Source: an uncultured virus (IMG/VR IMGVR_UViG_3300003364_000021)
Taxonomy: Duplodnaviria; Heunggongvirae; Uroviricota; Caudoviricetes
Virus record (IMG/VR): IMGVR_UViG_3300003364_000021
Coordinates: 1 to 64,000 of that record
Length of the DNA stretch: 64,000 bases
Reading direction: 5' to 3' (one strand)
Within the stretch, counting starts at the first letter, position 1; the number at the start of each line of letters is the position of its first letter. The notes beneath the pieces are model-generated. The model made no database searches, was not told where the DNA came from, and saw nothing but the letters and a program-made list of their open reading frames with translations. Shown here piece by piece: positions 1 through 64,000 of the stretch. The translations under genes were made by a program, and so were the position numbers.

Positions 1-333
1 CTCTCGACCGTCCGCGCGGGCTCTTATGAGGAAGCCCTCAAACTCGCGATGGACCATGAATATGGCAACGGCACCGCGATCTTTACCCGCGACGGCGACG
101 CCGCCCGCGATTTCGCAGCGCGTGTGAACGTCGGCATGGTCGGCATCAACGTCCCCATTCCGGTGCCGCTCGCCTATCACACCTTCGGTGGCTGGAAAAA
201 ATCCGGGTTTGGCGATCTCAACCAGCACGGCCCGGATTCGTTCAAGTTCTACACAAGGACCAAAACCGTCACGTCCCGCTGGCCATCCGGCATCAAGGAA
301 GGTGGCGAGTTCAACTTCAAGGCAATGGACTGA
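1..333 (+). CDS. mmsA: CoA-acylating methylmalonate-semialdehyde dehydrogenase, 3' part (begins before window)
   Basis: YGNGTAIFTRDG...GMVGINVPIPVP...FGGWKKSGFGD C-terminal motif typical of MmsA/IolA; frame open from base 1. Confidence 0.9.
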   Translation, partial: LSTVRAGSYEEALKLAMDHEYGNGTAIFTRDGDAARDFAARVNVGMVGINVPIPVPLAYHTFGGWKKSGFGDLNQHGPDSFKFYTRTKTVTSRWPSGIKEGGEFNFKAMD

Positions 334-357
334 TCCTGCGCCCAATCGCCCAAGATC

Positions 358-387
358 AAAGGCCCCGGCAGAGATGCCGGGGCCTTT
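358..387. terminator. Intrinsic, probably bidirectional terminator
   Basis: AAAGGCCCCGGCA-gaga-TGCCGGGGCCTTT hairpin between convergent genes. Confidence 0.85.
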
Positions 388-391
388 TGCG

Positions 392-1252
392 TCACCCCAC
401 AGGCCCAATCTGCATTGCCTGTTCAATCATCGCCACGGCAGATCCATGTACATCGCCATCCGTCCAATAGGCATTGTGCGACAGCGGATTCCACGCGGTC
501 AGAATATTGCCCGCGCTGATCCAACGATCGCGCAACTGACCATCTGCCGCCAGAACATCGTAGCCTGCCCCCGAACCAGCCAGAGGCATGCCCAGAATGT
601 CATTGCGGCTGTTGAGGTTGATCCACCACGGCTTGAACCACTTTCCCGCCGGAATGGCAGTACCGGGCCGGTCGATGGCCTTGACCTCTCCGGGTCTACA
701 ACTGAACGTAAAGACCGGAATATTGCACCCAAACGTGAGAAATCCGGCCATCGTCTCAAAGCGCTGAAACATGGTTGGCGCGGCGCTATGGCCCTTTTGC
801 AAATCCCAGATGTGGTTTGAAATGATCTGGCCGCCCAATGAATGCGCCAGCACGATGAGGGGCGCTCGCGCGCCCGTCACCCCCTCCAAATGGGCGATGG
901 CACGGGTGACGCGGGAATGCACCTCTGGGTAGACATAGGCATGATCCCCTGTTTCCCAACGATAAGAGGCTGCATCGGCCAACCTGTGCATCACGAAATC
1001 CCGCGACCCCATCCAATTGGCCTCGCCCTTGAGCGCACGGTCCATGTAACCCTGCTGTCTCTCTTGCAGGATGTCCGACCAGAAGATCTCGCGCCACCCC
1101 ACAAGACTGTCAAATCGTGCCTCCCCCATCCGGCGGCGTAACGCCTGATAAAGATCGCGGGAAAAGCTGACCGCGTTGTCGGCTTGTGGCTTGTCGCCCT
1201 GACTGCCCATACCGTGAATGACCGCCACGGCGACCCGGTGTTCTTGTGGCAT
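392..1252 (-). CDS. Hypothetical protein, alpha/beta-hydrolase-like
   Basis: IHGMG near N-terminus, AHSLGG nucleophile elbow, C-terminal SHNAYW; start MPQEH chosen on GAGGG RBS. Confidence 0.6.
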   Translation of the reverse strand: MPQEHRVAVAVIHGMGSQGDKPQADNAVSFSRDLYQALRRRMGEARFDSLVGWREIFWSDILQERQQGYMDRALKGEANWMGSRDFVMHRLADAASYRWETGDHAYVYPEVHSRVTRAIAHLEGVTGARAPLIVLAHSLGGQIISNHIWDLQKGHSAAPTMFQRFETMAGFLTFGCNIPVFTFSCRPGEVKAIDRPGTAIPAGKWFKPWWINLNSRNDILGMPLAGSGAGYDVLAADGQLRDRWISAGNILTAWNPLSHNAYWTDGDVHGSAVAMIEQAMQIGPVG

Positions 1253-1497
1253 GGTTATGCCCTCCGTTGAAATAGGCTGCTGAAATGACTTGCTCTTGGG
1301 TGAAAGAAAAGCACGGCAGTGCCAGTCGCGCAACCATGAGGTGCAAACGTGCCGCATAACGTGAGAGCACAAGCACCTGAGAACACCTGATGACAATTCC
1401 GTGAGGTGATGCGGGTTTCTGCCCGTCAACCCCTTCGCTTTACCCGCTGCTGTCCCTATGTTCCTGCCAATAGTCACAATAAAGAGGATCGAGCCCA

Positions 1498-2064
1498 GTG
1501 ACCCCCAGTCGACTTACCCGCCGCCACGCGATTGCCGCTGGCCTTGCAGCACTTGCAACTCCCGGCATCCTGCGCGCTGCCCCCCTGAGCGAAGTGACGA
1601 ACCGTCGCAACGCGTCCGCCTTTGTCACCCGAGATTGGCGCGATCACTTCGATACTCTGGGCAAAGGCGCCATTCTGGCCGATATCGACAGCCGTGCGCT
1701 GCATTACTGGGGCCCCGATGGCGAGACTTATGCGCTCTACCCGTCGTCGGTTCCGCTGACCGAAGAACTCACGCGGCGGGGCTATACCGAGGTGGTGCGC
1801 AAACGGGTCGGCCCCGACTGGACNCCAACCCAGTCCATGCGCGAGCGTGATCCCTCCCTGCCCGCCTACATGCCCCCGGGTCCGGGCAATCCGCTNGGCA
1901 CCCATGCTCTCTATCTCAGTTGGCCCGCCTATCTGGTCCATGGCACCCACGACACCCGCAAGATCGGTCGGCAATCGTCTTCCGGCTGTATCGGTCTCTA
2001 TAACCCCCATATCGAAGAGCTGTTCGCCAAGGTGGCAGTGGGCACACAGGTGCTGTTGCTCTGA
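1498..2064 (+). CDS. L,D-transpeptidase (YkuD family) with Tat-like signal
   Basis: LTRR signal; PGPGNPxG...HGT...SSGCI catalytic motif. Confidence 0.9.
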   Translation: MTPSRLTRRHAIAAGLAALATPGILRAAPLSEVTNRRNASAFVTRDWRDHFDTLGKGAILADIDSRALHYWGPDGETYALYPSSVPLTEELTRRGYTEVVRKRVGPDWXPTQSMRERDPSLPAYMPPGPGNPXGTHALYLSWPAYLVHGTHDTRKIGRQSSSGCIGLYNPHIEELFAKVAVGTQVLLL

Positions 2065-2392
2065 AGCCGTCTCGATGCAAAAACCAGAGCGCCCCGAAAC
2101 CCAGGTGAGGGGCGCTGTTACTTACGGGTTCGAACTTTCGTTCTGCGCATGGTTGAAACAGGTTTGATGCGGCCGGACACATGGCCTCATTCCTGAGCCA
2201 GTGATTGCCCGCTCCGTATCCGGCTTGGACCATTGGACGCTCAGGTCATGCACAGGGGGCTCTCGTTCCCAATCGCCAAAAGACTTTGACCTCCTTGAAA
2301 CACCCTTGCAGAGGTGCGATATTATCCAGCGAGGACGACCTCCACATCTGGACAACAGCCCGGGACGACCCGGCACCTAGTTTGAGGTCGCC

Positions 2393-2830
2393 ATGCGCTC
2401 CCCGCTTGATCGTCTCCGCCACGCCCTGAGTTTTGAAATCATCGCTTTGCTTCTCGTCGTCCCACTTGGCGCGGTCGCGTTTCACGTCCCGATACACGAC
2501 ATCGGTGTGGTCAGCATTGTGAGCGCCACCCTCGCAACGCTGTGGAACATGATCTACAACTATGTGTTCGATGTGGCCCTGCAACGCTTGTCCGGCACAA
2601 CCAAGAAATCGGCCTCGCTGCGCATTCTGCACACCGTCCTCTTTGAAACCGGCCTCTTGATCGTCTTGATGCCNTTCTTCGCATGGTATCTCGGTATCTC
2701 NCTCTGGCAGGCNTTCGTGATGGATCTGTCCTTTGCGCTGTTCTACATGGTCTACGCATTCGGATTTAACTGGGCCTACGACAAGGTTTTCCCCCTGCCC
2801 GAATGGAGCGGCGCGCCAGCCTCCGGTTGA
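2393..2830 (+). CDS. PACE-family (AceI-like) efflux transporter
   Basis: Two BTP-like repeats RxxHAxxFE / RILHTVLFE with WNxxYNxxFD and FNWAYD. Confidence 0.85.
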   Translation: MRSPLDRLRHALSFEIIALLLVVPLGAVAFHVPIHDIGVVSIVSATLATLWNMIYNYVFDVALQRLSGTTKKSASLRILHTVLFETGLLIVLMXFFAWYLGIXLWQXFVMDLSFALFYMVYAFGFNWAYDKVFPLPEWSGAPASG

Positions 2831-2835
2831 GGGCC

Positions 2836-3000
2836 CTCAACGAGGTCTGCGCCCTCTGGCGGCGCGGCGTGAACCTCTATGACAAGCCAATGCCGATGCT
2901 CTGTCACACCTCGCACCCCGGCCTCGCCGCAGCCCTCCGCCGCGACCCCCTCTGGGCGCAGGTCTCGGCCCTCCTCCTTGCCGAGGCCAAGGAGCGCAGC
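2836..3000 (+). pseudogene. Fragment of ABC-ATPase/GNAT (mom-like) gene
   Basis: 165 bp collinear with 44908-45072 (LNEVCALWRRGVN...AEAKERS); lacks the start and remainder of the gene. Confidence 0.9.
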
Positions 3001-3223
3001 AGGCGTAACGAAGGGCGGAGAGCCGAGGTTCGCCGCGTTTGATATGAACATCTGCTCTTGAACTTCGCCGACAGCTAAACAGGAACACCTTGTGCCGGTG
3101 ACGATGCGCTCAACGATTGGAAAATCGTCAGTATTTGCGAGTAATTGAAACTGTTTCGCGGTTGGTTTCGTGGATCTTTGTATAGCCGCACAAAAGCGTG
3201 GCCCATTTACAAGGAGAACAGCT

Positions 3224-3787
3224 ATGACACCCATTAAATCTACGCTCTTCGCGCTCACTTTTGCGATCGCATCCACACCCGCCTTTGCAGATGATCATAC
3301 GGGAAATCCAAAGGTTGGTGGCGCGGAGATGCTTGTTGAACGCAACATCATCGAAAACGCGGTGAACTCTCCTATCCACACGACACTTGTTGCGGCAGTT
3401 CAGGCGGCAGATCTTGTTGACACGTTGCAAGGCGAAGGACCTTTCACTGTGTTCGCACCAGTCAACGATGCGTTCGCCGCCTTGCCCGCTGGTACTGTCG
3501 AAACGCTGCTGCTGCCTGAGAACAAGGCGATGCTGCAAAAAGTCCTGACCGCACATGTCGTCGCAGGTGATTGGTCGGCTGCCGAAATTATCGCCGCCGC
3601 CCGGTCAAGCGCTGACGGGTTTTACCATTTTAACGCGGTGTCTGGTGACGCATTGTCTGCACAGGTGCGCGGCNACAACGTCTACATCTACGACGAAAGC
3701 GGGAACGCTTCACTGGTGACCGTCGCTGATGTTAATCAGTCGAATGGCGTGATCCATGTTGTCAACGCTGTTTTGGTTCCAAAGTAA
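3224..3787 (+). CDS. Fasciclin (FAS1) domain secreted protein
   Basis: Signal peptide; TLVAAV...[12 protein letters not shown] and SNGVIHVV motifs; AAGGAG RBS. Confidence 0.92.
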
Positions 3788-3805
3788 GCCAGCGCTTTGA
3801 AATAC

Positions 3806-3838
3806 GTGACCCTCTCTGCAAAATGCGGCGGGGGTCAC
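3806..3838 (+). terminator. Putative terminator hairpin after fasciclin gene
   Basis: GTGACCCTC...GGGGGTCAC imperfect stem; no clear U tract. Confidence 0.4.
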
Positions 3839-3858
3839 TCCTGCCTGACAGCGCTCCC

Positions 3859-3918
3859 AAAACCCCCGTTGCTGTAAACTAGAGTGTAATTCACTGCAAA
3901 CTTCGCTGTCACGCTACA
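3859..3918 (+). mobile_element. Right end of decayed Mu-like element 0
   Basis: 56/60 identical to 48553-48612; repeated CTGYAAAC-like motifs; ends in CTACA. Confidence 0.85.
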
Positions 3919-3923
3919 ACAGT
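3919..3923. repeat. 5-bp target-site duplication ACAGT (left copy)
   Basis: Lies between ...CA and TG...; identical to 48613-48617. Confidence 0.85.
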
Positions 3924-4330
3924 TGTAGGTTTACACCATTGTTTACAGTGATGCCGGACGACCCGGGACGAGGCTGGAAGAAGGCGGATCACCCAATGAA
4001 ATAAGGGGTTTCGAGCGCCAAGAGGCCCACCGGGACGCGCGAGTGCAAAGTTTGCAGTAAATCGGCAAAACAGCACCAACAGGGCGAAAACGAGCGCGTT
4101 GGTCGGAGCAAGGCCGCGGACGTGGCGAACCCTACCAAACCCCATTAAAACACGGTTTAAGCGCCTCTTGGGTGGGTGCTAAACACACCATTCAAGGGCC
4201 TTTTCCGCATCCGGAACTGGGACCCAAACCGCCCAGTTCTACTTAGCCCTCCCAGATCCCTGCTGCGGCTTTTGAAATCAAAGGCTTGGAGATTCCCGGC
4301 GTAAAGGCGGTAGAAAAAGAAGTGGGACCC
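3924..4330 (+). repeat. Left-end region of prophage 1 with putative transposase-binding repeats
   Basis: GTTTACAC 3929, GTTTACAG 3941, GTTTGCAG 4050; collinear similarity to 48618-49025. Confidence 0.75.
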
Positions 4331-4590
4331 TTTTTGAGATCGAGCCACCGCTGTAGCTGCTGGTGCGAAGCGGGTCCGACCCGCCTTCGAATGACCGGAT
4401 CGAGCCCTTTGTACTGATTGCTGCATCGCGCGCGAATGGCAGCTTTGTGGGGCTTACTTCAACTTTGCCCACAGCCACCGGTTATGATCATCGACAAGCC
4501 AATCCGATGCGTGTTTGATGATGTTCATGCCGTGGGGCTTTGACAACGCGCGCGTTGGCACTGGCCAAGTATTGATAGGGAGGGATTTGA

Positions 4591-5502
4591 GTGATGCGTT
4601 CTTTCTTTGAAAAGCCTGTTGCAGCTTTTTCGCCGAATCCAAGCAATATCAAGCCCCCGACACGTTTCGGCGCAACTATCGGGTTAGTCGTTGTTTTTTG
4701 CGCATTTTTTGTATCAGCTTTCGCTCCAATTCTGGCGCCATTTGAACCAACCCTTAGTGTCGCCACAGCATTTTCACCTGCGGATGAAGAGTTCCTTTTG
4801 GGAACTGATGAACTAGGCCGCGACAGCTTATCAAGATTGATCTATGGCCTCAGAAACCTCGTCTGGGTGGCTTCGGCTACGTCCTTGCTTTCGATCACCA
4901 TTGGTCTTTGCGCGGGCGTCACTGCCATAGTGCTCGGTGGGTGGTTGAACAGAACGATCTTCGTGCTTGCGCACGCGATCTCAACTCTGCCTGCACTGTA
5001 CTGGGGCTTCTTCTTTGGGGCCCTGTTCTACGTCCCTTCAAGCCTAAGCTTGATCATAGCAATTACCATACCGTTTTCGGGACGTGTTTTTCGTTTATGC
5101 AGCAGCGAAACCATGGGAGCGGCGCTCGAAAACGCATATACCGCATCGAAATCAGGTTCAGCGGTTTTGTGGTTTGGCGTTGCGGGGAAATTCGTGCGAC
5201 AGGAAATAGTTTTTCTTGCGGCAATGCTTGGGAATATCTTTAACGCAACGATACTAGTGGTCTTTTCTCTTTCTTTTATAGGTCTGGGGATTCAACCGCC
5301 ACACTCTTCGTTGGGACGGTTTATTGCAGAAAATGCTACTCTCATTTCATTTGGAGACTATACCCCGGCCCTTCCGTTTTTAATCGTGATCCCGTTGGTA
5401 ATGTCGGTCTACATATTGAACGACAATGTCTTGCGCCGTACGGGGCGCAACTTGGTGCCAAGCATCAGAACACATGGTCCAGTCTGGGACCTACAGCGGT
5501 AA
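4591..5502 (+). CDS. Orphan DppC/OppC-like ABC transporter permease
   Basis: APILAPFEP...LLGTDELGRD..SRLIYG and SFIGLGIQPP motifs; multiple TM segments. Confidence 0.75.
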   Translation: MMRSFFEKPVAAFSPNPSNIKPPTRFGATIGLVVVFCAFFVSAFAPILAPFEPTLSVATAFSPADEEFLLGTDELGRDSLSRLIYGLRNLVWVASATSLLSITIGLCAGVTAIVLGGWLNRTIFVLAHAISTLPALYWGFFFGALFYVPSSLSLIIAITIPFSGRVFRLCSSETMGAALENAYTASKSGSAVLWFGVAGKFVRQEIVFLAAMLGNIFNATILVVFSLSFIGLGIQPPHSSLGRFIAENATLISFGDYTPALPFLIVIPLVMSVYILNDNVLRRTGRNLVPSIRTHGPVWDLQR

Positions 5503-5559
5503 CACTTAAAGCGGACTTTCGCGGAGCTTCCGGCGACGGCATCCGCCGGTAGGGCCACC

Positions 5560-5610
5560 TGTTGCAACCAAGTAGAAATGTCAGCCGGTCCGCAAAGTAG
5601 AAATGTCACC
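5560..5610 (+). mobile_element. Possible orphan IS end (ISNCY/IS1202-like)
   Basis: Starts TGTTGC; 14-bp direct repeat AAGTAGAAATGTCA at 5570-5583 and 5595-5608; no transposase follows. Confidence 0.45.
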
Positions 5611-5634
5611 AAGGACGATGACGGGAGCAAAGCT

Positions 5635-6318
5635 TCAGATGCCTAGGTATTTTAGGGCCTTCTTCGCGGTTTTTCTGACCTCAGACTCCGGATGTTCAAC
5701 AAACTCAGAAATCTTATCTGCAGAGGTTTGAGCTTTAAGCTTTCCCAGACATGCAATTGCGCTAACGAGCAAATCGTCATTCTCCAGCAGCCGGATCAGA
5801 TAGGGAATGCTGTCCTCTTTCAGAATTCTCGTCACGCCAAAAGGGAGCTCGGATCTCGAAAACCCGTAACGACGGTCTTCGAGCAAAGAAATAATATCTT
5901 CGACGTCGCCAGCATCGGCAACCACGGACAGAGTATTGCCCATAACCCACCTGAGGTCATCATCACGTTCCGCCCGAAAAAGCCTTATCAACTGGCGGCC
6001 AGCAACACCCCGGGCAAAAGGAGCTGCCAGAGATCTTATGATCCCTTCCTTGTTTTTCTTCACATATGGAAAGTTTAAATGCCTGAGGAGACTTGGGACT
6101 GCCAAAGAATAGTCGGACTCCGAATTGACCAGATCCCAGATCGACGCCACGTGAAGTCCCAGCGCGACCAGATCGGCCACAATGGGCCGTTCATCCTGCG
6201 ACAGCCTGGCCTCCTCCTGTGCTAATCTTTGGTCTTCCTTTTCTATCCTCTCAAGATATTGAGCGTCTCGCGCCAATTCGGTCATAAACGCCTCAGCCGT
6301 CATGGGTTTCCTTGCCAT
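5635..6318 (-). CDS. HEAT-repeat protein
   Basis: Helical repeats ending HPESEVRKTAKKAL; GGAGG RBS before MARKP. Confidence 0.7.
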   Translation of the reverse strand: MARKPMTAEAFMTELARDAQYLERIEKEDQRLAQEEARLSQDERPIVADLVALGLHVASIWDLVNSESDYSLAVPSLLRHLNFPYVKKNKEGIIRSLAAPFARGVAGRQLIRLFRAERDDDLRWVMGNTLSVVADAGDVEDIISLLEDRRYGFSRSELPFGVTRILKEDSIPYLIRLLENDDLLVSAIACLGKLKAQTSADKISEFVEHPESEVRKTAKKALKYLGI

Positions 6319-6740
6319 GATCCCTCCCTTGCAGACCCCTTTACGCTGGACGATACCGCAAGGGACTGGGTTTGCATATGCTCCGTTCCTGACTGGATCG
6401 AGACCGCCTGAGACCGGCCCTCGCCCCCAGCCCTGCGCCCGCCCGCAGCGCCTCCCGGTGCGGCGTCGGGCGGGGCGGGGGCATCTCAATTTTGGGATCG
6501 TCGAATCCGGGCGGTTTTTCGTGTCCGATTGCGGTTGGATTCGGGCCGGTGTCACCTGTCTCGTAAGGGATCATATGTTGTGTAAAATTTGTTTACCTTC
6601 TGGAAACATAAGCCCCATTTGCCGCCTTGTCCGCGCGCGCGCCTAGACGCCCGTTGGCGACTTCCGCAATGGCTGTAGACTCGGATCGCGCGCTCCTTAA
6701 GGGTAAAAATCTATAGATTTAACTCAGAATGGAACGAATT

Positions 6741-6956
6741 ATGCCCGAATATTATGTGAACAAAAATACGCAGATCAACGGCGACAATGAAGTCCACCGG
6801 AGCGATGAGCTGAACTGCCAAAATCCAGCGGCGTACTGGAACAGGGTTGCTTTGGGACTTCACAATGACTGTCATTCGGCAATTAAATCGGCTAAGTCTC
6901 GAGGGTATAACGCAAACGGCTGCTTCTATTGCGCCAACGCGTGTCATACGTCCTAG
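6741..6956 (+). CDS. Small Cys/His-rich hypothetical protein
   Basis: YYVNKN..NGDNEVH...NGCFYCANACHT. Confidence 0.65.
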   Translation: MPEYYVNKNTQINGDNEVHRSDELNCQNPAAYWNRVALGLHNDCHSAIKSAKSRGYNANGCFYCANACHTS

Positions 6957-7050
6957 CAGCGCCTAAATGGCCCGTTACGAGGGCGCACGGCCTCAATGCC
7001 GTGAGCAGTCGGCCGCGGCCCCTCGCCGAGTTTACCTAAGGATCCTGCCC

Positions 7051-7353
7051 ATGACATTGAGGCGCTTGTTCCTAGCCGTCGCGCTGTTCGGAATATCTTC
7101 CACGCTTGGTTTCGCGCAGACGCAATCCACGCCGCATGACGGCTCCTATCAGCTGGCGCAACGCTATGCCTGCGGCCGGACTTGCGGGCAAGTCAGCAGT
7201 TGCCGCGAAGCCGTCTATCAATGGTGCGTTTGTGGCTACAGCCGCGCGGATGGAGATCGTGACGGCGTACCCTGTGAGACAGTCTGCGGCCAAAGCTCCG
7301 CCAGTTCGCTTGCGCGGGTGCGGGGTTTCAAGGACGAGTTCGGGTGTCGCTAG
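7051..7353 (+). CDS. Excalibur calcium-binding domain secreted protein
   Basis: Signal peptide; C...SC.EA...DGDRDGVPCE motif. Confidence 0.8.
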   Translation: MTLRRLFLAVALFGISSTLGFAQTQSTPHDGSYQLAQRYACGRTCGQVSSCREAVYQWCVCGYSRADGDRDGVPCETVCGQSSASSLARVRGFKDEFGCR

Positions 7354-7419
7354 CGGCCCTAAGCTGCCATTGCCCGCTGTTTGAAATGCTAACTGCGGCC
7401 CGTCATTGCGGACTTTCGT
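7354..7419 (+). repeat. Cargo-flanking repeat, type 2
   Basis: Aligns with reverse complement of 48463-48530 (CGGCCC.AAGC..CC.TT...ATGCT...CGTCA...CGGAC.TTCG). Confidence 0.6.
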
Positions 7420-7749
7420 TGCAGCACGAACCCCGAAACACGAAAACAACGTCAAATCAGAAGGTCGAACGACCGCATCAAGCGCCAGTCCCGCGCGAGC
7501 ATCTTAGTCCAAGAGCGCATGATTAAAAAATTCAGGTTCAAACATGAATGTAGGGTTGAAAGTTATAGAGGACGTTCAAGTTGCACGAAGTACTTTTTTC
7601 CCTGTTCGGATTTCTTGCAGGAGCGGTGTATACAACCCCGCAGCATACCCATTTCCAGCAGGTTAAAAGGCAGCTATATTGGCGCTACGCGCCAATACGA
7701 TGTAGTAAATTTTCGTCATTTTCCCTTTCTTAAGCGAGCCTCGGAATAC

Positions 7750-10701
7750 TTACATCGAAGGGATGCTGACATGTCTAGGCCGTCTACGGCCTCGGTTCCT
7801 CGCAGCGTGTTGATAAGCGTTAGGCGCCCGCTTTTCTTGGGCGTTTCCTTCCATCAACCATACAACTTTTTCTCGATTTATGTAATCTGGAAGCTTTGTT
7901 CCAATGGTGCCGACTGCAGAATTTAACGCAGAAAGTGATAGGTTAACTACCCCAGAAAGATCTGCGCCCGAAAAGTCTGTATTTTCAAGATGAGCACCTT
8001 CTAGATCAATGGAGCCCTTCACGCGCTCATTGTCGTATATGTTAAGTGCAAAATGACTTCTGGTGCTTGAAGCATCAATATCGCGGAAACTTGCGTTTCT
8101 TAGATCGCACCCGCGCATACTGACACCCTCAAACATCGCGTTATCAAAGGTCGACTTTGATAGGTCGCATTCCTTCAAATGTGTACCAATTAAACTTGCT
8201 TTTACTCCATCCGTATATTCGAGGCTGGCCCCTTTTAGGTTGGACCCTATTAATGTGGACCATATGATCGTCGTTGACCTAAGATCGGCACCTTCTAAGT
8301 TTGCTCGGCTCAAACTTTGGTTCCAAAGGCGTTGCTCCGCAAGATTGATCCTGCGGAGGACCTTTACGACTATTTTTTCGTCGGTGAGACCCATTTCGTT
8401 GAGAAGTGATTTCGTGCTAAGCCTATCGGTATTTGGCCAATCGATATTCACGGTCCAAGGTGTATTAAACTCTATGGTACTCCAATCTCCTATCGGGATA
8501 GCCGTAGCCAACGAGGAAGTGCATGCCATGAGCGCAGTAATCGCACAACGATGTCGGAAAACCAGATCGGTCCATTGTGCTTCGGGGGCCATTTTATGAA
8601 CAGAAAAACCATTACTGAGTGTCCACCCCAGCAATTCAGTCAAAGCATTTTTAGGGCCGAGCGCAGTCTCGGACGTTAACTTCTCACGCGCCTCATCATA
8701 AAGAAAATCTATGATCTCAGTTGTCAGTTCACCAGATCCAATAATCTGACTCCATCTCTGCTCAACGTCTTCAGCTTCCGCGTCTTCCAATTCTTTTGCA
8801 ACCTTCAGGGCGTGCGATAACAGACCACGAGCAGCAAGATATTCGCCAAAGCTCTTATGAATAAATTCGAATCCGCTGTCCGCGTCGCCTTGCCCAGCAC
8901 GGGTATGAATGTTGAGAGCCACTGATTTAAGGTTTGCCGCAGGAAAGTCCTTAAATTTCTTTTCACGCCCAAGGTGCAATTTACGAATTTGGCGAAAGTC
9001 GTCTTCATCTCCTGTGCGCCCGTTTCCACGCCAAGCAGCAATGCCAAGACATTCCATCAGCTCAAAGAATAGCTCCTCATTTACACCCGCGGCGACGAAG
9101 TGATCTTTCTCTTTGTTTCGTTCGAATATTTTCTGGAGGATATCCTCATAAACAACGTTCTTATTATCAGCCGCTATTTCCCAATCGTCACTACTGTATT
9201 TTGAGATCACCAAAAGGTGCAATAGAAGGGGCTCAACATTAAGCTCTCTCATGCTGTCAGCGGTAACTGCAGCTGGTATTTTCTCTGGATCAAGATCCTT
9301 GAGAGTCGCCCATTTCCGCCAATAGGTTGCCCGCTGATCATTACTCATCAGGCCATCAGGGTCTTCGATTTCATCATCAGCCTGTGAGGGCATCATACAT
9401 GTTTCGTTAGTCATCTTTGCGATCGGCGCAACGTTGAGCATGTGCTGCACCGGAATATTGGAAGCCTTCATTGCGCCTTCACAAGCCAGATTACGACCCA
9501 GCACAAGTGCCCGAATAGGGGTGCCATCTGTGTTTAGAGGTGAAAGCATTAGTTTAAGGGCAAGCAGAAGTTCTCTGGCGTAGCGCTCCCCGTCTTCTTC
9601 TTTAGTTGATAGCTCGTCCAGTCCATCGAAGATGATTAGAATAGGTAACTCATCTGTTTTGCGCCAATCCAGGGGACTTCCGGGCAAGCCCGGGCTGCCG
9701 TGTTTGCCTGTCGAGGTATCGCGGCGGTCGACATAGCGCGCTATATCATCATGTAGTGAGCCAGACAGAACCATGTGCTGAAGCTGTATGAATAGTACGC
9801 GATGAACGCCCTGTTCAATCACCTCATGTGCGAAGGCGCGCGCGAAAGAGGACTTCCCACTTCCCGGCCCCCCGGTAACTACACGGACAGGATCTTGTTG
9901 AGCATTTCCAGCCATCCAAGTATGCGTCGCCTTATGTAGCTCAGCTACATGTGCGGTCTTACGCTCTGTTTCAGAACCATCCTCTTTTTGGAATTTTTCA
10001 ATTTGGTGCCAAAAGCACCGAGGCGGCAGGTAGACAGCTTCAAGCGGAATGACTTCGGCCTCATCTGGAGAGAATATCGGTGCATCCGTATATTGATGGG
10101 AAACCCAATATGCATGGCGTGCCCAATGTCCGTCGCGTCGAGCACTTTCGCCCCCAAGTCCTGTAAGCCCATCTTCGAGAACCCGAAAATAGCTGGGATC
10201 CTCGCAGAGTGTTCGATTTGAACCAGTTCGCAAGGCACGTCTGAAACGTTCCTCAAGCGTATCGATTTCGAGATCCATACTGGTTGTCGCCTTCAGGAGC
10301 ATGGCTCCGAGAGCTTGATGCGCTTTATTGAACAGAGGCGAAAGACCTGGGTTTGTCAGCGTAAGGGCATCAAGCTCTTGTCCATCGAACTGCGCCGCAG
10401 TCTCGAGAAATTCACTGACCGCTTCATCTTTCTTCCCTGACAGTGGAGCTTTGATGCGCTCAGCCTTTAGCACATCACTAACCGCGTAACTGATCGTCTT
10501 AAAAGCCCAGATCCAAGCCCGTTGCCCCGGCTCGTCCTGTGCCGTGCCCGAAAGTGCGCTGAACCCGGATTTCAGATTTGAGAGAACATTCGGAATGTTT
10601 GGACCGGCGGGGCTTAGTGCTTCCAGAACCGCCAAGATACCATGAAACCCTGCGTCTATGTAATTGCGTTTGTTGTTTGGAGGAGTGAGTGGAATGGCCA
10701 T
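7750..10701 (-). CDS. NACHT-type STAND NTPase with C-terminal pentapeptide repeats
   Basis: Walker A GGPGSGKS, Walker B LIIFDGLDE, PLLL, FEFIHKSFGEYLAA, A(N/D)LxGA repeats. Confidence 0.85.
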   Translation of the reverse strand: MAIPLTPPNNKRNYIDAGFHGILAVLEALSPAGPNIPNVLSNLKSGFSALSGTAQDEPGQRAWIWAFKTISYAVSDVLKAERIKAPLSGKKDEAVSEFLETAAQFDGQELDALTLTNPGLSPLFNKAHQALGAMLLKATTSMDLEIDTLEERFRRALRTGSNRTLCEDPSYFRVLEDGLTGLGGESARRDGHWARHAYWVSHQYTDAPIFSPDEAEVIPLEAVYLPPRCFWHQIEKFQKEDGSETERKTAHVAELHKATHTWMAGNAQQDPVRVVTGGPGSGKSSFARAFAHEVIEQGVHRVLFIQLQHMVLSGSLHDDIARYVDRRDTSTGKHGSPGLPGSPLDWRKTDELPILIIFDGLDELSTKEEDGERYARELLLALKLMLSPLNTDGTPIRALVLGRNLACEGAMKASNIPVQHMLNVAPIAKMTNETCMMPSQADDEIEDPDGLMSNDQRATYWRKWATLKDLDPEKIPAAVTADSMRELNVEPLLLHLLVISKYSSDDWEIAADNKNVVYEDILQKIFERNKEKDHFVAAGVNEELFFELMECLGIAAWRGNGRTGDEDDFRQIRKLHLGREKKFKDFPAANLKSVALNIHTRAGQGDADSGFEFIHKSFGEYLAARGLLSHALKVAKELEDAEAEDVEQRWSQIIGSGELTTEIIDFLYDEAREKLTSETALGPKNALTELLGWTLSNGFSVHKMAPEAQWTDLVFRHRCAITALMACTSSLATAIPIGDWSTIEFNTPWTVNIDWPNTDRLSTKSLLNEMGLTDEKIVVKVLRRINLAEQRLWNQSLSRANLEGADLRSTTIIWSTLIGSNLKGASLEYTDGVKASLIGTHLKECDLSKSTFDNAMFEGVSMRGCDLRNASFRDIDASSTRSHFALNIYDNERVKGSIDLEGAHLENTDFSGADLSGVVNLSLSALNSAVGTIGTKLPDYINREKVVWLMEGNAQEKRAPNAYQHAARNRGRRRPRHVSIPSM

Positions 10702-10745
10702 GTTTAACCCTTTACTTTGGGTCATTGTAGCCGTCGGTGGAATAT

Positions 10746-10818
10746 CGGCAAGGTCCGGTTTCCGCCCCGGGTGCTGTCGAGGTCCCGGGCGCAGCGAAAG
10801 TCGGCTTTCCCGCCCCTG
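10746..10818 (-). repeat. Cargo-flanking repeat, type 1 (two tandem copies)
   Basis: GGGCGGGAAAGCCGACTTTCGC and GGGCGGAAACCGGACCTTGC, similar to 3010-3034 and 45290-45314. Confidence 0.6.
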
Positions 10819-10856
10819 TTGTCGAAGCATCGGTAATATTCATCTTAACGAAGCCC

Positions 10857-11516
10857 TCACCACGCATGCGCTGACCACACGATCTCGCCCAGGACGCGCA
10901 TGCGGTTCATGTCGGGGCCACGGCGGGTTTCGGTCGGGTGGATCGGGTTGTCGGAGGTCAGCACCATCATCTCGTTGTCGACCAGGTCGAGGCGCTTGAC
11001 GCGGGCGCTGCCATCGGTGTCGACGAAGGCGTAGACGTGGCGGTTGCGGATCGTGGTGCGGCGCTCGTCGATCATGACAAGGTCGCCGTCGTTCAGGGTC
11101 GGGGCCATGCTGTCACCCGCAACGGTGAGCAGACACGCCTGCGCAGGTGAAATACCCCGCTCGCGCAACCAGTTCTGGCGAAAGGCCAGTGCGCCTTGCA
11201 GGCTGACATCGCCGTTCAAGGCCCCTGCCCCCGCCGCCAGCCGCGCGTCAACGCGCGGGATTGCGGCGAAATCTTCGTGGTCGATCTGGGTAGTGTATAC
11301 AGCCCCCACTTCGCGCGGCGGACCAAAATATAGCTCTAGATCAAGTACTTCGGCTAGCCGCTCCAGTGAAGCCCAATTGTATCGTTTGTCGCCGTCGCGC
11401 TTCATTCGAAAGTTCTTAATCAAAGACGGATGACCGACCGCGAGCCGCGAGGCTTTCGCGTCTGAATAGCCCTTCTTTTTCAGGGCCTCATCGATCTGGT
11501 TAAGAATCACATCCAT
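10857..11516 (-). CDS. CI-like repressor with S24 peptidase domain
   Basis: N-terminal HTH-like region, AG cleavage motif (LAAGAG), GDSM and VKRL catalytic motifs; divergent from early operon. Confidence 0.9.
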   Translation of the reverse strand: MDVILNQIDEALKKKGYSDAKASRLAVGHPSLIKNFRMKRDGDKRYNWASLERLAEVLDLELYFGPPREVGAVYTTQIDHEDFAAIPRVDARLAAGAGALNGDVSLQGALAFRQNWLRERGISPAQACLLTVAGDSMAPTLNDGDLVMIDERRTTIRNRHVYAFVDTDGSARVKRLDLVDNEMMVLTSDNPIHPTETRRGPDMNRMRVLGEIVWSAHAW

Positions 11517-11527
11517 CTGGTCACGAT

Positions 11528-11594
11528 AGCCAGTAATGGCCAATTCGTAAACATAAAGCTACTACAGGCTTGTATTGCCGGGCTAGTAGTGGCT
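11528..11594. promoter_or_regulatory. Prophage 1 switch region with three putative operators
   Basis: AGCCAGTAATGGCC 11528, AGCTACTACAGGCT 11557, GGCTAGTAGTGGCT 11581. Confidence 0.55.
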
Positions 11595-11605
11595 ATACTC
11601 TCCTC

Positions 11606-11857
11606 ATGAAACAGAGAGACGCCCTTATAACACTCGCCACCACGCTCGCCGCGCATCGCGGGGTCACGCACTATGCGATCTCCATGCGCGCCTTGGGTAA
11701 GGGCGATTTCTTCAAGAAAATGATCGAGTGCGGCTGGGATTGCCGCACTGCGACAGCCGAGCGCTTGCTCGCTTGGTTCGACGAGAATTGGGACCGGGAC
11801 CTCGAATGGCCCCGCGACATCCCCCGTCCATCCGCCAAACAGGAGGATGCCGCATGA
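11606..11857 (+). CDS. Cro/Ner-position small DNA-binding protein
   Basis: First gene divergent from repressor. Confidence 0.6.
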   Translation: MKQRDALITLATTLAAHRGVTHYAISMRALGKGDFFKKMIECGWDCRTATAERLLAWFDENWDRDLEWPRDIPRPSAKQEDAA

Positions 11858-12024
11858 GCCCGCGCCCCGACCCCGAAGGCAACCTTCCCCCCGGAAGCGG
11901 CTTTGCGATAGCCCTGCTGCTCGCCCTCGTCTTCTGGGCCGTAGTCGCTGCGGGCCTGTCTGTCGCGGTTCTGCGCCAAGGTGCCGCCCCTGAAACACCC
12001 CCTTCAACAGAGGATTTAATGTGA
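11854..12024 (+). CDS. Small membrane protein
   Basis: Single TM segment; homolog at 50336. Confidence 0.55.
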   Translation: MSPRPDPEGNLPPGSGFAIALLLALVFWAVVAAGLSVAVLRQGAAPETPPSTEDLM

Positions 12025-12236
12025 TGCGGTTATCCGATCTCATTCCCGATGCCGGGCAGTTGCAGGCTGAGATCGCGGCCATCCCGCAGGCGCAGCGCGT
12101 GGCGCTGGCTTTGCAGTTGGTGCGCGACATCGACGAGCCGTGCTGTGCGCTGCCGCTGATGCGCCTCAGTCGCTTGGCCGAGGATCATGAGTTGTCGATC
12201 CGCAAGGAAGCGTTCGTTCTGGAGCGTGCCCGATGA
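12024..12236 (+). CDS. Phage early hypothetical protein
   Basis: Near-identical homolog at 50544. Confidence 0.65.
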   Translation: MRLSDLIPDAGQLQAEIAAIPQAQRVALALQLVRDIDEPCCALPLMRLSRLAEDHELSIRKEAFVLERAR

Positions 12237-12421
12237 TCCGCCGCCTTGCCCATAAATTTCGTCTCCGCGCGCGTGCTGGCCTGTGCGCTGCGCGGTCACT
12301 GCGCCCCGGCTGTGCCCAATCTGCTTGCTCCGGCCGGGGCGTTTTTTCTGTCATTGGCGATGTAGTGGGGGTTATGGCGCTGTTCGTCCTGCTCTTTGCC
12401 GTCGCGAGTTTCGGAGGGTGA
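12233..12421 (+). CDS. Phage early hypothetical membrane protein
   Basis: Overlapping stop/start; homolog at 50768. Confidence 0.5.
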   Translation: MIRRLAHKFRLRARAGLCAARSLRPGCAQSACSGRGVFSVIGDVVGVMALFVLLFAVASFGG

Positions 12422-12426
12422 GCGGG

Positions 12427-12687
12427 ATGAGCCTGCATGTGCAAAGATGGGGCCATGGATACGCCGTTTTCGACGGTAAGGAGCGCTTATCTGGCGCGTT
12501 CAGCAACCGCGATATCGCCCTGCGCGCCCAAGACCGGATGGAGAACGAGACAGCCAAATCCAAGCACGCCCGTAACCGCCCCTGCCTGACTTGCGGCACC
12601 GAGTTCTGGTCAACGGGATTGGGACACCGCATGTGCGGCAACTGCCGCACCAATTGCGCCGGGCTCGACGCCCAGATGGTGGGCTAA
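12427..12687 (+). CDS. Zn-finger hypothetical protein
   Basis: CLTC...CGNC; homolog at 50961. Confidence 0.7.
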   Translation: MSLHVQRWGHGYAVFDGKERLSGAFSNRDIALRAQDRMENETAKSKHARNRPCLTCGTEFWSTGLGHRMCGNCRTNCAGLDAQMVG

Positions 12688-13523
12688 TGATTGAACACCT
12701 GTCCACAATCACCGAATTGCCGATAGACGCGATCAAGGTCGAGGATCGGTTACGTGACACATCTCCAGACGGCATTGCCAATCTCGTTGAAGCTATAAGG
12801 GAAACCGGGTTCAGCGGCAGCATCCGGGTTCGCCGCAAGAAAGATGGAGATTATCTCATAGACGGCGCCCACAGGCTTGCCGCGATGAGGGAGCTGGGCA
12901 AGACTTCAATTCCTGTCGATTTGGTTCGCTGTAACGACGCAGAAGCGCGACTTATGGAGATCGACGGCAACCTCATGGGTCAACCCATGACCGTCCTTGA
13001 TGACGCCTACTTTTTGGCCACGCGCCGGGAGATGATCCAGAAAATCCATCCCGAAATGCGGCAAGGATCAGCTGGGGCTGCAGGACGTTGGATGCAACTG
13101 CATTTCAGTGCACTTGCACAAACCATCGCCACAGCTCGGGGCATCAAAACCCGCCAAGTCTATAATATAATGGCAGCCGGAGCGTCTCTTTCACGCGAAG
13201 AATACGAAGCCCTTAAACACTCGCCGGCCCTCCGTCTGAATGACTTGCTGGCGCTCAGAAAGATCGTCGGCACAGAGGAGCGCAACTATGTTGTGGAAGC
13301 GCTCTCTGAGGGGCTGGTCAAGAATGCGGGGGCAGCACGAAAGGCTTACCTTGCAGCACGCGGCGAGGCTCCAGCCCCGGCGAGCGATAAAGACCAGAAG
13401 CTGTCGCGCCTACTCGACGCTTGGGACCGCGCGGGCAAGCGCGAGCGCCGGGCATTCCTCGAGGAACGCGGCGCAGAGGTTGCGGCGTTGTTCGGCGAGC
13501 TTGACCAAGGGGATGCGGCATGA
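12687..13523 (+). CDS. ParB/Srx N-terminal domain protein
   Basis: LIDGAHRL motif. Confidence 0.85.
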   Translation: MIEHLSTITELPIDAIKVEDRLRDTSPDGIANLVEAIRETGFSGSIRVRRKKDGDYLIDGAHRLAAMRELGKTSIPVDLVRCNDAEARLMEIDGNLMGQPMTVLDDAYFLATRREMIQKIHPEMRQGSAGAAGRWMQLHFSALAQTIATARGIKTRQVYNIMAAGASLSREEYEALKHSPALRLNDLLALRKIVGTEERNYVVEALSEGLVKNAGAARKAYLAARGEAPAPASDKDQKLSRLLDAWDRAGKRERRAFLEERGAEVAALFGELDQGDAA

Positions 13524-15643
13524 CTGGCCCGGCCCCTGCGCAGGAGTGGTGGAGTGCGGCTGAGCTGGCCGAGGCTGGGTTGCCCGACCTGCCCGGCACC
13601 AAGCGCAAGGTCAATCTGTTGGCGCAACGCGAGGGCTGGGCGCGGCACGCGGGTAAGGTCCGGCGGCGCAAGGGGGCCGGTGGCGGCGTTGAATATCACT
13701 GGAGCGTGCTGCCGTTGCGCGCCCGCATGCGACTTAGCGCCGATCTGGTCAAAGCCCCGGAGGAGAAATCCGGCAAAGACGAGGCGTGGGAACGCTATGC
13801 AGCGGCGGGCGACAAGGCCCGCACTGAGGCCGAGGCGCGGCTAGAGGCCGTTGCCGAGGTCGAATTGTTGGAAGGGGCCGGGTTGACCCGCTCCGCGGCC
13901 GTGCGCGAGGTCGCGCACAAGCTGGGACGGTCCGAGAAATCTCTCTGGAATTACCTCGGGCAGGTCGAGGGAGCGGCCCCCGCCGACCGGCTGGCTTACC
14001 TGATCGACGGGCGCGCAGTGCGGCGTGCTCCCGCCCAACGGGGCGATATCGACCCGGCCTTTCTGGCGCTGGTGCGCAGCGATTGGCTGCGCCTGTCGCA
14101 ACCCTCGCTCACCAGTTGCTATGACCGCGCCGTGCGCGTCTGGACCTCCGAGCGGCGCAACAGCACCGTGCCTCCCCTTCACCAGGTGCGGCGCTGGATC
14201 AAGGCCAACGTCTCGGCACCGACAGAAACCTACCTGCGCAAGGGCGAGGAGGCACTCCGCCGCCTCTATCCCGCGCAGGTGCGCAGCAAGGCCTTCATGG
14301 TCCCGCTCGAATGCGTGCAGGGCGATTACCACAAGTTCGACGTGTTCGTGCGCTGGCCCGGCATCGACACGCCTGTGCGGCCGCAGATGATGGTCTGGTC
14401 GGACGTCTATTCCGGCAAGCTCTTGGCATGGCGTCTGTCGGACACGGCCAACAGCCACACCGTGCAGCTTGTGACCGGTGACCTGATCCGGACCTATGGC
14501 ATCCCGCAATCAGTTCTGATCGACAATGGCCGGGAATTTGCCGCCAAGGCGATGACGGGCGGCACGCCAACCCGGTTTCGGTTCAAGGTCACGGACGAGG
14601 ATATTCCCGGGCTGCTCCCGCTCTTGGGCGTGCATGTCCACTGGGCCACGCCCTATTCCGGGCAATCCAAACCTATCGAGCGCGCCTTTCGCGACCTCTG
14701 CGACCGGGTGGCCAAACACCCCGCCTTTGACGGGGCCTATACGGGCAACAAGCCAACGGCAAAGCCTGAAGATTACGGCTCCCGCGCCATCCCGCTCGAC
14801 GAGTTCCGCCTCGTGTTGGAGGAAGAGCTTGCGCATCACAACGCCCGCCCCGGGCGGCGCAGTGAAGTTGCCATGGGACGGTCGTTCAATGAGGTCTTCA
14901 ACGAGGGCTATGCGCGCGCCACGATCAAGCGCGCGACCGACGAGCAGCTGCGCCTCTGGCTCCTGCGGGCCGAGGGAGTGCGGGCCAAGACCAGCAACGG
15001 CGCGCTGAAACTCTACGACACGGAATACTGGTCCGAGTGGATGTACCGGATCGCAGGGGAAAAGGTGGTAGCGCGGTTCGACGCGGATGATTTGACAGCC
15101 GGGCTCGAGGTTTATGATCTGGCGGGCCGGTACCTCGGCCATGCCAAGTGTCTCAAGGACGCCAAGTTCCGCGACGTTGGGGCCGCACGCGATCACAACC
15201 GAAAGCGCAAGACGTGGATGCGTGCGCAGCGCGACGAGGCCAAGGCCGCGCGCGAGTTGACGGCGGCAGAGGTGGCCGCACGTGTGCGCGCAGCCTCGGG
15301 GCTGGCGGCAGACGAACCCCTGCCCGAGGCGCAGGTGCATCAGCTGGTGACACCGCATAAGGCCGCCCCAAAACGGCGGCGCGCGCAGAGCGTCGAGGAG
15401 ATAGAGCGCGAAGCAGCGCTTGAGGCCCGCGTGACGCGCCTAGCTGAGCATCGCGCACGCCCCGTTGAGGTCGATGAAGACGATCCCAAGGCCCTGTTTC
15501 TGCGTGCCCGCGCTCTTGAGAGCGCGCAGGCGGAAGGCGAGACACTCACGCAGGCACAGGCCGATTGGCTGGCCGACTACCAACAGAGTTCCGACTACCG
15601 CGCCCAGCTGCGCATGGAGCGCCGCTTCGGTGCCCAAGAGTAA
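13520..15643 (+). CDS. Mu-like DDE transposase (MuA)
   Basis: N-terminal Mu DNA-binding WWSAAELA..GLPDLP; GDYH, IDNG, SKPIERAF. Confidence 0.95.
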   Translation: MTGPAPAQEWWSAAELAEAGLPDLPGTKRKVNLLAQREGWARHAGKVRRRKGAGGGVEYHWSVLPLRARMRLSADLVKAPEEKSGKDEAWERYAAAGDKARTEAEARLEAVAEVELLEGAGLTRSAAVREVAHKLGRSEKSLWNYLGQVEGAAPADRLAYLIDGRAVRRAPAQRGDIDPAFLALVRSDWLRLSQPSLTSCYDRAVRVWTSERRNSTVPPLHQVRRWIKANVSAPTETYLRKGEEALRRLYPAQVRSKAFMVPLECVQGDYHKFDVFVRWPGIDTPVRPQMMVWSDVYSGKLLAWRLSDTANSHTVQLVTGDLIRTYGIPQSVLIDNGREFAAKAMTGGTPTRFRFKVTDEDIPGLLPLLGVHVHWATPYSGQSKPIERAFRDLCDRVAKHPAFDGAYTGNKPTAKPEDYGSRAIPLDEFRLVLEEELAHHNARPGRRSEVAMGRSFNEVFNEGYARATIKRATDEQLRLWLLRAEGVRAKTSNGALKLYDTEYWSEWMYRIAGEKVVARFDADDLTAGLEVYDLAGRYLGHAKCLKDAKFRDVGAARDHNRKRKTWMRAQRDEAKAARELTAAEVAARVRAASGLAADEPLPEAQVHQLVTPHKAAPKRRRAQSVEEIEREAALEARVTRLAEHRARPVEVDEDDPKALFLRARALESAQAEGETLTQAQADWLADYQQSSDYRAQLRMERRFGAQE

Positions 15644-15661
15644 CAAGAAAAGGAGAGCAGC

Positions 15662-16459
15662 ATGACCCCTTCCATTGCGCCCCTGCGAAACGTCGCAGCG
15701 CTGATCGGCCTCGTTGAGCGCGTCCAGTCCCGCGCCTTTGGCCTGCCCGGCATGGCCACGTTCTATGGCCCATCCGGCTGGGGCAAGACGACCGCCGTGA
15801 CAGTCGCGGCCAATGAATATCAGGCCCATGTTGTCCAGGTCAAAGACTGCTGGACACCAACCTATCTGGCGCAAGCGATCCTGCGCGAGATCGGCCTGCC
15901 ATCGCAACGCGGCGTGGCCGCCATGGTCGATGCAATCGGCGCACAGCTTGCACGCAATGACCGCCCGCTCATCATCGACGACGCGCAATATCTCCTGCGC
16001 AAGCGGATGATCGAGCTGGCCCGCGACATTTACGAGAGCTGTCAGGCCCCGGTCATTCTGGTCGGCGAAGAAAAGCTGCCGCAGGATCTGACCCGCTGGG
16101 AGAACATCCACAACCGCCAACTCGCATGGGAACCCGCCCTCGCCTGCAACCTGCCGGACGCAGAAAAGCTCGCGCCAATCTACGCGGCTGGTATCGACGT
16201 CGGCGCTGACCTGCTCGGAGCCATCGTCGACGCCTCGGGCGGCTCGATCCGCCGGGTGGCGATCAATCTGGCACGTGCCAAGGAACTGGCCATGGGCCGG
16301 GGGCGGCGTCTGGCCGACCTCGAGCTTTGGGGCAACCGGGCCTTCGAGACCGGGCAACCTCCTGCGGTGCGCCGTGTCGATGATTTCCGCCTCGCCGCCC
16401 CACTCGCCCCCGAAAAGATCGTGCCGCTCGCGGCTGAGAAGAAGGCGGGCCGGGCATGA
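15662..16459 (+). CDS. MuB-like AAA+ transposition ATPase
   Basis: GPSGWGKT, LIIDDAQ; directly downstream of MuA. Confidence 0.9.
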   Translation: MTPSIAPLRNVAALIGLVERVQSRAFGLPGMATFYGPSGWGKTTAVTVAANEYQAHVVQVKDCWTPTYLAQAILREIGLPSQRGVAAMVDAIGAQLARNDRPLIIDDAQYLLRKRMIELARDIYESCQAPVILVGEEKLPQDLTRWENIHNRQLAWEPALACNLPDAEKLAPIYAAGIDVGADLLGAIVDASGGSIRRVAINLARAKELAMGRGRRLADLELWGNRAFETGQPPAVRRVDDFRLAAPLAPEKIVPLAAEKKAGRA

Positions 16460-16989
16460 GTGACCTCTTTGATCGCCTTTGGACGCAGGTCCGCGAGCTT
16501 GAGGAGTTTGACTGGCAGGCCGTGTCCCGGCTCGGCTGCAGCCGCGAGACTGCCGTGCGCTACCTGCGCCACTGGCGGGACGCGGGCAAGATCCGCGTGA
16601 GCCGCGTCACCCGCAATGGCAAACGCTGGTATGCCCCCACAGACCGCCCCCTGCCCGGCCCGCAGCCGGTCTCTGGCGAGGCAACACCCGAGGGCAATAT
16701 GTGGCGCGCCATGCGCACGCTGCGGCATAGTTTCAGCCCCGTCGATATCGCAGCCCATGCCAACGCGGGCGGCGTCGCCGTCACCGTCGAGAAGGCGCGC
16801 GCCTATTGCCGCCAGCTTCTCGCCTCCGAACATCTGCGCGTGGTCGAAATGGCCATTCCCGGTCGCCGCGAAGCGCTCTATCGCTTGGTCGAGGATACCG
16901 GCCCGCGCGCGCCCAAACCCGTGCGTCTGGCTGGCATTCTCGATCCCAACACCGGCGAATTTGCCCCCGCGAAAGGTGGTGCAGCATGA
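16456..16989 (+). CDS. Phage hypothetical protein (winged-helix-like)
   Basis: Coupled to MuB; homolog at 55458. Confidence 0.7.
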   Translation: MSDLFDRLWTQVRELEEFDWQAVSRLGCSRETAVRYLRHWRDAGKIRVSRVTRNGKRWYAPTDRPLPGPQPVSGEATPEGNMWRAMRTLRHSFSPVDIAAHANAGGVAVTVEKARAYCRQLLASEHLRVVEMAIPGRREALYRLVEDTGPRAPKPVRLAGILDPNTGEFAPAKGGAA

Positions 16990-17360
16990 GCGCGCTCGAC
17001 ACGGCCCGGGAATTCTGGGGCGAGGATTTGCCCGATTGGGTGGCCGCCTTGGCGCGCGCCTGCGACGAGACCAGCCAGAACAAGGTCGCGGTCAAGATGG
17101 AGCGCAGCGCGACCCTTGTGTCGAACATCCTGCGCAACCGCTATCCGGCTGACACCAGCATCGTCGAGGACGTCGTGCGCGGCCATTTCATGCGCGCGGT
17201 GGTCGACTGCCCCGCCTTGGGCGAGATCGGCAAACAGGTCTGTCGCAAGTGGCGATCCAAGGCGGCGCAGTTCGAGAATGTGAATTCGCTTACCGTCACG
17301 ATGTACCGCGCCTGCAACCGTTGCCCGGTCCATAAGGGGGCCGACGATGACGCGGCGTGA
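16986..17360 (+). CDS. HTH plus Cys-cluster phage protein
   Basis: SQNKVA..M.RS..LVS; CP...C...CNRCP; homolog at 55985. Confidence 0.7.
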   Translation: MSALDTAREFWGEDLPDWVAALARACDETSQNKVAVKMERSATLVSNILRNRYPADTSIVEDVVRGHFMRAVVDCPALGEIGKQVCRKWRSKAAQFENVNSLTVTMYRACNRCPVHKGADDDAA

Positions 17361-17697
17361 TGACAGCCTCGATACGCCCGTGTCGGCGCTCGCCGCAGAG
17401 GCGGTGCCCGCCCGCGAGATCGCGCGCCGCCTCAGTGTCACGACGTCCCGCGTCCACAGCGTGCTGCATTACCTGCGCCGCCACGGGGCCCCGTTCCCGC
17501 CGGTCCGGCTGGGCAAACCCTGCGGGCGTCAAGGCGCGCAGCTGACCCGGCTCAACGCCGAAGTCCGTGGCGCGCTCGAGCCGCATGCCCTCGCGCGGGG
17601 CGTGCAGACCAAGGCGCTCGCCGTCCGCATTCTCGAGGTCGTGATCCGCGACAATCTGATCGACGCCATTCTTGACGACAAGGAGACCGACGCATGA
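17347..17697 (+). CDS. HTH-containing hypothetical protein
   Basis: REIARRLSVTTSRV. Confidence 0.65.
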   Translation: MTRRDDSLDTPVSALAAEAVPAREIARRLSVTTSRVHSVLHYLRRHGAPFPPVRLGKPCGRQGAQLTRLNAEVRGALEPHALARGVQTKALAVRILEVVIRDNLIDAILDDKETDA

Positions 17698-17894
17698 ACG
17701 CCCCCGAACTCAACCGCTGGAGCCCCGATGAGATGCTGCGCCTCGCGGCCTCGGGCGTGGCCAAGGTGGACCTCCTTGGTCCGCGCGGCAGCACACTCTG
17801 CTCGATGGACGAGATCGCCGCCATGGCCGCCGTCTGCGCACTGCATGGCGTGGGTCCGCGCCTGCTTTCAACACCCCCTTCAACAGGAGAGTAA
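17694..17894 (+). CDS. Phage hypothetical protein
   Basis: Near-identical homolog at 56690. Confidence 0.6.
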   Translation: MNAPELNRWSPDEMLRLAASGVAKVDLLGPRGSTLCSMDEIAAMAAVCALHGVGPRLLSTPPSTGE

Positions 17895-17895
17895 A

Positions 17896-18546
17896 ATGTC
17901 TGAATTCACCCCTCATCACATCCCGGACGGACGCCGCGAGATCGACGGCAATATCTATATGGGCGACGGCCGGGGCGGCTGGCAGCCTCTGGAAACGGTC
18001 AAGCCGCAGCATCTGCTCGAGGATGAAACCGTGCGCAAGATCGTCAGCTACGGCCTGCCGCTGTCCGAACAGGTCAAGCGCTTTAAGGCACACACTTTCG
18101 ACGACATCAGCGCCTTCGAGGCGATCCTTGCTCAAGAATACGACGCAAGGATTGGCGGCAAGAAGGGCAACAAGACGCTGATGAGCATCGACCAGCTCTA
18201 CAAGGTCGAGGTGCGCGTGTCCGACCGGATTGATTTTGGCCCCGAATTGCAGACGGCAAAGCAGCTCTTCGACGAGTGTCTGAACGAGTGGTCCGCAGAG
18301 GCGCGCGCCGAGTTGCGTGGCCTTGTGACCGATGCCTTCAACACTGACAAGCAGGGCCAGATCAACCGCGCTCTGATCTTCATGCTCCTGCGCCGTGACA
18401 GCACCGATGCACGCTGGAAACGTGGGCAGGACGCAATCCGCGACGCGATGCGCACCGTCGGCTCAAAGACCTACGTGCGCTGCTGGCACAGGGCGGCACA
18501 TGATGCGTCATGGGAGCCGATCACCATCGATCTGGCGAAGGTCTGA
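17896..18546 (+). CDS. DUF3164-like Mu-phage protein
   Basis: GGKKGNKTL, AKQLFDECL..W, AF.TDKQG.IN motifs. Confidence 0.8.
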   Translation: MSEFTPHHIPDGRREIDGNIYMGDGRGGWQPLETVKPQHLLEDETVRKIVSYGLPLSEQVKRFKAHTFDDISAFEAILAQEYDARIGGKKGNKTLMSIDQLYKVEVRVSDRIDFGPELQTAKQLFDECLNEWSAEARAELRGLVTDAFNTDKQGQINRALIFMLLRRDSTDARWKRGQDAIRDAMRTVGSKTYVRCWHRAAHDASWEPITIDLAKV

Positions 18547-18550
18547 GGGA

Positions 18551-19003
18551 ATGAACCGCGCGCTGCAACAACTGATCTTCGCGGCTTGCCGCCAGTTGGG
18601 GCTCGACGAGGACGCGCGCCGCGATTTGCAGGTCAGCGTCACCGGCAAGGTCAGCTTGCGCGACATGAACGACGGCGAGCTGCGGTTGATCGTTAACCGG
18701 CTGAAGCAGGCCGGGTTCGAGGACAAGCCCCACAACCCGCGCCACAAGCCCGCACCGCGCGCCGATCTGCGCATGATCCATGTACTCTGGCGCAAGCTCG
18801 GCCAGTCGGGCGCGTTGCGCGACCCCTCCCGCGCCGGGCTCAACAAGTTCATCCGCGCTCGGTTCGGAGGCGTCTGGGGATCGGTCCCGGCCGACGTCGA
18901 CATGCTGCGCGAGTGGAAGCTGATCGACGACGTGATCCAAGCGCTCAAGTCTTGGGGTGAGCGCGCCCAGATCGACTTTGACTGGGAGGATCACCGCCGG
19001 TGA
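18551..19003 (+). CDS. gemA: GemA (DUF1018) regulatory protein
   Basis: LGLDED.RR...TGK.SL.DM and IQALK motifs; Mu synteny. Confidence 0.85.
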   Translation: MNRALQQLIFAACRQLGLDEDARRDLQVSVTGKVSLRDMNDGELRLIVNRLKQAGFEDKPHNPRHKPAPRADLRMIHVLWRKLGQSGALRDPSRAGLNKFIRARFGGVWGSVPADVDMLREWKLIDDVIQALKSWGERAQIDFDWEDHRR

Positions 19004-19251
19004 AAAAGCCCCGCCACCCCGCCTCTGACCATGCCGTGATCCGCTATCTCGAGCGGGTCAAGGGCATGGATATCGACGCGGTGCGCCGCGAGATCGGGCG
19101 CGTGGTGGATCAAGGTCTCGAGGCCGGAGCCTGCGGCGTGATCAGCGGCGGGTTCGTCTACAGGATCGAGGGCGGCTGCGTCGTGACCATCACCCGGCGG
19201 CACACCCAGCCCCCGGGGCGGCGGCGCAGGAAGGCCCCCCATGGAGCGTGA
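19000..19251 (+). CDS. Phage hypothetical protein
   Basis: SDHAVIRYLERVKG motif; homolog at 58891. Confidence 0.7.
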   Translation: MKKPRHPASDHAVIRYLERVKGMDIDAVRREIGRVVDQGLEAGACGVISGGFVYRIEGGCVVTITRRHTQPPGRRRRKAPHGA

Positions 19252-19630
19252 ACCCTCTTGGATTGACGAGATGCGCGCCGATCTGGGCGACACCCCGGTC
19301 GAGCGGTTCCTGTCGCGCGTAGGCGGTATGCGGCTTTATGTGCCTGGCACCCGCCTTGCCGACAGCCTCCTAGTGACGCTGGCGGGTCGGGATATTGCCA
19401 GATGGATTTCCGCCCGCTACGCTGGCGAATATCTGGACGTGCCCTCGGGCCGCGCTCAGGCCCGGGAGGGGCTCAAACAAGCCCTGCGCGAGGCCCCGGA
19501 TACGCCGGTTAATGAACTGGCCAACCGTTTCGGCGTCACCGCCCGCCGCGTCTTGCAGGTCAAGGCGGAGCTGGCAGAGGAGGAAGAACCACCCCTCCTC
19601 AAGGTCATGCGAAAGGCTTCATCTGAATAA
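19241..19630 (+). CDS. Mor/C-like transcription activator
   Basis: GGMRLYVP and C-terminal HTH; precedes lysis genes. Confidence 0.75.
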   Translation: MEREPSWIDEMRADLGDTPVERFLSRVGGMRLYVPGTRLADSLLVTLAGRDIARWISARYAGEYLDVPSGRAQAREGLKQALREAPDTPVNELANRFGVTARRVLQVKAELAEEEEPPLLKVMRKASSE

Positions 19631-19652
19631 GCTTTGCGGCCCCCTTTATCCT
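19610..19652 (+). promoter_or_regulatory. Putative late promoter (Plys-like)
   Basis: CGAAAGGCTTCATCTGA with TATCCT 37 nt downstream; same layout at 27303 and 59501. Confidence 0.6.
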
Positions 19653-19672
19653 GACGGGAAAGGGGGGCACCC

Positions 19673-20284
19673 ATGCAAACAGTCCGAACCATTGCCGAAG
19701 AGATTGTTGCCCGCGAGGGCGGCTTTGTGAATGACCCGGCCGATCCCGGTGGGGCCACCAATTTTGGCGTCACGATCCACACCATGCGCAGCCTCGGTCT
19801 TGATCTCGACCGGGATGGCGACGTGGACGTGGCCGATGTTCGCCTTATGACCCGCGCCCGCGCCGTCGATATTTTCATCGAGCATTATTTCGTGCGGCCA
19901 CGCATCGCGGAACTGCCCGAGGCGCTGCAGGCGAGCGTGTTCGACATGCAGGTCAACGCCGGGTCCAATTCCGTGAAAATCCTGCAGCTCCTTGTGACAG
20001 AGATGGGCTTTCCCGCCACTGCCGACGGCGCAATCGGACCGGCGACCCTGCGCGCGGTGCAGGCCGCCCATGACGCGGCCCCCGCCCATATCGCCGACGC
20101 CTACGCGATTGCCCGGCGCAACTACTATTTCCGCCTCGCCGATGCGCGGCCCGCAAGCCGCAAGTTCGCGCGCGCCCGCGCAGGCGGCAAAGGCGGCTGG
20201 ATCAGGCGCGCCGAGGAATTCATGGCAGCGCGCTACCGCATGTCCGACGCAGATTTCAAACAAAGGGTGGTATCATGGGGCTGA
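19673..20284 (+). CDS. Glycosyl hydrolase 108 endolysin
   Basis: EGGFVNDPADPGGATNFGVT. Confidence 0.92.
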   Translation: MQTVRTIAEEIVAREGGFVNDPADPGGATNFGVTIHTMRSLGLDLDRDGDVDVADVRLMTRARAVDIFIEHYFVRPRIAELPEALQASVFDMQVNAGSNSVKILQLLVTEMGFPATADGAIGPATLRAVQAAHDAAPAHIADAYAIARRNYYFRLADARPASRKFARARAGGKGGWIRRAEEFMAARYRMSDADFKQRVVSWG

Positions 20285-20847
20285 TCCGATTACTGGGCGC
20301 GCTCTTTGGTGGCGGGCGCAATGTCATTGCCGAGACGGCGGAGGTCTTTCGACCCAATGCCGAGGCGGCGGATGCGCGCGAGGCGTCCTTTCAGCAAGCT
20401 GCCCTTTCGCAGATGGCTGCGGAGTTCGGCCATGGCAACAACTGGTGGTCAGCGCTGATCGACGGGCTCAACCGCCTGCCGCGCCCGGCCATGGCTTTTG
20501 GCTGCATCTTTCTCTTCTGGTCGGCCATGTCGGACCCGATCTGGTTTGCCGAGCGCATGCAGGGCCTCGCCCTGGTCCCGGAACCGCTCTGGGCGCTGAT
20601 GGGTGCCATTGTCGCGTTCTACTTCGGCGCGCGCGAGCTGCACAAGTTTCGGGGCGTCTCGATGCAGAAAGAGGCCGTCCGGATCATCGCACAGGCCCCC
20701 AAAGTGGCAAGCAACATCGCCCAGTTGCGGGCGCTGCGGGCGGATAGCCCGGGCGCGGCCGATACGGGACCGGACGCCGAGGTAGCGCTGGCTGCTGTCG
20801 CTACAAGCGACAATCTGGCGATTGATGACTGGAAGCGCGCGGCATGA
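20275..20847 (+). CDS. Holin (3TM, GTA-holin-like)
   Basis: DGLNRLPRP...FYFGAR; follows endolysin. Confidence 0.8.
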   Translation: MGLIRLLGALFGGGRNVIAETAEVFRPNAEAADAREASFQQAALSQMAAEFGHGNNWWSALIDGLNRLPRPAMAFGCIFLFWSAMSDPIWFAERMQGLALVPEPLWALMGAIVAFYFGARELHKFRGVSMQKEAVRIIAQAPKVASNIAQLRALRADSPGAADTGPDAEVALAAVATSDNLAIDDWKRAA

Positions 20848-21188
20848 TGGACTGGGATCTCTTCTGGAAGGCCTCGGGTGTCATCTTACCAGTGATTGTG
20901 GCCATCTACACCTTCATCGCCACCCGTCGCAAAGACCTCGATCAAAGGCTGGAGGCGGGACACGAGCGTATGGACCGGCACGAGGCGCGGATCTCGCGGC
21001 TTGAGCAGTCGGTCCAGAACATGCCGGGCAAGGATGACATGCACTCGCTGCAGCTCGAACTCGTCAGACAGACCGGATCAATGGAGAAGATGGCGGCTGT
21101 CATGGAGGGCAACGCCATGATCACCGCGCGGCTAGAGGCCATCGTGTCACGGCACGAACAACACCTGCTAAACGGAGGCAAGACGTGA
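20844..21188 (+). CDS. DUF2730-like membrane/coiled-coil protein
   Basis: N-terminal TM plus coiled coil; Mu synteny. Confidence 0.7.
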   Translation: MMDWDLFWKASGVILPVIVAIYTFIATRRKDLDQRLEAGHERMDRHEARISRLEQSVQNMPGKDDMHSLQLELVRQTGSMEKMAAVMEGNAMITARLEAIVSRHEQHLLNGGKT

Positions 21189-21487
21189 GCGATTATCAGG
21201 CAACCTTGCGCAAACACCGCCGCCTCGCAATCCTGCGGCATCTCGAACAGGTCTCGGGCTACACCGCCAATGCCTCGATCCTGCGCGACGTCCTCAATGG
21301 CGTGGGCGTGGGTTCAACCTTTGACCAGGTGACCACCGAACTGGCATGGCTGCAGGAGGTGGGCATGGTCACCGTCGCCGATCATGGCGACTTTGTCATT
21401 GCCGAGGCCACACGGCGCGGCATCGAGGTCGCGCGCGGCGAGGCGGTGCATCCGGAGATCCAGCGCCCAAGCGCACGGAGGCTCTGA
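21185..21487 (+). CDS. Mu gp26-like protein
   Basis: RRLAILR.L...GY.AN, L.WL.E.G motifs. Confidence 0.75.
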   Translation: MSDYQATLRKHRRLAILRHLEQVSGYTANASILRDVLNGVGVGSTFDQVTTELAWLQEVGMVTVADHGDFVIAEATRRGIEVARGEAVHPEIQRPSARRL

Positions 21488-21488
21488 C

Positions 21489-22058
21489 ATGCCCCCACCC
21501 CGCAAGGTCGAGCTGCTCCCCGCCGAGCTTCGCCAGTGGCTGCACGACTGGTGGAAGGCGAAAGGGTTTCACGGCTATGAGGAACTTGCCGAGGAGTTGA
21601 ACTTTCGCCTCGCCGAAGACGGGCTCGAGCTGCGCATCGGCAAGAGCGCGCTGCATGCCTATGGGCAGGAATACGAGCAATTCGTCAAGCTGCAGGACGA
21701 GGCCGGAGCCTGGGCGCAACAATGGCTGGCCGACAATGACCTCTCCGAGGAAGCCGACCGTCACCGCGTCCTCTTCCAGATGATGACCAGCGTGGCCTTC
21801 AAGGTCCTGAAATCGCAGATGAGCAAGGAGGGCGAGGATATCGACCCACGCGAGCTGCACTTTCTGGGCAAGATGATGAAGGACATCATGTCGAGCGCTG
21901 GCATCCGCGAGCAGCTGATGGTCAAGGAACGCGCCCGCATCGCGGCCGAGGAACGCGCCAATGCCGTCGAAGCATTGGACAGTGCCCGCGATGAGCTGGG
22001 ACTATCGAGCGACGTCATCGGCAAGCTGCGTCGCGAGTTTCTGGGGGTGCGCGCGTGA
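21489..22058 (+). CDS. DUF3486 / Mu gp27-like small terminase subunit
   Basis: KVELLP.E...IGKSALH.Y motif; precedes terL. Confidence 0.8.
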   Translation: MPPPRKVELLPAELRQWLHDWWKAKGFHGYEELAEELNFRLAEDGLELRIGKSALHAYGQEYEQFVKLQDEAGAWAQQWLADNDLSEEADRHRVLFQMMTSVAFKVLKSQMSKEGEDIDPRELHFLGKMMKDIMSSAGIREQLMVKERARIAAEERANAVEALDSARDELGLSSDVIGKLRREFLGVRA

Positions 22059-23704
22059 CAGAGCCGGTCCTCACCCGCGACCCCGACGCCCTGCCCGAAG
22101 AACTGCCGCGCGGCTCGGAGATCCCCGAGAGCCTCGATCCGCTGGCCGACGGCATTCTGATGGCCCATCAACGCAGCTGGCTTGCGGATGAGAGCGACCT
22201 CAAGGTCTGCGAAAAGGGCCGACGCACCGGCATCACCTTTGCCGAGATGCTGGGCTGCGCGCTCATTGCCGCCGCCGCGCGTGGTGCGGGCGGGCAGAAC
22301 TGTTTTTACATCGGCGACACCAAGGACAAGGGTCGCGAGGCCATCGGCTATGTCGCGCATTTCGCGCGGGTGATTGCCGGAGCAGCACACCCCATCGAGG
22401 AGTTTCTTTTTGAGGATCAACAGCCCGATGGCACCACTAAGTTCATCAACGCCTACCGGGTGCGCTTTGCCTCCGGGTTCCGCGTAGAGGCGCTGAGTTC
22501 CAACCCGGCCAATATCCGAGGCCTTCAGGGTACCGTGGTGATCGACGAGGCGGCCTTCCACAAGGACGTGCGCGAGGTGATCGATGCGGTGAACGCCATG
22601 CTGATCTGGGGCGGCAAGGTCCGGATCATCTCGACCCACAACGGCTATCTCAACGCCTTCAACGAATTGATCCGCGAGGCGCGCTCGGGCAAGAACGGCT
22701 TTAAGGTCCACCGCTACACCTTCGGCGATGCGGTCGCCAACGGGCTCTATAAACGCGTCTGCATGATGCAGGGCAAGGCGTGGGGCGCGGAGGCCGAGGC
22801 GGAGTGGGAGGGCACGATCCGGCGCTCCTACGGGGCGCGCGAAGCCGCCATGCGTCAGGAACTCGATGCCGAACCCGCCGAGATGCAGGGCGCGGCACTG
22901 ACGCGCGTCCAGATCGAGGCCTGCATGGCGCAGGGCATCCCGTTCCATCGCTGGACGCAGCCCGACAGTTTCAAGAATGCCGACGAGGCGGTGCGCAAGG
23001 CCGCCGCCGTTACCTGGTGCAAAACCCACCTTGAACCCGTGCTTGAAACCCTCGATCGAACCCGGCCGCATTTCATGGGCGAGGACTTTGCGCGCTCGGG
23101 TGACGCGACCGACATCATCATTCTCGAGCAGGGCGTCGATCTCACCCGGCGCACCAAGCTCATCGTCGAGCTGCGCAACATCCCCTTCGATCAGCAGCGC
23201 GACGTGCTCTTCTGGTTGCTCGACCGGCTGCCCAATTTCCAAAAAGGCGCGATGGACCGCACCGGCAACGGGGCCTATCTCGCCGAGGTCGCGGCCCAAC
23301 GCTACGGCGCGCGGATCGTCGAGGTGGCCTTCACGCGGCAATGGTACGAGCTCGAGATGCCGCCTTATATCGAGGCCTTCTCGGATCGCACCATCGTTCT
23401 GCCCGCGCATGAGGACGTGCTGCGCGACCATCAGGCGCTGCAATACACCAACGGCATCATCCGCGTGCCTGAGAATTTCCGCTTCAAAGGATCGGACGGG
23501 CTCGACCGGCACGGCGACAGCGCCATCGCAGGCGCGCTCGCCTGGTATGCGAGCAATCAGGACGTGGTGCCGATGGAGTTTCAATCGACCGGACGGCGCA
23601 CCGCCCTGACGGCCGAAGACTTTATCAGCCCGATGGGCGGACGGCGCATGGGCTTTGCCAGAGGCGGCGGGGGCTTGGATTTTGGAGGGTTCTCGGATGG
23701 CTAG
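22055..23704 (+). CDS. Terminase large subunit (Mu gp28-like)
   Basis: KGRRTGIT, VIDEAAF, IISTHNG, GEDFAR, HGD. Confidence 0.93.
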   Translation: MTEPVLTRDPDALPEELPRGSEIPESLDPLADGILMAHQRSWLADESDLKVCEKGRRTGITFAEMLGCALIAAAARGAGGQNCFYIGDTKDKGREAIGYVAHFARVIAGAAHPIEEFLFEDQQPDGTTKFINAYRVRFASGFRVEALSSNPANIRGLQGTVVIDEAAFHKDVREVIDAVNAMLIWGGKVRIISTHNGYLNAFNELIREARSGKNGFKVHRYTFGDAVANGLYKRVCMMQGKAWGAEAEAEWEGTIRRSYGAREAAMRQELDAEPAEMQGAALTRVQIEACMAQGIPFHRWTQPDSFKNADEAVRKAAAVTWCKTHLEPVLETLDRTRPHFMGEDFARSGDATDIIILEQGVDLTRRTKLIVELRNIPFDQQRDVLFWLLDRLPNFQKGAMDRTGNGAYLAEVAAQRYGARIVEVAFTRQWYELEMPPYIEAFSDRTIVLPAHEDVLRDHQALQYTNGIIRVPENFRFKGSDGLDRHGDSAIAGALAWYASNQDVVPMEFQSTGRRTALTAEDFISPMGGRRMGFARGGGGLDFGGFSDG

Positions 23705-25190
23705 AAAAACCGGCACAATGCGGCTGCGCTCGGTTCGGCTGCGCAACCCGATGGAGCTGTCGGGCATCCAGCACGGGCGCGACATCACCCGACCATGGAT
23801 CGGCCCGCTGCTGGAGCCGACGGACCCGATCCTGCGCACGCGCGGCGGCGGCAGTTTCGACATCTACAAGCCGATCCTGACCGACCCGCAGGTCAAATCA
23901 GTGATGACGCAGCGCATCTCGGCCGTGACCAGCCGGGAATGGGAAGTGGTGCCGGGCGAGGAAACGGCGGCGGGCAAACGCGCGGCCGACTGGCTGCGCG
24001 ACGAGCTTTCGGCCATGAAATTCGACCGCCTGACCGAGAAGATGCTCTGGGGCCTCTTCTATGGCTATTCCGTCGCCGAACAGATGTTTCGCCGCGACGG
24101 GCAGCTTTGGGGCTGGGAGGAAATCCGCGTGCGCGACCGGGTGCGGTTTCGCTTTGATGAGGAGTGCGGCCTGCGCCTGCTGACCATGTCCAACATGCTC
24201 ACAGGCGAGGAAATGCCACCCGAGAAGTTCTGGGTCTTCTCGACCGGCGCGGATCACGACGACGAACCTTACGGCTTAGGCCTCGCGCATTGGCTCTACT
24301 GGCCGGTCTGGTTCAAACGCAACGGGCTGAAGCTCTGGCTGATCGCCCTCGACAAATTCGGCATGCCGACCGCACGCGGCAAATACCCGTCGCAAGCCAC
24401 TGAGGCCGAGCAAAAGAAACTGCTAGAGGCCGTCATGGCCATACGCTCAGAGGCCGGGATCATCATTCCCGAGGGCATGGATATTGAGCTTTTGTCAGCG
24501 CCCTCGGGGGCAAGTTCGCTGGATTACCAGAAACTGCACGACACGATGGATGCCGCCATCTCGAAGATCGTGCTGTCCCAGACCATGACCACCGACAATG
24601 GCTCCAGTCGGTCGCAAGCCGAGGTGCATGACGACGTGGGCGACGCCGTCAAGAAATCCGACGCGGATCTCGTGTGCCAATCCTTCAACGAAGGGCCGGT
24701 GGCGCGGCTTTGCGGTTTCAACTTCCCCGGTGTCGCGCCGCCAAGGGTGTGGCGCAAGATGGAGGACCCGGAGGATACAACCGCCGCCGTCGACCGCGAT
24801 GAAAAGCTGCATCGGATCGGCTGGCAGATGACCGAAGACCGCGTCAAGGAAATCTACGGCGACGGCTATGAGCGCGCCACGCCCCCGGAGAACACACCGC
24901 CAGACGAGGACACGCCCGAGGCCGGTTTCGCCGAACATGACGGCGCGCTCGACGGCCCTGTGGGCGATCTGGCAGACCGGTTGGCGAACGAGGCGTCGGT
25001 GCCGATGCTGGCGATGCTCGAACAAATCGAGGCGATGCTGGAGACGTCGACCAGCCTTGCGGAGTTCCGCGAGCGGCTGCTGGCCGGGTTTCCGGACCTG
25101 GACGATGCAGCACTCCGCGACGTGATCGCGTCGGCCCTCACGGCGGCGCATGCCGGAGGCCGCGCCGCGTTGGAGGAAGATAGTGGCTGA
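23697..25190 (+). CDS. Portal protein (DUF935, Mu gp29-like)
   Basis: PYGLGL...KFGMP..RGKY; ISKIVLSQTMTT. Confidence 0.92.
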   Translation: MARKTGTMRLRSVRLRNPMELSGIQHGRDITRPWIGPLLEPTDPILRTRGGGSFDIYKPILTDPQVKSVMTQRISAVTSREWEVVPGEETAAGKRAADWLRDELSAMKFDRLTEKMLWGLFYGYSVAEQMFRRDGQLWGWEEIRVRDRVRFRFDEECGLRLLTMSNMLTGEEMPPEKFWVFSTGADHDDEPYGLGLAHWLYWPVWFKRNGLKLWLIALDKFGMPTARGKYPSQATEAEQKKLLEAVMAIRSEAGIIIPEGMDIELLSAPSGASSLDYQKLHDTMDAAISKIVLSQTMTTDNGSSRSQAEVHDDVGDAVKKSDADLVCQSFNEGPVARLCGFNFPGVAPPRVWRKMEDPEDTTAAVDRDEKLHRIGWQMTEDRVKEIYGDGYERATPPENTPPDEDTPEAGFAEHDGALDGPVGDLADRLANEASVPMLAMLEQIEAMLETSTSLAEFRERLLAGFPDLDDAALRDVIASALTAAHAGGRAALEEDSG

Positions 25191-26442
25191 TCTCGGCGCG
25201 ACGTTTCGCCGTCCCTTCCGCGAGCAGATCGCCGCCTTTCGCCTGCGCCTGGGCGATCTCGTGCCGACGGCGCGGTGGGATGACATCACCCTCGCCCAGC
25301 ACGACCGGGCTTTCATGGTGGCAGGGGCACAGAAGGCCGACCTCTTGGCGGATCTGGCGGCCTCTGTTGATAAGGCCATCTCGCAGGGCACGTCTCTGGA
25401 AGAGTTCCGCCGCGATTTTCGCGCCACCGTCACCCGACGCGGCTGGCACGGCTGGACCGGCGAAGGCAGCACGCGCGGCGAGGCATGGCGCACGCGGGTG
25501 ATCTACCGCACCAACATCGCGACCAGCTACGCGGCCGGGCGGATGGCGCAGCTCATCGAGGGCAATTTTGCGTTCTGGGTCTACCAGCACGGCGGCTCAA
25601 CTGAGCCGCGCCTGATCCATCTTGGCTGGGACGGGCTGGTCTTGCCACCTGATCACCCGTTCTGGATCACGCATGGCCCGCCCAACGGCTGGGGCTGCAG
25701 CTGCTACGTGATCGGCGCGCGCTCTGAGGACGGCGCACGTCGTCGCGGCGGCGACCCGGACAAGCGCCTGCCCGACGACTGGCAATCCCGGGATCCGCGC
25801 ACCGGCGCGCCGAAAGGGATCGACAAGGGCTGGGATTACACGCCCGGGGCCAGCACCGTGGACGAAATTCGCACGATGGCGGCCAAGGTCGTCGATTGGC
25901 GGTATAACCTCGCGGTGGCCTACATGGCCAGCCTCCCGGACCGGACCCGCGATCTTCTGGTCGAAGGATACCGAGGCCTGCCGTCATTGGCTGACAATAT
26001 CCGGCGCTACGCAGCGCGCGTCGAGACCGCGAACACCCAAGCCGCACGGAAGACCATTTCCGAGCGGGAGCCGATCCAGTCCCTCGGGTTGATGACTACC
26101 ACTCAGGCCCGGCTCAACCGCGAGGGTGCGCGGCGCGATCTAGACCGCTACGACGTGGCCGTTGACGCGGATTCCATCCGTCATATTTTTGCACGCCACG
26201 GGAACCCAGAGCGCGAGGCCTCCCGTGGGCAGATAGCGGTCACCCCGGAAGACTTGGGACGGTTGCCCGAGATATTCCAGCGCCCAGACAGCTTTGAATG
26301 GACGGATGCCCGTAGCGTGCAGTCTCGGGTCTTGCGTCTGACTAAGACTATCGGCGCACGGCGCTATGTCGCGCATTTCGTCGCGCGACCGCGACGCCAG
26401 CGGCTCGTACTCTTGACCTATTGGGTGGAAAATATCGGCTGA
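25183..26442 (+). CDS. MuF minor head protein with C-terminal PBECR-like extension
   Basis: AFMVAG, IYRTN, DHPFW..H.PPNGWGC.C; C-terminal IRHIFARHG...EDL..LPEI..PD. Confidence 0.85.
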   Translation: MADLGATFRRPFREQIAAFRLRLGDLVPTARWDDITLAQHDRAFMVAGAQKADLLADLAASVDKAISQGTSLEEFRRDFRATVTRRGWHGWTGEGSTRGEAWRTRVIYRTNIATSYAAGRMAQLIEGNFAFWVYQHGGSTEPRLIHLGWDGLVLPPDHPFWITHGPPNGWGCSCYVIGARSEDGARRRGGDPDKRLPDDWQSRDPRTGAPKGIDKGWDYTPGASTVDEIRTMAAKVVDWRYNLAVAYMASLPDRTRDLLVEGYRGLPSLADNIRRYAARVETANTQAARKTISEREPIQSLGLMTTTQARLNREGARRDLDRYDVAVDADSIRHIFARHGNPEREASRGQIAVTPEDLGRLPEIFQRPDSFEWTDARSVQSRVLRLTKTIGARRYVAHFVARPRRQRLVLLTYWVENIG

Positions 26443-26521
26443 CCCCTCCCGTACGCCCAGACGCGTTCCCGCAACCTGAATGCGGTGGGTGGATGCACAG
26501 CCGACAGAAAGGAGAATAGCC

Positions 26522-27037
26522 ATGATCACCGTCGAAATCAATGAAGAGGAAATCACCCAAGCGCTCGCCCGCGTGTCCGCTGCCCTCACCGACATGACCC
26601 CTTTGATGCAGGATATCGGCGAACTGATGGTCAATAGCACGCGGGAGAACTTCAAAGACGGCACCGATCCGGATGGCAATCCTTGGGCACCCAAGAGCCC
26701 GGCCACGCTCGAGGCGTACCGGCGGCGGGGCGACGGCCAGCCCACCCGGCCCCTGATCGGCCCCTCGCGCATCCTGTCGACCACAATCAATGCCGAGCCA
26801 TCGGCGGACCGGGTCGCATGGGGTTCGAACGTCATTCAGGCCGCCGTGATGCAGTTCGGAGCCGAGGCCGGGGCGTTCGGCGCGCGCGCCGGGCGGGACA
26901 AGAATGGGCGCGAATTCATGATATCGATCCCGTGGGGAGACATTCCCGCACGTCCCTATCTCGGGGTCGGCGATGAGGACGCCGACTCCATCGTCGCCAC
27001 CATCGAAGAGTATTTGGACAGTGCCGCCGGACAGTGA
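26522..27037 (+). CDS. Virion morphogenesis protein (Mu G-like)
   Basis: PDG.PW, QFG, IPARPYLG motifs. Confidence 0.88.
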   Translation: MITVEINEEEITQALARVSAALTDMTPLMQDIGELMVNSTRENFKDGTDPDGNPWAPKSPATLEAYRRRGDGQPTRPLIGPSRILSTTINAEPSADRVAWGSNVIQAAVMQFGAEAGAFGARAGRDKNGREFMISIPWGDIPARPYLGVGDEDADSIVATIEEYLDSAAGQ

Positions 27038-27302
27038 TTTGCACCCCGCTTCAGGGCTAACAGGGCCAAATTTCTCTGAGAGCGGGGCCTGCAACCCGGC
27101 CTTTGTCCCGCAATGGCCTCTGAGCGCCTCATTAAATACCCCTTTAATACCCCCCTCGGGGATTTTGCGACCCAACCCCCGCCAGAGGTATGAGCGCACT
27201 CAGTGGGGCGTTCAGTGGCCTTGTGCATTCCGGGCTTGCCGCGCCCACCCCTCGGGCGCTACTCTGATCCAAGGCGGCCTCTGCACCAGGACCGCTTTCC
27301 CC

Positions 27303-27345
27303 TGAAGTCCTTCATCTGATCTGGCCCGTCGCCCCGGCTTAATGT
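27303..27345 (+). promoter_or_regulatory. Putative late promoter (PI-like)
   Basis: TGAAGTCCTTCATCTGA dyad, TAATGT 37 nt downstream. Confidence 0.6.
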
Positions 27346-27351
27346 CGGGTC

Positions 27352-28443
27352 ATGACAAAACCGCTTCACATCTTCCGCGCTGGCCGCCACACCGCCCAAT
27401 CCGGGCAGAGCCTCGACTTTTCCGAGGCCGAGGTTGAGGGCATCGCCGCCGCCTATGATCCCGCCCTCCATGAGGCCCCCATCGTCGTGGGCCATCCCCG
27501 CACCGATGCCCCGGCCTATGGCTGGGTCAAGAGCCTGCGCGCCGACGGCTCGGAGCTCTTTGCCGAGCCTGACCAGGTCGAACCCGCCTTCGCCGAGATG
27601 GTGCGCGCGGGCCGCTTCAAGCGCATTAGCGCCTGCTTCTATCCCCCCAAAGCCGCAGCAAACCCGAGCCCCGGCACCTACTACCTTAAGCATGTGGGCT
27701 TTCTGGGTGCCCAGCCCCCCGCCGTGAAAGGGCTGAAGGCCGCCGAGTTCGCCGAGGACGCCGAGGCCGTGACCCTAGAGATCGCCTTCTCAGAGGCGGA
27801 GGCCGACGCGCCTGCCGCCAGTTTCGCGGACGCCCTGAAAGGCGCGGTTTCCGCCGTCCTGTCCTGGGCACGCACGCCCGCAGGCCAAGACGCGCTCCGC
27901 CACGCCATCGACGTGCCCGAGGACGGACAAGCCCCCTTTGCAGAAACCCAAGAAGGAGAGACCGATATGTCCGGCAAGGACACGCCAACCCCCGAAGACC
28001 GCCAAGCCGCGCTCGACGCGCGCGAGGCCGAGATCGCCGCGAAAGAGGCGGCTTTCGCCGAGGCGCAGAGCACGACCCGCCGCGCCGAAGATGCCGCCCT
28101 CCTCGACGCCCTTGCCAAGGACGGGCGCATCGCGCCGGGCCTCAAGGACGAAATGGCCGCGTTTATGGAAAGCCTCGATGCGCAAGACGAGGTGGCCTTT
28201 GCCGAAGGCAAGAGCGCCAGCCCGCGCGACTGGTTCCGCGACCTGCTCTCCAAACAGACCAAGCCGCTGATCGAATTCGGCGAGCGGGCGAGCGGTGATG
28301 CCACGCCGCAGGTCAAGGGGTCGGACGATATCACCGCCGCCGCCAAGCGTCTGATCAAGGACGCCGAGGCGGAGGGCCGCACGCTGAGCTTCGCCGAGGC
28401 CGCACGCCACATCGAGGCAACCATGGAGAGCGACAATGGCTAA
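27352..28443 (+). CDS. Head maturation protease/scaffold (Mu I/Z-like)
   Basis: HEAPIVVGHP..DAPAYGWV, HVGFLGAQPPAVKGL. Confidence 0.88.
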   Translation: MTKPLHIFRAGRHTAQSGQSLDFSEAEVEGIAAAYDPALHEAPIVVGHPRTDAPAYGWVKSLRADGSELFAEPDQVEPAFAEMVRAGRFKRISACFYPPKAAANPSPGTYYLKHVGFLGAQPPAVKGLKAAEFAEDAEAVTLEIAFSEAEADAPAASFADALKGAVSAVLSWARTPAGQDALRHAIDVPEDGQAPFAETQEGETDMSGKDTPTPEDRQAALDAREAEIAAKEAAFAEAQSTTRRAEDAALLDALAKDGRIAPGLKDEMAAFMESLDAQDEVAFAEGKSASPRDWFRDLLSKQTKPLIEFGERASGDATPQVKGSDDITAAAKRLIKDAEAEGRTLSFAEAARHIEATMESDNG

Positions 28444-28801
28444 TCCCGGACTGTTCATCAAATCCTACGCCGCCGAGGCGGCAGTGCCCGGTCGCCGGAT
28501 CGTCAAATTCGGCGCGGCTGGCGGCGTCCTTGTGGCCGCCTCCGCGACCAATCTCGCGATTGGCATCTCGGACCAGCTCGACGCGAAACTTGGCGATCTT
28601 CAGGACGTGATCATGTCCGGCTCCGCCGAGCTTGAGCTTGCAGGCACGGTCGCTGCAGGTGCCCCTGTCACGTCAAATGCCGCAGGTTTGGGCGTCGCAG
28701 CCGCCGCCGGGGCCGGAAACGTCGCCGTCGGCTACGCGCTGCAGGCCGGTGTCGCTGGCGACATCATCGATGTGGCGATTGCCCGCCACTCCGTCACCTG
28801 A
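28436..28801 (+). CDS. Head decoration/cement protein (DUF2190-like)
   Basis: Ala/Gly-rich 121 aa between protease and capsid. Confidence 0.7.
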   Translation: MANPGLFIKSYAAEAAVPGRRIVKFGAAGGVLVAASATNLAIGISDQLDAKLGDLQDVIMSGSAELELAGTVAAGAPVTSNAAGLGVAAAAGAGNVAVGYALQAGVAGDIIDVAIARHSVT

Positions 28802-28821
28802 TCCTCAAGGAGCGCTGATCA

Positions 28822-29781
28822 ATGAGCACACCCACCCCCTTCGTCGTCGATCCGGTCCTGACCGCCATCGCCGTCAACTACCGCAACCCCGATATCTCGT
28901 TCATTGCTGACCAGGTGATGCCCCGCGTTCCGGTCATGGGCACGGATTTCAAATGGACCTATTTCCCGCCTGAACAGATGTTCACGGTGCCTGACACGGA
29001 AGTGGGCCGCAAAGGTCTGGTCCAACAGGTCGAGTTCACCGGCGAAGAGCGCACCTCCTCGGTCAAGGACTACGGTCTCGACGACGTGGTGCCGCAGCGC
29101 GACATCGATACTGCCCGCAGCCTGCGCGCCGCTGGCAACTCGGCCTTCGATCCCGAGGCCCGCGCGGTCGAAGGCGTCACGCATCTGATCCAGCTCGACC
29201 GCGAAAAGCGCGTCGCGGCCATGGTGCAGGACGCCGCAAACTATGACGCCGACAAGAAAGTGGTGCTGTCGGGCGCGGGCCAGTTCAGCGATCCCGCCTC
29301 CGACCCTATCGGCGTGATCTCTGCTGCCCTCGACGCCACCTTCATCATGCGCCCGAACGTGGCCGCAATGGGCCGCAAGGCCTGGACGGCGCTCTCAACC
29401 CATCCCGATATCCTGAAGGCCATCAACCGCACGTCGGGCGACAAGGGCCGCGCCAGCCGCGAGGCGGTGGCAGAGCTGTTCGAGCTGTCGGAAATCCTCG
29501 TGGGCGACAGCTACATCAACTCAGCCCGCAAAGGGCAAACGGCCGCTTTTGAGAAGGTCTGGGGCGGCAATATCGCCCTGATCCACCGCAACATGCAGGC
29601 AGGCCCCGACGGCACCGCCCCCGCATGGGGCTGGACCGCACAGTTCGATGGCCGCGTCTCGGGGCGCTTCTTCGACCCCAAGGTCGGTCTAAAAGGGGCC
29701 ACCACGCTGCGCGTGGGCGAGCAGCTCCGCGAAGTCATCGCGGCCCCCGCCACCGGCTATCTGATCGAGGACGCAGCATGA
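28822..29781 (+). CDS. Major capsid protein
   Basis: DPVLTAIA..Y.N...IAD.V.P N-terminus; position; strong RBS. Confidence 0.85.
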   Translation: MSTPTPFVVDPVLTAIAVNYRNPDISFIADQVMPRVPVMGTDFKWTYFPPEQMFTVPDTEVGRKGLVQQVEFTGEERTSSVKDYGLDDVVPQRDIDTARSLRAAGNSAFDPEARAVEGVTHLIQLDREKRVAAMVQDAANYDADKKVVLSGAGQFSDPASDPIGVISAALDATFIMRPNVAAMGRKAWTALSTHPDILKAINRTSGDKGRASREAVAELFELSEILVGDSYINSARKGQTAAFEKVWGGNIALIHRNMQAGPDGTAPAWGWTAQFDGRVSGRFFDPKVGLKGATTLRVGEQLREVIAAPATGYLIEDAA

Positions 29782-30134
29782 GCTATCGCATCAAACGCAC
29801 TGTGATCGCGGCCAAACGGCTGGAGATCGGCGACCAGGTAAACGCCAAGGATATCGGCACCGAGGCGCAGGTTGCGCGCCTCCTCGCCCTGGGCGCAATC
29901 GAAAAGGCCGGAGACGAGGCGGGAACCGTGACCCCACTCGAGATGGACGACGCACTGCGCGCGGCCTTGACCAATGCCATCAACGACCTGCCCGGCGACG
30001 CCTTCGACAAGAGCGGCAAGCCTAAGGTCAAGGCGTTGCAGGACGCAGCCCCCAGCATCGCCGACCGGATCACCGCAGCCGCGCGGGATACCGTCTGGGC
30101 TGAGATGCAGGCCGCCGCCAACGCGGCCACCTGA
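29778..30134 (+). CDS. Hypothetical head-region protein
   Basis: Coupled to capsid; SGKPKVKAL motif. Confidence 0.65.
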   Translation: MSYRIKRTVIAAKRLEIGDQVNAKDIGTEAQVARLLALGAIEKAGDEAGTVTPLEMDDALRAALTNAINDLPGDAFDKSGKPKVKALQDAAPSIADRITAAARDTVWAEMQAAANAAT

Positions 30135-30218
30135 GAATACCCCCGAGGGGACGCCGCCTAGGATCAGGCGTGACAGCCGGGAGAGACCGGCACCCAAACA
30201 ACGGACCCGGAGGCGGAC

Positions 30219-30644
30219 ATGCCCTATCTTTTGCCCAGCGACATGATCGACCGCTACGGCGAGGGGTTTCTCGCCCAAGTCACTGCGCGTGACACAATGC
30301 CCGGGGTGATCGACACGGCGGCGCTGCAGGTGGCCGTCGACGATGCCGTCTCCGTCGCCGAGAGCTATGTCGCGGGGCTTTATGATACGTCCAACCCACC
30401 GCGTGCGCTCACCATGCACGCCGCCGCGATTGCCTGGTATCGGCTTCTCGGCGCGCGGGCCGCTGCCTTTGACGGGGCCAAGGAAGGCTATGAGGACGCC
30501 GTCAGTTTTCTGCGGCAGGTGCGCAAGGGCGAGGCCTCGCTCGGCGACGAGACGCCCGGGGACACTGTGCGGGGCAACCCCCAGCTTCCGCAGATCAGCG
30601 CGCCGGAGGGCACCTTCAGCCGCGACAGCCTGAAAGGGTTTTGA
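30219..30644 (+). CDS. Head-tail adaptor (Mu gp36/DUF1320-like)
   Basis: IAWYRL...YEDAVSFL.QV.KG motif. Confidence 0.85.
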   Translation: MPYLLPSDMIDRYGEGFLAQVTARDTMPGVIDTAALQVAVDDAVSVAESYVAGLYDTSNPPRALTMHAAAIAWYRLLGARAAAFDGAKEGYEDAVSFLRQVRKGEASLGDETPGDTVRGNPQLPQISAPEGTFSRDSLKGF

Positions 30645-30645
30645 A

Positions 30646-31077
30646 ATGATCGGCGACGTCATCACCCGGATCGAGGCTGAGGTGCCCGAGCTTGCCGGTC
30701 GTGTCGACGGCGGGCGCGCCTTTGTCGATCTGATCCGCTCCAAGAAGCTGCCCGCGCAATCGGTCGCGGCCTACGTCTTTCCCTCCGGCATGCAGGGCGG
30801 GCGCGCCGATGCCGCGGCGGGCGTCTACAGCCAGATGCTGACCTATCGCACGAGCGTGGTGATCTTCGTGCAATCCTTTGACCGCACGGGGGCCACCGCC
30901 CTCGACAAGATCGACCAGTTCCTGATGCGCGTGATCCGCGCCTTGGCGGGCTGGGCACCGGGTGACGAGGTCGGCGTGCACCGTTTTGAGCGTGGCCAGC
31001 TCATCGAGAGCGGGGCCGGTCGCCTCGCCTATCAACTCGATTTCTCCATCGACGATCAACTGAGGATCATCTCATGA
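30646..31077 (+). CDS. Tail terminator-like protein (gp37-like)
   Basis: AL.GW.P motif; synteny. Confidence 0.7.
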   Translation: MIGDVITRIEAEVPELAGRVDGGRAFVDLIRSKKLPAQSVAAYVFPSGMQGGRADAAAGVYSQMLTYRTSVVIFVQSFDRTGATALDKIDQFLMRVIRALAGWAPGDEVGVHRFERGQLIESGAGRLAYQLDFSIDDQLRIIS

Positions 31078-31199
31078 CCAAACTTCCCACCTCCGGCGGA
31101 TCCTACACCCGCGACGACAAGGGCGCGCTGAAACCTGCCGGGGCCAGCCCCAAGCCCACGTCCGCGCCCAAATCTGACAAGAAGGATGCCGACAAATGA
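31074..31199 (+). CDS. Small hypothetical protein
   Basis: ATGA overlaps at both ends; MTKLPTSGGSYTRD. Confidence 0.5.
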   Translation: MTKLPTSGGSYTRDDKGALKPAGASPKPTSAPKSDKKDADK

Positions 31200-32131
31200 G
31201 CCTGCTCTGGAGACGCAAAGTCCTGCTCGCGAAGCTGGAAACCACCTATGGAACGGACGCCACCCCTACTGGCGGCGACGCAATCCTCGCGACCGATGTG
31301 CGCCTGTCGCCGATGCAGGGTCAGGATCTCGACCGCAATCTCGACACGCCGCACGGCGGGCCCACCGGCACGATCCCGGTCGATCTGCACCGCACCATCT
31401 CGTTCAAGGTCGAACTGGCAGGCTCCGGCACCGCCGGAACCGCGCCCCGCTGGGGCCGCCTCCTGCGGGCCTGTGGCTGTGCCGAGACCGTGACGGCGGC
31501 GACGTCTGTGGTCTACAATCGGGTTTACTCGAACCTTGAGAGCGTCACGCTGCACCTCAATATCGGCGGCACGCTCTACGCCATGGTGGGGGTGCGCGGG
31601 ACCGCCGCCTTTGACGTCTCGGCCTCGGGCATTCCCTATATCGAGTTCGAGTTCACCGCCCTCTACGTGGCCCCGGCCGACGTGGCGATCCCGACCCCAG
31701 ATTTCACCGGCATTCCCGATCCGCTCGCGGCCTCGGATGCCAACACGCCCACCTTCACGATTGATGAGACGTCGCTTGTGATGCGGAGCTTCAAGCTCAC
31801 CCTCGCCAATCGCGTCGAGGCGCAATTCCTGATCGGTGAGGAGGAAGTGCTACTCGACGGGCATGAGAACACCGTCGAGGCGCGGGTGCGTGCCGTGGCG
31901 CTGGCCACGTTCAACCCGTTCACCATGGCCGCCACCAAAGCCAAGGTCGCGCTCGAGATCGAGCACGGCAAGACGGCAGGCAACATCGTCAATATCGCCG
32001 CCCCGAATGCGCAGATGCAGCGTCCTGAAGGGCTTGAGGACGGTCAGGGTCGCAAGGAGTGGCCGCTGCGCCTTGTGCCGCTGCCCACCACCGCTACCGC
32101 TGCCGACCAGTGGACGATGACGCTCACCTGA
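31196..32131 (+). CDS. Major tail tube protein
   Basis: AKLETTYGTD...LLRACG; no sheath gene present. Confidence 0.8.
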   Translation: MSLLWRRKVLLAKLETTYGTDATPTGGDAILATDVRLSPMQGQDLDRNLDTPHGGPTGTIPVDLHRTISFKVELAGSGTAGTAPRWGRLLRACGCAETVTAATSVVYNRVYSNLESVTLHLNIGGTLYAMVGVRGTAAFDVSASGIPYIEFEFTALYVAPADVAIPTPDFTGIPDPLAASDANTPTFTIDETSLVMRSFKLTLANRVEAQFLIGEEEVLLDGHENTVEARVRAVALATFNPFTMAATKAKVALEIEHGKTAGNIVNIAAPNAQMQRPEGLEDGQGRKEWPLRLVPLPTTATAADQWTMTLT

Positions 32132-32179
32132 GGGGCTTTAACGCGCCCTTCAACGCCACTTTGAAAGAGAGTTTACCCC

Positions 32180-32509
32180 ATGTTCAAGATCGACCCGACC
32201 CCGGCCTTTACCCACCGCGTCGAGATCAAGGTGCCCACCGACGGGGGCCATGACTTGCAGGACCTGCAAGTCACGTTCCGCGTGCTGCCCGACGATGAAA
32301 TCGAGGCTTTCGACATGCGCACCACACGCGGTGAGCGGGAATTTCTAGCGGCGGCCGTGGTGGGCTTTGACGACGTCGAAGACGAGAAGGGCAAGACGCT
32401 GCCCTACAGCCACAGCCTGCGCGACCGGCTGATCGGTCTGGCCTATGTCCGCGTCGCCCTGGTCAATGCCTATCACGCGGCGCTCATGGGGAAGCGGGTA
32501 AAAAACTGA
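32180..32509 (+). CDS. Tail assembly chaperone
   Basis: Between tube and tape measure; ends at slippery A AAA AAC. Confidence 0.8.
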   Translation: MFKIDPTPAFTHRVEIKVPTDGGHDLQDLQVTFRVLPDDEIEAFDMRTTRGEREFLAAAVVGFDDVEDEKGKTLPYSHSLRDRLIGLAYVRVALVNAYHAALMGKRVKN

Positions 32510-32868
32510 AATGGGCCGGGCGGGCATGGGCGCGCGGCGACCTGATCGCTGATGACCAGGGCAGCGACCATGATGACGAGGCGGCGTTCTGGGGGATCGA
32601 CCCGGGCCAGCTCACTCGCGATCCGTCCGGCTCTGGCACTGGCACTGGCATCTGGCCGCAAAACGTCCCGGTCGTTCGGGCCTTCCTCGCGGTCTGCAAT
32701 CAATGGCGCACTGTCTCGGCCGGGCTGGCCGGTTTCCGGGTCGTGGGCCTCGACTACACCGCTGCACGGGCGGGCCTGCGCATGAGCGGGATACGGATCA
32801 CGCCCCAACTTTGGGCCGAGGTACAGGTGATCGAAAGCGCGGCCGTGGCCGCGATGCGGGAGAGCTGA
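32503..32868 (+). CDS. Frameshifted tail chaperone extension (DUF1799-like)
   Basis: -1 frame open 32503-32868 (IWPQN...NQWR...GLDY...IESAA) with no upstream start. Confidence 0.75.
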   Translation, partial: KLKWAGRAWARGDLIADDQGSDHDDEAAFWGIDPGQLTRDPSGSGTGTGIWPQNVPVVRAFLAVCNQWRTVSAGLAGFRVVGLDYTAARAGLRMSGIRITPQLWAEVQVIESAAVAAMRES

Positions 32869-32869
32869 C

Positions 32870-35479
32870 ATGACATTGGTCGCACGGGCCGAAATCCTCA
32901 TGGACGCCGACCAGGCGAAGGCGGAGCTGCAGGCAACCGGCACCGCCGCCAAAGGGGCCGCCCAAGACATTCGCGGCGTGGGCACCCAAGGGGCCAATGC
33001 AGCGCGCGGTGTGAAACAACTCGAGACCGCCGCGCGGACCTCGGCAACGGGCCTGACCGCTGCCAGTTCCGCTGCGAATGTCAACACTGCTGCAACTCAG
33101 AAAATGGCCTCGGCCAATCGCCTTGCCGCAGGCTCGATGGGCAACCTGGTGGCGCAGGGCAATGACGTCTTCGTCATGCTGGCAGCGGGGCAGAACCCGC
33201 TGACACTGGCTATCCAGCAGGGCACGCAGATCACTCAAGTCATAGGCCCGCTCGGGGCTGCAGGCGCGTTCCGGGCTTTGGGCGGCGCGGTTCTTGCGAT
33301 GCTGAGCCCCATTAATCTGATCACCATCGGCGCGCTCGCGGCGACGGCTACCGTGGTCAACTGGTTCATGTCATCGTCAGAAGAGGCCGAGAGCTTCGCG
33401 GACAGCGTTGAAGCGCTCGAGACCCGCATCGACAGCCTGAAGGACAAGATCGCCGAGGCCTCTGCCACCCGGCTGGAGCTGGCCGACCGGTTTGGTGAAG
33501 GCTTCGTTGACCGCGCGCAGGACATTCTCGACCGCATCGTCGAGGCAGAAAAGCGCGCGGCACAGCGCGAGGCGGCGTCAAATATCGGCTCGTTTGTCGG
33601 CGAGACGGGCATAAACCCCTCGCGTGGCGTCGGATTTAACCGCCGTGCCATCGAAGACGAATTCGACTTCGGCGGCATTATCCGAGACCGAAGCGTATTT
33701 GACGAACAACGCAGGCTTGCGGAAGCCGTCGCAGAGGACCTGATCGCGCTGCAGGACGCCGCTGGCGGGACAATTGAACAGCAGCAAGGCGCCATTGAGG
33801 CGCTCATTCTAAGCTACACCGCCGCCGCCGAAGCGGTGGGGACAATATCCGAGGCAGAAGAAGCCCGACTTCTGACACTTGACCAGATGCGTATCCGCTT
33901 GGCCGAAGTCGCCGAGCTTCAATCGCAAAACCCTGAGGACAACCGCCAGTCCGAGGAAATGCTGACCTTCCTCGACCTGGTGACCAAAAGCACCGGCGAG
34001 CAGCTGAAGGCCGAGGCGGCGGCGCAGGCCATGCTTTTGACGCTGACCGAGCAGAATGCGGTCGCGGAGGCTATCGCCCGGACCGGCGCGGACAGCGTCG
34101 AAGTCTCGCGCCTACGCGCGCAGTTCGCCCTCAACGCCAAGCTGGAGGAGATCGCGGCTTCGGACGCAAGCGAGGCAACCAAGGAGGCACTGCGCGAGGC
34201 GGCTGAAGCTGCATTTGATCTGTCGACGGTAGATGTTTCCGGCGCGTTGAACGCCGCCGCAAATGAGGCAGCCCGCCTCTCGGCCGAGGTGCGCGGCGCT
34301 GTCGACGCAATGTTCGACCTGCAATCTCAAGGGCAGGCCCAGCTTGAGACCGCGCGTATCCGTGCCGAGTTCCGCGACGACCCTGTTGGACGTGCGGGGG
34401 CCTTGGCCGGTGCACGTTTTGACAGAGACACACAACCACTTCGCCGCGACGGCTTTGCGAACGCCGGGGAGGAAGCCTTTCTCAACAGCCAACGGCAAGC
34501 CGCCATCGAGCAGGCCCGCGAAATTGCGCGCCTCAACGAGCAGGCCCGACCCACGCGGTCCGGCAGCGGCGCGCGGGGCACATCGACCAACGAGACCCTG
34601 CGCGAACAGCAGGCCCTTGACCGGCTGATCGCATCCAAACAGCGCGAGATAGAGGCCCTGCGCGAAAGCGATCCGGTGCAGCGCGAGATGATCCGCTTGC
34701 GTGAACGCCTGACCGCCGCGACGCCAAAGCAACGTGCGGAGATCGAGGCTCTCGTCGAGGCCCATGAAAACGAGCGCGTCGCCATGGAGCGCAAGGAGGA
34801 ATTCGGCAACGCCGTCGACGACGTGCTGCTCGAGGCCGAAAGCCTCCGGGACGTCTGGGAGGGGATCGGCGACATGATCATCCGCGCGGCCAAGGAAGCG
34901 CTCATCCTCGGCTCTGGCCCGCTGTCCGGTCTCTTTGGGGGCAGCGGCGGCGGCGGTCTCCTGAGCGGGATCTTCGGCGGCGGCGGGCTTGGCGATCTCT
35001 TTGACCTTTTCTCGGGAGGCTCGCTGCTCTCCTTCGCCAATGGCGGCCTGCCCGGCTTTGCCAGCGGCGGCGATCCTCTTGTCACCCGTCCCGGCCTCCT
35101 CTTGGGCGCAGGCACGGGCCGGGGCGACCGTATTCGCGCGATGGTGAGTGCCGGGGAATTCATCATGACGGCCGAGGCCACAGCGCGCAACCGCGCGGTG
35201 CTCGAGGCCATGAACGCAGGCGCGATCATTCCGGGCTTTGCCGGGGGCGGCCTGCCCCTGCCTGTGCAGGCTGCGGGCGCAGCGCCGGCAAGAGGTGGCG
35301 GCGCGGGCGCTTCGGCGGAGGGCATGACACGCCTGCGGATCGAGCCGTCGGACCTGTTCCGTGTCGTCGTCGAGGACCGCGCGCGGGACGTGGCCGTGGA
35401 CGTAGTCGACAACTTTTCAAACGAGCAGCTGCCGCTCCGGGTCGAGACGATCCGGCGCGACCCGCTGGGGAGGGGATAA
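32870..35479 (+). CDS. Tape measure protein
   Basis: Q.NDVFV.LAAGQNP...QQG.QI lambda-type N-terminus; Ala-rich; FA.GG repeats. Confidence 0.9.
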   Translation: MTLVARAEILMDADQAKAELQATGTAAKGAAQDIRGVGTQGANAARGVKQLETAARTSATGLTAASSAANVNTAATQKMASANRLAAGSMGNLVAQGNDVFVMLAAGQNPLTLAIQQGTQITQVIGPLGAAGAFRALGGAVLAMLSPINLITIGALAATATVVNWFMSSSEEAESFADSVEALETRIDSLKDKIAEASATRLELADRFGEGFVDRAQDILDRIVEAEKRAAQREAASNIGSFVGETGINPSRGVGFNRRAIEDEFDFGGIIRDRSVFDEQRRLAEAVAEDLIALQDAAGGTIEQQQGAIEALILSYTAAAEAVGTISEAEEARLLTLDQMRIRLAEVAELQSQNPEDNRQSEEMLTFLDLVTKSTGEQLKAEAAAQAMLLTLTEQNAVAEAIARTGADSVEVSRLRAQFALNAKLEEIAASDASEATKEALREAAEAAFDLSTVDVSGALNAAANEAARLSAEVRGAVDAMFDLQSQGQAQLETARIRAEFRDDPVGRAGALAGARFDRDTQPLRRDGFANAGEEAFLNSQRQAAIEQAREIARLNEQARPTRSGSGARGTSTNETLREQQALDRLIASKQREIEALRESDPVQREMIRLRERLTAATPKQRAEIEALVEAHENERVAMERKEEFGNAVDDVLLEAESLRDVWEGIGDMIIRAAKEALILGSGPLSGLFGGSGGGGLLSGIFGGGGLGDLFDLFSGGSLLSFANGGLPGFASGGDPLVTRPGLLLGAGTGRGDRIRAMVSAGEFIMTAEATARNRAVLEAMNAGAIIPGFAGGGLPLPVQAAGAAPARGGGAGASAEGMTRLRIEPSDLFRVVVEDRARDVAVDVVDNFSNEQLPLRVETIRRDPLGRG

Positions 35480-36150
35480 TGGCGGTCCAGGTTTGGCCCA
35501 TTCCGACGTCTGGATTTTTCGACCTCTTGGGGATCGAAGAGGCCACCTTTTATCTGCCGGGCGACAGCACAAGCTCTGTCACGGCCGGGGGCGAGGTCAT
35601 CACCCATCGGCGAGGGGCACGGCTCTGGCAGGGCGAGGTCGTTCTGGGCAAGTCGGAGCCCGACGTGATCGCGGCGCAAGACGCGCTGATCGAGCACCTG
35701 CTCGAGCCGGGGGCGTCCTTTATGATCTATGACCGCCGTCAATTCGCGCCCCAAGACCCCGCCTATCCGGCAGGCATCAACTGGGCCGCGCAACCGGTCA
35801 CGATCAAGAGCCTCGTGCCCGGCAACCGCGAACTGAGCCTGCAAGGCCTGCCGCCGAACTTCACCCTGCGGCGCGGGCAGAAAATCGGGTTTCAGTATCT
35901 GACGAGCCCCGTCCGATATAACGTCCACCGCATTCTCAATGCGACCGTCACGGCGGATAGCACCGGGGCGACTGCCCGGTTCGAGGTGTCCCCCTTCCTG
36001 CGACCCGGCGTCGTGGTCGGGGCCTCAGTGGTCGTTGATCGCCCGCAGGCGCGGGCAAAACTACTCAGCTTCAAACCGGGACCGGGGCGCTCGCGCCGCA
36101 CCGAGGGCGGCAGCTTCACCTGGCAACAGACGCTGGGGGGCGGCGTATGA
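35479..36150 (+). CDS. Distal tail-like protein
   Basis: Position after tape measure. Confidence 0.6.
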   Translation: MAVQVWPIPTSGFFDLLGIEEATFYLPGDSTSSVTAGGEVITHRRGARLWQGEVVLGKSEPDVIAAQDALIEHLLEPGASFMIYDRRQFAPQDPAYPAGINWAAQPVTIKSLVPGNRELSLQGLPPNFTLRRGQKIGFQYLTSPVRYNVHRILNATVTADSTGATARFEVSPFLRPGVVVGASVVVDRPQARAKLLSFKPGPGRSRRTEGGSFTWQQTLGGGV

Positions 36151-36806
36151 GCTTTGATCTCGCGCAGACAGATCAGTTGGCCGAGCGCAGCGGCACGGAT
36201 GCGCATATCCTCGTGTTGATCGAGCCACGCGACCGGGTCACGGGCGAGATCGTCCAGATGGGGCTCTGGACAGGGGACGATCACCAGACCTTTAGCGTCG
36301 ACGGCGAAACCCATCTCTTTCTGGGCGCGGGCAATGTGATCGAGGTGCCGCCGATCCGCGCCGGGATTGGCCTTGAGGTACGCCGCAACCGGGTCATCCT
36401 GCCGCCAATGACGGATGCCGCAAAGCTCGCCTTGCAGGTCTATCAGGCCTCACAGGCGCGGGTGCGGGTCTGGTCACAGCCGATGGATATCTACACCGGC
36501 GCGCCGTTGGGCACGCCACAGCGCGTCATCAAGGGATGGTTAGAGACGGCACCGGAGACGCTGGGCAAGCTCGGCGATCAGTCGCGCACGGAGCTGGTGA
36601 TTTCCTCGGCCGCGCGGCGGCTTACGTTTCGCCAGCCTCTCTTCAAATCTGACGCGGCACAACGGTTGCGCGACCCGGCCGACAGGTTCCGCGAATATGC
36701 CGCCAGCATCGCCGACCGCCCGATCCCATGGGGTCAGGAAACGGTCGTGACCGAGATCCCGCCAGCGCCACCGCCCTTGAACGTGGACGGAGACAACCGG
36801 CGATGA
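36147..36806 (+). CDS. Tail tip/hub protein
   Basis: LWTG..., SDAAQR.R.P.D motif; synteny. Confidence 0.6.
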   Translation: MSFDLAQTDQLAERSGTDAHILVLIEPRDRVTGEIVQMGLWTGDDHQTFSVDGETHLFLGAGNVIEVPPIRAGIGLEVRRNRVILPPMTDAAKLALQVYQASQARVRVWSQPMDIYTGAPLGTPQRVIKGWLETAPETLGKLGDQSRTELVISSAARRLTFRQPLFKSDAAQRLRDPADRFREYAASIADRPIPWGQETVVTEIPPAPPPLNVDGDNRR

Positions 36807-37204
36807 CGGGACGCGTGCATCTTCTGCGGCAATTCCTCGACGCCCGGCGCGCGGTAGCATTCCGGCCGAGCCTGTCCGACTGCGCAATGTTCGCGGCCGA
36901 CTGGATCGCCGTGCTGACCGGGCAGGATCCGGCCGCACGGTGGCGCGGGCGCTATCGCAGCATTGAGGAGGGTCGCACGCTTCTAGCCGCCGACGGGTTC
37001 GCGTCGCCCGCCGAGGTTCTGGCACCGATCCTGTTGCCGGGCGCAGGCTGGATGCAGGCGCAGACCGGCGACGTGGCCGTGCTGATCGAGGCAGGCGAGG
37101 AGGTCATGGGCATCATCGGTGGCGGTCATATTCACGCACTGCGTCCCGGTCGCGGCCTTGGCGCTGCCCCACTAAATCGCGCCATCCGGATTTATCGGCC
37201 ATGA
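36803..37204 (+). CDS. NlpC/P60-like tail-associated protein
   Basis: DCAMFAADW..VLTG.DP motif. Confidence 0.7.
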   Translation: MTGRVHLLRQFLDARRAVAFRPSLSDCAMFAADWIAVLTGQDPAARWRGRYRSIEEGRTLLAADGFASPAEVLAPILLPGAGWMQAQTGDVAVLIEAGEEVMGIIGGGHIHALRPGRGLGAAPLNRAIRIYRP

Positions 37205-40200
37205 GACTGTTTGCTTGGATAGCGGCACTCGTGCTCGCCTCGACGGCACCCGCTTCGGCCGGGCCGCTGGCCGCCGCCGCCGCCGCCATCTTTGCCGGGA
37301 TCACGGTCAAAGCCGTCGCGCTCTTTGCCCTGCGGCTATTCGCATCGGTCGGGCTAAGCCTGTTGCAACAGCGCCGAGCCCGGCGCGGGCGCAACACCGC
37401 CTTCGGGCTGCAGGTGACCGCGACCACGCGCGGCGAGCTGGAGAGCGAGACCACAATCGTCGGCCTCTACGCCACCAAAGGGCATCTGATCTATCACAAC
37501 AGCCACGGCCCCAATAACAAATACTACCAGACCGTCATCGAGCTGGGCGGCCTGCCCGGGGCCACCTTCAGCCGCTTGATGGTGGACGGCGTCTATTCCG
37601 AGTTGGGGACAGAGGAACATCCCGACTACGGCTTTCCAGTCCTCGCCAAGCGCGACCTTGGCGTCGATTATGCATGGATCAAGGTCTACGACGGCACCCA
37701 GACCGGCGCAGATCCGACACTCGTCGCCAAATATGCCGAGGACCCCGAGACGCCCTGGACAGAGGCACATATCGGGCACGGCATCCCCTACGCGATCCTG
37801 ACGATGGAAGTGAGCTCCAAGGTCTGGCCCAATGGAGCGCCGGAGCAGCGCTATGAGGAGAACGGCATCCCGTTCTACGATCCCCGCCTCGATAGCACGG
37901 TCGGCGGCACAGGCCTGCACCGCTGGGACGATCCAACGACATGGGGGCCGACACGCAATCCTATCGTGAAGACCTACAACATCCTGCGCGGCCTGTCGCT
38001 CCATGACGGCTCGATCTGGGGCGGCGAGGCCGACGCAGAGGATCTGCCGCTTTGGAACTGGGTGCCGGGCATGAACGCCTGCGACGTGGACGTGGACGGG
38101 CGGCCTCAGTACCAGTCCGGCTATGAGATCAAATTCGCCGAGGACACGTCCGGAGATGTGATCAACGAATTGCTCGCCGCCTGCAACGGCCAGATCGCGG
38201 AGTTCGGGGGCTTCTGGTATATTCAGGTCGGCGCACCCGACATCGCCGTGGCCGCGATCACGGACGACGATCTTCTGGTGACGGACGCCGCCACCAAAGA
38301 CCCGTTTCCCGAACTGCTTGAGATCTTCAACCGGGTCACCGCCAAATATGTCTCGCCCGGCGCGCTCTGGAACGGCGTGCCCCTCGATCAGATCCGCAAT
38401 CCCGACTGGGAGGCAGAGGACGGTATCGTGCGGAATTTCGAGCTGGACCTTCCGGCCGTGTTTAACCCGGGACAGGCCGGGCAACTGGCCGAGGACACGC
38501 TGCGCGACCATCGCCGCTGGCGGCGTCACGCCTGGCCACTGCCGCCCGACTATGCCGGTCTGCGCCCCCTCAATACTGTGGTCGTCACCAGCGCCTGGAA
38601 CGACTACGACGCCAAGCTCTTCGAGGTCACGGAGATCGTGCTCGATCTGCACCGGTTGACCATTGTCACCTCGCTACGCGAGCGCGACCCGGATGATTTC
38701 GAGATCGACCCGGCGTATGAGATCCCCGACCGCGCCTCTATCCTGCCCCGCCCAATCCCTACAGACGCAGGCCTGCCCTTTTTCGACGCCGACGCGCGCA
38801 TTGTCACCAATCAGGCAGGCACCCGTGCGCATGCGGCCGTCGACGTCTTCTGGGATGCCTCCGGGATCGCCGAGACTATCAAGGGCATCGCCATTGAATG
38901 CCAAAAGCGCGAGACCGAGGAGGAGGTCTGGAGCGGCACCGTGCTCGATGTCGAGCGTGGCGCAATGACCATCCAGCCCGTGCCGCCACTCACGAACCTG
39001 CGCGTGCGCGCCAAAGCGCTTTCTGACAATCGCCGAGGCACATGGACTGCATGGATCTGGGTGACCACTGACGACGTGCGTATCCAGCGGGCTGATTTTG
39101 CTGCCGGTATCGAACCCGTCACGATTGTCGAGGGCACGCTCCCAACGGTCAAGCTGACCGAGGCGATCATGTTTGAGAGCAAGCTCTATCGTTGGAGCGG
39201 CACGGCCTATGTCGCCACGGTGCCTGCCGTTGATGTCACTGGGCAGTTGACCGATGCGCAGATCGCGGCCTTGGCGGCGGCAAAACTGACCGGGCAGATA
39301 CAGACACCGCAGATCGCGACCGGCGCAGTCACGGACGCCAAAATTGCGGGGCTTGCTGCCTCGAAAGTTACGGGTCAGTTAACCAACGCGCAGCTTGCCG
39401 CCATCGCAGCCGCAAAGGTGACGGGGCAAATCACCGGTACGCAAATCACGGACGGCGCGATTTCGACACCCAAGATCGCTGTGGGTGCCGTGACCGCCTC
39501 GCAGATCGCAGCAGACACGATCACAGCCGCCAAGATCGCATCCGGCACGATTACAGCAACTGAGATTGCATCGGGCACCATTACCTCTGCCAAGATCGCG
39601 GCAGGCACGATCCAAGGATCCAACATCGCCGCAAACACGATCACCGCGTCACAGATAGCGGCCAGCACCATCACTGCCTCTGAGATTGCGACGGGTGCTG
39701 TTACAGCGGTCAAGATCGCCGCCGCGACAATCACGGGTGATAAGATTGCGGGCACGACGATCACCGGTGACAAGATCGCCGGCAATACGATTACTGCGGC
39801 CAAGATCGCCTCGGGAACTGTCACCGCCGCTGAGATCGCGGCGGGCACCATCACAGGCGACAAGATTTCCGCCAACACGATAACGAGCGCACTGATCGCG
39901 ACGGCTGCGATCAACGCCGGGCAAATCGCTACGAATGCAATCACAACGGCCAAGATCAACGGACGCGCTGTCACTGAGCCGTCCACGTTCTTCGAGAACT
40001 ACGGCGGCGGCACCAAGACGCCCGCGACAGCCACGGCATGGAACAACGCGACGTCTTTCATTGTGAACGTGCCGGATAGTGGCTCGCTTCTGATGATTGA
40101 CTGCCATGTGAATTGGCTGCTGAACGGCGGGCCAACTGCTGGGTCGTGGGGGCTGCGTCTGCTGCTGAGCGGGTCGCCCTTTGACTCTCAGGGTGGTGCA

Positions 40201-40344
40201 CATTTTCAGGAGCTTGTTCCGTTTCGGCGAACAATCTCAGTGGGGACTGGCAATCAGACAATCACGCTGGAATGCCAGCGCGGCTCGGGTGTGCCCTTCC
40301 TGATCCAGAACGTCCATTCCGTCGCCACGATCCTCAAGAGGTAA
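37201..40344 (+). CDS. Tail tip / host-specificity protein with 10-aa repeats
   Basis: YDPRLDST.GG, central phage-tail domain, (TIT..KIA.G)n. Confidence 0.85.
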   Translation: MRLFAWIAALVLASTAPASAGPLAAAAAAIFAGITVKAVALFALRLFASVGLSLLQQRRARRGRNTAFGLQVTATTRGELESETTIVGLYATKGHLIYHNSHGPNNKYYQTVIELGGLPGATFSRLMVDGVYSELGTEEHPDYGFPVLAKRDLGVDYAWIKVYDGTQTGADPTLVAKYAEDPETPWTEAHIGHGIPYAILTMEVSSKVWPNGAPEQRYEENGIPFYDPRLDSTVGGTGLHRWDDPTTWGPTRNPIVKTYNILRGLSLHDGSIWGGEADAEDLPLWNWVPGMNACDVDVDGRPQYQSGYEIKFAEDTSGDVINELLAACNGQIAEFGGFWYIQVGAPDIAVAAITDDDLLVTDAATKDPFPELLEIFNRVTAKYVSPGALWNGVPLDQIRNPDWEAEDGIVRNFELDLPAVFNPGQAGQLAEDTLRDHRRWRRHAWPLPPDYAGLRPLNTVVVTSAWNDYDAKLFEVTEIVLDLHRLTIVTSLRERDPDDFEIDPAYEIPDRASILPRPIPTDAGLPFFDADARIVTNQAGTRAHAAVDVFWDASGIAETIKGIAIECQKRETEEEVWSGTVLDVERGAMTIQPVPPLTNLRVRAKALSDNRRGTWTAWIWVTTDDVRIQRADFAAGIEPVTIVEGTLPTVKLTEAIMFESKLYRWSGTAYVATVPAVDVTGQLTDAQIAALAAAKLTGQIQTPQIATGAVTDAKIAGLAASKVTGQLTNAQLAAIAAAKVTGQITGTQITDGAISTPKIAVGAVTASQIAADTITAAKIASGTITATEIASGTITSAKIAAGTIQGSNIAANTITASQIAASTITASEIATGAVTAVKIAAATITGDKIAGTTITGDKIAGNTITAAKIASGTVTAAEIAAGTITGDKISANTITSALIATAAINAGQIATNAITTAKINGRAVTEPSTFFENYGGGTKTPATATAWNNATSFIVNVPDSGSLLMIDCHVNWLLNGGPTAGSWGLRLLLSGSPFDSQGGAHFQELVPFRRTISVGTGNQTITLECQRGSGVPFLIQNVHSVATILKR
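39230..39970 (+). repeat. Degenerate 30-nt coding tandem repeat
   Basis: About 20 copies of a TITAAKIASG-like decapeptide; boundaries approximate. Confidence 0.8.
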
Positions 40345-40347
40345 CGC

Positions 40348-40755
40348 ATGACCGTCAGCGCCAACATCTATAACCCGGCCACGGGTCAGATCACGGGCCA
40401 CGTTGAGGCATCGGCAAGCACCATTGCCGCCAATGTCACGCCTGAGCGGGGCCTGTTTGTCGGTGCGCTGGCAGACACTGCGACACACTACATTGCGTCG
40501 GACCCGCTGCGCATCGAGGCGCGCCCGACGATCACGCCGCCTGCCACCACGCAAGACACCGGCTGGGTTTATGACCTGTCCCTGCTACCCGTCGGGAGCG
40601 CGGTAACAGTGCGCAACGAAGTGGGCGACGAGCTCGTCATCATGAACCTGTCGGAGCCTCTGACGCTGGTCGATGCAGGCGTGTACGCCCTCGCCGTCGC
40701 CCCGCCGTTTCCGTGGGTCGGGTTTGATGCAGAGGTGGAGGTAAGCGATGCCTGA
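40348..40755 (+). CDS. Tail-associated hypothetical protein
   Basis: ORF in tail operon. Confidence 0.6.
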   Translation: MTVSANIYNPATGQITGHVEASASTIAANVTPERGLFVGALADTATHYIASDPLRIEARPTITPPATTQDTGWVYDLSLLPVGSAVTVRNEVGDELVIMNLSEPLTLVDAGVYALAVAPPFPWVGFDAEVEVSDA

Positions 40756-41089
40756 GTTCCGCCAAAATACACCCCGCGCACAGGCCATCCGCGCCGCCCA
40801 AATCAAGGCGGACTGCAGGACCCTCATCCTCTCCGTGGCCGACTTGGAAACACAGAGCAACATCGCCCAGGCGGGCATCCTGTTCTCGACAGCCACCATC
40901 AACGGCGCGGCGCGCGCCGACGCGCTGGCACTCGCAGGCCTCATCGAGGGCGACCAGGAGCGCGCCGTTGCATGGACCGCGTGGCGCAAGGCGATGCAGG
41001 CGGAGAGCCGTCGCGCCATCGAGGACGGGGATGCACCCGTCTGGCCAGACGTACCAACCGGGGTCGCGGAATTCGCGGCCCGACACTGA
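40748..41089 (+). CDS. Tail-fibre chaperone-like hypothetical protein
   Basis: W..WR.AM...WP..P C-terminus. Confidence 0.55.
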   Translation: MPEFRQNTPRAQAIRAAQIKADCRTLILSVADLETQSNIAQAGILFSTATINGAARADALALAGLIEGDQERAVAWTAWRKAMQAESRRAIEDGDAPVWPDVPTGVAEFAARH

Positions 41090-41122
41090 AACCACGAACA
41101 CCCAAACCAAAAGGAAACTGAC

Positions 41123-41527
41123 ATGTCGACCTTCTCCACCTACCTCGAAGCCGCCCTGCTCAATCACGTTTTTCGCAACACCCCGCTGCCCAGCCCCGAG
41201 GCGGTGTATCTGGCGCTCTTTACGGCCGCGCCCACTGACGCAGGCGGCGGCACTGAAGTGACCGGCAGCGGCTATGCCCGCGCGGCCGTGACCTTTGCCG
41301 CGCCCGCTGCCGATCCGGAGGATGGCACCCGACAGGCGGTGCTCAACGGCCCGGACGTCGTGTTTTCCTCGACCCACGATCCGGTGCAGAGCGTTGTTGC
41401 CGTCGCCTATTACGATGCGGCGACAGGGGGCAATTTTCTGAGCTGGTCGGCAATCCCCCCCGCCGATCTGGGCGTGGGCGCGGAGATCAAGTTCCCGGCG
41501 TCGAAACTCAAGGAATTCCTTTCCTGA
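41123..41527 (+). CDS. Virion fibre/spike-associated protein
   Basis: YLE..LL.H...YLALFTA.P...EV.G..YAR...DAATGGNFL. Confidence 0.65.
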   Translation: MSTFSTYLEAALLNHVFRNTPLPSPEAVYLALFTAAPTDAGGGTEVTGSGYARAAVTFAAPAADPEDGTRQAVLNGPDVVFSSTHDPVQSVVAVAYYDAATGGNFLSWSAIPPADLGVGAEIKFPASKLKEFLS

Positions 41528-41745
41528 TGAACCGCGTCGCCTATGAGAGCAACGGCGGCCCGGTGGTGGATGGCGTTCGCGCCATCCACGCCTGGAACGC
41601 GGCTCTCATGGCGGCAATCGACCTGCTCGAAAAATACGAGCGCCCGAATGTGAGCCTCAAGACCTTAAGTTCGGACACGTTCGACGCGGGGCGGATGGAT
41701 CTCGCGGCCTCACTCAAGCGGGATCTCCGCGCTCTCAAGCTGTGA
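41527..41745 (+). CDS. Hypothetical protein
   Basis: Coupled ORF. Confidence 0.5.
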   Translation: MNRVAYESNGGPVVDGVRAIHAWNAALMAAIDLLEKYERPNVSLKTLSSDTFDAGRMDLAASLKRDLRALKL

Positions 41746-41767
41746 CATCACGTAAGGAAGCCCAAAG

Positions 41768-43237
41768 ATGGCGCTGATCACCACGAATCTTAAAGCTCAG
41801 TTCGAGACAACCAACACGGTTGTCTCCCCGACGCTGTGGGTGGACGAAGTCGCCGGGATTGAGCTAGTCCAAGAACACCTTATGACTGCGCCAGTGTTGC
41901 GGACAGGCGAAGAGGGAACACCTACTGGAGCGAGTTATTTTCAGTTTGTCGGTAGCATTGACGGACTTGGGAATGACACCTTATACGACCACGATCTGCC
42001 AGACGGGGCGGAGCCTCGTACGATGTACATCGTTGCCCGTTATCCTAACCAAGTGAACGCCGGTAACTTCAACGGCGTGATGTATGGCAATCCCTCTACG
42101 CGCCAGGCATTCGGTATGGTGATGAGCGGCACTGAAAAAGTGCTCACCGACTTCTGGGCGGCCAGCTATGCGTCGGTCGATAGTTTCAACGATGACCTTT
42201 GGCATGTGCTAGCGGTCACTTTTGACGGGGAAGATGTTGAAGGGTTCATCGACAACGTGAACCTGATGGGCGGCACCCCGGCCACGCTCAACACGGTACT
42301 GGAACGCCTCTATATCAATTACAAACTCAGCAACAACAGCGGTGCCTTCATGGATTGTGCCGCTGTTTTGATCTATGCCGGGGCGCATAATCCGGCGCAG
42401 TTGGCTGAGACGAACGCCTATCTTCGCAACAAGTATATCGAGGAAATCCCTAGTGGCGGTGGGACGGTTGTTTCTGAGCGCGCCGCATCGAGTGGCGGCA
42501 CCTCGGGTCTGAACGCCGCTCCTGTCTCCGTGCTCTCACGAACCGCATCGAACGGCGGCACATCGGGAGCTACGGCGGCCCCCGTTATCGTGCAGGGCCG
42601 CGCTGCGACCTCCGGCGGAACATCTGGTGCCGACGCGGCAGCCACTCTCGTCTCGGGTCGCGCTGGCGCATCCGGCGGCACCTCTGGCGCGTCTGCAAGC
42701 CCTGTCCGGATCGCCACGCGCAGCGCACCGGGCGGCGGCGCGTCGGGCTCGCCTGCGGCCCCTGTGCAGGTCGCGCTGCGCGGGGCATCAAGCGGCGGCG
42801 CGTCGGGATCCGAGGCCTTGCCCCAGGCGGGCACTCAAACAAGCCGCGGCGCCACGTCAGGAGGCGCATCTGGGTCTGAGGCTATGGCGGTCCGTGTGCA
42901 GACGCGCAGCGCCTCCAGCGGCGGGGTCTCTGGCACCGGGGCCATGGCCGTGCATGTCAGCGTCAAGGCGGCGGCGTCAGGAGGGCTGTCAGGGGCAGAG
43001 GCCATACCCGCCGCAGTCACACTGCGCGCGGCCAACGCTGGCGGTGTGTCCGGCCTCACAGCCGAACCCACGCTGATCGCGGCCCGGTCTGCGGTCTCGG
43101 GAGGCACATCCGGGTCAGAGGCCGCACCCGCTGACACAAGCCGGGTGGTGGATTTCAGGGCAACGGCGCTCTGGGATGAACCACGCTTTACCGCTCTTTG
43201 GGATGAGCCACGTTTTGTGGCCGAATGGAGAGACTGA
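41768..43237 (+). CDS. LamG/lectin-like domain plus Ser/Gly repeat stalk protein
   Basis: WHVLAVTFDG..V..FID motif; about 21-aa R.A.SGG.SG..A.P repeats. Confidence 0.65.
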   Translation: MALITTNLKAQFETTNTVVSPTLWVDEVAGIELVQEHLMTAPVLRTGEEGTPTGASYFQFVGSIDGLGNDTLYDHDLPDGAEPRTMYIVARYPNQVNAGNFNGVMYGNPSTRQAFGMVMSGTEKVLTDFWAASYASVDSFNDDLWHVLAVTFDGEDVEGFIDNVNLMGGTPATLNTVLERLYINYKLSNNSGAFMDCAAVLIYAGAHNPAQLAETNAYLRNKYIEEIPSGGGTVVSERAASSGGTSGLNAAPVSVLSRTASNGGTSGATAAPVIVQGRAATSGGTSGADAAATLVSGRAGASGGTSGASASPVRIATRSAPGGGASGSPAAPVQVALRGASSGGASGSEALPQAGTQTSRGATSGGASGSEAMAVRVQTRSASSGGVSGTGAMAVHVSVKAAASGGLSGAEAIPAAVTLRAANAGGVSGLTAEPTLIAARSAVSGGTSGSEAAPADTSRVVDFRATALWDEPRFTALWDEPRFVAEWRD

Positions 43238-43530
43238 TGGACGAGATGAAGACCTTCGAGAAAAACACCTATTCCGCCGTCATCACCTTTCTCAGGAAGG
43301 ACAGCACCGCGCCCGATCTCAGCGGGGCCGCTGTAGAGGCATGGGCGCTCGGCGCTGGCCCCACCATCCCCTTGGGGGTGAGTGTCCTGGACGGCATGGC
43401 CGGCGTGGTGCGCGTGTTCTGGCCTGCGGAGACATTTGCGGCGGGGCTCTACGAGGTCCAGCTGCGCGCCTCGAAAGGCGGCAAGACGGAAACCTATGCG
43501 GCGCGCCTGACAGTCGCCCGGTCGATCTGA
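43237..43530 (+). CDS. Hypothetical protein (BppU-N-like)
   Basis: DLSGA.V...G.V...G.YEVQL pattern. Confidence 0.5.
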   Translation: MDEMKTFEKNTYSAVITFLRKDSTAPDLSGAAVEAWALGAGPTIPLGVSVLDGMAGVVRVFWPAETFAAGLYEVQLRASKGGKTETYAARLTVARSI

Positions 43531-43701
43531 AGACATCCCCCAATGTGTGGGGATTACCCGGTGGCCGTGAGCGGCCGCCCTACAGGAGGCCCCGAGCGTG
43601 CTGGAGGGCACGCCCGGGCACGCGGGGCCAGTCACCAAACATACCCCCGCCGACCAGAAACACCTCATGGCCGCTCCCTGCCCCAAGGGGGCGGCGGGAC
43701 T

Positions 43702-43920
43702 ATGAGGCGATTCGATTTGGAAGGTCTAGAACTGCGTTGCTGCGCATGCAGCCGTTTGCTATTTAAATATCAGAGAGGGGCGCAAATATCCGGCGTCTCG
43801 ATCAAATGCCCGCGCTGCCGGGCGATGAATATCCTGAGGCCAAGAGCCCTTCCCCAAACGCGCGATGCGCAGAGAGAAGGAGCCAAACTTGACCAGATCG
43901 ACCACACTCCCGAAACCTGA
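43702..43920 (+). CDS. com: Com-family Zn-finger translational regulator
   Basis: RCCACSRLL...IKCPRC..N.LRP; Mu com position. Confidence 0.8.
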   Translation: MRRFDLEGLELRCCACSRLLFKYQRGAQISGVSIKCPRCRAMNILRPRALPQTRDAQREGAKLDQIDHTPET

Positions 43921-44071
43921 GCTGCCGCCCGGTGCGCCGGGCCTGCCCAAAGGCGTCCGCTACCGGCGGCAATATGGCGTCATCGTCCTCCTCGAGGACG
44001 AGGTGGCTCAAATCAACGCCTTCGGCCGGTTGCGCCGCCAAGGCTTCAAATGCCGCGTGGTGGTCACATGA
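43889..44071 (+). CDS. Small hypothetical protein coupled to ATPase-GNAT
   Basis: GAAGGAG RBS plus TTG start; QYGVIV..EDE..Q...F..L...G.KCRVV. Confidence 0.6.
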   Translation: MTRSTTLPKPELPPGAPGLPKGVRYRRQYGVIVLLEDEVAQINAFGRLRRQGFKCRVVVT

Positions 44072-45177
44072 AGCTCGCCATCCACCACGCCAGCCCCATC
44101 CCGGATACCTACCGCGCCGCCCGGGTCTCCAGCCTCTTCAACGTCGAGGGCGACGCGGATTTCCGCATCGAGGTCGAGGCCGATCTGGCAGCACAGCCCT
44201 GGCAGATAGGCCTCATCGTCGGCCCCTCTGGCAGCGGGAAATCCTCGCTCGCCCGCGAAGCCTTCGGAGCGGAGCTTGACCCGCGCCCGTGGCCCGAGGG
44301 CGCGCTGATCGACGCGATTGACCCCGAGGGCGAATTCGACGCCGTCGCGGCCGCCCTCTCCGCCGTGGGCCTCGGCACGGTGCCCAGCTGGCTGCGCCCC
44401 TATCCCCACCTCTCCACCGGCGAGCAGTTCCGGGCCGAGCTCGCGCGCATTCTGGCCGAGCGGCCGAGCTTTGCCATTCTCGACGAGTTCACCTCGACCA
44501 TTGACCGGCGCGTGGCCCAGATCGGGGCGGCAGCCTTTGCCAAGGCATGGCGGCGGGGCTCTGGCCAGTTCGTCGCCGTCACCTGTCACGAGGACGTCGT
44601 GTCCTGGTTGCAGCCCGATTGGGTGATCGACACCCGCCGGGCCGAGTTTCGCTGGAGGCGTCTTCGACGGGCACCCCGCATTGCCATGGACATTCACCAG
44701 ACAGACGGCTCCTTCTGGCCCGCCTTTGAGCCGCATCACTACCTGAAGCTGCCCCGCATGATCGCGGCCAATTACTACGTGGGCTTCGTCGACGGCGCAC
44801 CGGTGGCGCATCTGGCCGTCTCGACCCGGCCGGGGCTGGTCGAAGGCCGCGCCTGCCGCCTTGTCGTCATGCCTGAGTGGCAGGGCGCGGGGCTGGGGCT
44901 GCGCTTTCTCAACGAGGTTTGCGCGCTCTGGCGGCGCGGCGTGAACCGCTACGACAAACCGATGCCGATGCTGTTTCACACCTCGCATCCCGGCCTCGCC
45001 GCCGCCCTGCGCCGCGATCCCCTCTGGGCACAGGTTTCGGCCATCCTCTATGCCGAGGCCAAGGAACGCAGCATGAAGACCCTCGCCGCCGCCCGGGCAC
45101 GCAAAGGCCTCAAACCCGCCGGGAGCGGCTACGGCGGGCATTTCCGCGCGGTGCAGGGCTTTCGGTATGTCGAGTGA
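44068..45177 (+). CDS. ABC-type ATPase fused to GNAT acetyltransferase (mom position; putative DNA modification)
   Basis: GPSGSGKS, LSTGE, ILDEF; HHYL; RLVVMPEWQGAGLG acetyl-CoA motif. Confidence 0.8.
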   Translation: MKLAIHHASPIPDTYRAARVSSLFNVEGDADFRIEVEADLAAQPWQIGLIVGPSGSGKSSLAREAFGAELDPRPWPEGALIDAIDPEGEFDAVAAALSAVGLGTVPSWLRPYPHLSTGEQFRAELARILAERPSFAILDEFTSTIDRRVAQIGAAAFAKAWRRGSGQFVAVTCHEDVVSWLQPDWVIDTRRAEFRWRRLRRAPRIAMDIHQTDGSFWPAFEPHHYLKLPRMIAANYYVGFVDGAPVAHLAVSTRPGLVEGRACRLVVMPEWQGAGLGLRFLNEVCALWRRGVNRYDKPMPMLFHTSHPGLAAALRRDPLWAQVSAILYAEAKERSMKTLAAARARKGLKPAGSGYGGHFRAVQGFRYVE

Positions 45178-45289
45178 GGGGGGTGTTAAAGGGGCGTTGA
45201 AACAGCCCCTCATGTTCCTTCCCAATGATCGGTGTCAGGCGGTAGCCGATCGAGATCAAACTCCCAGCTAGCCGACGCAGCACGAGCAG

Positions 45290-45314
45290 GAAGGGCGGAA
45301 AGCGGAAGTTCGCT
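45290..45314 (+). repeat. Cargo-flanking repeat, type 1
   Basis: 21/25 identical to 3010-3034. Confidence 0.6.
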
Positions 45315-45504
45315 ATGGGTGCGAGGCCTGAAAACCATAGTTTCTAGGCGGATATTCATTTGGCCAATCTCTTATGCCTTCGTGTTGGGCCAGCGATTGG
45401 CCCTCGACTTGGACTTGATGAGCAATCAGTCGCGACGTTTTTCTGATGTGCAACGGTCAAATTTGGTTTAGGGTCCCCCGAAAAGGCAGCGGCGAATTCG
45501 ACCA

Positions 45505-46401
45505 ATGTACACAGATAGAACTCGCGACCACCACAAGGATGCGGCGATTGCTCGCCTTTTTTCGGCCGGCGTTGTTAGAGAACTTGCTGAAAAAGGCAGC
45601 TCTGCCAAGTTTAGCTCGTTGGTAAATCAAGCTGAACTATTCGAACTTCAAGAAGTTCGCACCGTCGGTGACGCGTTTGACTTTGGCTTCGCTCAATTAC
45701 GCCGAAGTGGCCTCCGAAATGAATACATTTATCAGTCGGCTATAGTTCAAAACGTGCTCTTAGGTAAACATTCCCTGAAAACAGCCAGTATGGTGAGAGA
45801 GTTTCGAACTGGAGCTAGCAGAGCGGATGTTGTCATATTGAACGGCACATCTACAGTCTATGAGGTTAAATCCGAACGTGACAGTCTCCAGAGACTTGAG
45901 AAACAACTAGAAGACTACGCCGATATATTTGCTCGTACGTATGTAATTGCTTCAGAACGTCACATCAACGCGATAAAAGAGCTCGCGCCGCTTCACGTAG
46001 GCGTTATGTATCTGAAAAGATGGAATAGCATAAGCACAGTTAGAGAAGCCGTCGATCGGCCAGACGAAGTTAAACCACTCAGCATTCTGGGGGCTCTTCG
46101 AAGAACTGAGGCAATTCGTATTCTCAAACACATAGGCAAGCCTGTACCTTCCGTGCCAAACACTCAGATGTTTAGCGCGCTTTCAGAACTCTACGAACGC
46201 CTTGATCCAAGAGAAGTCCATGACGCAATGGTTCAGGTGCTCAGGCAGAGCCGAACACAACATTCTTTCCAGAGACTCGTCGAAGATCTACCTTTATCGT
46301 TGCATGCCGCCGCATTGATGTACAACTTAAGGCTAAGTGACGGGGCAAAACTGGTGCAAGCCATTAAAACTCCAATCGAACAATCAATATTTTGGAGTTA
46401 G
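45505..46401 (+). CDS. sce7726-family protein (PD-(D/E)xK-like)
   Basis: RNEYIY, EF....RAD.V.LNG....YEVKSERD.L.RL..Q. Confidence 0.8.
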   Translation: MYTDRTRDHHKDAAIARLFSAGVVRELAEKGSSAKFSSLVNQAELFELQEVRTVGDAFDFGFAQLRRSGLRNEYIYQSAIVQNVLLGKHSLKTASMVREFRTGASRADVVILNGTSTVYEVKSERDSLQRLEKQLEDYADIFARTYVIASERHINAIKELAPLHVGVMYLKRWNSISTVREAVDRPDEVKPLSILGALRRTEAIRILKHIGKPVPSVPNTQMFSALSELYERLDPREVHDAMVQVLRQSRTQHSFQRLVEDLPLSLHAAALMYNLRLSDGAKLVQAIKTPIEQSIFWS

Positions 46402-46409
46402 GATGTTAA

Positions 46410-47357
46410 ATGTACTTTCCATACTTTCGCGGTAAGCAATTTGAGCTCATCACTATTCGAGATACCGCAGAATTGCTGGCGAAGGCTGGTTTCATACCCA
46501 TAATTGAACCCGTAAAAGAAGCACTGAAGGGGTTGACCCGTGCGCTTGACGCGGTTTGTGAAAGCGGTGGGCATGCGATCGTAATAGTGAATCCTCAACA
46601 TGGAAGCTTAGCTGGAAATGGAGCCGCAATATCGACTTTTCTCAAGGAAGGCTATCTTGAGACCGACAACGTAAGCGCTGGCATCTTATTGACGGATACG
46701 ATGACGGTAATAGATGCCATGACGCTTTTTGAAGCTCATACAAATCATAGGCCGTATTTTATTCACTCGGGCTTTCTGCAGGAAAACGGCCTCGCAGAAA
46801 AACTTGGGGACGAGCTCAGTCATACACGACATGTCTTCATCGAACAGGCTAGCCCTGTATTATACCGAAAGAAGTTCAGCAGTGCTTCTCGAGTGCTGCT
46901 TCGGGATGGATTCAACAAACAGCGGAATGCTAGTTATCCTGCTGTTGAGCTTTTTTCAGATTTGCATGTAACATTTAATTCCGAGTTGGGTTTGAATGGT
47001 TTTGGAGACTTCCTAACTGTCGGGGATGACTATAGTGAGACAGGTGGACCTGCTTATGCCGTCGCCATTCACATGACGTTCATTGATCCAGACAAAGACG
47101 ATCAGATGTACGTGCGCCATTTTGTGTCAGATTCAAATAGCACTCCAACGGATCCTGCTGGAAAGTTCGCAGAAGCGCTCTCTAAGCTGGTCACGAAGTT
47201 CAATCACGGAACATCAAACCTGTTTCATGGTAAGGCTTTATCTGAGTTCCTAGAGTTGCATGCAAAACAACACTTTCCAGGGCTGGGTCAGGTTAAAAAA
47301 CTTTCGATGATCCATCACATTGAGACACTGGCAGACTATTTTTCTGAGGCGAATTGA
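46410..47357 (+). CDS. sce7725-family (beta-protein-like) protein
   Basis: MYFPYFRGKQFEL, PIIEPV, GFGDF...GGPAYAVAIH, FPGLG..KKLS..HH. Confidence 0.85.
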   Translation: MYFPYFRGKQFELITIRDTAELLAKAGFIPIIEPVKEALKGLTRALDAVCESGGHAIVIVNPQHGSLAGNGAAISTFLKEGYLETDNVSAGILLTDTMTVIDAMTLFEAHTNHRPYFIHSGFLQENGLAEKLGDELSHTRHVFIEQASPVLYRKKFSSASRVLLRDGFNKQRNASYPAVELFSDLHVTFNSELGLNGFGDFLTVGDDYSETGGPAYAVAIHMTFIDPDKDDQMYVRHFVSDSNSTPTDPAGKFAEALSKLVTKFNHGTSNLFHGKALSEFLELHAKQHFPGLGQVKKLSMIHHIETLADYFSEAN

Positions 47358-48421
47358 TGCCAAATAAATGCTGCCCAAACTGTTTTGGGGACCGTGGACT
47401 CGAAAAACACCTGTTTCAATTTCTGGCTACAGAATTGGCGAAAGGGGATTGTAATTATTGCGGAGACCCTTCGGACAAACTTGTTGAACCGTCGGAGCTT
47501 TCTGATGTTTTTGAGCTGCTAGTCGAATCTTATGAAGAAGCTGAAGGCGGTGTAAGTCTTGTGGCAAACTTCAAAAAGGACTGGGGGCTTTTCTCTCATG
47601 CCAAAATGGACGAAGCACACGCCAAAGAACTACTTTCCGATATTTTAGATGATGGAGAGATCGTTCGAAAGTCGTTTAGACCCTTGACCGCGCCGGATGA
47701 CTCTAAGGTCGGTGATTGGCTTGAACTTCGTCAAGAACTTCGCTTCAAGAATAGGTATTTTCTAGACGAAAAAATTAAGGAAGAACGGTTGAAGCTTTTG
47801 CTCGAGTTCTTGCTTTCAGCACCGCTAGAAAAGATCTGGTTTCGAGCCAGGATCTCGCCTGATAATCAGCCTTTCGATGCCCAATCGATGGGAGCGCCAC
47901 CAAAAGGTTCCGCTTCCCACGGAAGAGCCAACCCCGCAGGCATTCCGTATCTCTATCTTGCATCTGATGAGAACACAGCGATTTCGGAAATACGCCCTCA
48001 TACGGGTGAATTCGCGACCGTTGCAGAATTTGAGCTGCGTGAAGGACTTACAATCGTCGATTTACGATCACCTAAGACACTCGTCTCTCCTTTTATCTGT
48101 GGATCTTCCGATGAGATTGTTCAGCTTAGGGCAGACTTGCCGTTCCTAGAAAGTCTGGGCCACGAACTCACTCGTCCGGTGCTGCCCCGCAGCGCCGCAA
48201 CTGACTACGTTCCAAGTCAATATCTCTGCGAGTTTATAAAGAAAAAAGGATTTGACGGTGTACTTTATACGAGTTCTGTGGGGACGGGAAAGAACTTGGC
48301 CCTCTTCGATACCGAAGCGGCAAATTGCATACGAGTATCCGTTTTTAGTGTCGCTAGCGTTGCAGTCACCGCTCATGAGTTTCGCACACAGGTTCGCCCG
48401 TTGGAGCGCGTTGAAAATTAG
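47357..48421 (+). CDS. RES-domain protein with Cys-rich N-terminal domain
   Basis: CCPNC..CNYC; FRAR, GRAN...YLYL, EIRP, Y.PSQ, DGVLYTSS. Confidence 0.88.
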   Translation: MPNKCCPNCFGDRGLEKHLFQFLATELAKGDCNYCGDPSDKLVEPSELSDVFELLVESYEEAEGGVSLVANFKKDWGLFSHAKMDEAHAKELLSDILDDGEIVRKSFRPLTAPDDSKVGDWLELRQELRFKNRYFLDEKIKEERLKLLLEFLLSAPLEKIWFRARISPDNQPFDAQSMGAPPKGSASHGRANPAGIPYLYLASDENTAISEIRPHTGEFATVAEFELREGLTIVDLRSPKTLVSPFICGSSDEIVQLRADLPFLESLGHELTRPVLPRSAATDYVPSQYLCEFIKKKGFDGVLYTSSVGTGKNLALFDTEAANCIRVSVFSVASVAVTAHEFRTQVRPLERVEN

Positions 48422-48462
48422 AAATAGATCTGGGGCGCGATAGGCTCGGTTTTACACTCTCG

Positions 48463-48530
48463 GCGAATGTCCGGTGTGACGTTCCGGGTCGCAGCATCTG
48501 GGTTGATCGACGAACGGTCGCTTTGGGCCG
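48463..48530 (-). repeat. Cargo-flanking repeat, type 2
   Basis: Reverse complement aligns with 7354-7419. Confidence 0.6.
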
Positions 48531-48552
48531 GACGTCACAGTCACCAATTTCT

Positions 48553-48612
48553 AAAAACCCCGTTGCTGTAAACTTCACTGTAATTCACTGCAAACTTCGC
48601 TGTCACGCTACA
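48553..48612 (+). repeat. Right end of prophage 1
   Basis: CTGTAAACTTCA-CTGTAATTCA-CTGCAAACTTCG-CTGTCACGCTACA. Confidence 0.85.
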
Positions 48613-48617
48613 ACAGT
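48613..48617. repeat. 5-bp target-site duplication ACAGT (right copy)
   Basis: Identical to 3919-3923. Confidence 0.85.
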
Positions 48618-49061
48618 TGTAGGGTTACACTCTAGTTTACAGTCATGCCGGAAGACCCAGAATGAGGCGGGATGAAGCCGGATAGGTCAATGAAATAAGG
48701 CATATTTCTGCGCGGACGCGGGGCTGCGGTTGGCATGGGTGAAGTTTGCAGTAAAGTGCGAGAAGCGGGCGAAAACGGCGATGTTGGCGTTTTCGGGGCC
48801 ACTGCGAACTGCGAAGCGCAAAATGTGCGAAACCCTATTGAAATATGGTTCAAACGGCTCTGAGAGGGGTGTTTAAGGGGGCATTTAACGGCCCCCGGCA
48901 CGTCCGGAACTGGGACCAAGTCCGCCCAGTTCTAATTTGCCGTCCCACTTCCATGTTTCCGCTAATGAAATCAAATACATAGAGATTTCTGAAGTAGGAT
49001 AAACGGAGAATAGAAGTGGGACGGTTTTTCTAGGCCTAAGGAACGCTAAAAGGTAGGTTCT

Positions 49062-49439
49062 TCAACGCGCATGAAGCTCACCGCGTTCACACGACCCGGC
49101 CCAGTCTGACGCAAATCCGTCGATCACTTCACGATAGACATCAGTTGGCATCGTGCCTCCCTTAACCATTATGGGGCGGCCATAGGCATCGCGGATAATC
49201 CGTTCATAAACTGAACGCTGCGACGCAGTACGAAAAACACTTGGGCTGGTGTATTCTTGTAAAGTCTCTTCGAGAGACACCAGCCCGTACTGGCTACTAC
49301 CGATTGCAACGCGGGCCACGAGAAATACAAGTTGGCAGTCGCCCTCATAGTCTTGATGGCTAACTTGCGCCGACGCAGAGTACGGGGCGGCGGCCACAAA
49401 CATCGCCGTAAGAGCGGCACGGCATAGAAGCGTTCGCAC
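49062..49439 (-). CDS. Secreted hypothetical protein
   Basis: GGAGG RBS plus GTG; signal peptide ending ASA-Q. Confidence 0.55.
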   Translation of the reverse strand: MRTLLCRAALTAMFVAAAPYSASAQVSHQDYEGDCQLVFLVARVAIGSSQYGLVSLEETLQEYTSPSVFRTASQRSVYERIIRDAYGRPIMVKGGTMPTDVYREVIDGFASDWAGSCERGELHAR

Positions 49440-49512
49440 GTTGAAACCTCCAAGTTTATCGTTGTGGCCTACCACGCATGTGCCGGTCAGGCAATGTCGC
49501 CCAGGATACGAC

Positions 49513-49983
49513 TTAGGGATCAACGGAATTGTGCAGGCGGGTTTTAAGCAGTTGCCGGATGTCCGGCAGCAGAGCCTCTAGCTCGTCGCCGTCCTCGGGA
49601 TTTTCCATGCGCGAGAGCAGCTCGTTGTAGAACCATACGCCTTCCTTAAAATGCGTATCGCTAGGAAGGTCGAGGCCGAGATCGGCGTAGACCTTGCGGA
49701 CTTCCGTTCCGCAGATCATCAGGATCATCGGATCGAGGCGCGCGCGCGTTGGCGGTGGCGGTTCGGCGGCGACGGGGTCGCCTTCGCCATAGAGAATGTA
49801 ATCGGCTCGCAGGCCAAAGCGCCCTTGCAGCCGGATCAGGAAGTTGCGCGACGGTTCGCTCCGTCCGGCTTCGATATCACCAATATATCCTTGGCTCACC
49901 TCCATCGTAGAACCAAGGGCGCGTTGGGACAGCCCCTGCTTCTTTCTCCAGAGCGCAAGCCTTTTACCGGGATCCGCTGACAT
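49513..49983 (-). CDS. XRE-family HTH repressor without S24 domain
   Basis: RKKQGLSQRALG...SQGYIGDIEAGRSEPS. Confidence 0.85.
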   Translation of the reverse strand: MSADPGKRLALWRKKQGLSQRALGSTMEVSQGYIGDIEAGRSEPSRNFLIRLQGRFGLRADYILYGEGDPVAAEPPPPTRARLDPMILMICGTEVRKVYADLGLDLPSDTHFKEGVWFYNELLSRMENPEDGDELEALLPDIRQLLKTRLHNSVDP

Positions 49984-49997
49984 TCTGATAAAACCTA

Positions 49998-50052
49998 TTG
50001 ACATGAACGTATTTCACGTTCAAAACTAAGCTTGAACGTGAAATACGGTCAT
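49998..50052. promoter_or_regulatory. Prophage 2 switch: TTGACA plus two palindromic operators
   Basis: TGAACGT-N5-ACGTTCA-type sites at 50003-50023 and 50032-50052, forming a 21-bp inverted repeat with one mismatch. Confidence 0.75.
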
Positions 50053-50078
50053 TTTGTGACCTACTAGGGAAAAAGCAT

Positions 50079-50339
50079 ATGACAGAAAAAGTCACAACAA
50101 TCCAGCCGGGACCCGTCTTCTATGACGTGTTCCTAGGGTATCTGCGGGTGATCGGCACCAACCTGAAGGATTGGTGCGTGCCGCATGGGGTGACGCCGAC
50201 CAATGCCAAGAGCGCTGCCACCGGCGGATGGAACGGGACCAAGGCCCGCGCCCTGCGCCAAAAGATGCTTGACGAGGTGGGCGAGGAGACCTTTGCGCGG
50301 CTCTATGCCGACCGCATGCGGCGGGAGGACGCCGCATGA
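50079..50339 (+). CDS. Ner/Cro-position protein
   Basis: Divergent from repressor; LR..G..L..WC...GV. Confidence 0.7.
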   Translation: MTEKVTTIQPGPVFYDVFLGYLRVIGTNLKDWCVPHGVTPTNAKSAATGGWNGTKARALRQKMLDEVGEETFARLYADRMRREDAA

Positions 50340-50539
50340 GCGGTATCAAGCTAGGCCGTGGCATGCGTGGGCGACTACGCGAAGTGCGCGACCCCGAACG
50401 CAACCTTCCTCCGGGCAGCGGCCTTGCTATCGCTATGATGCTCGCGTTCGTCTTCTGGGCCGTGGTCGCTTTCGGCCTGTCCTATGGGGTGCTGAGCCGA
50501 GACGCCGCCCCTGAAACACCCCCTTCAACACAGGATTAA
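50336..50539 (+). CDS. Small membrane protein
   Basis: Homolog of 11854. Confidence 0.55.
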   Translation: MSGIKLGRGMRGRLREVRDPERNLPPGSGLAIAMMLAFVFWAVVAFGLSYGVLSRDAAPETPPSTQD

Positions 50540-50543
50540 TGCG

Positions 50544-50771
50544 ATGCGGATTTCCGATCTGATCCCCGACGCGGGCCAGTTGCAGGCCGAGATCGCGGCC
50601 ATCCCGCAAGTGCAGCGTGTGGCGCTGGCCTTGCAGCTGGTACGCGACATCGACGAGCCCTGCTGTGCGCTGCCGTTGATGCGCCTGAGCCGCTTGGCAG
50701 AGGATCATCACCTGTCGATCCGCAAGGAAGCGTTCATGCGGGAAAATGACCTGCGGAGGGTGCATCGTTGA
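50544..50771 (+). CDS. Phage early hypothetical protein
   Basis: Homolog of 12024. Confidence 0.65.
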   Translation: MRISDLIPDAGQLQAEIAAIPQVQRVALALQLVRDIDEPCCALPLMRLSRLAEDHHLSIRKEAFMRENDLRRVHR

Positions 50772-50956
50772 AACCCCTGTTCAAACCCGTTTCCAAGATC
50801 CGCGCGCGTGCTGGCCTGTGCGCTGCGCGGTACCTGCGCCCCGGCTGTGCCCAGTCTGCTTGCTCCGGCCGGGGTGCTTTTTCTGTCATCGGCGATGTGG
50901 TGGGAGTGCTGGCGCTGTTCGTCCTGCTCTTCGGCGTCGCGTGCTTTGGAGGGTGA
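50768..50956 (+). CDS. Phage early hypothetical membrane protein
   Basis: Homolog of 12233. Confidence 0.5.
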   Translation: MKPLFKPVSKIRARAGLCAARYLRPGCAQSACSGRGAFSVIGDVVGVLALFVLLFGVACFGG

Positions 50957-50960
50957 TCGC

Positions 50961-51224
50961 ATGAGCCTGCATGTTCAAAAAACGGGCCGCGGCTACGCCG
51001 TTTTCGACGGCAAGGAGCGCGTGTCCGGCACGTTCAGCAACCGCGATATCGCCCTGCGCGCCCAAGACCGGATGGACGTCGAGGCGGTTAAGTCACAGCA
51101 CGCCCGCAACCGTCCTTGCCTCACCTGCGGCACCGAGTTCTGGTCGACGGGGCTGGGGCACCGCATGTGTGGCAACTGCCGTTCCGGTTGCGCCGGGCTC
51201 GATGCTCAGATGCTGGGCTGCTGA
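50961..51224 (+). CDS. Zn-finger hypothetical protein
   Basis: Homolog of 12427. Confidence 0.7.
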   Translation: MSLHVQKTGRGYAVFDGKERVSGTFSNRDIALRAQDRMDVEAVKSQHARNRPCLTCGTEFWSTGLGHRMCGNCRSGCAGLDAQMLGC

Positions 51225-51448
51225 TGCACCACGCGCCGCTCACCTCGCCCCGCCTGCAACGGGTTCTGGCCGTCCTCAAGGACGGTCGCCCGCATACCAC
51301 GCGCGAGATCGTGCGCCGGGCGCATGTGGTGGCGGTGAACAGTTGCATTTCTGAACTGCGCGCGAACGGGGCGGAAATCCTCTGCACCCGCGAACGGAAA
51401 GGCGACCGGCTGATCTGCCGGTACACAATGACGAAGGCCCCAGAATGA
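51224..51448 (+). CDS. Winged-HTH hypothetical protein
   Basis: TTREI...ISELRANG; absent from prophage 1. Confidence 0.6.
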   Translation: MHHAPLTSPRLQRVLAVLKDGRPHTTREIVRRAHVVAVNSCISELRANGAEILCTRERKGDRLICRYTMTKAPE

Positions 51449-51657
51449 CCAAAACAGACAAATTGCACAAATTTGACAATCTCGCTCAGCTTGCCTTGGA
51501 AAAGGCCAATGCGATCAGGTTCGTTGCGCGCCAGCTGGCGAACGGGGACCCCTTGTACATGGCCCTCCCAGACGTGCCGGTTTTCCTGATCAAGAGCGAT
51601 ATCGAAGCGCTTAAGGGGATACTAGAGGCCCTCGAAAAGGCGCTCGACAATGAGTGA
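51445..51657 (+). CDS. Hypothetical protein
   Basis: Coupled ORF; absent from prophage 1. Confidence 0.55.
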   Translation: MTKTDKLHKFDNLAQLALEKANAIRFVARQLANGDPLYMALPDVPVFLIKSDIEALKGILEALEKALDNE

Positions 51658-52522
51658 AATGCGCCTGATCGAGACACGGGAGATGGCTGTTGCTGAAATC
51701 GTCATAGAGGACCGGCTGCGTCCTGTAGACGAGGTTGGTATCTCGGCCATCCTCATGACAATCGACGAAGGTGGCTCTACCACCGATCCGATTGATGTGC
51801 GCCGCGTACGACGCAAAGGCACCGTAGTCTATCGCCTTATTGACGGCGCGCATCGGATTGAGGTCGCAAAGCGGCTCGGGAACGTCACGATCCTTGCGTC
51901 TGTCTACGACGGGACGGACGCCGATGCCCGCCTTATGGAGATCGAGCGCAATCTGGCCCGTGCTGAGATGAAGCCGATAGATCGCGCGGTCTTTCTGCTG
52001 GAGTACAAAGAGGCGTACGAAAAGAAGCACCCCGAAGCCCGCGCGGCGATTGGTGAGGCTCTTGTTGCCAAGCGGTGGGATACGACGGGCACGATGCCCG
52101 TCGTATCTTTCGCCGTGAAAGTCGGGCAAATGACGGGACAGGATGAGAGCACGGTTCGGCGTCAGATCAGGGCTGTGAAGGCTCTGGAGGCGGATGAAGT
52201 TCGTGCAATCCAGTTGGCACCCCAATACCTCGGATACAAGGATATAGCAGAAATCGGCAAGATTTCTGATCCTGGAGAACGTAGCGAAGTCATGAAGGCG
52301 CTCTCTTCCGGGGAGGCAAAGACAGTCAACGCTGCCCGTAAGGCTTACCGTGTTGCACGGGGCGAAGCCCCGGCCCCGGCAAGTCCCAAGGACGCAACCC
52401 TGTCACGCCTCTTGGACGCATGGGACCGCGCGGGCAAGCGCGAGCGCATGGCGTTTCTGGAGGAGCGCGGCGCGGAGGTTGCGACGCTGTTCGGGGAACT
52501 TGACCAAGGGGATGCAGCATGA
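51650..52522 (+). CDS. ParB/Srx N-terminal domain protein
   Basis: LIDGAHRI; ARLMEIERNL.R. Confidence 0.85.
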   Translation: MSEMRLIETREMAVAEIVIEDRLRPVDEVGISAILMTIDEGGSTTDPIDVRRVRRKGTVVYRLIDGAHRIEVAKRLGNVTILASVYDGTDADARLMEIERNLARAEMKPIDRAVFLLEYKEAYEKKHPEARAAIGEALVAKRWDTTGTMPVVSFAVKVGQMTGQDESTVRRQIRAVKALEADEVRAIQLAPQYLGYKDIAEIGKISDPGERSEVMKALSSGEAKTVNAARKAYRVARGEAPAPASPKDATLSRLLDAWDRAGKRERMAFLEERGAEVATLFGELDQGDAA

Positions 52523-54645
52523 CAGGCCCGGCCCCTGCGCAGGAATGGTGGAGCGCGGCAGAGCTGGCGGAGGCCGGGCTTCCGGATCTCCCGAGCACAA
52601 AGCGCAAGATCAACGAACTGGCACAGCGTGATGGCTGGGCGCGACACGCGGGGAAGGCCCGGCGGCGCAAGGGGGTAGGCGGCGGCATCGAATATCACTG
52701 GAGCGTTCTGCCATTGCGCGCCCGCATGCGGCTAAGTTCCAGCCTGGTCAAAACCGCACCCGTTCAGCAGGGGCAAGACGCGGCATGGGATCGATATGCG
52801 GCGGCGGGTGACAAGGCCCGCGCTGAAGCCGAGGCGCGGCTGGCAGCCATCGCCGAGGTCGAGTTACTGGAAGGGGCCGGGCTGACACGGTCGGCGGCGG
52901 TGCGGGAGGTCGCACGCAAGTCGGGACGCGCCGAGAAATCGCTCTGGAATTATCTCTCGCACATCGAGGGCGTCGCACGCGCCGACCGGCTGGCCTATCT
53001 GATCGACGGGCGGGCGTTGCGGCGGGCACAAGGATCCCGACTGGATACAGACCCGGCCTTTCTGGCGCTCGTGCGCAGTGACTGGCTGCGCCCGTCCCAG
53101 CCCTCTCTCACAAGCTGCTATGACCGTGCAGTGCGCGTCTGGACGTCCGAGCGACGCAACAGTGTCGTGCCGCCGCTGCATCAGGTGCGGCGCTGGCTCA
53201 AGTCCAGCGTATCGGCCCCCACTGAAATCTACTTGCGCAGGGGCGAAGAGGCATTGCGCCGCCTCTATCCCGCGCAGGTCCGCAGCAAGGCATTCATGAC
53301 CCCGCTCGAATGCGTGCAGGGCGACTATCACAAGTTCGACGTCTTCGTGGACTGGCCCGGCTACGACAAGCCCGTGCGCCCGCAGATGATGGTCTGGTCG
53401 GACGTCTATTCCGGCAAACTCTTGGCGTGGCGACTATCCCCGACGGCCAACAGCCACACCGTGCAGCTGGTGACCGGCGATCTGATCCGGACCTATGGCA
53501 TCCCGCAGTCGGTTCTGATCGACAACGGCCGGGAATTCGCCGCCAAGGCGATGACGGGCGGCACGCCGACCCGGTTTCGGTTCAAGATCACCGACGAAGA
53601 TATCCCCGGCCTCCTTCCGCTCCTAGGTGTCGAAATCCATTGGGCCACGCCCTATTCGGGGCAATCCAAGCCCATCGAGCGCGCGTTTCGCGATCTCTGC
53701 GACCGGGTGGCCAAGCACCCGGCCTTTGACGGGGCCTATACCGGCAACAGACCGGAAGCCAAACCGGAGGACTATGGCTCCCGCGCCGTCCCGCTCGACG
53801 AGTTCCGCCTCGTATTGGAGGATGAGCTCGAGCATCACAACGCCCGGCCCGGGCGGCGCAGTGAAGTGGCCATGGGACGCTCGTTCAATGAGGTGTTCAA
53901 CGCGGGCTATGCCAAGGCGACAGTCAAGCGCGCGACGGACGAACAGCTGCGCATGTGGCTCCTGCGCGCCGAGGGCGTGCGGGCCAAGACCGGAAACGGC
54001 GCGCTGAAGCTCTATGACACGGAATACTGGTCAGAGTGGATGTACCGGATCGCAGGCGAAAAGGTGGTTGCGCGGTTCGACGCGGATGATTTGGGAGCCG
54101 GGCTCGAGGTCTATGATCTCACGGGCCGCTATTTGGGCCATGCCGCCTGTCTCGAGGCCGCCAAATTCATCGACGTCGAAGCCGCACGCGACCATGCGCG
54201 CAAGCGCGGGGCGTGGGCGAAGGCACAGAAGGCCGAGGCCAAGGCTGCGCGCGAGTTGACGGCAGCCGAGGTGGCAGCGCGGGTGCGTGCGGCCTCTGGC
54301 CTCGCAGCCAGTGAACCCTTGCCAGAAGCGCAAGTTCATCAGCTGGTGACGCCGCACGCCGCCGCACCCAAGCGGCGTCGGCGCGCTCAAAGTGCCGAGG
54401 AGGTCGAGCATCTGGCCGAGATCGAGGCCCGCGTGATGCGGCTTGAGGAGCACCGCGTGCGGCCCGCCGAGCCCGCCGACGACGATCCCGAAATCATGTT
54501 CGCCCGCGCCCGCGTCCTTGAGCGCGCACAGGCGGACGGAGAGGCGCTGACACAGGCGCAGGCCGACTGGCTGGCCGACTATCAGCAGAGTTCAGACTAT
54601 CGCGCCAAACTACGCATGGCGCGTCTCTTTGGCACCCAAGAATAA
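52519..54645 (+). CDS. Mu-like DDE transposase (MuA)
   Basis: Closely similar to 13520-15643. Confidence 0.95.
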   Translation: MTGPAPAQEWWSAAELAEAGLPDLPSTKRKINELAQRDGWARHAGKARRRKGVGGGIEYHWSVLPLRARMRLSSSLVKTAPVQQGQDAAWDRYAAAGDKARAEAEARLAAIAEVELLEGAGLTRSAAVREVARKSGRAEKSLWNYLSHIEGVARADRLAYLIDGRALRRAQGSRLDTDPAFLALVRSDWLRPSQPSLTSCYDRAVRVWTSERRNSVVPPLHQVRRWLKSSVSAPTEIYLRRGEEALRRLYPAQVRSKAFMTPLECVQGDYHKFDVFVDWPGYDKPVRPQMMVWSDVYSGKLLAWRLSPTANSHTVQLVTGDLIRTYGIPQSVLIDNGREFAAKAMTGGTPTRFRFKITDEDIPGLLPLLGVEIHWATPYSGQSKPIERAFRDLCDRVAKHPAFDGAYTGNRPEAKPEDYGSRAVPLDEFRLVLEDELEHHNARPGRRSEVAMGRSFNEVFNAGYAKATVKRATDEQLRMWLLRAEGVRAKTGNGALKLYDTEYWSEWMYRIAGEKVVARFDADDLGAGLEVYDLTGRYLGHAACLEAAKFIDVEAARDHARKRGAWAKAQKAEAKAARELTAAEVAARVRAASGLAASEPLPEAQVHQLVTPHAAAPKRRRRAQSAEEVEHLAEIEARVMRLEEHRVRPAEPADDDPEIMFARARVLERAQADGEALTQAQADWLADYQQSSDYRAKLRMARLFGTQE

Positions 54646-54663
54646 GAAGAAAAGGAGAGCAGA

Positions 54664-55461
54664 ATGACACCCTCTATTGCGCCCCTGCGGAATGTCGCGG
54701 CGCTGATTGGCCTGGTCGAACGAGTTCAGACCCGCGCCTTTGGTCTGCCCGGCATGGCCACGTTCTACGGCCCCTCCGGCTGGGGCAAGACTACCGCCGT
54801 GACGGTCGCGGCCAACGAGTATCAGGCCCATGTTGTCCAGGTCAAAGACTGCTGGACACCGACGTATTTCGCGCAGGCAGTTTTGCGGGAGATTGGCCTT
54901 ACGCCGGTGCGCGGCGTGCCCGCGATGGTGGACGCCATCGGCGCGCAGCTCGCCCGGACCGACCGGCCGCTCATCATCGATGACGCGCAATATCTCCTGC
55001 GCAAGCGGATGATCGAGCTTGCCCGCGACATCTACGAGAGCAGTCAGGCCCCGATTATTCTGGTCGGTGAGGAAAAGTTGCCGCAGGATTTGACCCGCTG
55101 GGAGAACATTCACAACCGGCAACTTGCATGGGAGCCCGCTCTTGCCTGCAATATCAGCGACGCGCAGAAGCTGGCCTCGATCTATGCGGCCGGCATCGAC
55201 GTCGCGGACGATCTTCTGACCTCCATCGTTGACGCCTCGGGCGGCTCGATCCGTCGCGTGGCGATCAACCTCGCACGTGCCAAGGAACTCGCCCACGGGC
55301 GGGGTCGCCGGTTGGCGGATCTTGATCTATGGGGCAACCGGGTCTTCGAGACAGGCCAGCCTCCGGCAGTACGTCGCGTCGATGATTTCCGCCCGGCGGC
55401 GGCGCGTGGTCCGGATACGGTCGTGCCGCTTGGGCCGGGCGGAAAGGCGGTGCGCGCATGA
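54664..55461 (+). CDS. MuB-like AAA+ ATPase
   Basis: GPSGWGKT, LIIDDAQ. Confidence 0.9.
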   Translation: MTPSIAPLRNVAALIGLVERVQTRAFGLPGMATFYGPSGWGKTTAVTVAANEYQAHVVQVKDCWTPTYFAQAVLREIGLTPVRGVPAMVDAIGAQLARTDRPLIIDDAQYLLRKRMIELARDIYESSQAPIILVGEEKLPQDLTRWENIHNRQLAWEPALACNISDAQKLASIYAAGIDVADDLLTSIVDASGGSIRRVAINLARAKELAHGRGRRLADLDLWGNRVFETGQPPAVRRVDDFRPAAARGPDTVVPLGPGGKAVRA

Positions 55462-55988
55462 GCGACCTCTTTGCGCAGATGTGGGCAGAGGTGAAAGGCC
55501 TCGAGGAGTTCGACTGGGCCGAGGTGGCCCGGCGCGGGTGCAGCCGCGAGACCGCCGTCCGCTATATCCGCCACTGGATGGACGCAGGCCAGATCCGCGT
55601 GACGCGGATCGCGCGTAATGGCAAGCGCTGGTATGCCCCGGCCCATATGCCCCAGCCCGGCCCACAGCCGGTTACAGGCGAGGCCACGCCCGAGGGCAAC
55701 ATGTGGCGGGCCATGCGCCATCTGCGCCATTTCAACCCGACCGATGTGGCGGCCCATGCCAATGCCGGGGGCGTCGAGGTCACTGTCGAGAAGGCCCGTG
55801 CCTATTGCCGCCAGCTACTGGCCTCCAACCACCTGAAGGTACGCCAGACGGCCATCCCCGGCCGTCGTGAGGCGCTCTACCAGATAATCGAGGATACTGG
55901 CCCACGTGCCCCCAAGCCCGTGCGATTGGCGGGCATCCTTGATCCCAACACGGGCGATTTCAGCCCGGCGAAAGGCGGTGCGGCATGA
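55458..55988 (+). CDS. Phage hypothetical protein
   Basis: Homolog of 16456. Confidence 0.7.
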   Translation: MSDLFAQMWAEVKGLEEFDWAEVARRGCSRETAVRYIRHWMDAGQIRVTRIARNGKRWYAPAHMPQPGPQPVTGEATPEGNMWRAMRHLRHFNPTDVAAHANAGGVEVTVEKARAYCRQLLASNHLKVRQTAIPGRREALYQIIEDTGPRAPKPVRLAGILDPNTGDFSPAKGGAA

Positions 55989-56359
55989 GCGCGCTGGACA
56001 CCGCCCGCGAGTTCTGGGGCGAGGCCTTGCCCGACTGGGTGGCCGCTCTGGCCGAGGCCTGCGACCGGGATAGCCAGAACAAGGTGGCGCGGCGGATGGA
56101 GCGCAGTGCGTCGCTGGTCTCGAGCATCCTGCGCAACCGCTATCAGGCGGATACGAGCCTCGTTGAGGATCTCGTGCGCGGGCATTTCATGAAGGCGACC
56201 GTTGCCTGCCCCGTCCAGGGCGAAATCGGGCTACAGGTCTGCCGCAAATGGCGCGGCAAGGCGCGTCATTTCGAGAACGTCAACTCGCAGACCGTCACTA
56301 TGTACCGCGCCTGCAACCGGTGCCCGGTCCACATGGGGGACGACGATGCAGAAGCATAG
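55985..56359 (+). CDS. HTH plus Cys-cluster phage protein
   Basis: Homolog of 16986. Confidence 0.7.
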   Translation: MSALDTAREFWGEALPDWVAALAEACDRDSQNKVARRMERSASLVSSILRNRYQADTSLVEDLVRGHFMKATVACPVQGEIGLQVCRKWRGKARHFENVNSQTVTMYRACNRCPVHMGDDDAEA

Positions 56360-56693
56360 CCTCCTTCTTCCGGCGATGCTGGACATGGCGCGGCGTGGCA
56401 AGCGCCCCTGCGAGATCGCCGAGTTGACCGGCATGTCCCCCAATGCCGTCTCGTGTCGACTGAGCTACTGGCGCAAGCGCGGCGTGAACGTGGCACCCGC
56501 CCGTTCCGGCCCCCTGCCCGCACGCCGCAAGATTTGCGCCACGGGCGTGGCCGAGGATTTGCGCGACCTGCTCAAGGTGCACGCCGATCTGCGCGGCGTG
56601 ACCGTGGGCGTGCTGGCGCGCGACATCCTCGACCGCGCCGCACGCGACAATCTGATCGACGCCGTTCTCGACGACAAGGAGACCGACGCATGA
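56346..56693 (+). CDS. HTH-containing hypothetical protein
   Basis: Diverged homolog of 17347; shared RDNLIDA.LDDKETDA end. Confidence 0.65.
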   Translation: MQKHSLLLPAMLDMARRGKRPCEIAELTGMSPNAVSCRLSYWRKRGVNVAPARSGPLPARRKICATGVAEDLRDLLKVHADLRGVTVGVLARDILDRAARDNLIDAVLDDKETDA

Positions 56694-56890
56694 ACGCCCC
56701 CGAACTCAACCGCTGGAGCCCCGACGAGATGCTGCGCCTTGCAGCCTCGGGAGTGGCCAAGGTGGACCTGCTTGGCCCGCGCGGCAGTACGCTCTGCTCG
56801 ATGGACGAGATCGCCGCCATGGCCGCCGTCTGCGCGCTCCACGGCGTGGGTCCAAGCCTCCTTTCAACACCCCCTTCAACAGGAGAGTAA
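56690..56890 (+). CDS. Phage hypothetical protein
   Basis: Homolog of 17694. Confidence 0.6.
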   Translation: MNAPELNRWSPDEMLRLAASGVAKVDLLGPRGSTLCSMDEIAAMAAVCALHGVGPSLLSTPPSTGE

Positions 56891-56891
56891 A

Positions 56892-57542
56892 ATGTCTGAA
56901 TTCACCCCCCGCCCGGTGCCGTCGGGCATCATCGAGGAGAACGGCCGCCGCAAGATGGTCGACGCCAAGGGCCGCGAGGTGCCGCTCGATCTCGTGCGCG
57001 CGCAAGACCAGCTGATGGATGAGCAGGTGCGCAAGATCGCCGGATATGCGCTGGCGCTGAGTGACCAGCTCAAGCGCTTCAAGGAGCACACCTTCGACGA
57101 CATCTCGGACTTCGAGGCGATCCTCGCGCAAGAGTACGATACGACCGTGGGCGGGGCCAAAGGCAACAAGACGCTGTCCACCTATGACGGGCTCTATCAG
57201 GTGCAGGTGCAGGTACAGGACCGCGTTGACTTCGGCCCCGAGTTGCAGATCGCCAAGGGCCTGATCGACGAATGCCTCAATGAGTGGGCCGCCGACAGCC
57301 GCCCGGAAATTCAGGCCATCGTGACGCGCGCCTTCAACACCGACAAGGAAGGCCAGATCAACCGCGCCGAGATCTTCATGCTGCTGCGCCTCGACATCGC
57401 CGATGCCCGCTGGAACCGGGCGATGGACGCCATCCGCGACGCCATGCGCGTGGTTGGCAAGGCCACCTATGTGCGCGTGAAGCACCGCCCCAACACCGAA
57501 GCGCCATGGCAGACCGTGGTTCTCGATCTGGCGAAGGTGTGA
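56892..57542 (+). CDS. DUF3164-like Mu-phage protein
   Basis: Homolog of 17896. Confidence 0.8.
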   Translation: MSEFTPRPVPSGIIEENGRRKMVDAKGREVPLDLVRAQDQLMDEQVRKIAGYALALSDQLKRFKEHTFDDISDFEAILAQEYDTTVGGAKGNKTLSTYDGLYQVQVQVQDRVDFGPELQIAKGLIDECLNEWAADSRPEIQAIVTRAFNTDKEGQINRAEIFMLLRLDIADARWNRAMDAIRDAMRVVGKATYVRVKHRPNTEAPWQTVVLDLAKV

Positions 57543-57546
57543 GGGT

Positions 57547-57735
57547 ATGAGCGCCGTTCTAATCATTGTGGCTGGGGTCGTCTTTCATCTGCTGGCGCTG
57601 ATGGTCGCCGCATTGTGCGGCCAGCAGCTTGACAAGGGCGAGTTAGATAAGGCGAAGGCGACCTCCATTGCCGCGCCATTTTTCAGCCTGCTGGGCACGG
57701 CACTCGTCGTCTTGGCTCTTCAGTCGAGGTTCTGA
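57547..57735 (+). CDS. Small two-TM membrane protein
   Basis: Two hydrophobic segments; GAGGG RBS. Confidence 0.5.
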   Translation: MSAVLIIVAGVVFHLLALMVAALCGQQLDKGELDKAKATSIAAPFFSLLGTALVVLALQSRF

Positions 57736-57738
57736 GAG

Positions 57739-57978
57739 ATGGACGACACCGTCAACAAGCTGCTTGCGGCAGCGGAACAAACCTCCAGCGCGTCCTTCGA
57801 TTTGATCGAGGCCGCGCGCGAGGGCAAGATTTGCCCGGTCGGGAATATCAGGGGCGGCGACACCCTCGCGATTTTGGCCGACGCGATGCGGCTCCTGATC
57901 GAGGTGATGCCCGGCGAGGATGAAGACCGCGACCAGTTGCTCGGCGCGGTCACCCGTTACTTGGAGAGTTCGCTATGA
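57739..57978 (+). CDS. Hypothetical protein
   Basis: ORF in operon. Confidence 0.55.
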   Translation: MDDTVNKLLAAAEQTSSASFDLIEAAREGKICPVGNIRGGDTLAILADAMRLLIEVMPGEDEDRDQLLGAVTRYLESSL

Positions 57979-58181
57979 GCCGTCCGAGCTATGAGCCTTT
58001 TACCGAGGAATGCCGCAACCCGGGCAGGGACGACAATTGGACCTGCCCGGGTTGCTATCACGATTTGGGAGACGTCAGCTGGGGCACCCATACCTGCCCT
58101 GAGTGCGAGCGCCGGATCGTGTGTTCAATCGAGGTGGAACCGGTCTGCGTCGCGACGTTGGCCAGCACAATAGAGGAATGA
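57975..58181 (+). CDS. Zn-ribbon hypothetical protein
   Basis: CPGC...CPEC. Confidence 0.55.
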   Translation: MSRPSYEPFTEECRNPGRDDNWTCPGCYHDLGDVSWGTHTCPECERRIVCSIEVEPVCVATLASTIEE

Positions 58182-58184
58182 GCA

Positions 58185-58445
58185 ATGACTTCTCAGGATG
58201 ATAACTATCGGGTGACTGCAGAAGAGCTGCGCCAGTTCATCGAACGGTGGGAGCAGCTTGAATCTGAGAAGAAGGACCTCACGGAGCATCAAAAGGAGCT
58301 GATGGCAGAGGCCAAAGGGCGCGGTTACGACACCGCCGTGATGCGCAAGATCATCGCCCTGCGCAAGCGTGACATCAACGACGTCGCCGAGGAACAGGCG
58401 GTTCTCGAGATGTACGCGCAAGCGCTCGGGATGACACTGGCATGA
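58185..58445 (+). CDS. gapR: GapR-like (DUF2312) nucleoid-associated protein
   Basis: ELRQFIER.EQLE.EKK...AEAKGRGYD...RKIIALRK...LEMY..ALGM. Confidence 0.88.
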   Translation: MTSQDDNYRVTAEELRQFIERWEQLESEKKDLTEHQKELMAEAKGRGYDTAVMRKIIALRKRDINDVAEEQAVLEMYAQALGMTLA

Positions 58446-58894
58446 ACCGCGCGCTGCAACAGCTGATCTTCGTGGCCTGCCGCCAGTTGGGCCTCGACGA
58501 CGAAGCCCGCCGCGACTTGCAGGTCAGCGTCACCGGCAAGGCGTCTTTGCGCGACATGAACGACGGCGAGTTGAAGCTGATCGTCAACCGGCTGAAGCAG
58601 GCCGGGTTCGAGGATCGTCCCCGCAACCCGCGCCACAAGCCCGCACCGCGTGCCGATCTGCGCATGATCCACGTCCTCTGGCGCAAGCTCGGACAGTCCG
58701 GCGCGCTGCGCGACCCCTCCCGCGCCGGGCTCAACAAGTTCATCCGGGCGCGGTTCGGGAGCGTCTGGGGATCGGTCCCGGCTGATGTCGACATGCTGCG
58801 CGCGTGGGAACAGATCGACGCCGTCATTCAGGCCCTCAAAACGTGGGGCCAGCGGCAGAACATCGACTTCGATTGGGAGGACCACCGCCGGTGA
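58442..58894 (+). CDS. gemA: GemA (DUF1018) regulatory protein
   Basis: Homolog of 18551. Confidence 0.85.
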   Translation: MNRALQQLIFVACRQLGLDDEARRDLQVSVTGKASLRDMNDGELKLIVNRLKQAGFEDRPRNPRHKPAPRADLRMIHVLWRKLGQSGALRDPSRAGLNKFIRARFGSVWGSVPADVDMLRAWEQIDAVIQALKTWGQRQNIDFDWEDHRR

Positions 58895-59142
58895 AAAAGC
58901 CACGCCACCCCGCCTCTGTCCATGCCGTGATCCGCTATCTCGAGCGGGTCAAAGGCGTGGATATCGACGCGCTCCGCCGCGAGATCGGGCGCGTTGTGGA
59001 GGAGGGCCTCGAGGCCGGTGCCTGCGGCGTGATCAGTGGCGGGTTCGTCTACAGGATCGAGGGCGGTTGCGTTGTGACCGTCACACGGCAGAACACGCCG
59101 CCTCCGGGGCGGCGGCGCAGGAAGGTGCCCCATGGAGAATGA
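58891..59142 (+). CDS. Phage hypothetical protein
   Basis: Homolog of 19000. Confidence 0.7.
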   Translation: MKKPRHPASVHAVIRYLERVKGVDIDALRREIGRVVEEGLEAGACGVISGGFVYRIEGGCVVTVTRQNTPPPGRRRRKVPHGE

Positions 59143-59521
59143 ACCTCTCTGGGTCGACGAGATGCGCGCCGATCTGGGCGATGCCCCGGTCGAGCGTTTC
59201 TTGCTCCGTGCAGGCGGCATGCGCCTCTATGTGCCCGGGACGCCAAAGACCAAAAGCCAGCTGACGGCGCTCGGAGGGCCGGATATTGCCAGATGGATTT
59301 CCGACCGCTACGCTGGTGACTACGTGGACGTGCCCTCCATCCGGGCGCAGACCCGAGACGGTCTGAGACAGGCCCTGCGCGACGCCCCGGACACGCCGGT
59401 CAATGAACTGGCCAACCGTTTCGGCGTGACCGCCCGCCGTGTTTTGCAGGTCAAGGCGGAGTTGGCACAGGAGGAAGAGCCCCCTCTTCTGGCCGTCATG
59501 CGAAGGGCTTCATCTGAATAA
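59132..59521 (+). CDS. Mor/C-like transcription activator
   Basis: Homolog of 19241. Confidence 0.75.
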   Translation: MENEPLWVDEMRADLGDAPVERFLLRAGGMRLYVPGTPKTKSQLTALGGPDIARWISDRYAGDYVDVPSIRAQTRDGLRQALRDAPDTPVNELANRFGVTARRVLQVKAELAQEEEPPLLAVMRRASSE

Positions 59522-59562
59522 GCAGCGGCACCCCCTTTATCCTGACGGGAAAGGGGGCACCC

Positions 59563-60174
59563 ATGCAAACAGTCCGAACCATTGCCGAAGAGATTGTCGC
59601 CCGTGAGGGCGGCTATGTGAATGACCCCGCCGACCCCGGCGGGGCGACCAATTTTGGCGTCACGATCCACACCATGCGCAGCCTCGGCCTTGATCTCGAC
59701 CGGGACGGCGACGTGGACGTGGCCGATGTGCGCCTCATGACCCACGCCCGCGCCGTCGATATCTTCATCGAGCATTACTTCGTGCGGCCGCGCATCGCGG
59801 ACCTTCCCGAAGTGCTGCACGCAAGCGTCTTCGACATGCAGGTCAATGCCGGGTCCAACGCCGTGAAAATCCTGCAGCGCCTTGCAACGGAGATGGGCTT
59901 TGCGGCGACGGCGGATGGCGCAATCGGTCCGGCCACCCTGCGCGCGGTGCGCGCCGCTCATGACGCGGCCCCAGATCACATCGCAGACGCCTACGCTGTC
60001 GCGCGGCGCAATTACTATTTCCGCCTCGCCGATGCGCGGCCCGCAAGCCGCAAGTTCGCGCGCTCCCGCGCTGGCGGCAAAGGCGGCTGGATCAGGCGCG
60101 CCGAGGAATTCATGTCGGCGCGCTACCGGATGACGGACGCGCAATTCAAGCAAAGGACAGCATCATGGGGTTAA
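59563..60174 (+). CDS. Glycosyl hydrolase 108 endolysin
   Basis: EGGYVNDPADPGGATNFG. Confidence 0.92.
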   Translation: MQTVRTIAEEIVAREGGYVNDPADPGGATNFGVTIHTMRSLGLDLDRDGDVDVADVRLMTHARAVDIFIEHYFVRPRIADLPEVLHASVFDMQVNAGSNAVKILQRLATEMGFAATADGAIGPATLRAVRAAHDAAPDHIADAYAVARRNYYFRLADARPASRKFARSRAGGKGGWIRRAEEFMSARYRMTDAQFKQRTASWG

Positions 60175-60737
60175 TCCGATTTCTGGGCGCGCTGTTTGGC
60201 GGCGGCCGCAATGTCATCGCCGAGACGGCAGAAGTTTTTAGGCCCAATGCCGAAAAGGCGGACGCAAGGGAGGCGTCGTTTCAGCAGGCGGCGCTGAGCC
60301 AGATGGCGGCCGAGTTCACCGGCGGACAAGGCGCGTGGGGCCAGTTTGTAGACGGTCTGAACCGCCTGCCGCGCCCGGCCATGGCCTTTGGCTGCATTTT
60401 TCTCTTCTGGTCTGCCATGTCGGACCCGATCTGGTTTGCGGAGCGGATGACCGGCCTCGCCCTTGTGCCCGAACCGCTCTGGGCGCTGATGGGGGCCATT
60501 GTTGCCTTCTACTTCGGCGCGCGCGAGCTTCACAAGTTCCGGGGTGTCTCGATGCAGAAGGAAGCCGCCAGGATCATCACGCAGGCACCTAAGGTGGCGA
60601 GCAACATCGCCCAATTGCGGGCGCTGCGTCACGATAGTCCTGGAGCAGCCGATACCGGTCCAGATGCTGAAGTCGCGTTGGCTTCAATCGAAGTGACGGA
60701 CAATCCGGCAATTGATGACTGGAAGCGCGCGGCATGA
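60165..60737 (+). CDS. Holin (3TM)
   Basis: Homolog of 20275. Confidence 0.8.
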   Translation: MGLIRFLGALFGGGRNVIAETAEVFRPNAEKADAREASFQQAALSQMAAEFTGGQGAWGQFVDGLNRLPRPAMAFGCIFLFWSAMSDPIWFAERMTGLALVPEPLWALMGAIVAFYFGARELHKFRGVSMQKEAARIITQAPKVASNIAQLRALRHDSPGAADTGPDAEVALASIEVTDNPAIDDWKRAA

Positions 60738-61078
60738 TGGATTGGGATATCTTCTGGAAGGCGACCGGCGTCATTTTCCCGATGCTGGTAGCTTTCTACA
60801 CCTTCGTCGCCACGCGCCGCAAAGATCTCGACAAGGACCTGAAGGACGGGCGCGACCGCATGGACAGGCACGAAAGCCGGATCTCGCGGATTGAGCAGAC
60901 GATCTCCAGCATGCCGGGCCGGGATGACATGCACGCGCTGCAGCTCGAACTGGTCAAGCAGACCGGAGCAATGGAGAAAATGGCAGCCGTGATGGAAGGC
61001 AACGCAAAAATCACTGAGCGGCTGGAGATCATCGTCACACGCCACGAACAACACCTGCTCGATGGAGGCAAGAAGTGA
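60734..61078 (+). CDS. DUF2730-like protein
   Basis: Homolog of 20844. Confidence 0.7.
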   Translation: MMDWDIFWKATGVIFPMLVAFYTFVATRRKDLDKDLKDGRDRMDRHESRISRIEQTISSMPGRDDMHALQLELVKQTGAMEKMAAVMEGNAKITERLEIIVTRHEQHLLDGGKK

Positions 61079-61377
61079 GCGATTATCAGACAACCCTCCG
61101 CAAGCACCGCCGTCTGGCGATCCTGCGGCATCTCGAGCAGGTCTCGGGCTACACCGCCAACGCCTCGATCCTGCGCGACGTCCTGAACGGCGTGGGTGTC
61201 GGTTCCACCTTCGACCAGGTCACGACTGAGCTGGCCTGGCTGCAGGAAGTCGGCATGGTGACGATGATCGATCACGGCGACTTTGTCATTGCCGAGGCGA
61301 CCCGGCGCGGCATCGAGGTTGCGCGCGGTGAGGCGCCGCATCCGGACGTTCAGCGCCCAAGCGCGCGGAGGCTCTGA
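61075..61377 (+). CDS. Mu gp26-like protein
   Basis: Homolog of 21185. Confidence 0.75.
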   Translation: MSDYQTTLRKHRRLAILRHLEQVSGYTANASILRDVLNGVGVGSTFDQVTTELAWLQEVGMVTMIDHGDFVIAEATRRGIEVARGEAPHPDVQRPSARRL

Positions 61378-61378
61378 C

Positions 61379-61951
61379 ATGCCCCCGCCTCGCAAGGTCG
61401 AACTCTTGCCGCCGGAGCTACGCGCGCGGCTCCACGGCTGGTGGAAGGAAAAGGGCTTTCACGGCTACGAGGAGCTGACGGATGAGCTCAATTTCTGGCT
61501 GGAGGAAGAAGGCCTCGAGCTGCGCATCGGCAAGAGCGCCCTGCATGCCTACGGGCAGGAGTACGAGCAGTTCGTCAAGCTCCAGGACGAAGCCGGAGCC
61601 TGGGCACAACAATGGCTGGCCGACAATGACCTATCGGAAGAGGCCGACCGCCACCGCGTCCTCTTCCAGATGATGACCAGCGTCGCCTTCAAGGTGCTCA
61701 AATCGCAGATGGGCAAGGAGGGCGAGGACATCGACCCGCGCGAGCTGCATTTCCTCGGCAAGATGATGAAGGACATCATGTCGAGCGCCGGGATCCGCGA
61801 GCAGCTCTTGGTCAAGGAACGCGCCCGCATCGCCGCCGAGGAGCGGGCGAACGCCGTCGAGGCGCTGGACAGCGCCCGCGATGAGCTGGGGCTCTCGAGC
61901 GACGTCATCGGCAAGCTGCGCCGGGAGTTTCTGGGGGTGCGCGGTGGATGA
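61379..61951 (+). CDS. DUF3486 / gp27-like small terminase subunit
   Basis: Homolog of 21489. Confidence 0.8.
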   Translation: MPPPRKVELLPPELRARLHGWWKEKGFHGYEELTDELNFWLEEEGLELRIGKSALHAYGQEYEQFVKLQDEAGAWAQQWLADNDLSEEADRHRVLFQMMTSVAFKVLKSQMGKEGEDIDPRELHFLGKMMKDIMSSAGIREQLLVKERARIAAEERANAVEALDSARDELGLSSDVIGKLRREFLGVRGG

Positions 61952-62183
61952 ATTGATACCGACAGCACTGGATGACCTCGCGGGAATACCGAACAAGGAT
62001 CTGTCGACCGGTGGGAAAGTGATGGTGGGTGACCACAACTGGCGTCGCGCCCCATTGTCCCACCGCGTGCGAATATTTCTGTTCGGGCGCAGGGAGCGCA
62101 TCACGCATCTGGGCGTGCACTGCACCATCGCGTGGTGGCGGGAGCAGCCCTATCTGATCTGGATTGCCGAGGCGCGTCCATGA
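61944..62183 (+). CDS. Hypothetical protein
   Basis: GTG start overlapping upstream gene end. Confidence 0.5.
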   Translation: MDELIPTALDDLAGIPNKDLSTGGKVMVGDHNWRRAPLSHRVRIFLFGRRERITHLGVHCTIAWWREQPYLIWIAEARP

Positions 62184-62476
62184 TCCGCGCCATTGAATTC
62201 CCCAACCCGGCTGAGTTCCGCCGCCAAAAACTGCCGGGCAGTTTCCACATCGATCTGACCCAAGGCGGCCCGGACGGCGCGGCCCTCTGGTTTTACTGCC
62301 CCTGCGGCTGCGACGGTCCGTCCCGGATCATTATCGGCCTGCGCGGCAAGCCCGCGTCTACCCCGAGCTGGGATTGGAACGGGTCCATGTCCGAGCCGAC
62401 GCTCACGCCGTCGGTCAATCAACTGCGTTGCGGCTGGCACGGCTGGCTGCGCGACGGCTACTGGGAGGTTGCATAA
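62180..62476 (+). CDS. DUF6527-like Cys/His protein
   Basis: FYCPCGC...WDWNGS...PTLTPSV...C.WHGWL.DG. Confidence 0.7.
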   Translation: MIRAIEFPNPAEFRRQKLPGSFHIDLTQGGPDGAALWFYCPCGCDGPSRIIIGLRGKPASTPSWDWNGSMSEPTLTPSVNQLRCGWHGWLRDGYWEVA

Positions 62477-62766
62477 TGTCTGAACTGGTTTTCATCTGGG
62501 CTGTTTATCTGCTGGCGCAATTCGCCGACGTGGCGTCCACGCGCGCCGCCCTGCGCGGCGGGCTGGTCGAGGCCAACCCGCTCATGGCCCGCCTCATGGG
62601 CCTGACGGGCAATTGGTGGGCCGTCAAGCTCGGCGTGGCACTCGCTGCTGGCATTCTGCTGACGTGGCTGGGTCAAGAGCGCTGGATCATGCTGCTCGCC
62701 GCGATCACCGGCGGCGTGGCCGTGAACAACTGGCGGCTGGTCCGCAAGCATCGGGAGCGGCGCTGA
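62476..62766 (+). CDS. DUF5658-like membrane protein
   Basis: D..ST..AL..G..EANPLM plus TM segments. Confidence 0.65.
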   Translation: MSELVFIWAVYLLAQFADVASTRAALRGGLVEANPLMARLMGLTGNWWAVKLGVALAAGILLTWLGQERWIMLLAAITGGVAVNNWRLVRKHRERR

Positions 62767-63038
62767 TGGCCACACCCGCCCAAATCGCCAACGACATGGC
62801 CGCGCATGCCAAATACTGGGCCGGGCGTGATTGTAACATAGAGCGCGTTTGCCGCGACGCGGCGTGGGTGATCCGTTCGATGCTGGAGGGACCAAAGGTA
62901 GACGGCCGCACGTACGGCGGCGTTCATCGGCGGCTCTTGAGATTGGAAATGGGTCCGGGCTGGAGGGTCAAAGGCTATCCGGACCTTGTCCGTGCAAGGC
63001 TTTGTATAGAACGCCTGCGCCGGGAGGCGCGTTGTTGA
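62766..63038 (+). CDS. Hypothetical protein
   Basis: TGATG-coupled ORF. Confidence 0.55.
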   Translation: MATPAQIANDMAAHAKYWAGRDCNIERVCRDAAWVIRSMLEGPKVDGRTYGGVHRRLLRLEMGPGWRVKGYPDLVRARLCIERLRREARC

Positions 63039-63232
63039 TGGCCTATCGATGGAAAAGACCGGACGGCAAAACCGGCAGCTGGGTTTCGACGGAGGATGCC
63101 GCAATTCAGGACGCGGTGCAGAAGAAAAGCTCAGGTCCGGGCCTCAAGGTTACGTTCGACCTTACCATTGCTCGGCTGCTCTTCAAATCGCTCGCCCGCA
63201 ACGGTTGGAGTATAGAGGAGGGTAACCCGTGA
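63038..63232 (+). CDS. Hypothetical protein
   Basis: TGATG-coupled ORF. Confidence 0.5.
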   Translation: MAYRWKRPDGKTGSWVSTEDAAIQDAVQKKSSGPGLKVTFDLTIARLLFKSLARNGWSIEEGNP

Positions 63233-64000
63233 CAGCCCCCGTCCTCACCCGCGACCCGGACGCGCTCCCCGAGGAGTTGCCGCGCGGCTCGGAAATCCCC
63301 GAGAGCCTCGATCCGCTGGCCGACGGCATCCTGATGGCGCATCAACGCTCCTGGTTGGCCGACGAGAGCGACCTCAAGGTTTGCGAGAAGGGCCGCCGCA
63401 CCGGCATCACCTTTGCCGAGATGCTGGGCTGTGCGCTCATTGCCGCCGCCGCGCGCGGCGCGGGCGGGCAGAACTGCTTTTACATCGGCGACACCAAGGA
63501 CAAGGGCCGCGAGGCCATTGGCTATGTGGCGCATTTCGCGCGGGTGATTGCCGGGGCGGCCCACCCCATCGAGGAGTTTCTCTTCGAGGATCAACAGCCC
63601 GATGGCACCACCAAGTTCATCAACGCCTACCGGGTGCGCTTTGCCTCCGGGTTCCGGGTTGAGGCGCTGAGTTCCAACCCGGCCAACATCCGGGGTCTTC
63701 AGGGCACCGTGGTGATCGACGAGGCGGCCTTCCACAAGGATGTGCGCGAGGTGATCGACGCCGTCAACGCGATGCTGATCTGGGGCGGCAAGGTCCGGAT
63801 CATCTCGACCCACAACGGCTATCTTAACGCCTTCAACGAACTGATCCGCGAAGCGCGCTCCGGCAAGAACGGCTTCAAGGTGCATCGCTACACCTTCGGC
63901 GATGCCGTCACCAACGGGCTTTATAAGCGCGTCTGCATGATGCAGGGCAAGGTCTGGGGTGCCGCGGCCGAAGCGGACTGGGAGAGCACCATCCGCCGCT
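63229..64000 (+). CDS. Terminase large subunit, 5' part (truncated by window)
   Basis: Near-identical protein to 22055 N-terminal half. Confidence 0.92.
   Translation, partial: MTAPVLTRDPDALPEELPRGSEIPESLDPLADGILMAHQRSWLADESDLKVCEKGRRTGITFAEMLGCALIAAAARGAGGQNCFYIGDTKDKGREAIGYVAHFARVIAGAAHPIEEFLFEDQQPDGTTKFINAYRVRFASGFRVEALSSNPANIRGLQGTVVIDEAAFHKDVREVIDAVNAMLIWGGKVRIISTHNGYLNAFNELIREARSGKNGFKVHRYTFGDAVTNGLYKRVCMMQGKVWGAAAEADWESTIRR

Follow-up and report, generated by a model that had tools for sequence, protein, structure and literature searches.

In the REP/BIME families of enterobacteria and pseudomonads, short palindromic units with a stable stem-loop occur in many dispersed, mostly extragenic copies per genome, forming mosaics in which the units face either way and share a conserved linker. 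In other bacteria, REPs are targets of IS110 relatives. Integron attC sites are degenerate but fold as imperfect-palindrome hairpins, and in an array each cassette, usually of a single gene, carries one site at its 3' end, all in the same orientation. In Mu-like phages, the plasticity regions or morons, as in the Mu mom region and in Pseudomonas phages of the D3112/B3 type, are accessory genes at fixed places among conserved core genes; in the Pseudomonas transposable phages these places fall in stretches that are low in GC and lack homology, and the excerpted text of that study mentions no boundary repeats (PMC4378225). For the Mu-like phage Ab30, transposition hot spots are reported to lie beside BIMEs (PMC5977238).

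The window analysed here comprises 64,000 nucleotides from an uncultured virus. An earlier note had described two degenerate motifs, type 1 and type 2, bracketing unrelated cargo genes, and had proposed that they are attC-like boundary sites of a cassette-capture system special to phage ends; each of the motif copies was found where the note had placed it, though with uneven statistical support. We conclude that the repeats round the accessory genes belong to a family of short repeats dispersed over Rhodobacteraceae genomes, and that in the window they mark the seams of two cargo slots within a Mu-like transposable prophage; an integron-like capture system is not supported.

Prophage 1 (P1) is a Mu-like transposable prophage of 44.7 kb (3924-48612). 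It has a Mu-type DDE transposase, a MuB-like AAA+ protein, 5'-TG...CA-3' inverted ends and a 5-bp target duplication. The ends read TGTAG...CTACA, and the pentamer ACAGT, read directly, stands on both flanks (3919-3923 and 48613-48617). The left-end block (3924-4335, plus strand) starts TGTAGG and is 71% identical to that of prophage 2; the right end (48553-48617 with the right ACAGT copy, plus strand) forms with the left end, TGTAGGGTTACAC, an imperfect inverted repeat. Comparison of right-end loci shows a conserved right-end block, ...GTCACGCTACA, beyond which the sequences diverge. The start of the core (10857-16459) was assigned by Pfam: it holds the S24 repressor gene (10857-11543, minus strand), the MuA gene (13520-15643; PF02914 at E 2e-46, plus Mu DNA-binding domains) and its neighbor, the gene for the MuB-like AAA+ ATPase (15662-16459). 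A ParB-like gene lies in the same stretch. Further genes are a com-like gene (43543-43920) and the last core gene, a mom-like gene encoding an ATPase fused to a GNAT domain (44050-45177, plus strand). Upstream of P1 lies the remnant of an older phage, element 0, with a mom-like gene fragment (2836-3001, plus strand; residues about 280-344 by tblastn, 89% identical to 44908-45073) that is also found in Roseovarius sp. 217 (L020), and with the conserved 60-bp right-end block, ending ...GTCACGCTACA (3859-3918, plus strand). Downstream, the left-end block of prophage 2 (P2; 48618-49029, plus strand) is followed by no left cargo; its MuA gene lies at 52519-54645. That no cognate recombinase is visible, as the earlier note had it, is thus true for the motifs but not for the phages, since the window encodes two Mu-type DDE transposases, one with an adjacent MuB-like ATPase gene.

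The left slot of P1 runs from the left-end block to the repressor gene and the right slot from mom to the right end. Each lies immediately within one end of the phage, one slot reaching 3.4 kb and the other 6.5 kb, and their cargo includes defence-type genes. Cargo in this position is carried along when the phage transposes through MuA/MuB, and does not lie outside the mobile unit awaiting capture. As in the Pseudomonas transposable phages, the accessory places coincide with low-GC, non-homologous stretches; unlike in the D3112/B3 type, the slots here are directly inside both ends and have host-type interspersed repeats at their edges. In Roseovarius sp. 217, the related phage has CACGC on both flanks and cargo in both slots.

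Types 1 and 2 proved to be two arrangements of one short and highly degenerate unit, U, which reads about GCGAA.GTCCGCTTT. The canonical element, of about 65 bp, consists of U1 ending GAGCCC, a linker containing GATGCTGC, and U2; type 1 is a U1 unit with a CCGCCC end instead of GAGCCC. The best canonical copy in the window lies at 4385-4453 on the plus strand, with its U1 ending GAGCCC at 4409, and corresponds to what the earlier note had listed as a related piece at 4388-4452. Homology of Roseovarius sp. 217 and of genomes G255 and G004 to the window ends at 4407-4409. A solitary U unit, GCGAAAGTCCGCTTT, lies at 5506-5522 on the minus strand (16.1 bits with the U2 matrix), and a further U1-like unit at 7465-7485 on the plus strand. 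Degenerate type-2 elements are found downstream of the NACHT gene (7352-7421, minus strand) and 21 bp before the right-end block of P1 (48461-48532, plus strand); the U2 part of the latter, together with the right end, is 84% identical to the R. mucosus locus L018.

These type-2 copies differ in strength. An HMM trained on 11 elements from outside the window (10 chromosomal ones and the phage copy in L018, the latter unaligned with the rest) finds 4387-4448 at E 1.2e-10, whereas 7354-7419 and 48463-48530 are partial matches only (E 0.33-4.7). Compared pairwise, the three copies are modestly similar: z is 2.6-4.3, and 5, 8 and 54 of 2000 shuffles score as high. This similarity ranks 21-195 of 1614 windows in a scan of the contig and does not stand out, and the copies at 7354 and 48463 are, as a pair, not above background. 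Of the three, only the piece at 4388-4452 is a strong copy.

Among the type-1 copies, those at 3010-3034 and 45290-45314 carry most weight. The former, annotated on the plus strand, reads as a U1-variant unit on the minus strand and turns its CCGCCC end towards the mom fragment; the latter forms, with a U1-like unit at 45222-45241, the core-side border of the right slot (45222-45314, plus strand). The two agree at 21 of 25 positions and are the sole matches at up to 6 mismatches on both strands of the 80.8-kb contig; they are also reciprocal best non-self windows (score 33, next best 24). Within the 300 bp that follow the mom homology, the best-matching 25-mers agree at 21 positions, while the maximum in mononucleotide shuffles is 19 and none of 100 reaches 21. 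Type 1 does follow mom in both element 0 and P1, as had been noticed, but the two occurrences are not independent: they are homologous by descent, lying in the right arms of two related phages. The border at 45222-45314 is common to L018 and in part to L019, and the sequences diverge after it; L020 and L019b part from P1 directly after GATCGAGCCC. The other type-1 copies, two tandem U1-variant units about 50 bp apart next to the NACHT gene (10746-10818, plus strand), have their CCGCCCC ends towards the repressor gene. In pairwise scans they (10746-10768 and 10790-10818) are at background, with scores of 22-25; 10794-10808 is nevertheless the contig's top U2 score, 17.3 bits, with a weight matrix trained solely on chromosomal copies of other genomes. 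A seawater contig matches the window up to 10807 and then reads GGAGCCC, as in canonical U1. Since two of the three type-2 copies and the NACHT-adjacent type-1 copies are individually at background, part of the pattern rests on weak members.

The cargo is varied. The right slot of element 0 holds a fasciclin-domain gene (3170-3787, plus strand; PF02469, E 4e-29), whose chromosomal homologues, 70-77% identical, occur in many Roseovarius genomes; here a type-1 copy is present on one side only. In the left slot of P1 are genes for an ABC permease (4591-5502, plus strand), a HEAT-repeat protein (5635-6555, minus strand) and an Excalibur-like protein (6967-7353, plus strand), the last two with weak Pfam matches below the curated cut-off, and for a NACHT-like NTPase with pentapeptide repeats (7750-10830, minus strand), the true start of which may be the ATG at 10701. 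This slot also contains other short dispersed repeats, one (7431-7519) with four matches in G251 and another (5557-5633) with a single match in G232. The right slot holds an operon of sce7726-family, sce7725-family and RES-domain genes (45505-48421, plus strand). It has no match in 61 Roseovarius genomes, its relatives are at most 60% identical, and 0 of 61 loci are labelled Rhodobacteraceae. The modules hold one to four genes on both strands, and units stand on both sides of modules and inside them, in both orientations.

Within the window, the units are confined to accessory-gene slots, one in the element 0 remnant and two inside P1. At the level of the repeat family, weight matrices trained outside the window were applied to 10 cargo slots (29.1 kb) and two phage cores (66.1 kb). 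The slots contain 13 matches of at least 14 bits, against 2.1 ± 1.4 in dinucleotide shuffles (a 6-fold excess), and the cores contain 2, against 2.1 expected, which is chance level. The earlier observation that core genes lack the motifs was borne out, the best core match of model R1 having an E value of 0.48. At 12 bits or more, 13 of the 23 slot matches sit within 150 bp of a slot border, a zone making up 10% of slot length, and four of the 10 slots have no match (that of element 0, L022, L036 and the small L010 slot). Cargo-less relatives are without the element, both at right ends (L015, L021, L006) and at left ends (P2, L010). Repeats at the borders of variable accessory modules recur in independent related phages with different cargo, although several border elements are homologous between phages, so that independent events are fewer than borders.

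The same elements are dispersed in the chromosomes of Roseovarius and other Rhodobacteraceae, and are therefore not special to phage ends. With 150 candidates scored in each of five Rhodobacteraceae genomes, R1 gave at least 9, 19, 5, 13 and 68 matches at E≤1; unrelated loci amounting to 437 kb gave none. All seven copies inspected in chromosomes lie between ORFs, and inverted units stand upstream of U1 in L070-L072. One unit end, GAGCCC or, in type 1, CCGCCC, recurs as a breakpoint. In sp. 217, all three chromosomal copies examined lie at homology breaks relative to related genomes, a figure without a matched control. Genome G195 carries at least 10 copies of a 155-bp derivative, nearly identical and sharply bounded; all eight aligned copies end exactly at GAGCCC, show no clear inverted repeat or target duplication, and have left flanks resembling U2. 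In the same genome, 6 of 6 full IS110-family copies abut the GAGCCC end, which indicates site-specific use of that end.

This family is one of short interspersed mosaic repeats, BIME-like or MITE-like, dispersed in Rhodobacteraceae chromosomes. It resembles REP/BIME in its many, mostly extragenic copies, in its mosaic of short units in both orientations with a conserved linker (alignments A4 and t2train), and in serving an IS110-family element as a specific insertion target. It differs in that U is no palindrome with a stable stem-loop: in 10 folds covering all copies and both strands, z ranged from -1.14 to +0.81 against 200 shuffles each, no better than shuffles. Nor did we find a REP-associated Y1 transposase flanked by units; PF01797 genes are present in two of the five genomes, and the three above the family cut-off that were inspected have no U unit in their flanks, the inverted repeats there looking IS200-like. 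In contrast to the BIMEs reported beside Ab30 insertion sites (PMC5977238), the elements here lie inside the phage, in cargo slots. The 155-bp derivative is MITE-like in its near-identical, sharp-ended copies, but no terminal inverted repeat or target duplication is evident in it and no parent element shares both its ends. We infer that the repeats are neither attC-like sites, nor Mu end sites, nor a phage-specific system.

Could the units still be sites of a dedicated recombinase, encoded elsewhere in the host, that excises and inserts repeat-bounded modules at phage ends and chromosomal islands, in line with the earlier note's model? Several observations would fit. Breakpoints fall at a fixed base at the GAGCCC end, which behaves like a preferred joint, as in attC. 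In flexible regions of G195, elements cluster between groups of genes, one every 2-4 kb. Inverted units with the GAGCCC/CCGCCC end outward flank both the NACHT module and the sce7726 operon, and the permease segment (4419-5541), which has a unit at either edge, is 95-99+% identical to short contigs in another organism's run and diverges after 5541, 19 bp past the unit. The IS110-family insertions also point this way, but there the element is the inserted DNA itself, not a carrier of cargo. Furthermore, the inverted units on either side agree at no more than 15 of 24 bases, too few to be significant with such latitude in placing them, unit orientation at the permease is opposite to that at the other modules, and the sce7726 operon with these borders was not found elsewhere. 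Like attC sites, the units are degenerate and border variable accessory genes, but they lack the hairpin, the modules are multi-gene and in both orientations, and the family is dispersed genome-wide rather than in one array. The 80.8-kb contig has neither IntI nor attI, and no IS110-type transposase or tyrosine recombinase that could act on the units; PF00589 is absent from all six frames of this chromosome fragment, beyond which a distant gene may lie, and every control genome gave a match. Assembled contigs of public runs showed no joint at a unit. Such a system thus appears unlikely. The claim of boundary sites survives in the recurrent border position and in the unit-free cargo-less relatives; the likeness to attC does not.

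We consider it rather improbable that the units have a regulatory or architectural function at the slot edges, as insulators, RNA elements or sites bound by a host or phage protein, and are kept by selection with no part in gene movement. Their positions are conserved beside the last core genes in several phages, and their usual chromosomal setting is between genes; however, promoter- and terminator-like sites show no excess over shuffles and no consistent coincidence with units, the elements have no Rfam match, RNAalifold on 7 elements found only 5 pairs (-2.2 kcal/mol), cargo-less relatives manage without units, and the units are highly degenerate. It is improbable, too, that the units arrived passively with captured chromosomal DNA in slots that tolerate junk, their border position being an accident of shared ancestry. 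The other short dispersed repeats of the left slot, the chromosomal relatives of the fasciclin cargo and the border units shared by descent would agree with this, but the crowding of matches into the border-nearest tenth of slot length and the recurrence of the breakpoint at the same base do not, and the sce7726 operon has no close relative in Rhodobacteraceae, yet family-specific units flank it. A chance likeness among GC-rich intergenic sequences, or an origin as relics of the end sites that Mu transposase binds, would suit the background pairwise scores of most copies but is very improbable, as models trained outside the window recover the sites with the 6-fold slot excess, and as the real ends, TGTAG...CTACA, carry different internal repeats, CTGTAAAC and CTGCAAAC, to which the motifs, 52 to about 6900 bp inside the termini, are dissimilar. 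On the same grounds, type 1 was rejected as a candidate for the inverted ends of P1.

The best explanation of the whole, which we hold with moderate confidence, is that of dispersed mosaic repeats edging the slots of a Mu-like prophage, with slot splicing at the seams. The repeats form seams of accessory modules and may, to judge from their positions, be hot spots of recombination. Foreign segments would be spliced into the slots, or exchanged within them, at the repeats, the GAGCCC/CCGCCC end of the U unit being the recombination-prone joint. Splicing might proceed through short homology shared among slots, co-resident prophages and chromosomal islands, or through site-specific enzymes using that end, as the IS110-family element does in one genome. 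A bolder proposal, which we regard as unlikely, is that the GAGCCC/CCGCCC end is a true site-specific recombination joint across Rhodobacteraceae. Perhaps with the help of IS110-type guided recombinases or of some enzyme not yet recognised, chromosomal islands and both end slots of Mu-like phages would trade repeat-bounded modules there, and the phages would carry these on by transposition and infection. If this were true, it would amount to a cassette system without an integron integrase.

The window forms the first 64 kb of a single 80.8-kb contig and carries two co-oriented Mu-like prophages, preceded by the remnant of a third (element 0). Mu-type DDE transposase genes lie at 13520-15643 (prophage 1) and 52519-54645 (prophage 2), the first directly followed by an AAA+ MuB-like gene, and the two prophage cores are 75-89% identical. 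A gene for a ParB N-terminal domain (12591-13523) is found directly 5' of the MuA gene of prophage 1. The GC content is 46-55% at about 3-11 kb and about 45-49 kb, against 62-67% in the cores, and the low-GC stretches contain the cargo: fasciclin, an ABC permease, HEAT, Excalibur-like and NACHT/pentapeptide proteins and a sce7726/sce7725/RES operon. The fasciclin gene contains a single ambiguous base (N), at about 3700-3730. The sce7726 operon had no match among 61 Roseovarius genomes, and elsewhere no relative exceeds 60% identity. The sce7725 protein has only distant relatives, whose loci lack the repeat elements described below and are uninformative on cassette movement. No tRNA genes were found in the window. 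The last core gene (mom-like, 44050-45177) codes for an ABC/AAA-type ATPase part fused to a GNAT part, matches the PADLOC models mad3 and mad8, and is often truncated or interrupted among relatives (fetched loci L004/L018, L006 and L007/L019, and element 0). The mom fragment of element 0 begins 5 bp past the end of a BTP/PACE-family efflux gene (2393-2830), directly 5' of which is a guanidine-II riboswitch (35.4 bits, above the gathering score; whole region 2327-2830).

Relatives were fetched with the mom-like and repressor proteins. In the Roseovarius genomes a conserved 60-bp block follows the mom gene and terminates in ...GTCACGCTACA, beyond which the sequences diverge. The left end, TGTAGGGTTACAC..., is an imperfect inverted repeat of the right end. 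A scan with the right-end pattern returned 22 loci: 13 from IMG/VR, all of them the window's own locus, and nine independent ones. The window has two such junctions, in which a right end (last base 3918 or 48612) and a left end (first base 3924 or 48618) are separated by ACAGT. These ends are most simply read as a prophage 1 of 44,689 bp (3924-48612) with a 5-bp target duplication, inserted in the spacer that separated element 0 (right end) from prophage 2 (left end). Because the two junctions are homologous blocks, a whole junction may instead have been duplicated. The relative in Roseovarius sp. 217 has CACGC on each flank, with non-phage DNA as its right flank, and in one seawater contig the right end of element 0 runs directly into non-phage sequence.

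The phage ends thus map outside the cargo, and all of the cargo is therefore inside the transposable unit, in two slots between core and phage end (4336-10856 on the left and 45178-48552 on the right in prophage 1; the right slot of element 0 is at 3002-3858). We conclude that the cargo belongs to the Mu-like phage and moves with it. One of the motifs described below, type 1, was considered as a candidate for the inverted ends of prophage 1 or for its MuA sites, which would put the termini at about 10823 and 45287; this was rejected, as seven right-end loci gave the real ends. The true ends of these prophages are thereby available, and up to 10 kb of cargo would escape prophage callers whose calls are limited to core genes.

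Where Mu-like prophages adjoin (3859-3929 and 48553-48623 in the window; loci L019, L020 and L036), the spacer is of 5 bp (ACAGT twice, CACGC, ACAAC) or 0 bp. New phages seem to insert precisely beside the right end of a resident, contrary to the target immunity of Mu. The prophage arrays of five genomes finish at a single conserved host site (...cccctttgcaatagttctgaaatag), and partial relics of right ends (CACGCTACA repeats) stand before it. Two mini-elements were also found. In the 2.26-kb element (L019, oriented, 5793-8051), 64 bp of left end are followed by a truncated mom, a single cargo gene and a right end; in the 3.5-kb element (L006, 432-3923), a left-end block is followed by a type-2 element, a gene for 591 residues, a type-1 unit, a truncated mom and a right end. 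As both retain two ends, they could in principle be mobilised by a helper phage.

The earlier note had described two degenerate motifs around the cargo, type 1 (3010, 45290 and near NACHT) and a type 2 of about 67 bp (7354, 48463), and every copy that it listed was found in place. The observation was confirmed in part. The type-1 copies at 3010 and 45290 match at 21 of 25 positions; each is the other's best match in the contig, and locally they exceed all 100 shuffles. Those on the NACHT side are weak in pairwise comparison. Since the copies at 3010 and 45290 occupy equal positions in two related phage right arms, they are homologous, not independent; element 0 resembles a prophage 1-type arm lacking about 217 bp between mom and the motif. 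The two type-2 copies aligned in the note are likewise weak (pairs rank 21-195 among 1614 windows), but what it had called a related piece, at 4388-4452, is the only strong full-length element. The canonical element, of about 65 bp, comprises a unit U1 ending in GAGCCC, a linker and a second unit, U2. An HMM built without the window copies recovered 4387-4448 with an E-value of 1.2e-10, and its next four matches all fell at sites named in the note (E 0.33-1.2). The sequence model of the repeat, R1, found in the window only the three slot copies of its own training set (next best, E 0.39). Type 1 is the unit U with CCGCCC replacing GAGCCC and scores 11.7-17.3 bits with chromosomal matrices. A seawater contig follows the window to 10807 and continues with GGAGCCC. 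Inverted units flanking the sce7726 operon match at 15 of 24 bases, which is not significant given the freedom of positioning. The left slot also contains two other short dispersed repeats: 7431-7519, found at four places in the genome G251 (85-86% identity) and in short contigs of a seawater run, and 5557-5633, found at one place in the genome G232 (86%), with a doubled AAGTAGAAATGTCA.

Two type-2 copies compared by BLAST with five Roseovarius genomes had only weak matches (best E 0.0135), so that a profile was required to reveal the family. A 22-nt U1 pattern had 34 matches in 21 of 201 Rhodobacteraceae genomes, against one control match; 13 of the 34 are in a single genome (G195), and several single matches appear to fall in coding regions. 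The chromosomal copies have the layout ...GCGAAGGTCCGGTTTGAGCCC, then A.TTTGACCGATGCTGC, 6-9 nt and CGAATGGCAGCTTTGGG. By a rough count, with 150 candidates scored per genome, R1 has 5-68 copies (E ≤ 1) across five genomes, and it had no match in 437 kb of unrelated DNA. The type-1 pattern, in five Roseovarius genomes, had 19 matches against 4 for its reversed control, about five-fold. We conclude that the motifs are members of a host-wide interspersed repeat family. Literature searches on repetitive extragenic palindromic sequences in Rhodobacteraceae and on miniature inverted-repeat elements in Roseobacter returned nothing describing it.

Within the phage, this family is confined to the accessory slots and concentrated at their borders. 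In ten slots, taken from the window and from its phage relatives (29.1 kb in total), weight matrices trained outside the window gave 13 matches of at least 14 bits, where dinucleotide shuffles gave 2.1 ± 1.4; the two cores (66.1 kb) had 2 matches, against 2.1 expected. Thirteen of the 23 slot matches of at least 12 bits sit within 150 bp of a slot border. The element is absent from cargo-less relatives, both at right ends (L015, L021 and L006, with about 120 bp from mom stop to terminus) and at left ends (prophage 2 and L010). Two facts weigh against this pattern: four of the ten slots have no match, and several border elements are common by descent.

The GAGCCC end of the unit recurs as a joint. 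In G195, a 155-bp derivative is present in at least ten near-identical copies, and all eight aligned copies finish exactly at GAGCCC. A 1.38-kb IS110-family element in the same genome (loci L142-L147) abuts the GAGCCC/GGGCTC end of U1 in six of six full copies, the insertions lying between U1 and the linker of a type-2 element. In the left slot, prophage 1, sp. 217 (L020) and a MAG (L019b) have in common a U1 segment of 75 bp that follows the left-end block, and the three sequences separate immediately after GATCGAGCCC; the homology that sp. 217, G255 and G004 share with the window stops at 4407-4409. In element 0 and in a 3.5-kb R. lutimaris mini-element, the junction of the truncated mom is no more than 10 bp from a type-1 unit. 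The comparison in sp. 217 covered three chromosomal copies alone, and each of them sits at a homology break relative to four other Roseovarius genomes.

The only direct hint of module exchange comes from the segment 4419-5541 (linker, U2, permease and U), which short contigs from the run of another organism contain at 95-99+% identity before diverging 19 bp beyond the U unit. In an independent groundwater run, one contig of low depth agrees with the window as far as 5607, a point past the solitary U unit and short of the HEAT gene, and then has 178 unrelated letters; it may represent a structural variant. Parts of the window left uncovered in other runs do not count as absence. Run X12 was rejected as a shorter variant: the 60% of sampled words found reflects low coverage, its short contigs having few or no differences from the window.

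The note's interpretation of the motifs as integron-like sites is not supported: no copy folds better than shuffles, no consensus structure was detected, and neither a tyrosine recombinase nor an IS110 transposase was found in the contig. Rfam searches at gathering and E-value thresholds returned nothing at the motifs, promoter and terminator scans showed no excess, and the flanks of the REP-type Y1 transposases inspected had no U unit. In the most likely mechanism, the units would be seams where segments were joined through short homology common to slots, tandem prophages and chromosomal islands; joining could also involve enzymes that cut at the GAGCCC end. A role as seams or recombination hot spots is plausible. 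Accessory "regions of genomic plasticity" are described in Pseudomonas Mu-like phages (PMC4378225), and transposition hot spots adjoining BIMEs for phage Ab30 (PMC5977238); among the papers retrieved in further searches, no title or abstract dealt with boundary repeats. If the seams are recombination-prone, this would explain how, in one marine Mu-like phage family, defence-type cargo (including the NACHT NTPase and the sce7726/sce7725/RES operon) is swapped at two fixed slots while the 34-kb core remains collinear, and would tie the turnover of phage cargo to a repeat family marking the variable parts of host chromosomes.

Follow-up and report, generated by a model that had tools for sequence, protein, structure and literature searches.

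Head-to-tail Mu-type prophages on a shared target pentamer in a Roseovarius chromosome point to repeated oriented insertion at a chromosomal hot spot

Phage Mu inserts with low target specificity and shuns DNA near its own ends. Tn7 forms arrays at attTn7 in which all members have one orientation and each junction carries the same 5-bp duplication; the insertion point is set by distance from a host landmark, and the oldest, most decayed member lies farthest from it. Among the Mu-like phages, the Pseudomonas D3112 group has strong hot spots 55-61 bp from BIME/REP palindromes, and for phage Ab30 the sections covered of the same source report hot spots without orientation bias and phage DNA as the target in only 0.4% of events, besides summarizing Mu target immunity near Mu ends (PMC5977238). 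According to the covered part of another source, IS30 targets either hot-spot sequences or its own ends and forms exclusively IRL-IRR junctions (PMC9333248). The paper on the roseobacter phage vB_ThpS-P1, in the parts covered, makes no mention of stacks, ends or target sites and reports that random host DNA >1 kb is absent at the virion termini (PMC5488378).

The window analysed here is a stretch of 64,000 nucleotides from an uncultured virus record (IMG/VR IMGVR_UViG_3300003364_000021). It belongs to a Roseovarius chromosome in which two Mu-type transposable prophages, both complete, lie head to tail with the stump of a third, between the host gene ykuD and an acyl-CoA dehydrogenase (ACAD) gene. 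The source contig (80,838 b, non-circular) ends within the second prophage. At both junctions in the window, a right (R) end, the pentamer ACAGT and a left (L) end directly adjoin, at 3918/3924 (J1) and 48612/48618 (J2), within the shared text ...GCTGTCACGCTACA-ACAGT-TGTAGG... at 3905-3929 and 48599-48623. The pattern TGTAGNNTNACANNNNNGTTTNCAGT, which fits both end types, has four matches in the window, exactly the four phage ends, and none in 100 shuffles. These ends delimit prophage 1 (P1; 3924..48612, + strand), a Mu-like transposable phage of 44,689 bp, and open prophage 2 (P2; + strand), whose left 15.4 kb occupy 48618..64000. The two target pentamers were read directly at 3919..3923 and 48613..48617. 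The 60-nt right end of the stump, element 0 (R0; 3859..3918, + strand), contains putative cores CTGTAAAC at 3872 and CTGCAAAC at 3894; the right end of P1 (R1; 48553..48612, + strand) was placed by the end pattern and by alignment with R0, with which it is identical at 56/60 positions. Between L1 and L2 the agreement is 49/60 bases, with the first mismatch at base 7, and R0, R1 and the right end of P2 (R2) are mutually different. The sequence-only reading had described these two junctions and the same relationships among their ends, all of which were confirmed on re-reading. The L and R ends repeat each other imperfectly in inverted orientation (23-24/50), start with TG and finish with CA, and the termini read TGTAG...CTACA with repeated putative transposase sites, as in Mu-like phages. 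Cores of the form GTTT[AG]CAG occur at 3941 and 4050 in L1, 48635 and 48744 in L2, 3872 and 3894 in R0, and 48566 and 48588 in R1: the L end has one near its tip and another ~110 nt inward, and the R end has a close pair.

P1 encodes a MuA-type DDE transposase (13520..15643, + strand; Pfam DDE_2 2e-46, HTH_Tnp_Mu_2, Mu-transpos_C and HTH_Tnp_Mu_1; phrog_310, 1.5e-161) that is 62% identical to the transposase of vB_ThpS-P1 and 33% identical to that of Mu. A MuB-type AAA+ transposition protein follows (15662..16459, + strand; Pfam AAA_22 6e-15; phrog_296 'DNA transposition protein' 4e-56), and a ParB-like protein precedes (12591..13523, + strand; phrog_3264 5e-49; Pfam ParB_N 1e-4, below cut-off). 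The order ParB-like, A, B is likewise annotated in vB_ThpS-P1. Pfam and PHROGs also identify GemA, Mu gp27, Mu portal, Mu F, gp36, tape measure and Com-like genes, and the match of a Mor-like gene is under the cut-off. The repressor is a CI-like S24 peptidase (10857..11543, - strand; Pfam Peptidase_S24 3.6e-18; phrog_4 3e-29). Cargo consists of a NACHT/pentapeptide protein at the left end (7750-10830, - strand) and an ATPase (44050-45177) and RES-domain protein (47354-48421) at the right. The right end had been called a 'mom' end; this label is dropped, as the Mom family is unmatched and only a Com-like zinc ribbon is present (43543-43920, Pfam).

P2 is 41,736 bp long in full, from the coordinates of three loci (L139, L151 and L146) on one 878-kb metagenome contig, and a sister contig (G003) carries it up to 185 nt before R2. 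Its MuA-type transposase (52519..54645, + strand; Pfam DDE_2 9e-45) and MuB-type protein (54664..55461, + strand; Pfam AAA_22) are 85% and 88% identical to those of P1, and in both prophages DDE_2, HTH_Tnp_Mu_1, HTH_Tnp_Mu_2 and Mu-transpos_C all exceed the Pfam cut-offs. The repressors had been read as different, and they are: that of P2 is an HTH_3 protein (49513..50004, - strand; Pfam HTH_3 8.5e-10) with no BLASTP similarity to the S24 repressor of P1. The ParB-like proteins share only 46% identity, and the left and right cargo are unlike. Within the 32,221 nt of P2 sequence compared, 64.5% aligns to P1, at a mean of 83.6%, and 35% has no P1 match. By this comparison, P1 and P2 are different phages.

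A stack could also form by tandem duplication of one prophage, or by Campbell-type recombination of a circular or concatemeric R-ACAGT-L form into a resident copy, the copies later becoming mosaic. Segment by segment, P1 and P2 are 71% to 92% identical, which does look mosaic, and the virion termini of vB_ThpS-P1, free of random host DNA >1 kb in the covered part of its description (PMC5488378), leave room for phages joined to one another in replicating DNA. However, the divergence of the two prophages is too large for a recent tandem duplication to be supported. The unrelated repressors, differing cargo and unmatched third of the compared P2 sequence argue against this origin, as do the differences among R0, R1 and R2, a near-identical strain with a third phage and another pentamer at the same R0, junctions in other genomes that join unlike phages (in virus record G002, vB_ThpS-P1 and a different element) and the failure of any of the 84 ORFs to match integrase or recombinase families. 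We regard it as very improbable.

Two metagenome contigs (0.88 and 1.34 Mb) contain the array in its entirety, flanked by host DNA at either side and spaced by 44,694 nt as in the window. A third ACAGT follows R2 in these contigs (R2-ACAGT-CACGCTACA..., running to the ACAD start codon), and after it come an R-tip scar and the ACAD promoter region; CTACA-ACAGT had been predicted beyond P2. Their agreement bears on whether a short-read assembler could have crossed between phages through a shared stretch of 45 nt. J1 and J2 are indeed identical over 45 nt, the region fragments into short shared pieces in Logan k=31 contigs, and the window is a metagenome-derived virus record. Usual read lengths exceed 45 nt, however, and the same order and spacing recur in 13 viral-contig loci and in the two large contigs, for which samples and assembler are possibly shared. 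Moreover, equivalent junctions occur in isolate genomes, namely Roseovarius sp. 217 (L071) and the isolate-derived virus records G001, G002, L199, L200 and L201, and an assembly artefact is scarcely credible. In two Logan contig sets (X1 and X5), a 43-nt contig runs from an R0/R1-type tip across ACAGT into the scar flank. At the P2 left end, word depth is 0.39-0.50 of that of the host-left contig (X1, X5 and X9), which hints that P2, the host-proximal element, may be absent from part of the population; it is a hint only, since the depths are those of contigs, not reads, and the runs may be the window's own source.

The leftmost part of the window had been taken for the most decayed prophage. 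Comparison with other genomes indicates instead that positions 1 to about 2800 are host DNA with no decayed phage. This flank contains the 3ʹ end of an aldehyde dehydrogenase gene, methylmalonate-semialdehyde dehydrogenase-like (1..333, + strand; Pfam Aldedh 3.7e-19; NCBIfam MMSDH 5e-37, a fragment under the cut-off), which is 79-98% conserved in Roseovarius genomes, and the YkuD L,D-transpeptidase gene (1498..2064, + strand; Pfam YkuD 2.8e-17), the final conserved host gene before the hot spot on the left. Where the site is empty (L100, L101, L104 and L105), the stop codon of ykuD precedes the ACAD promoter region by ~110 nt. A PACE-family efflux transporter gene (2393..2830, + strand; Pfam BTP 1e-42; NCBIfam PACE_transport above cut-off) intervenes between ykuD and the remnant and is present at the locus only here and in Roseovarius sp. 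217; positions 2102-2800 are unmatched at the corresponding locus of G005, G006 and G008. Element 0 itself is best described as a remnant of about 1.1 kb closing in the 60-nt R end. Its left edge is a 206-nt fragment of a phage ATPase gene (2796..3001, + strand), recognized by similarity to P1 and P2 and 84-89% identical to P1 44880-45073 and to the P2 counterpart gene on the sister contig. The remnant also holds a fasciclin-domain gene, cargo or a captured host gene (3170..3787, + strand; Pfam Fasciclin 4e-29), with homologues of 73-77% identity on other contigs of related genomes. Left of J1, likeness to the P1 right end is limited to the R end and ceases at 3859. An integrase prophage with tandem lysogeny was considered and rejected: the 84 ORFs include no integrase or recombinase family, the window has no tRNA, and the likeness left of J1 is that of the R end only.

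Relatives of these phages lie at recurrent loci and form stacks, in keeping with the sequence-only reading. A search of 121 genomes of the genus yielded 30 ACAD loci for inspection: an R end, or what remains of one, lies upstream in 12, the ykuD-ACAD site is empty in 4, and the other 14 have a different neighbour and are phage-free. The ykuD-ACAD promoter interval thus presents itself as a chromosomal hot spot, occupied in many Roseovarius genomes and always with the R end toward ACAD. Here 34-39 nt separate the R tip from TTGCAAYAGTT in 13/16 distinct contexts, the three exceptions being at 13, 47 and 49 nt, and the filling of the gap varies by lineage, from 7 to 25 nt of host base plus 1-3 scar units. 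At the lexA locus, the R tip is exactly 50 nt from TTGACA(C) in both genomes (2/2), one of which has an 11-nt scar. At a third locus, it is 54-57 nt from the first TGGGAA box in 4/5 contexts and 35 nt in the fifth. The position shifts by a few nt and on occasion by about 11 nt, and the distances are raw counts from lineages that are not independent. Two clean insertions at the third locus are 1 nt apart, and their different hosts and duplications (CCCCG vs ACCTC) make them independent events. No motif shared among the three landmarks was seen; a promoter reading suits ACAD, an ivd-like gene and lexA, but other loci do not fit. Some R ends lie at loci met once (L053, L072 and L155), so targeting is not absolute. 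From these distances we infer that it is chiefly the host side that sets where the cut falls, at a nearly constant spacing from a host landmark.

Single relatives carry 5-bp duplications: CCCCG in R. mucosus (39.1 kb), ACCTC in a metagenome contig (38.9 kb) and CACGC in Roseovarius sp. 217 (41.6 kb). The last strain is 98% identical to window 1-3858 and has the same R0, followed by CACGC and one other phage. Arrays are present in the window, Roseovarius sp. 217 and G008. In public data, 13 of 20 distinct L-end contexts, a count that includes L153 and L202, entered by hand, adjoin an R end, and all 13 are head to tail. Among 29 distinct non-abutted R ends, 19 have an exact R-tip suffix of >=6 nt within 60 nt outside, compared with 25 of 2000 random 60-mers from the loci fetched. 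Such fragments are read as probable scars of earlier insertions. Of the scar units of >=6 nt, one of 11 nt is the most frequent (13/27), scars always lack the GTTTGCAGT core, of which the 60-nt R0 retains two, and scars also occur at non-ACAD loci (L132, L047, L076 and L049). By eye, unscored by script, no L-tip fragments precede the 7 host-flanked L ends. One metagenome project contains both ...CTTCG CTGTC-L (L192) and R-CTGTC ACGCTACA (L177), which fit two sides of one insertion within an R tip, a reading unproven because they are on separate contigs.

The sequence-only reading had offered either a chromosomal att site or targeting to a resident phage end. Under the latter, now the main rival, the tip of the resident R end would itself be the target, with the transpososome drawn there, for example, by transposase-distorted DNA; insertion would occur about -17 to +8 nt from the tip, L end first, as in IS30, and loci would recur only since the old R end persists as a landing pad. 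This explains all scars and abutments equally well: the R-to-L direction of 13/13 abutments, the prevalence of the 11-nt unit, the coreless scars beside an R0 with two cores, and the scars beyond ACAD. Inferred targets would be at +1..+5 (J1, J2, L071, L189 and L028), +4..+8 (L129 and L153), -5..-1 (L059), -9..-5 (L021) and -13..-9 (L192), and the dual specificity of IS30, as set out in the covered part of PMC9333248, is a precedent. However, tip targeting leaves unaccounted the clean, scar-free and independent insertions at one host position (CCCCG vs ACCTC, 1 nt apart, and L074 at lexA) and the steady tip-to-motif distances (34-39, 50 and 54-57 nt) whatever the filling. It is also contrary to target immunity (PMC5977238, in part), although this rule derives from Mu and not from the present family. 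Tip targeting is possible but doubtful, and the anchor distances better support the chromosomal site.

We somewhat favour, from genomic end states alone, repeated Mu-type transposition into a chromosomal hot-spot target that is re-created by the 5-bp duplication, its position being set chiefly from the host side. Two or more separate transpositions of Mu type (DDE, 5-bp staggered cut) would have entered the same pentamer, ACAGT; that at least two independent insertions hit one pentamer in one orientation, implying site targeting, had been proposed before and fits all findings. The duplication would restore the target just outside the new R end, on its right, and thereby keep the site open; the next phage, entering on the host side of the resident R end, would lie head to tail with it on the same pentamer. 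A cut a few bases within the resident R tip would leave the new phage followed by the target and what is left of the old tip. If one phage-length were then lost, by an assumed homologous recombination between tandem copies, a single prophage plus scar would result. The selector may be a phage protein, a host nucleoprotein complex or a DNA structure. As had been noted from the letters, no TniQ/TnsD or CRISPR effector is recognizable: these, TnsA and TnsC are missing from the Pfam matches of 84 ORFs (P1, early P2 and flank), and a TniQ/TnsD or CRISPR-type selector and its TnsC adaptor are likewise missing from the PHROG matches of 31 proteins. The genes put forward as selectors, the ParB-like gene and the two ORFs that follow MuB, belong to ordinary families (phrog_3264, phrog_2030 and phrog_2119), and nothing singles them out.

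These elements share with Mu and Mu-like phages (saltoviruses; D3112/B3 group) adjoining genes for a MuA-type DDE transposase and MuB-type AAA+ protein, TG...CA ends with repeated subterminal sites, 5-bp duplications (CCCCG, ACCTC, CACGC and ACAGT three times) and head, portal, F, GemA and Mor-like genes. Unlike Mu, they show, in their genomic end states, few recurrent loci, a single orientation, 13/20 L ends on an R end and R-tip scars, so that Mu's low specificity and immunity near resident ends do not appear to extend to the end states of this family. The closest isolated relative is Thiobacimonas phage vB_ThpS-P1 (KT381864.1; MuA 62%), a roseobacter phage that was induced and sequenced. 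Its R tip is the same, its L end (TGTTGGGTGACAC...) is related and its early genes are annotated in the order ParB-like, A, B, but its host genus is another and it occupies the TGGGAA-box locus instead of ACAD. Its record opens with 61 nt past the R tip, scar AACGCTACA included. G002, of which 30,638 b are 100% identical to vB_ThpS-P1, joins the L end of this phage to the R end of a second, different element (R-ACAAC-L). With IS30, and the 'targeted' transposition of IS911, the family shares abutted ends in a strict orientation and may share dual target choice. Oriented insertion beside a resident family end is seen here, and host-anchored targeting accounts for the pattern equally well; IS30 employs a transposase of another family and, for its part, a copy-out-paste-in circle or dimer intermediate, a 2-bp spacer and the junction as a reactive donor. 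Tn7 likewise forms same-orientation arrays at a near-fixed distance and orientation from a host landmark, a likeness drawn here from non-independent lineages, and also shares the repeated 5-bp duplication at every junction and a most decayed member farthest from the landmark, whereas in the present case a 40-kb phage encoding a MuA/MuB pair is what moves, the landmarks are unrelated and number at least three, and position jitters. The head-to-tail stack on one pentamer would thus arise because the phage family re-lands at few fixed spots in one orientation, by a logic that, though without TniQ, resembles that of Tn7.

The stack contains two junctions at which the right (R) end of one Mu-like phage meets the left (L) end of the next across the same pentamer. 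As the sequence-only reading had it, the string GCTGTCACGCTACA-ACAGT-TGTAGG lies at 3905-3929 of the window and recurs at 48599-48623. A single degenerate pattern covering both end types, used for the end searches, matches the window four times, precisely at R0 (the right end of element 0, the remnant at the left), at L1 and R1 (the ends of prophage P1, 3924-48612) and at L2 (the left end of prophage P2, from 48618), and gives 0 matches in 100 shuffles. The ends had been described as related yet non-identical, and they are: R0 matches R1 at 56 of 60 positions and L1 matches L2 at 49 of 60, the earliest mismatch of the latter pair falling at base 7. Between the two junctions the identical stretch is 45 nt. 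Together the L and R ends form an imperfect inverted repeat, starting with TG and finishing with CA. The L end carries GTTT[AG]CAG cores, one close to the tip and a second ~110 nt inward, and the R end has two such cores near each other, an arrangement that resembles the layout of Mu ends.

The contig of the virus record (80,838 b) terminates within P2, and the right side of the stack is visible in two large contigs from metagenomes (878 kb and 1.34 Mb) that carry both junctions at the equal spacing of 44,694 nt plus the right end of P2, whose full length is 41,736 bp. There, R2 is followed by ACAGT and then by CACGCTACA CCCCTTTTCCCCATCCCCCC TTTGCAATAGTT, with the start of a host acyl-CoA dehydrogenase gene (ACAD) 67 nt on. 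The ACAGT predicted beyond P2 is thus present, and a 9-nt copy of the R tip separates it from host DNA. Three copies of ACAGT are the expectation from a 5-bp duplication and two insertions into one target. Furthermore, window positions 1-3858 are 98% identical to the isolate genome of Roseovarius sp. 217, in which the same R0 is followed by CACGC and a single 41.6-kb phage with other end variants; right of this phage the sequence reads CACGC TACA ACAAACCCCC, and the ACAD gene follows. Because the stump and the site are common to the two strains and the phages and pentamers are different, a single inherited duplication is excluded.

Pfam searches on 84 ORFs and PHROGs on 31 describe two complete Mu-like phages. 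Both possess a MuA-type transposase, which carries the Mu end-binding domains, and a MuB-type AAA+ protein, together with a ParB-like protein and a divergent repressor. The P1 series continues with DUF3164, GemA, a Mor-like match that is weak and below cut-off, lysis genes, Mu gp27 and terminase-sized ORFs; the Mu portal and Mu F genes come next, then genes for capsid and tail and one for a Com-like zinc ribbon. The same searches match no integrase, recombinase or TniQ family, in line with the earlier failure to recognise a TniQ, and they agree that the repressors differ, being unrelated (S24/CI-like in P1, HTH_3 in P2). MuA is 85% and MuB 88% identical between P1 and P2, and the ParB-like protein just 46%; over the part of P2 analysed (32,221 nt), 64.5% can be aligned to P1, with a mean identity of 83.6%. 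A tRNA search of the window found none, and the contig gives no sign of circularity, its final 20-50 nt being found solely at its end. The leftmost element, taken at first for a decayed prophage, has to be revised: the left of the window is mostly host DNA, with the 3ʹ end of a methylmalonate-semialdehyde-dehydrogenase-like gene, ykuD and a PACE transporter gene, so that element 0 is small, with 206 nt left of a phage ATPase gene (2796-3001), a gene for a fasciclin-domain protein and the R end of 60 nt.

Six single N bases (1824, 1896, 2674, 2701, 2713 and 3674) all lie in this host or remnant part left of the first junction, the phages being without any; a mixed population may have produced them as ambiguous calls. 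Several independent sister contigs end at one shared spot within the P2 tail genes, the same as the contig end at 80838, and two others end ~8.4 kb into P1; such common break points suggest repeats or strain variation there. Accessory genes occupy both ends of P1 (4157-10830 and 44050-48421) and look like defence or toxin-antitoxin cargo. They include a 1026-aa protein on the minus strand (7750-10830) with pentapeptide repeats and weak, below-cut-off NACHT-like and AAA matches, an ATPase within 44050-48421 (phrog_11143; weak mads_3 match), a PADLOC 'cll' candidate (45505-46401) and, after a phrog_34524 gene, a RES-domain protein (47354-48421). PADLOC on 12 cargo proteins returned two weak matches (mads_3-like and 'cll'), which are irrelevant to targeting.

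Sequencing runs that may be the window's own source give a hint that some cells of the population lack P2, the host-proximal element. In each of runs X1 and X5, a 43-nt Logan contig connects an R0/R1-type tip, across ACAGT, with the scar flank CACGCTACACCCC, a flank that comes after R2 in the assembled array; the subterminal bases of R2 differ from the R0/R1 type. Word depths in Logan contigs, no piece of which crosses the whole 2-kb stretch around the second junction, are 14.6, 129.8 and 46.2 for the left end of P2 in X1, X5 and X9, respectively, compared with 37.6, 262.3 and 103.1 for the host-left contig and 52.9, 228.6 and 111.4 for the right end of P1. Run X12 covers 47972-48538 only, at low depth, and is uninformative on the second junction.

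Insertion recurs at a few host loci. With the ACAD 5ʹ region as probe, 110 of 121 genomes of the genus matched; of the best 30 of these 110 loci, 12 carry, upstream of ACAD, an R end or what is left of a decayed one, 14 show a different upstream gene and no phage, and in 4 the ykuD-ACAD site is empty. The R ends and remnants at ACAD meet host DNA at several different points, which indicates several independent entries. The region upstream of lexA is a second locus, used in a Rhodobacterales MAG and in Pseudooceanicola pacificus. The third is non-coding, conserved and marked by TGGGAA boxes, and it is occupied in R. mucosus and R. lutimaris, in three metagenome contigs and at the locus of the isolated phage vB_ThpS-P1. 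Two clean insertions at this box locus, in different hosts, lie 1 nt apart with duplications CCCCG and ACCTC, respectively, and so are not one inherited event. R ends are also found upstream of an ivd-like ACAD gene (locus L047) and of a SUF gene (L072).

Several further features of these loci were observed. The flanks right of the R ends in L077, L182, L132, L049 and L188 form one homologous non-coding region of ~400 nt, relatively AT-rich and with repeated TGGGAA/TGGGAC boxes, which may be origin-like or a heavily bound regulatory region; a TTATCCACA string in the L049 flank resembles the DnaA box consensus. The ACAD hot spot also holds miniature derivatives: a ~310-nt element composed of an L and an R end (L096/L078, MAG) and, in genome G008 (C1, 399003-401261), a 2.26-kb element with both ends that sits between ykuD and a full 44.5-kb phage and abuts the latter without spacer. 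Scar-free insertions were seen by eye, without a control, at or just before the 5ʹ edges of inverted repeats (CATTT before CATGAATTCATGAAATG, CCCCG before CC-CAAGT-GGCGGGG and AGGGT before GTTGC-GCCTT-GCAAC), an observation that covers L074, L077/L182, L080 and the left boundary of G008, the last being inside the ykuD terminator hairpin.

The end pattern was run on viral, genome and metagenome collections and yielded 28, 38 and 74 loci. Twenty distinct L-end contexts resulted (18 scripted, with L153 and L202 added), 13 of which adjoin an R end, every one in R-to-L order, and 7 of which are host-flanked. The spacers at R-L contacts are ACAGT (twice), CACGC, AACGC, ACAAC, CACAC, TACAA, CAC, none, ACAGTCAC and ACAATCCT, and at two abutments the L end lies 4 or 8 nt within a truncated R tip. 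The 37 distinct R-end contexts divide into 8 that adjoin an L end, 16 upstream of ACAD and 13 elsewhere. Fragments of the R tip, termed scars, lie between tip and host in 15 of the 16 contexts upstream of ACAD, and an exact R-tip suffix of at least 6 nt occurs within 60 nt outside 19 of 29 non-abutted R ends, against 25 of 2000 random 60-mers. Scar units measure 11 nt (13 cases), 9 (4), 8 (4), 6 (3), 13 (1) and 17 (2). Such units are accounted for by insertion with a 5-bp duplication inside a resident R tip, which leaves the target pentamer and the remainder of the tip right of the new phage. Both sides of a within-tip insertion are visible in Roseovarius sp. 217, and L192 and L177 are probably the two sides of another. 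Inspection of the listed contexts by eye showed no L-tip fragments, the mirror image of scars, ahead of host-flanked L ends. A single prophage bearing several scars implies later collapse of tandem copies, which is assumed to proceed through homologous recombination. A search with the L-end pattern at 3 mismatches matched only G007 among 401 family-sampled genomes (1/401), a sample with few Roseovarius and hence uninformative. Two single contexts are also recorded. In L102 (G044), upstream of ACAD, an inverted L-tip fragment AAGTTTGTAAACCTACA lies among the scars and is the sole hint of insertion in the opposite orientation. On one 247-kb metagenome contig (L129 and L138), a 44-kb prophage is flanked on both sides by ACAGTCAC, an apparent duplication of 8 nt, not 5, which two successive events and a collapse can explain.

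The closest isolated phage is Thiobacimonas phage vB_ThpS-P1, whose MuA is 62% identical. Its record stops precisely at the L end (TGTTGGGTGACAC) and starts 61 nt outside an R end of the window type, with a scar, AACGCTACA, within those 61 nt. Virus record G002 matches it at 100% identity across 30,638 b, and there the L end of vB_ThpS-P1 adjoins the R end of a second, different element via ACAAC; junctions of this kind are also present in three more virus records derived from isolates. At positions 1-61 of the deposited phage record, KT381864.1, the R end is followed by AACGCTACA and ACGG, versus ACAACGCTACA and ACGG at the same locus in the L132 metagenome contig, a 2-nt difference; the ACAAC spacer next to the L end of the phage in G002 agrees with the L132 version only. 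The paper that describes this phage reports, on a thin basis, virion termini free of random host DNA of more than 1 kb (PMC5488378).

The position of insertion varies little relative to host landmarks in an informal comparison of non-independent lineages. At lexA, the distance from tip to TTGACA is 50 nt in each of the two genomes, of which one has an 11-nt scar and the other none, and at the box locus the first TGGGAA lies 54, 55, 56 or 57 nt from the tip, with a fifth context at 35 nt. At ACAD, the gap between tip and TTGCAAYAGTT is filled differently by lineage, with a host base of 7, 14, 21 or 25 nt plus three, two or one scar units. The resident R tip might itself be the target, in the manner of IS30, which passages of PMC9333248 describe as targeting its own inverted repeats, yet this is the less likely reading given that, despite the differing fill, the ACAD gap measures 34-39 nt in 13 of 16 distinct contexts (13, 47 and 49 nt in the rest). 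This near-constancy moves weight to the host side, and the sequences make it somewhat probable that the cut is positioned by a ruler from there. Such a host-side ruler would explain why the distance is constant, why clean insertions occur independently, why each locus has one orientation and why three pentamers are identical. With a resident tip at the preferred position, the next cut would fall at +1 to +5 and be scarless; with a tip nearer the landmark, it would fall inside the tip and shift the new tip outward. Tip positions jump by ~11 nt (25 to 36 to 47; 39 to 50), which suggests a preference for one helix face.

Landmarks resembling −35 boxes are present at ACAD (TTGCAA-N16/17), the ivd-like gene (TTGACG-N18-TATAAA) and lexA (TTGACA-N17-TAGAAC), and a simple −35/−10 score gives good candidates at these three sites and nothing convincing at L077, L132, L053, L155 and L072. 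A promoter as the landmark is only a lead, and no motif common to the three host landmarks was seen by eye. It is plausible, at somewhat less than even odds, that this Rhodobacterales Mu-type lineage is site-selective without a TniQ/TnsD-like protein, combining landmark reading, oriented insertion at a fixed distance, head-to-tail piling and an ordered scar record. MuA/MuB, or an unrecognised phage or host factor, would read a few landmarks, such as promoter-upstream or origin-like nucleoprotein regions, and insertion would follow at a fixed distance and orientation. The duplication would leave the site open, phages would stack head to tail, and the R-tip scars right of the array would form an ordered record of earlier insertions. 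Much less likely is an extension to lytic growth, in which the identical reaction would make phage-to-phage arrays; these could explain the reported absence of random host DNA in virions of the closest isolate.

The stack is real, and the proposal of a site-targeting transposable phage was largely right as judged from end states, which comprise recurrent loci, a single orientation and stacks. At the level of sequence, this is a lineage of Mu-type phages that insert selectively with respect to site and orientation, stack head to tail and leave a readable trail of scars, the steps of its mechanism being read back from those end states. If this is true, a promiscuous DDE transposase would have gained site choice by means that involve neither TniQ nor CRISPR guidance, a question central to guided-transposon research. 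Moreover, stacked transposable prophages and 80-kb "proviruses" can be genuine rather than assembly errors, and end-fragment scars can be read as a log of how phages came and went at a locus. Systems that can be cultured are vB_ThpS-P1 with its host, R. mucosus DSM 17069 and Roseovarius sp. 217. The literature searched, as far as its accessible parts extend, describes neither stacks of Mu-like prophages with abutting ends nor R-tip scars; the survey of Zhang et al. 2023 (ISME J) lies outside it.

Mu is the textbook case of near-random transposition guarded by target immunity. The phages described here share with Mu-like transposable phages every structural feature compared, and their genomic end states do not show the low specificity and the immunity near ends that mark Mu behaviour. 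In Pseudomonas phages of the D3112 group, replicative hot spots lie 55-61 bp from BIME palindromes and show no orientation bias, and for phage Ab30 just 0.4% of events fall in phage DNA, according to passages of PMC5977238. IS30 has an end-abutting pattern like that of these phages, but its chemistry is different. Tn7 arrays share their logic with this stack and are built by different proteins.
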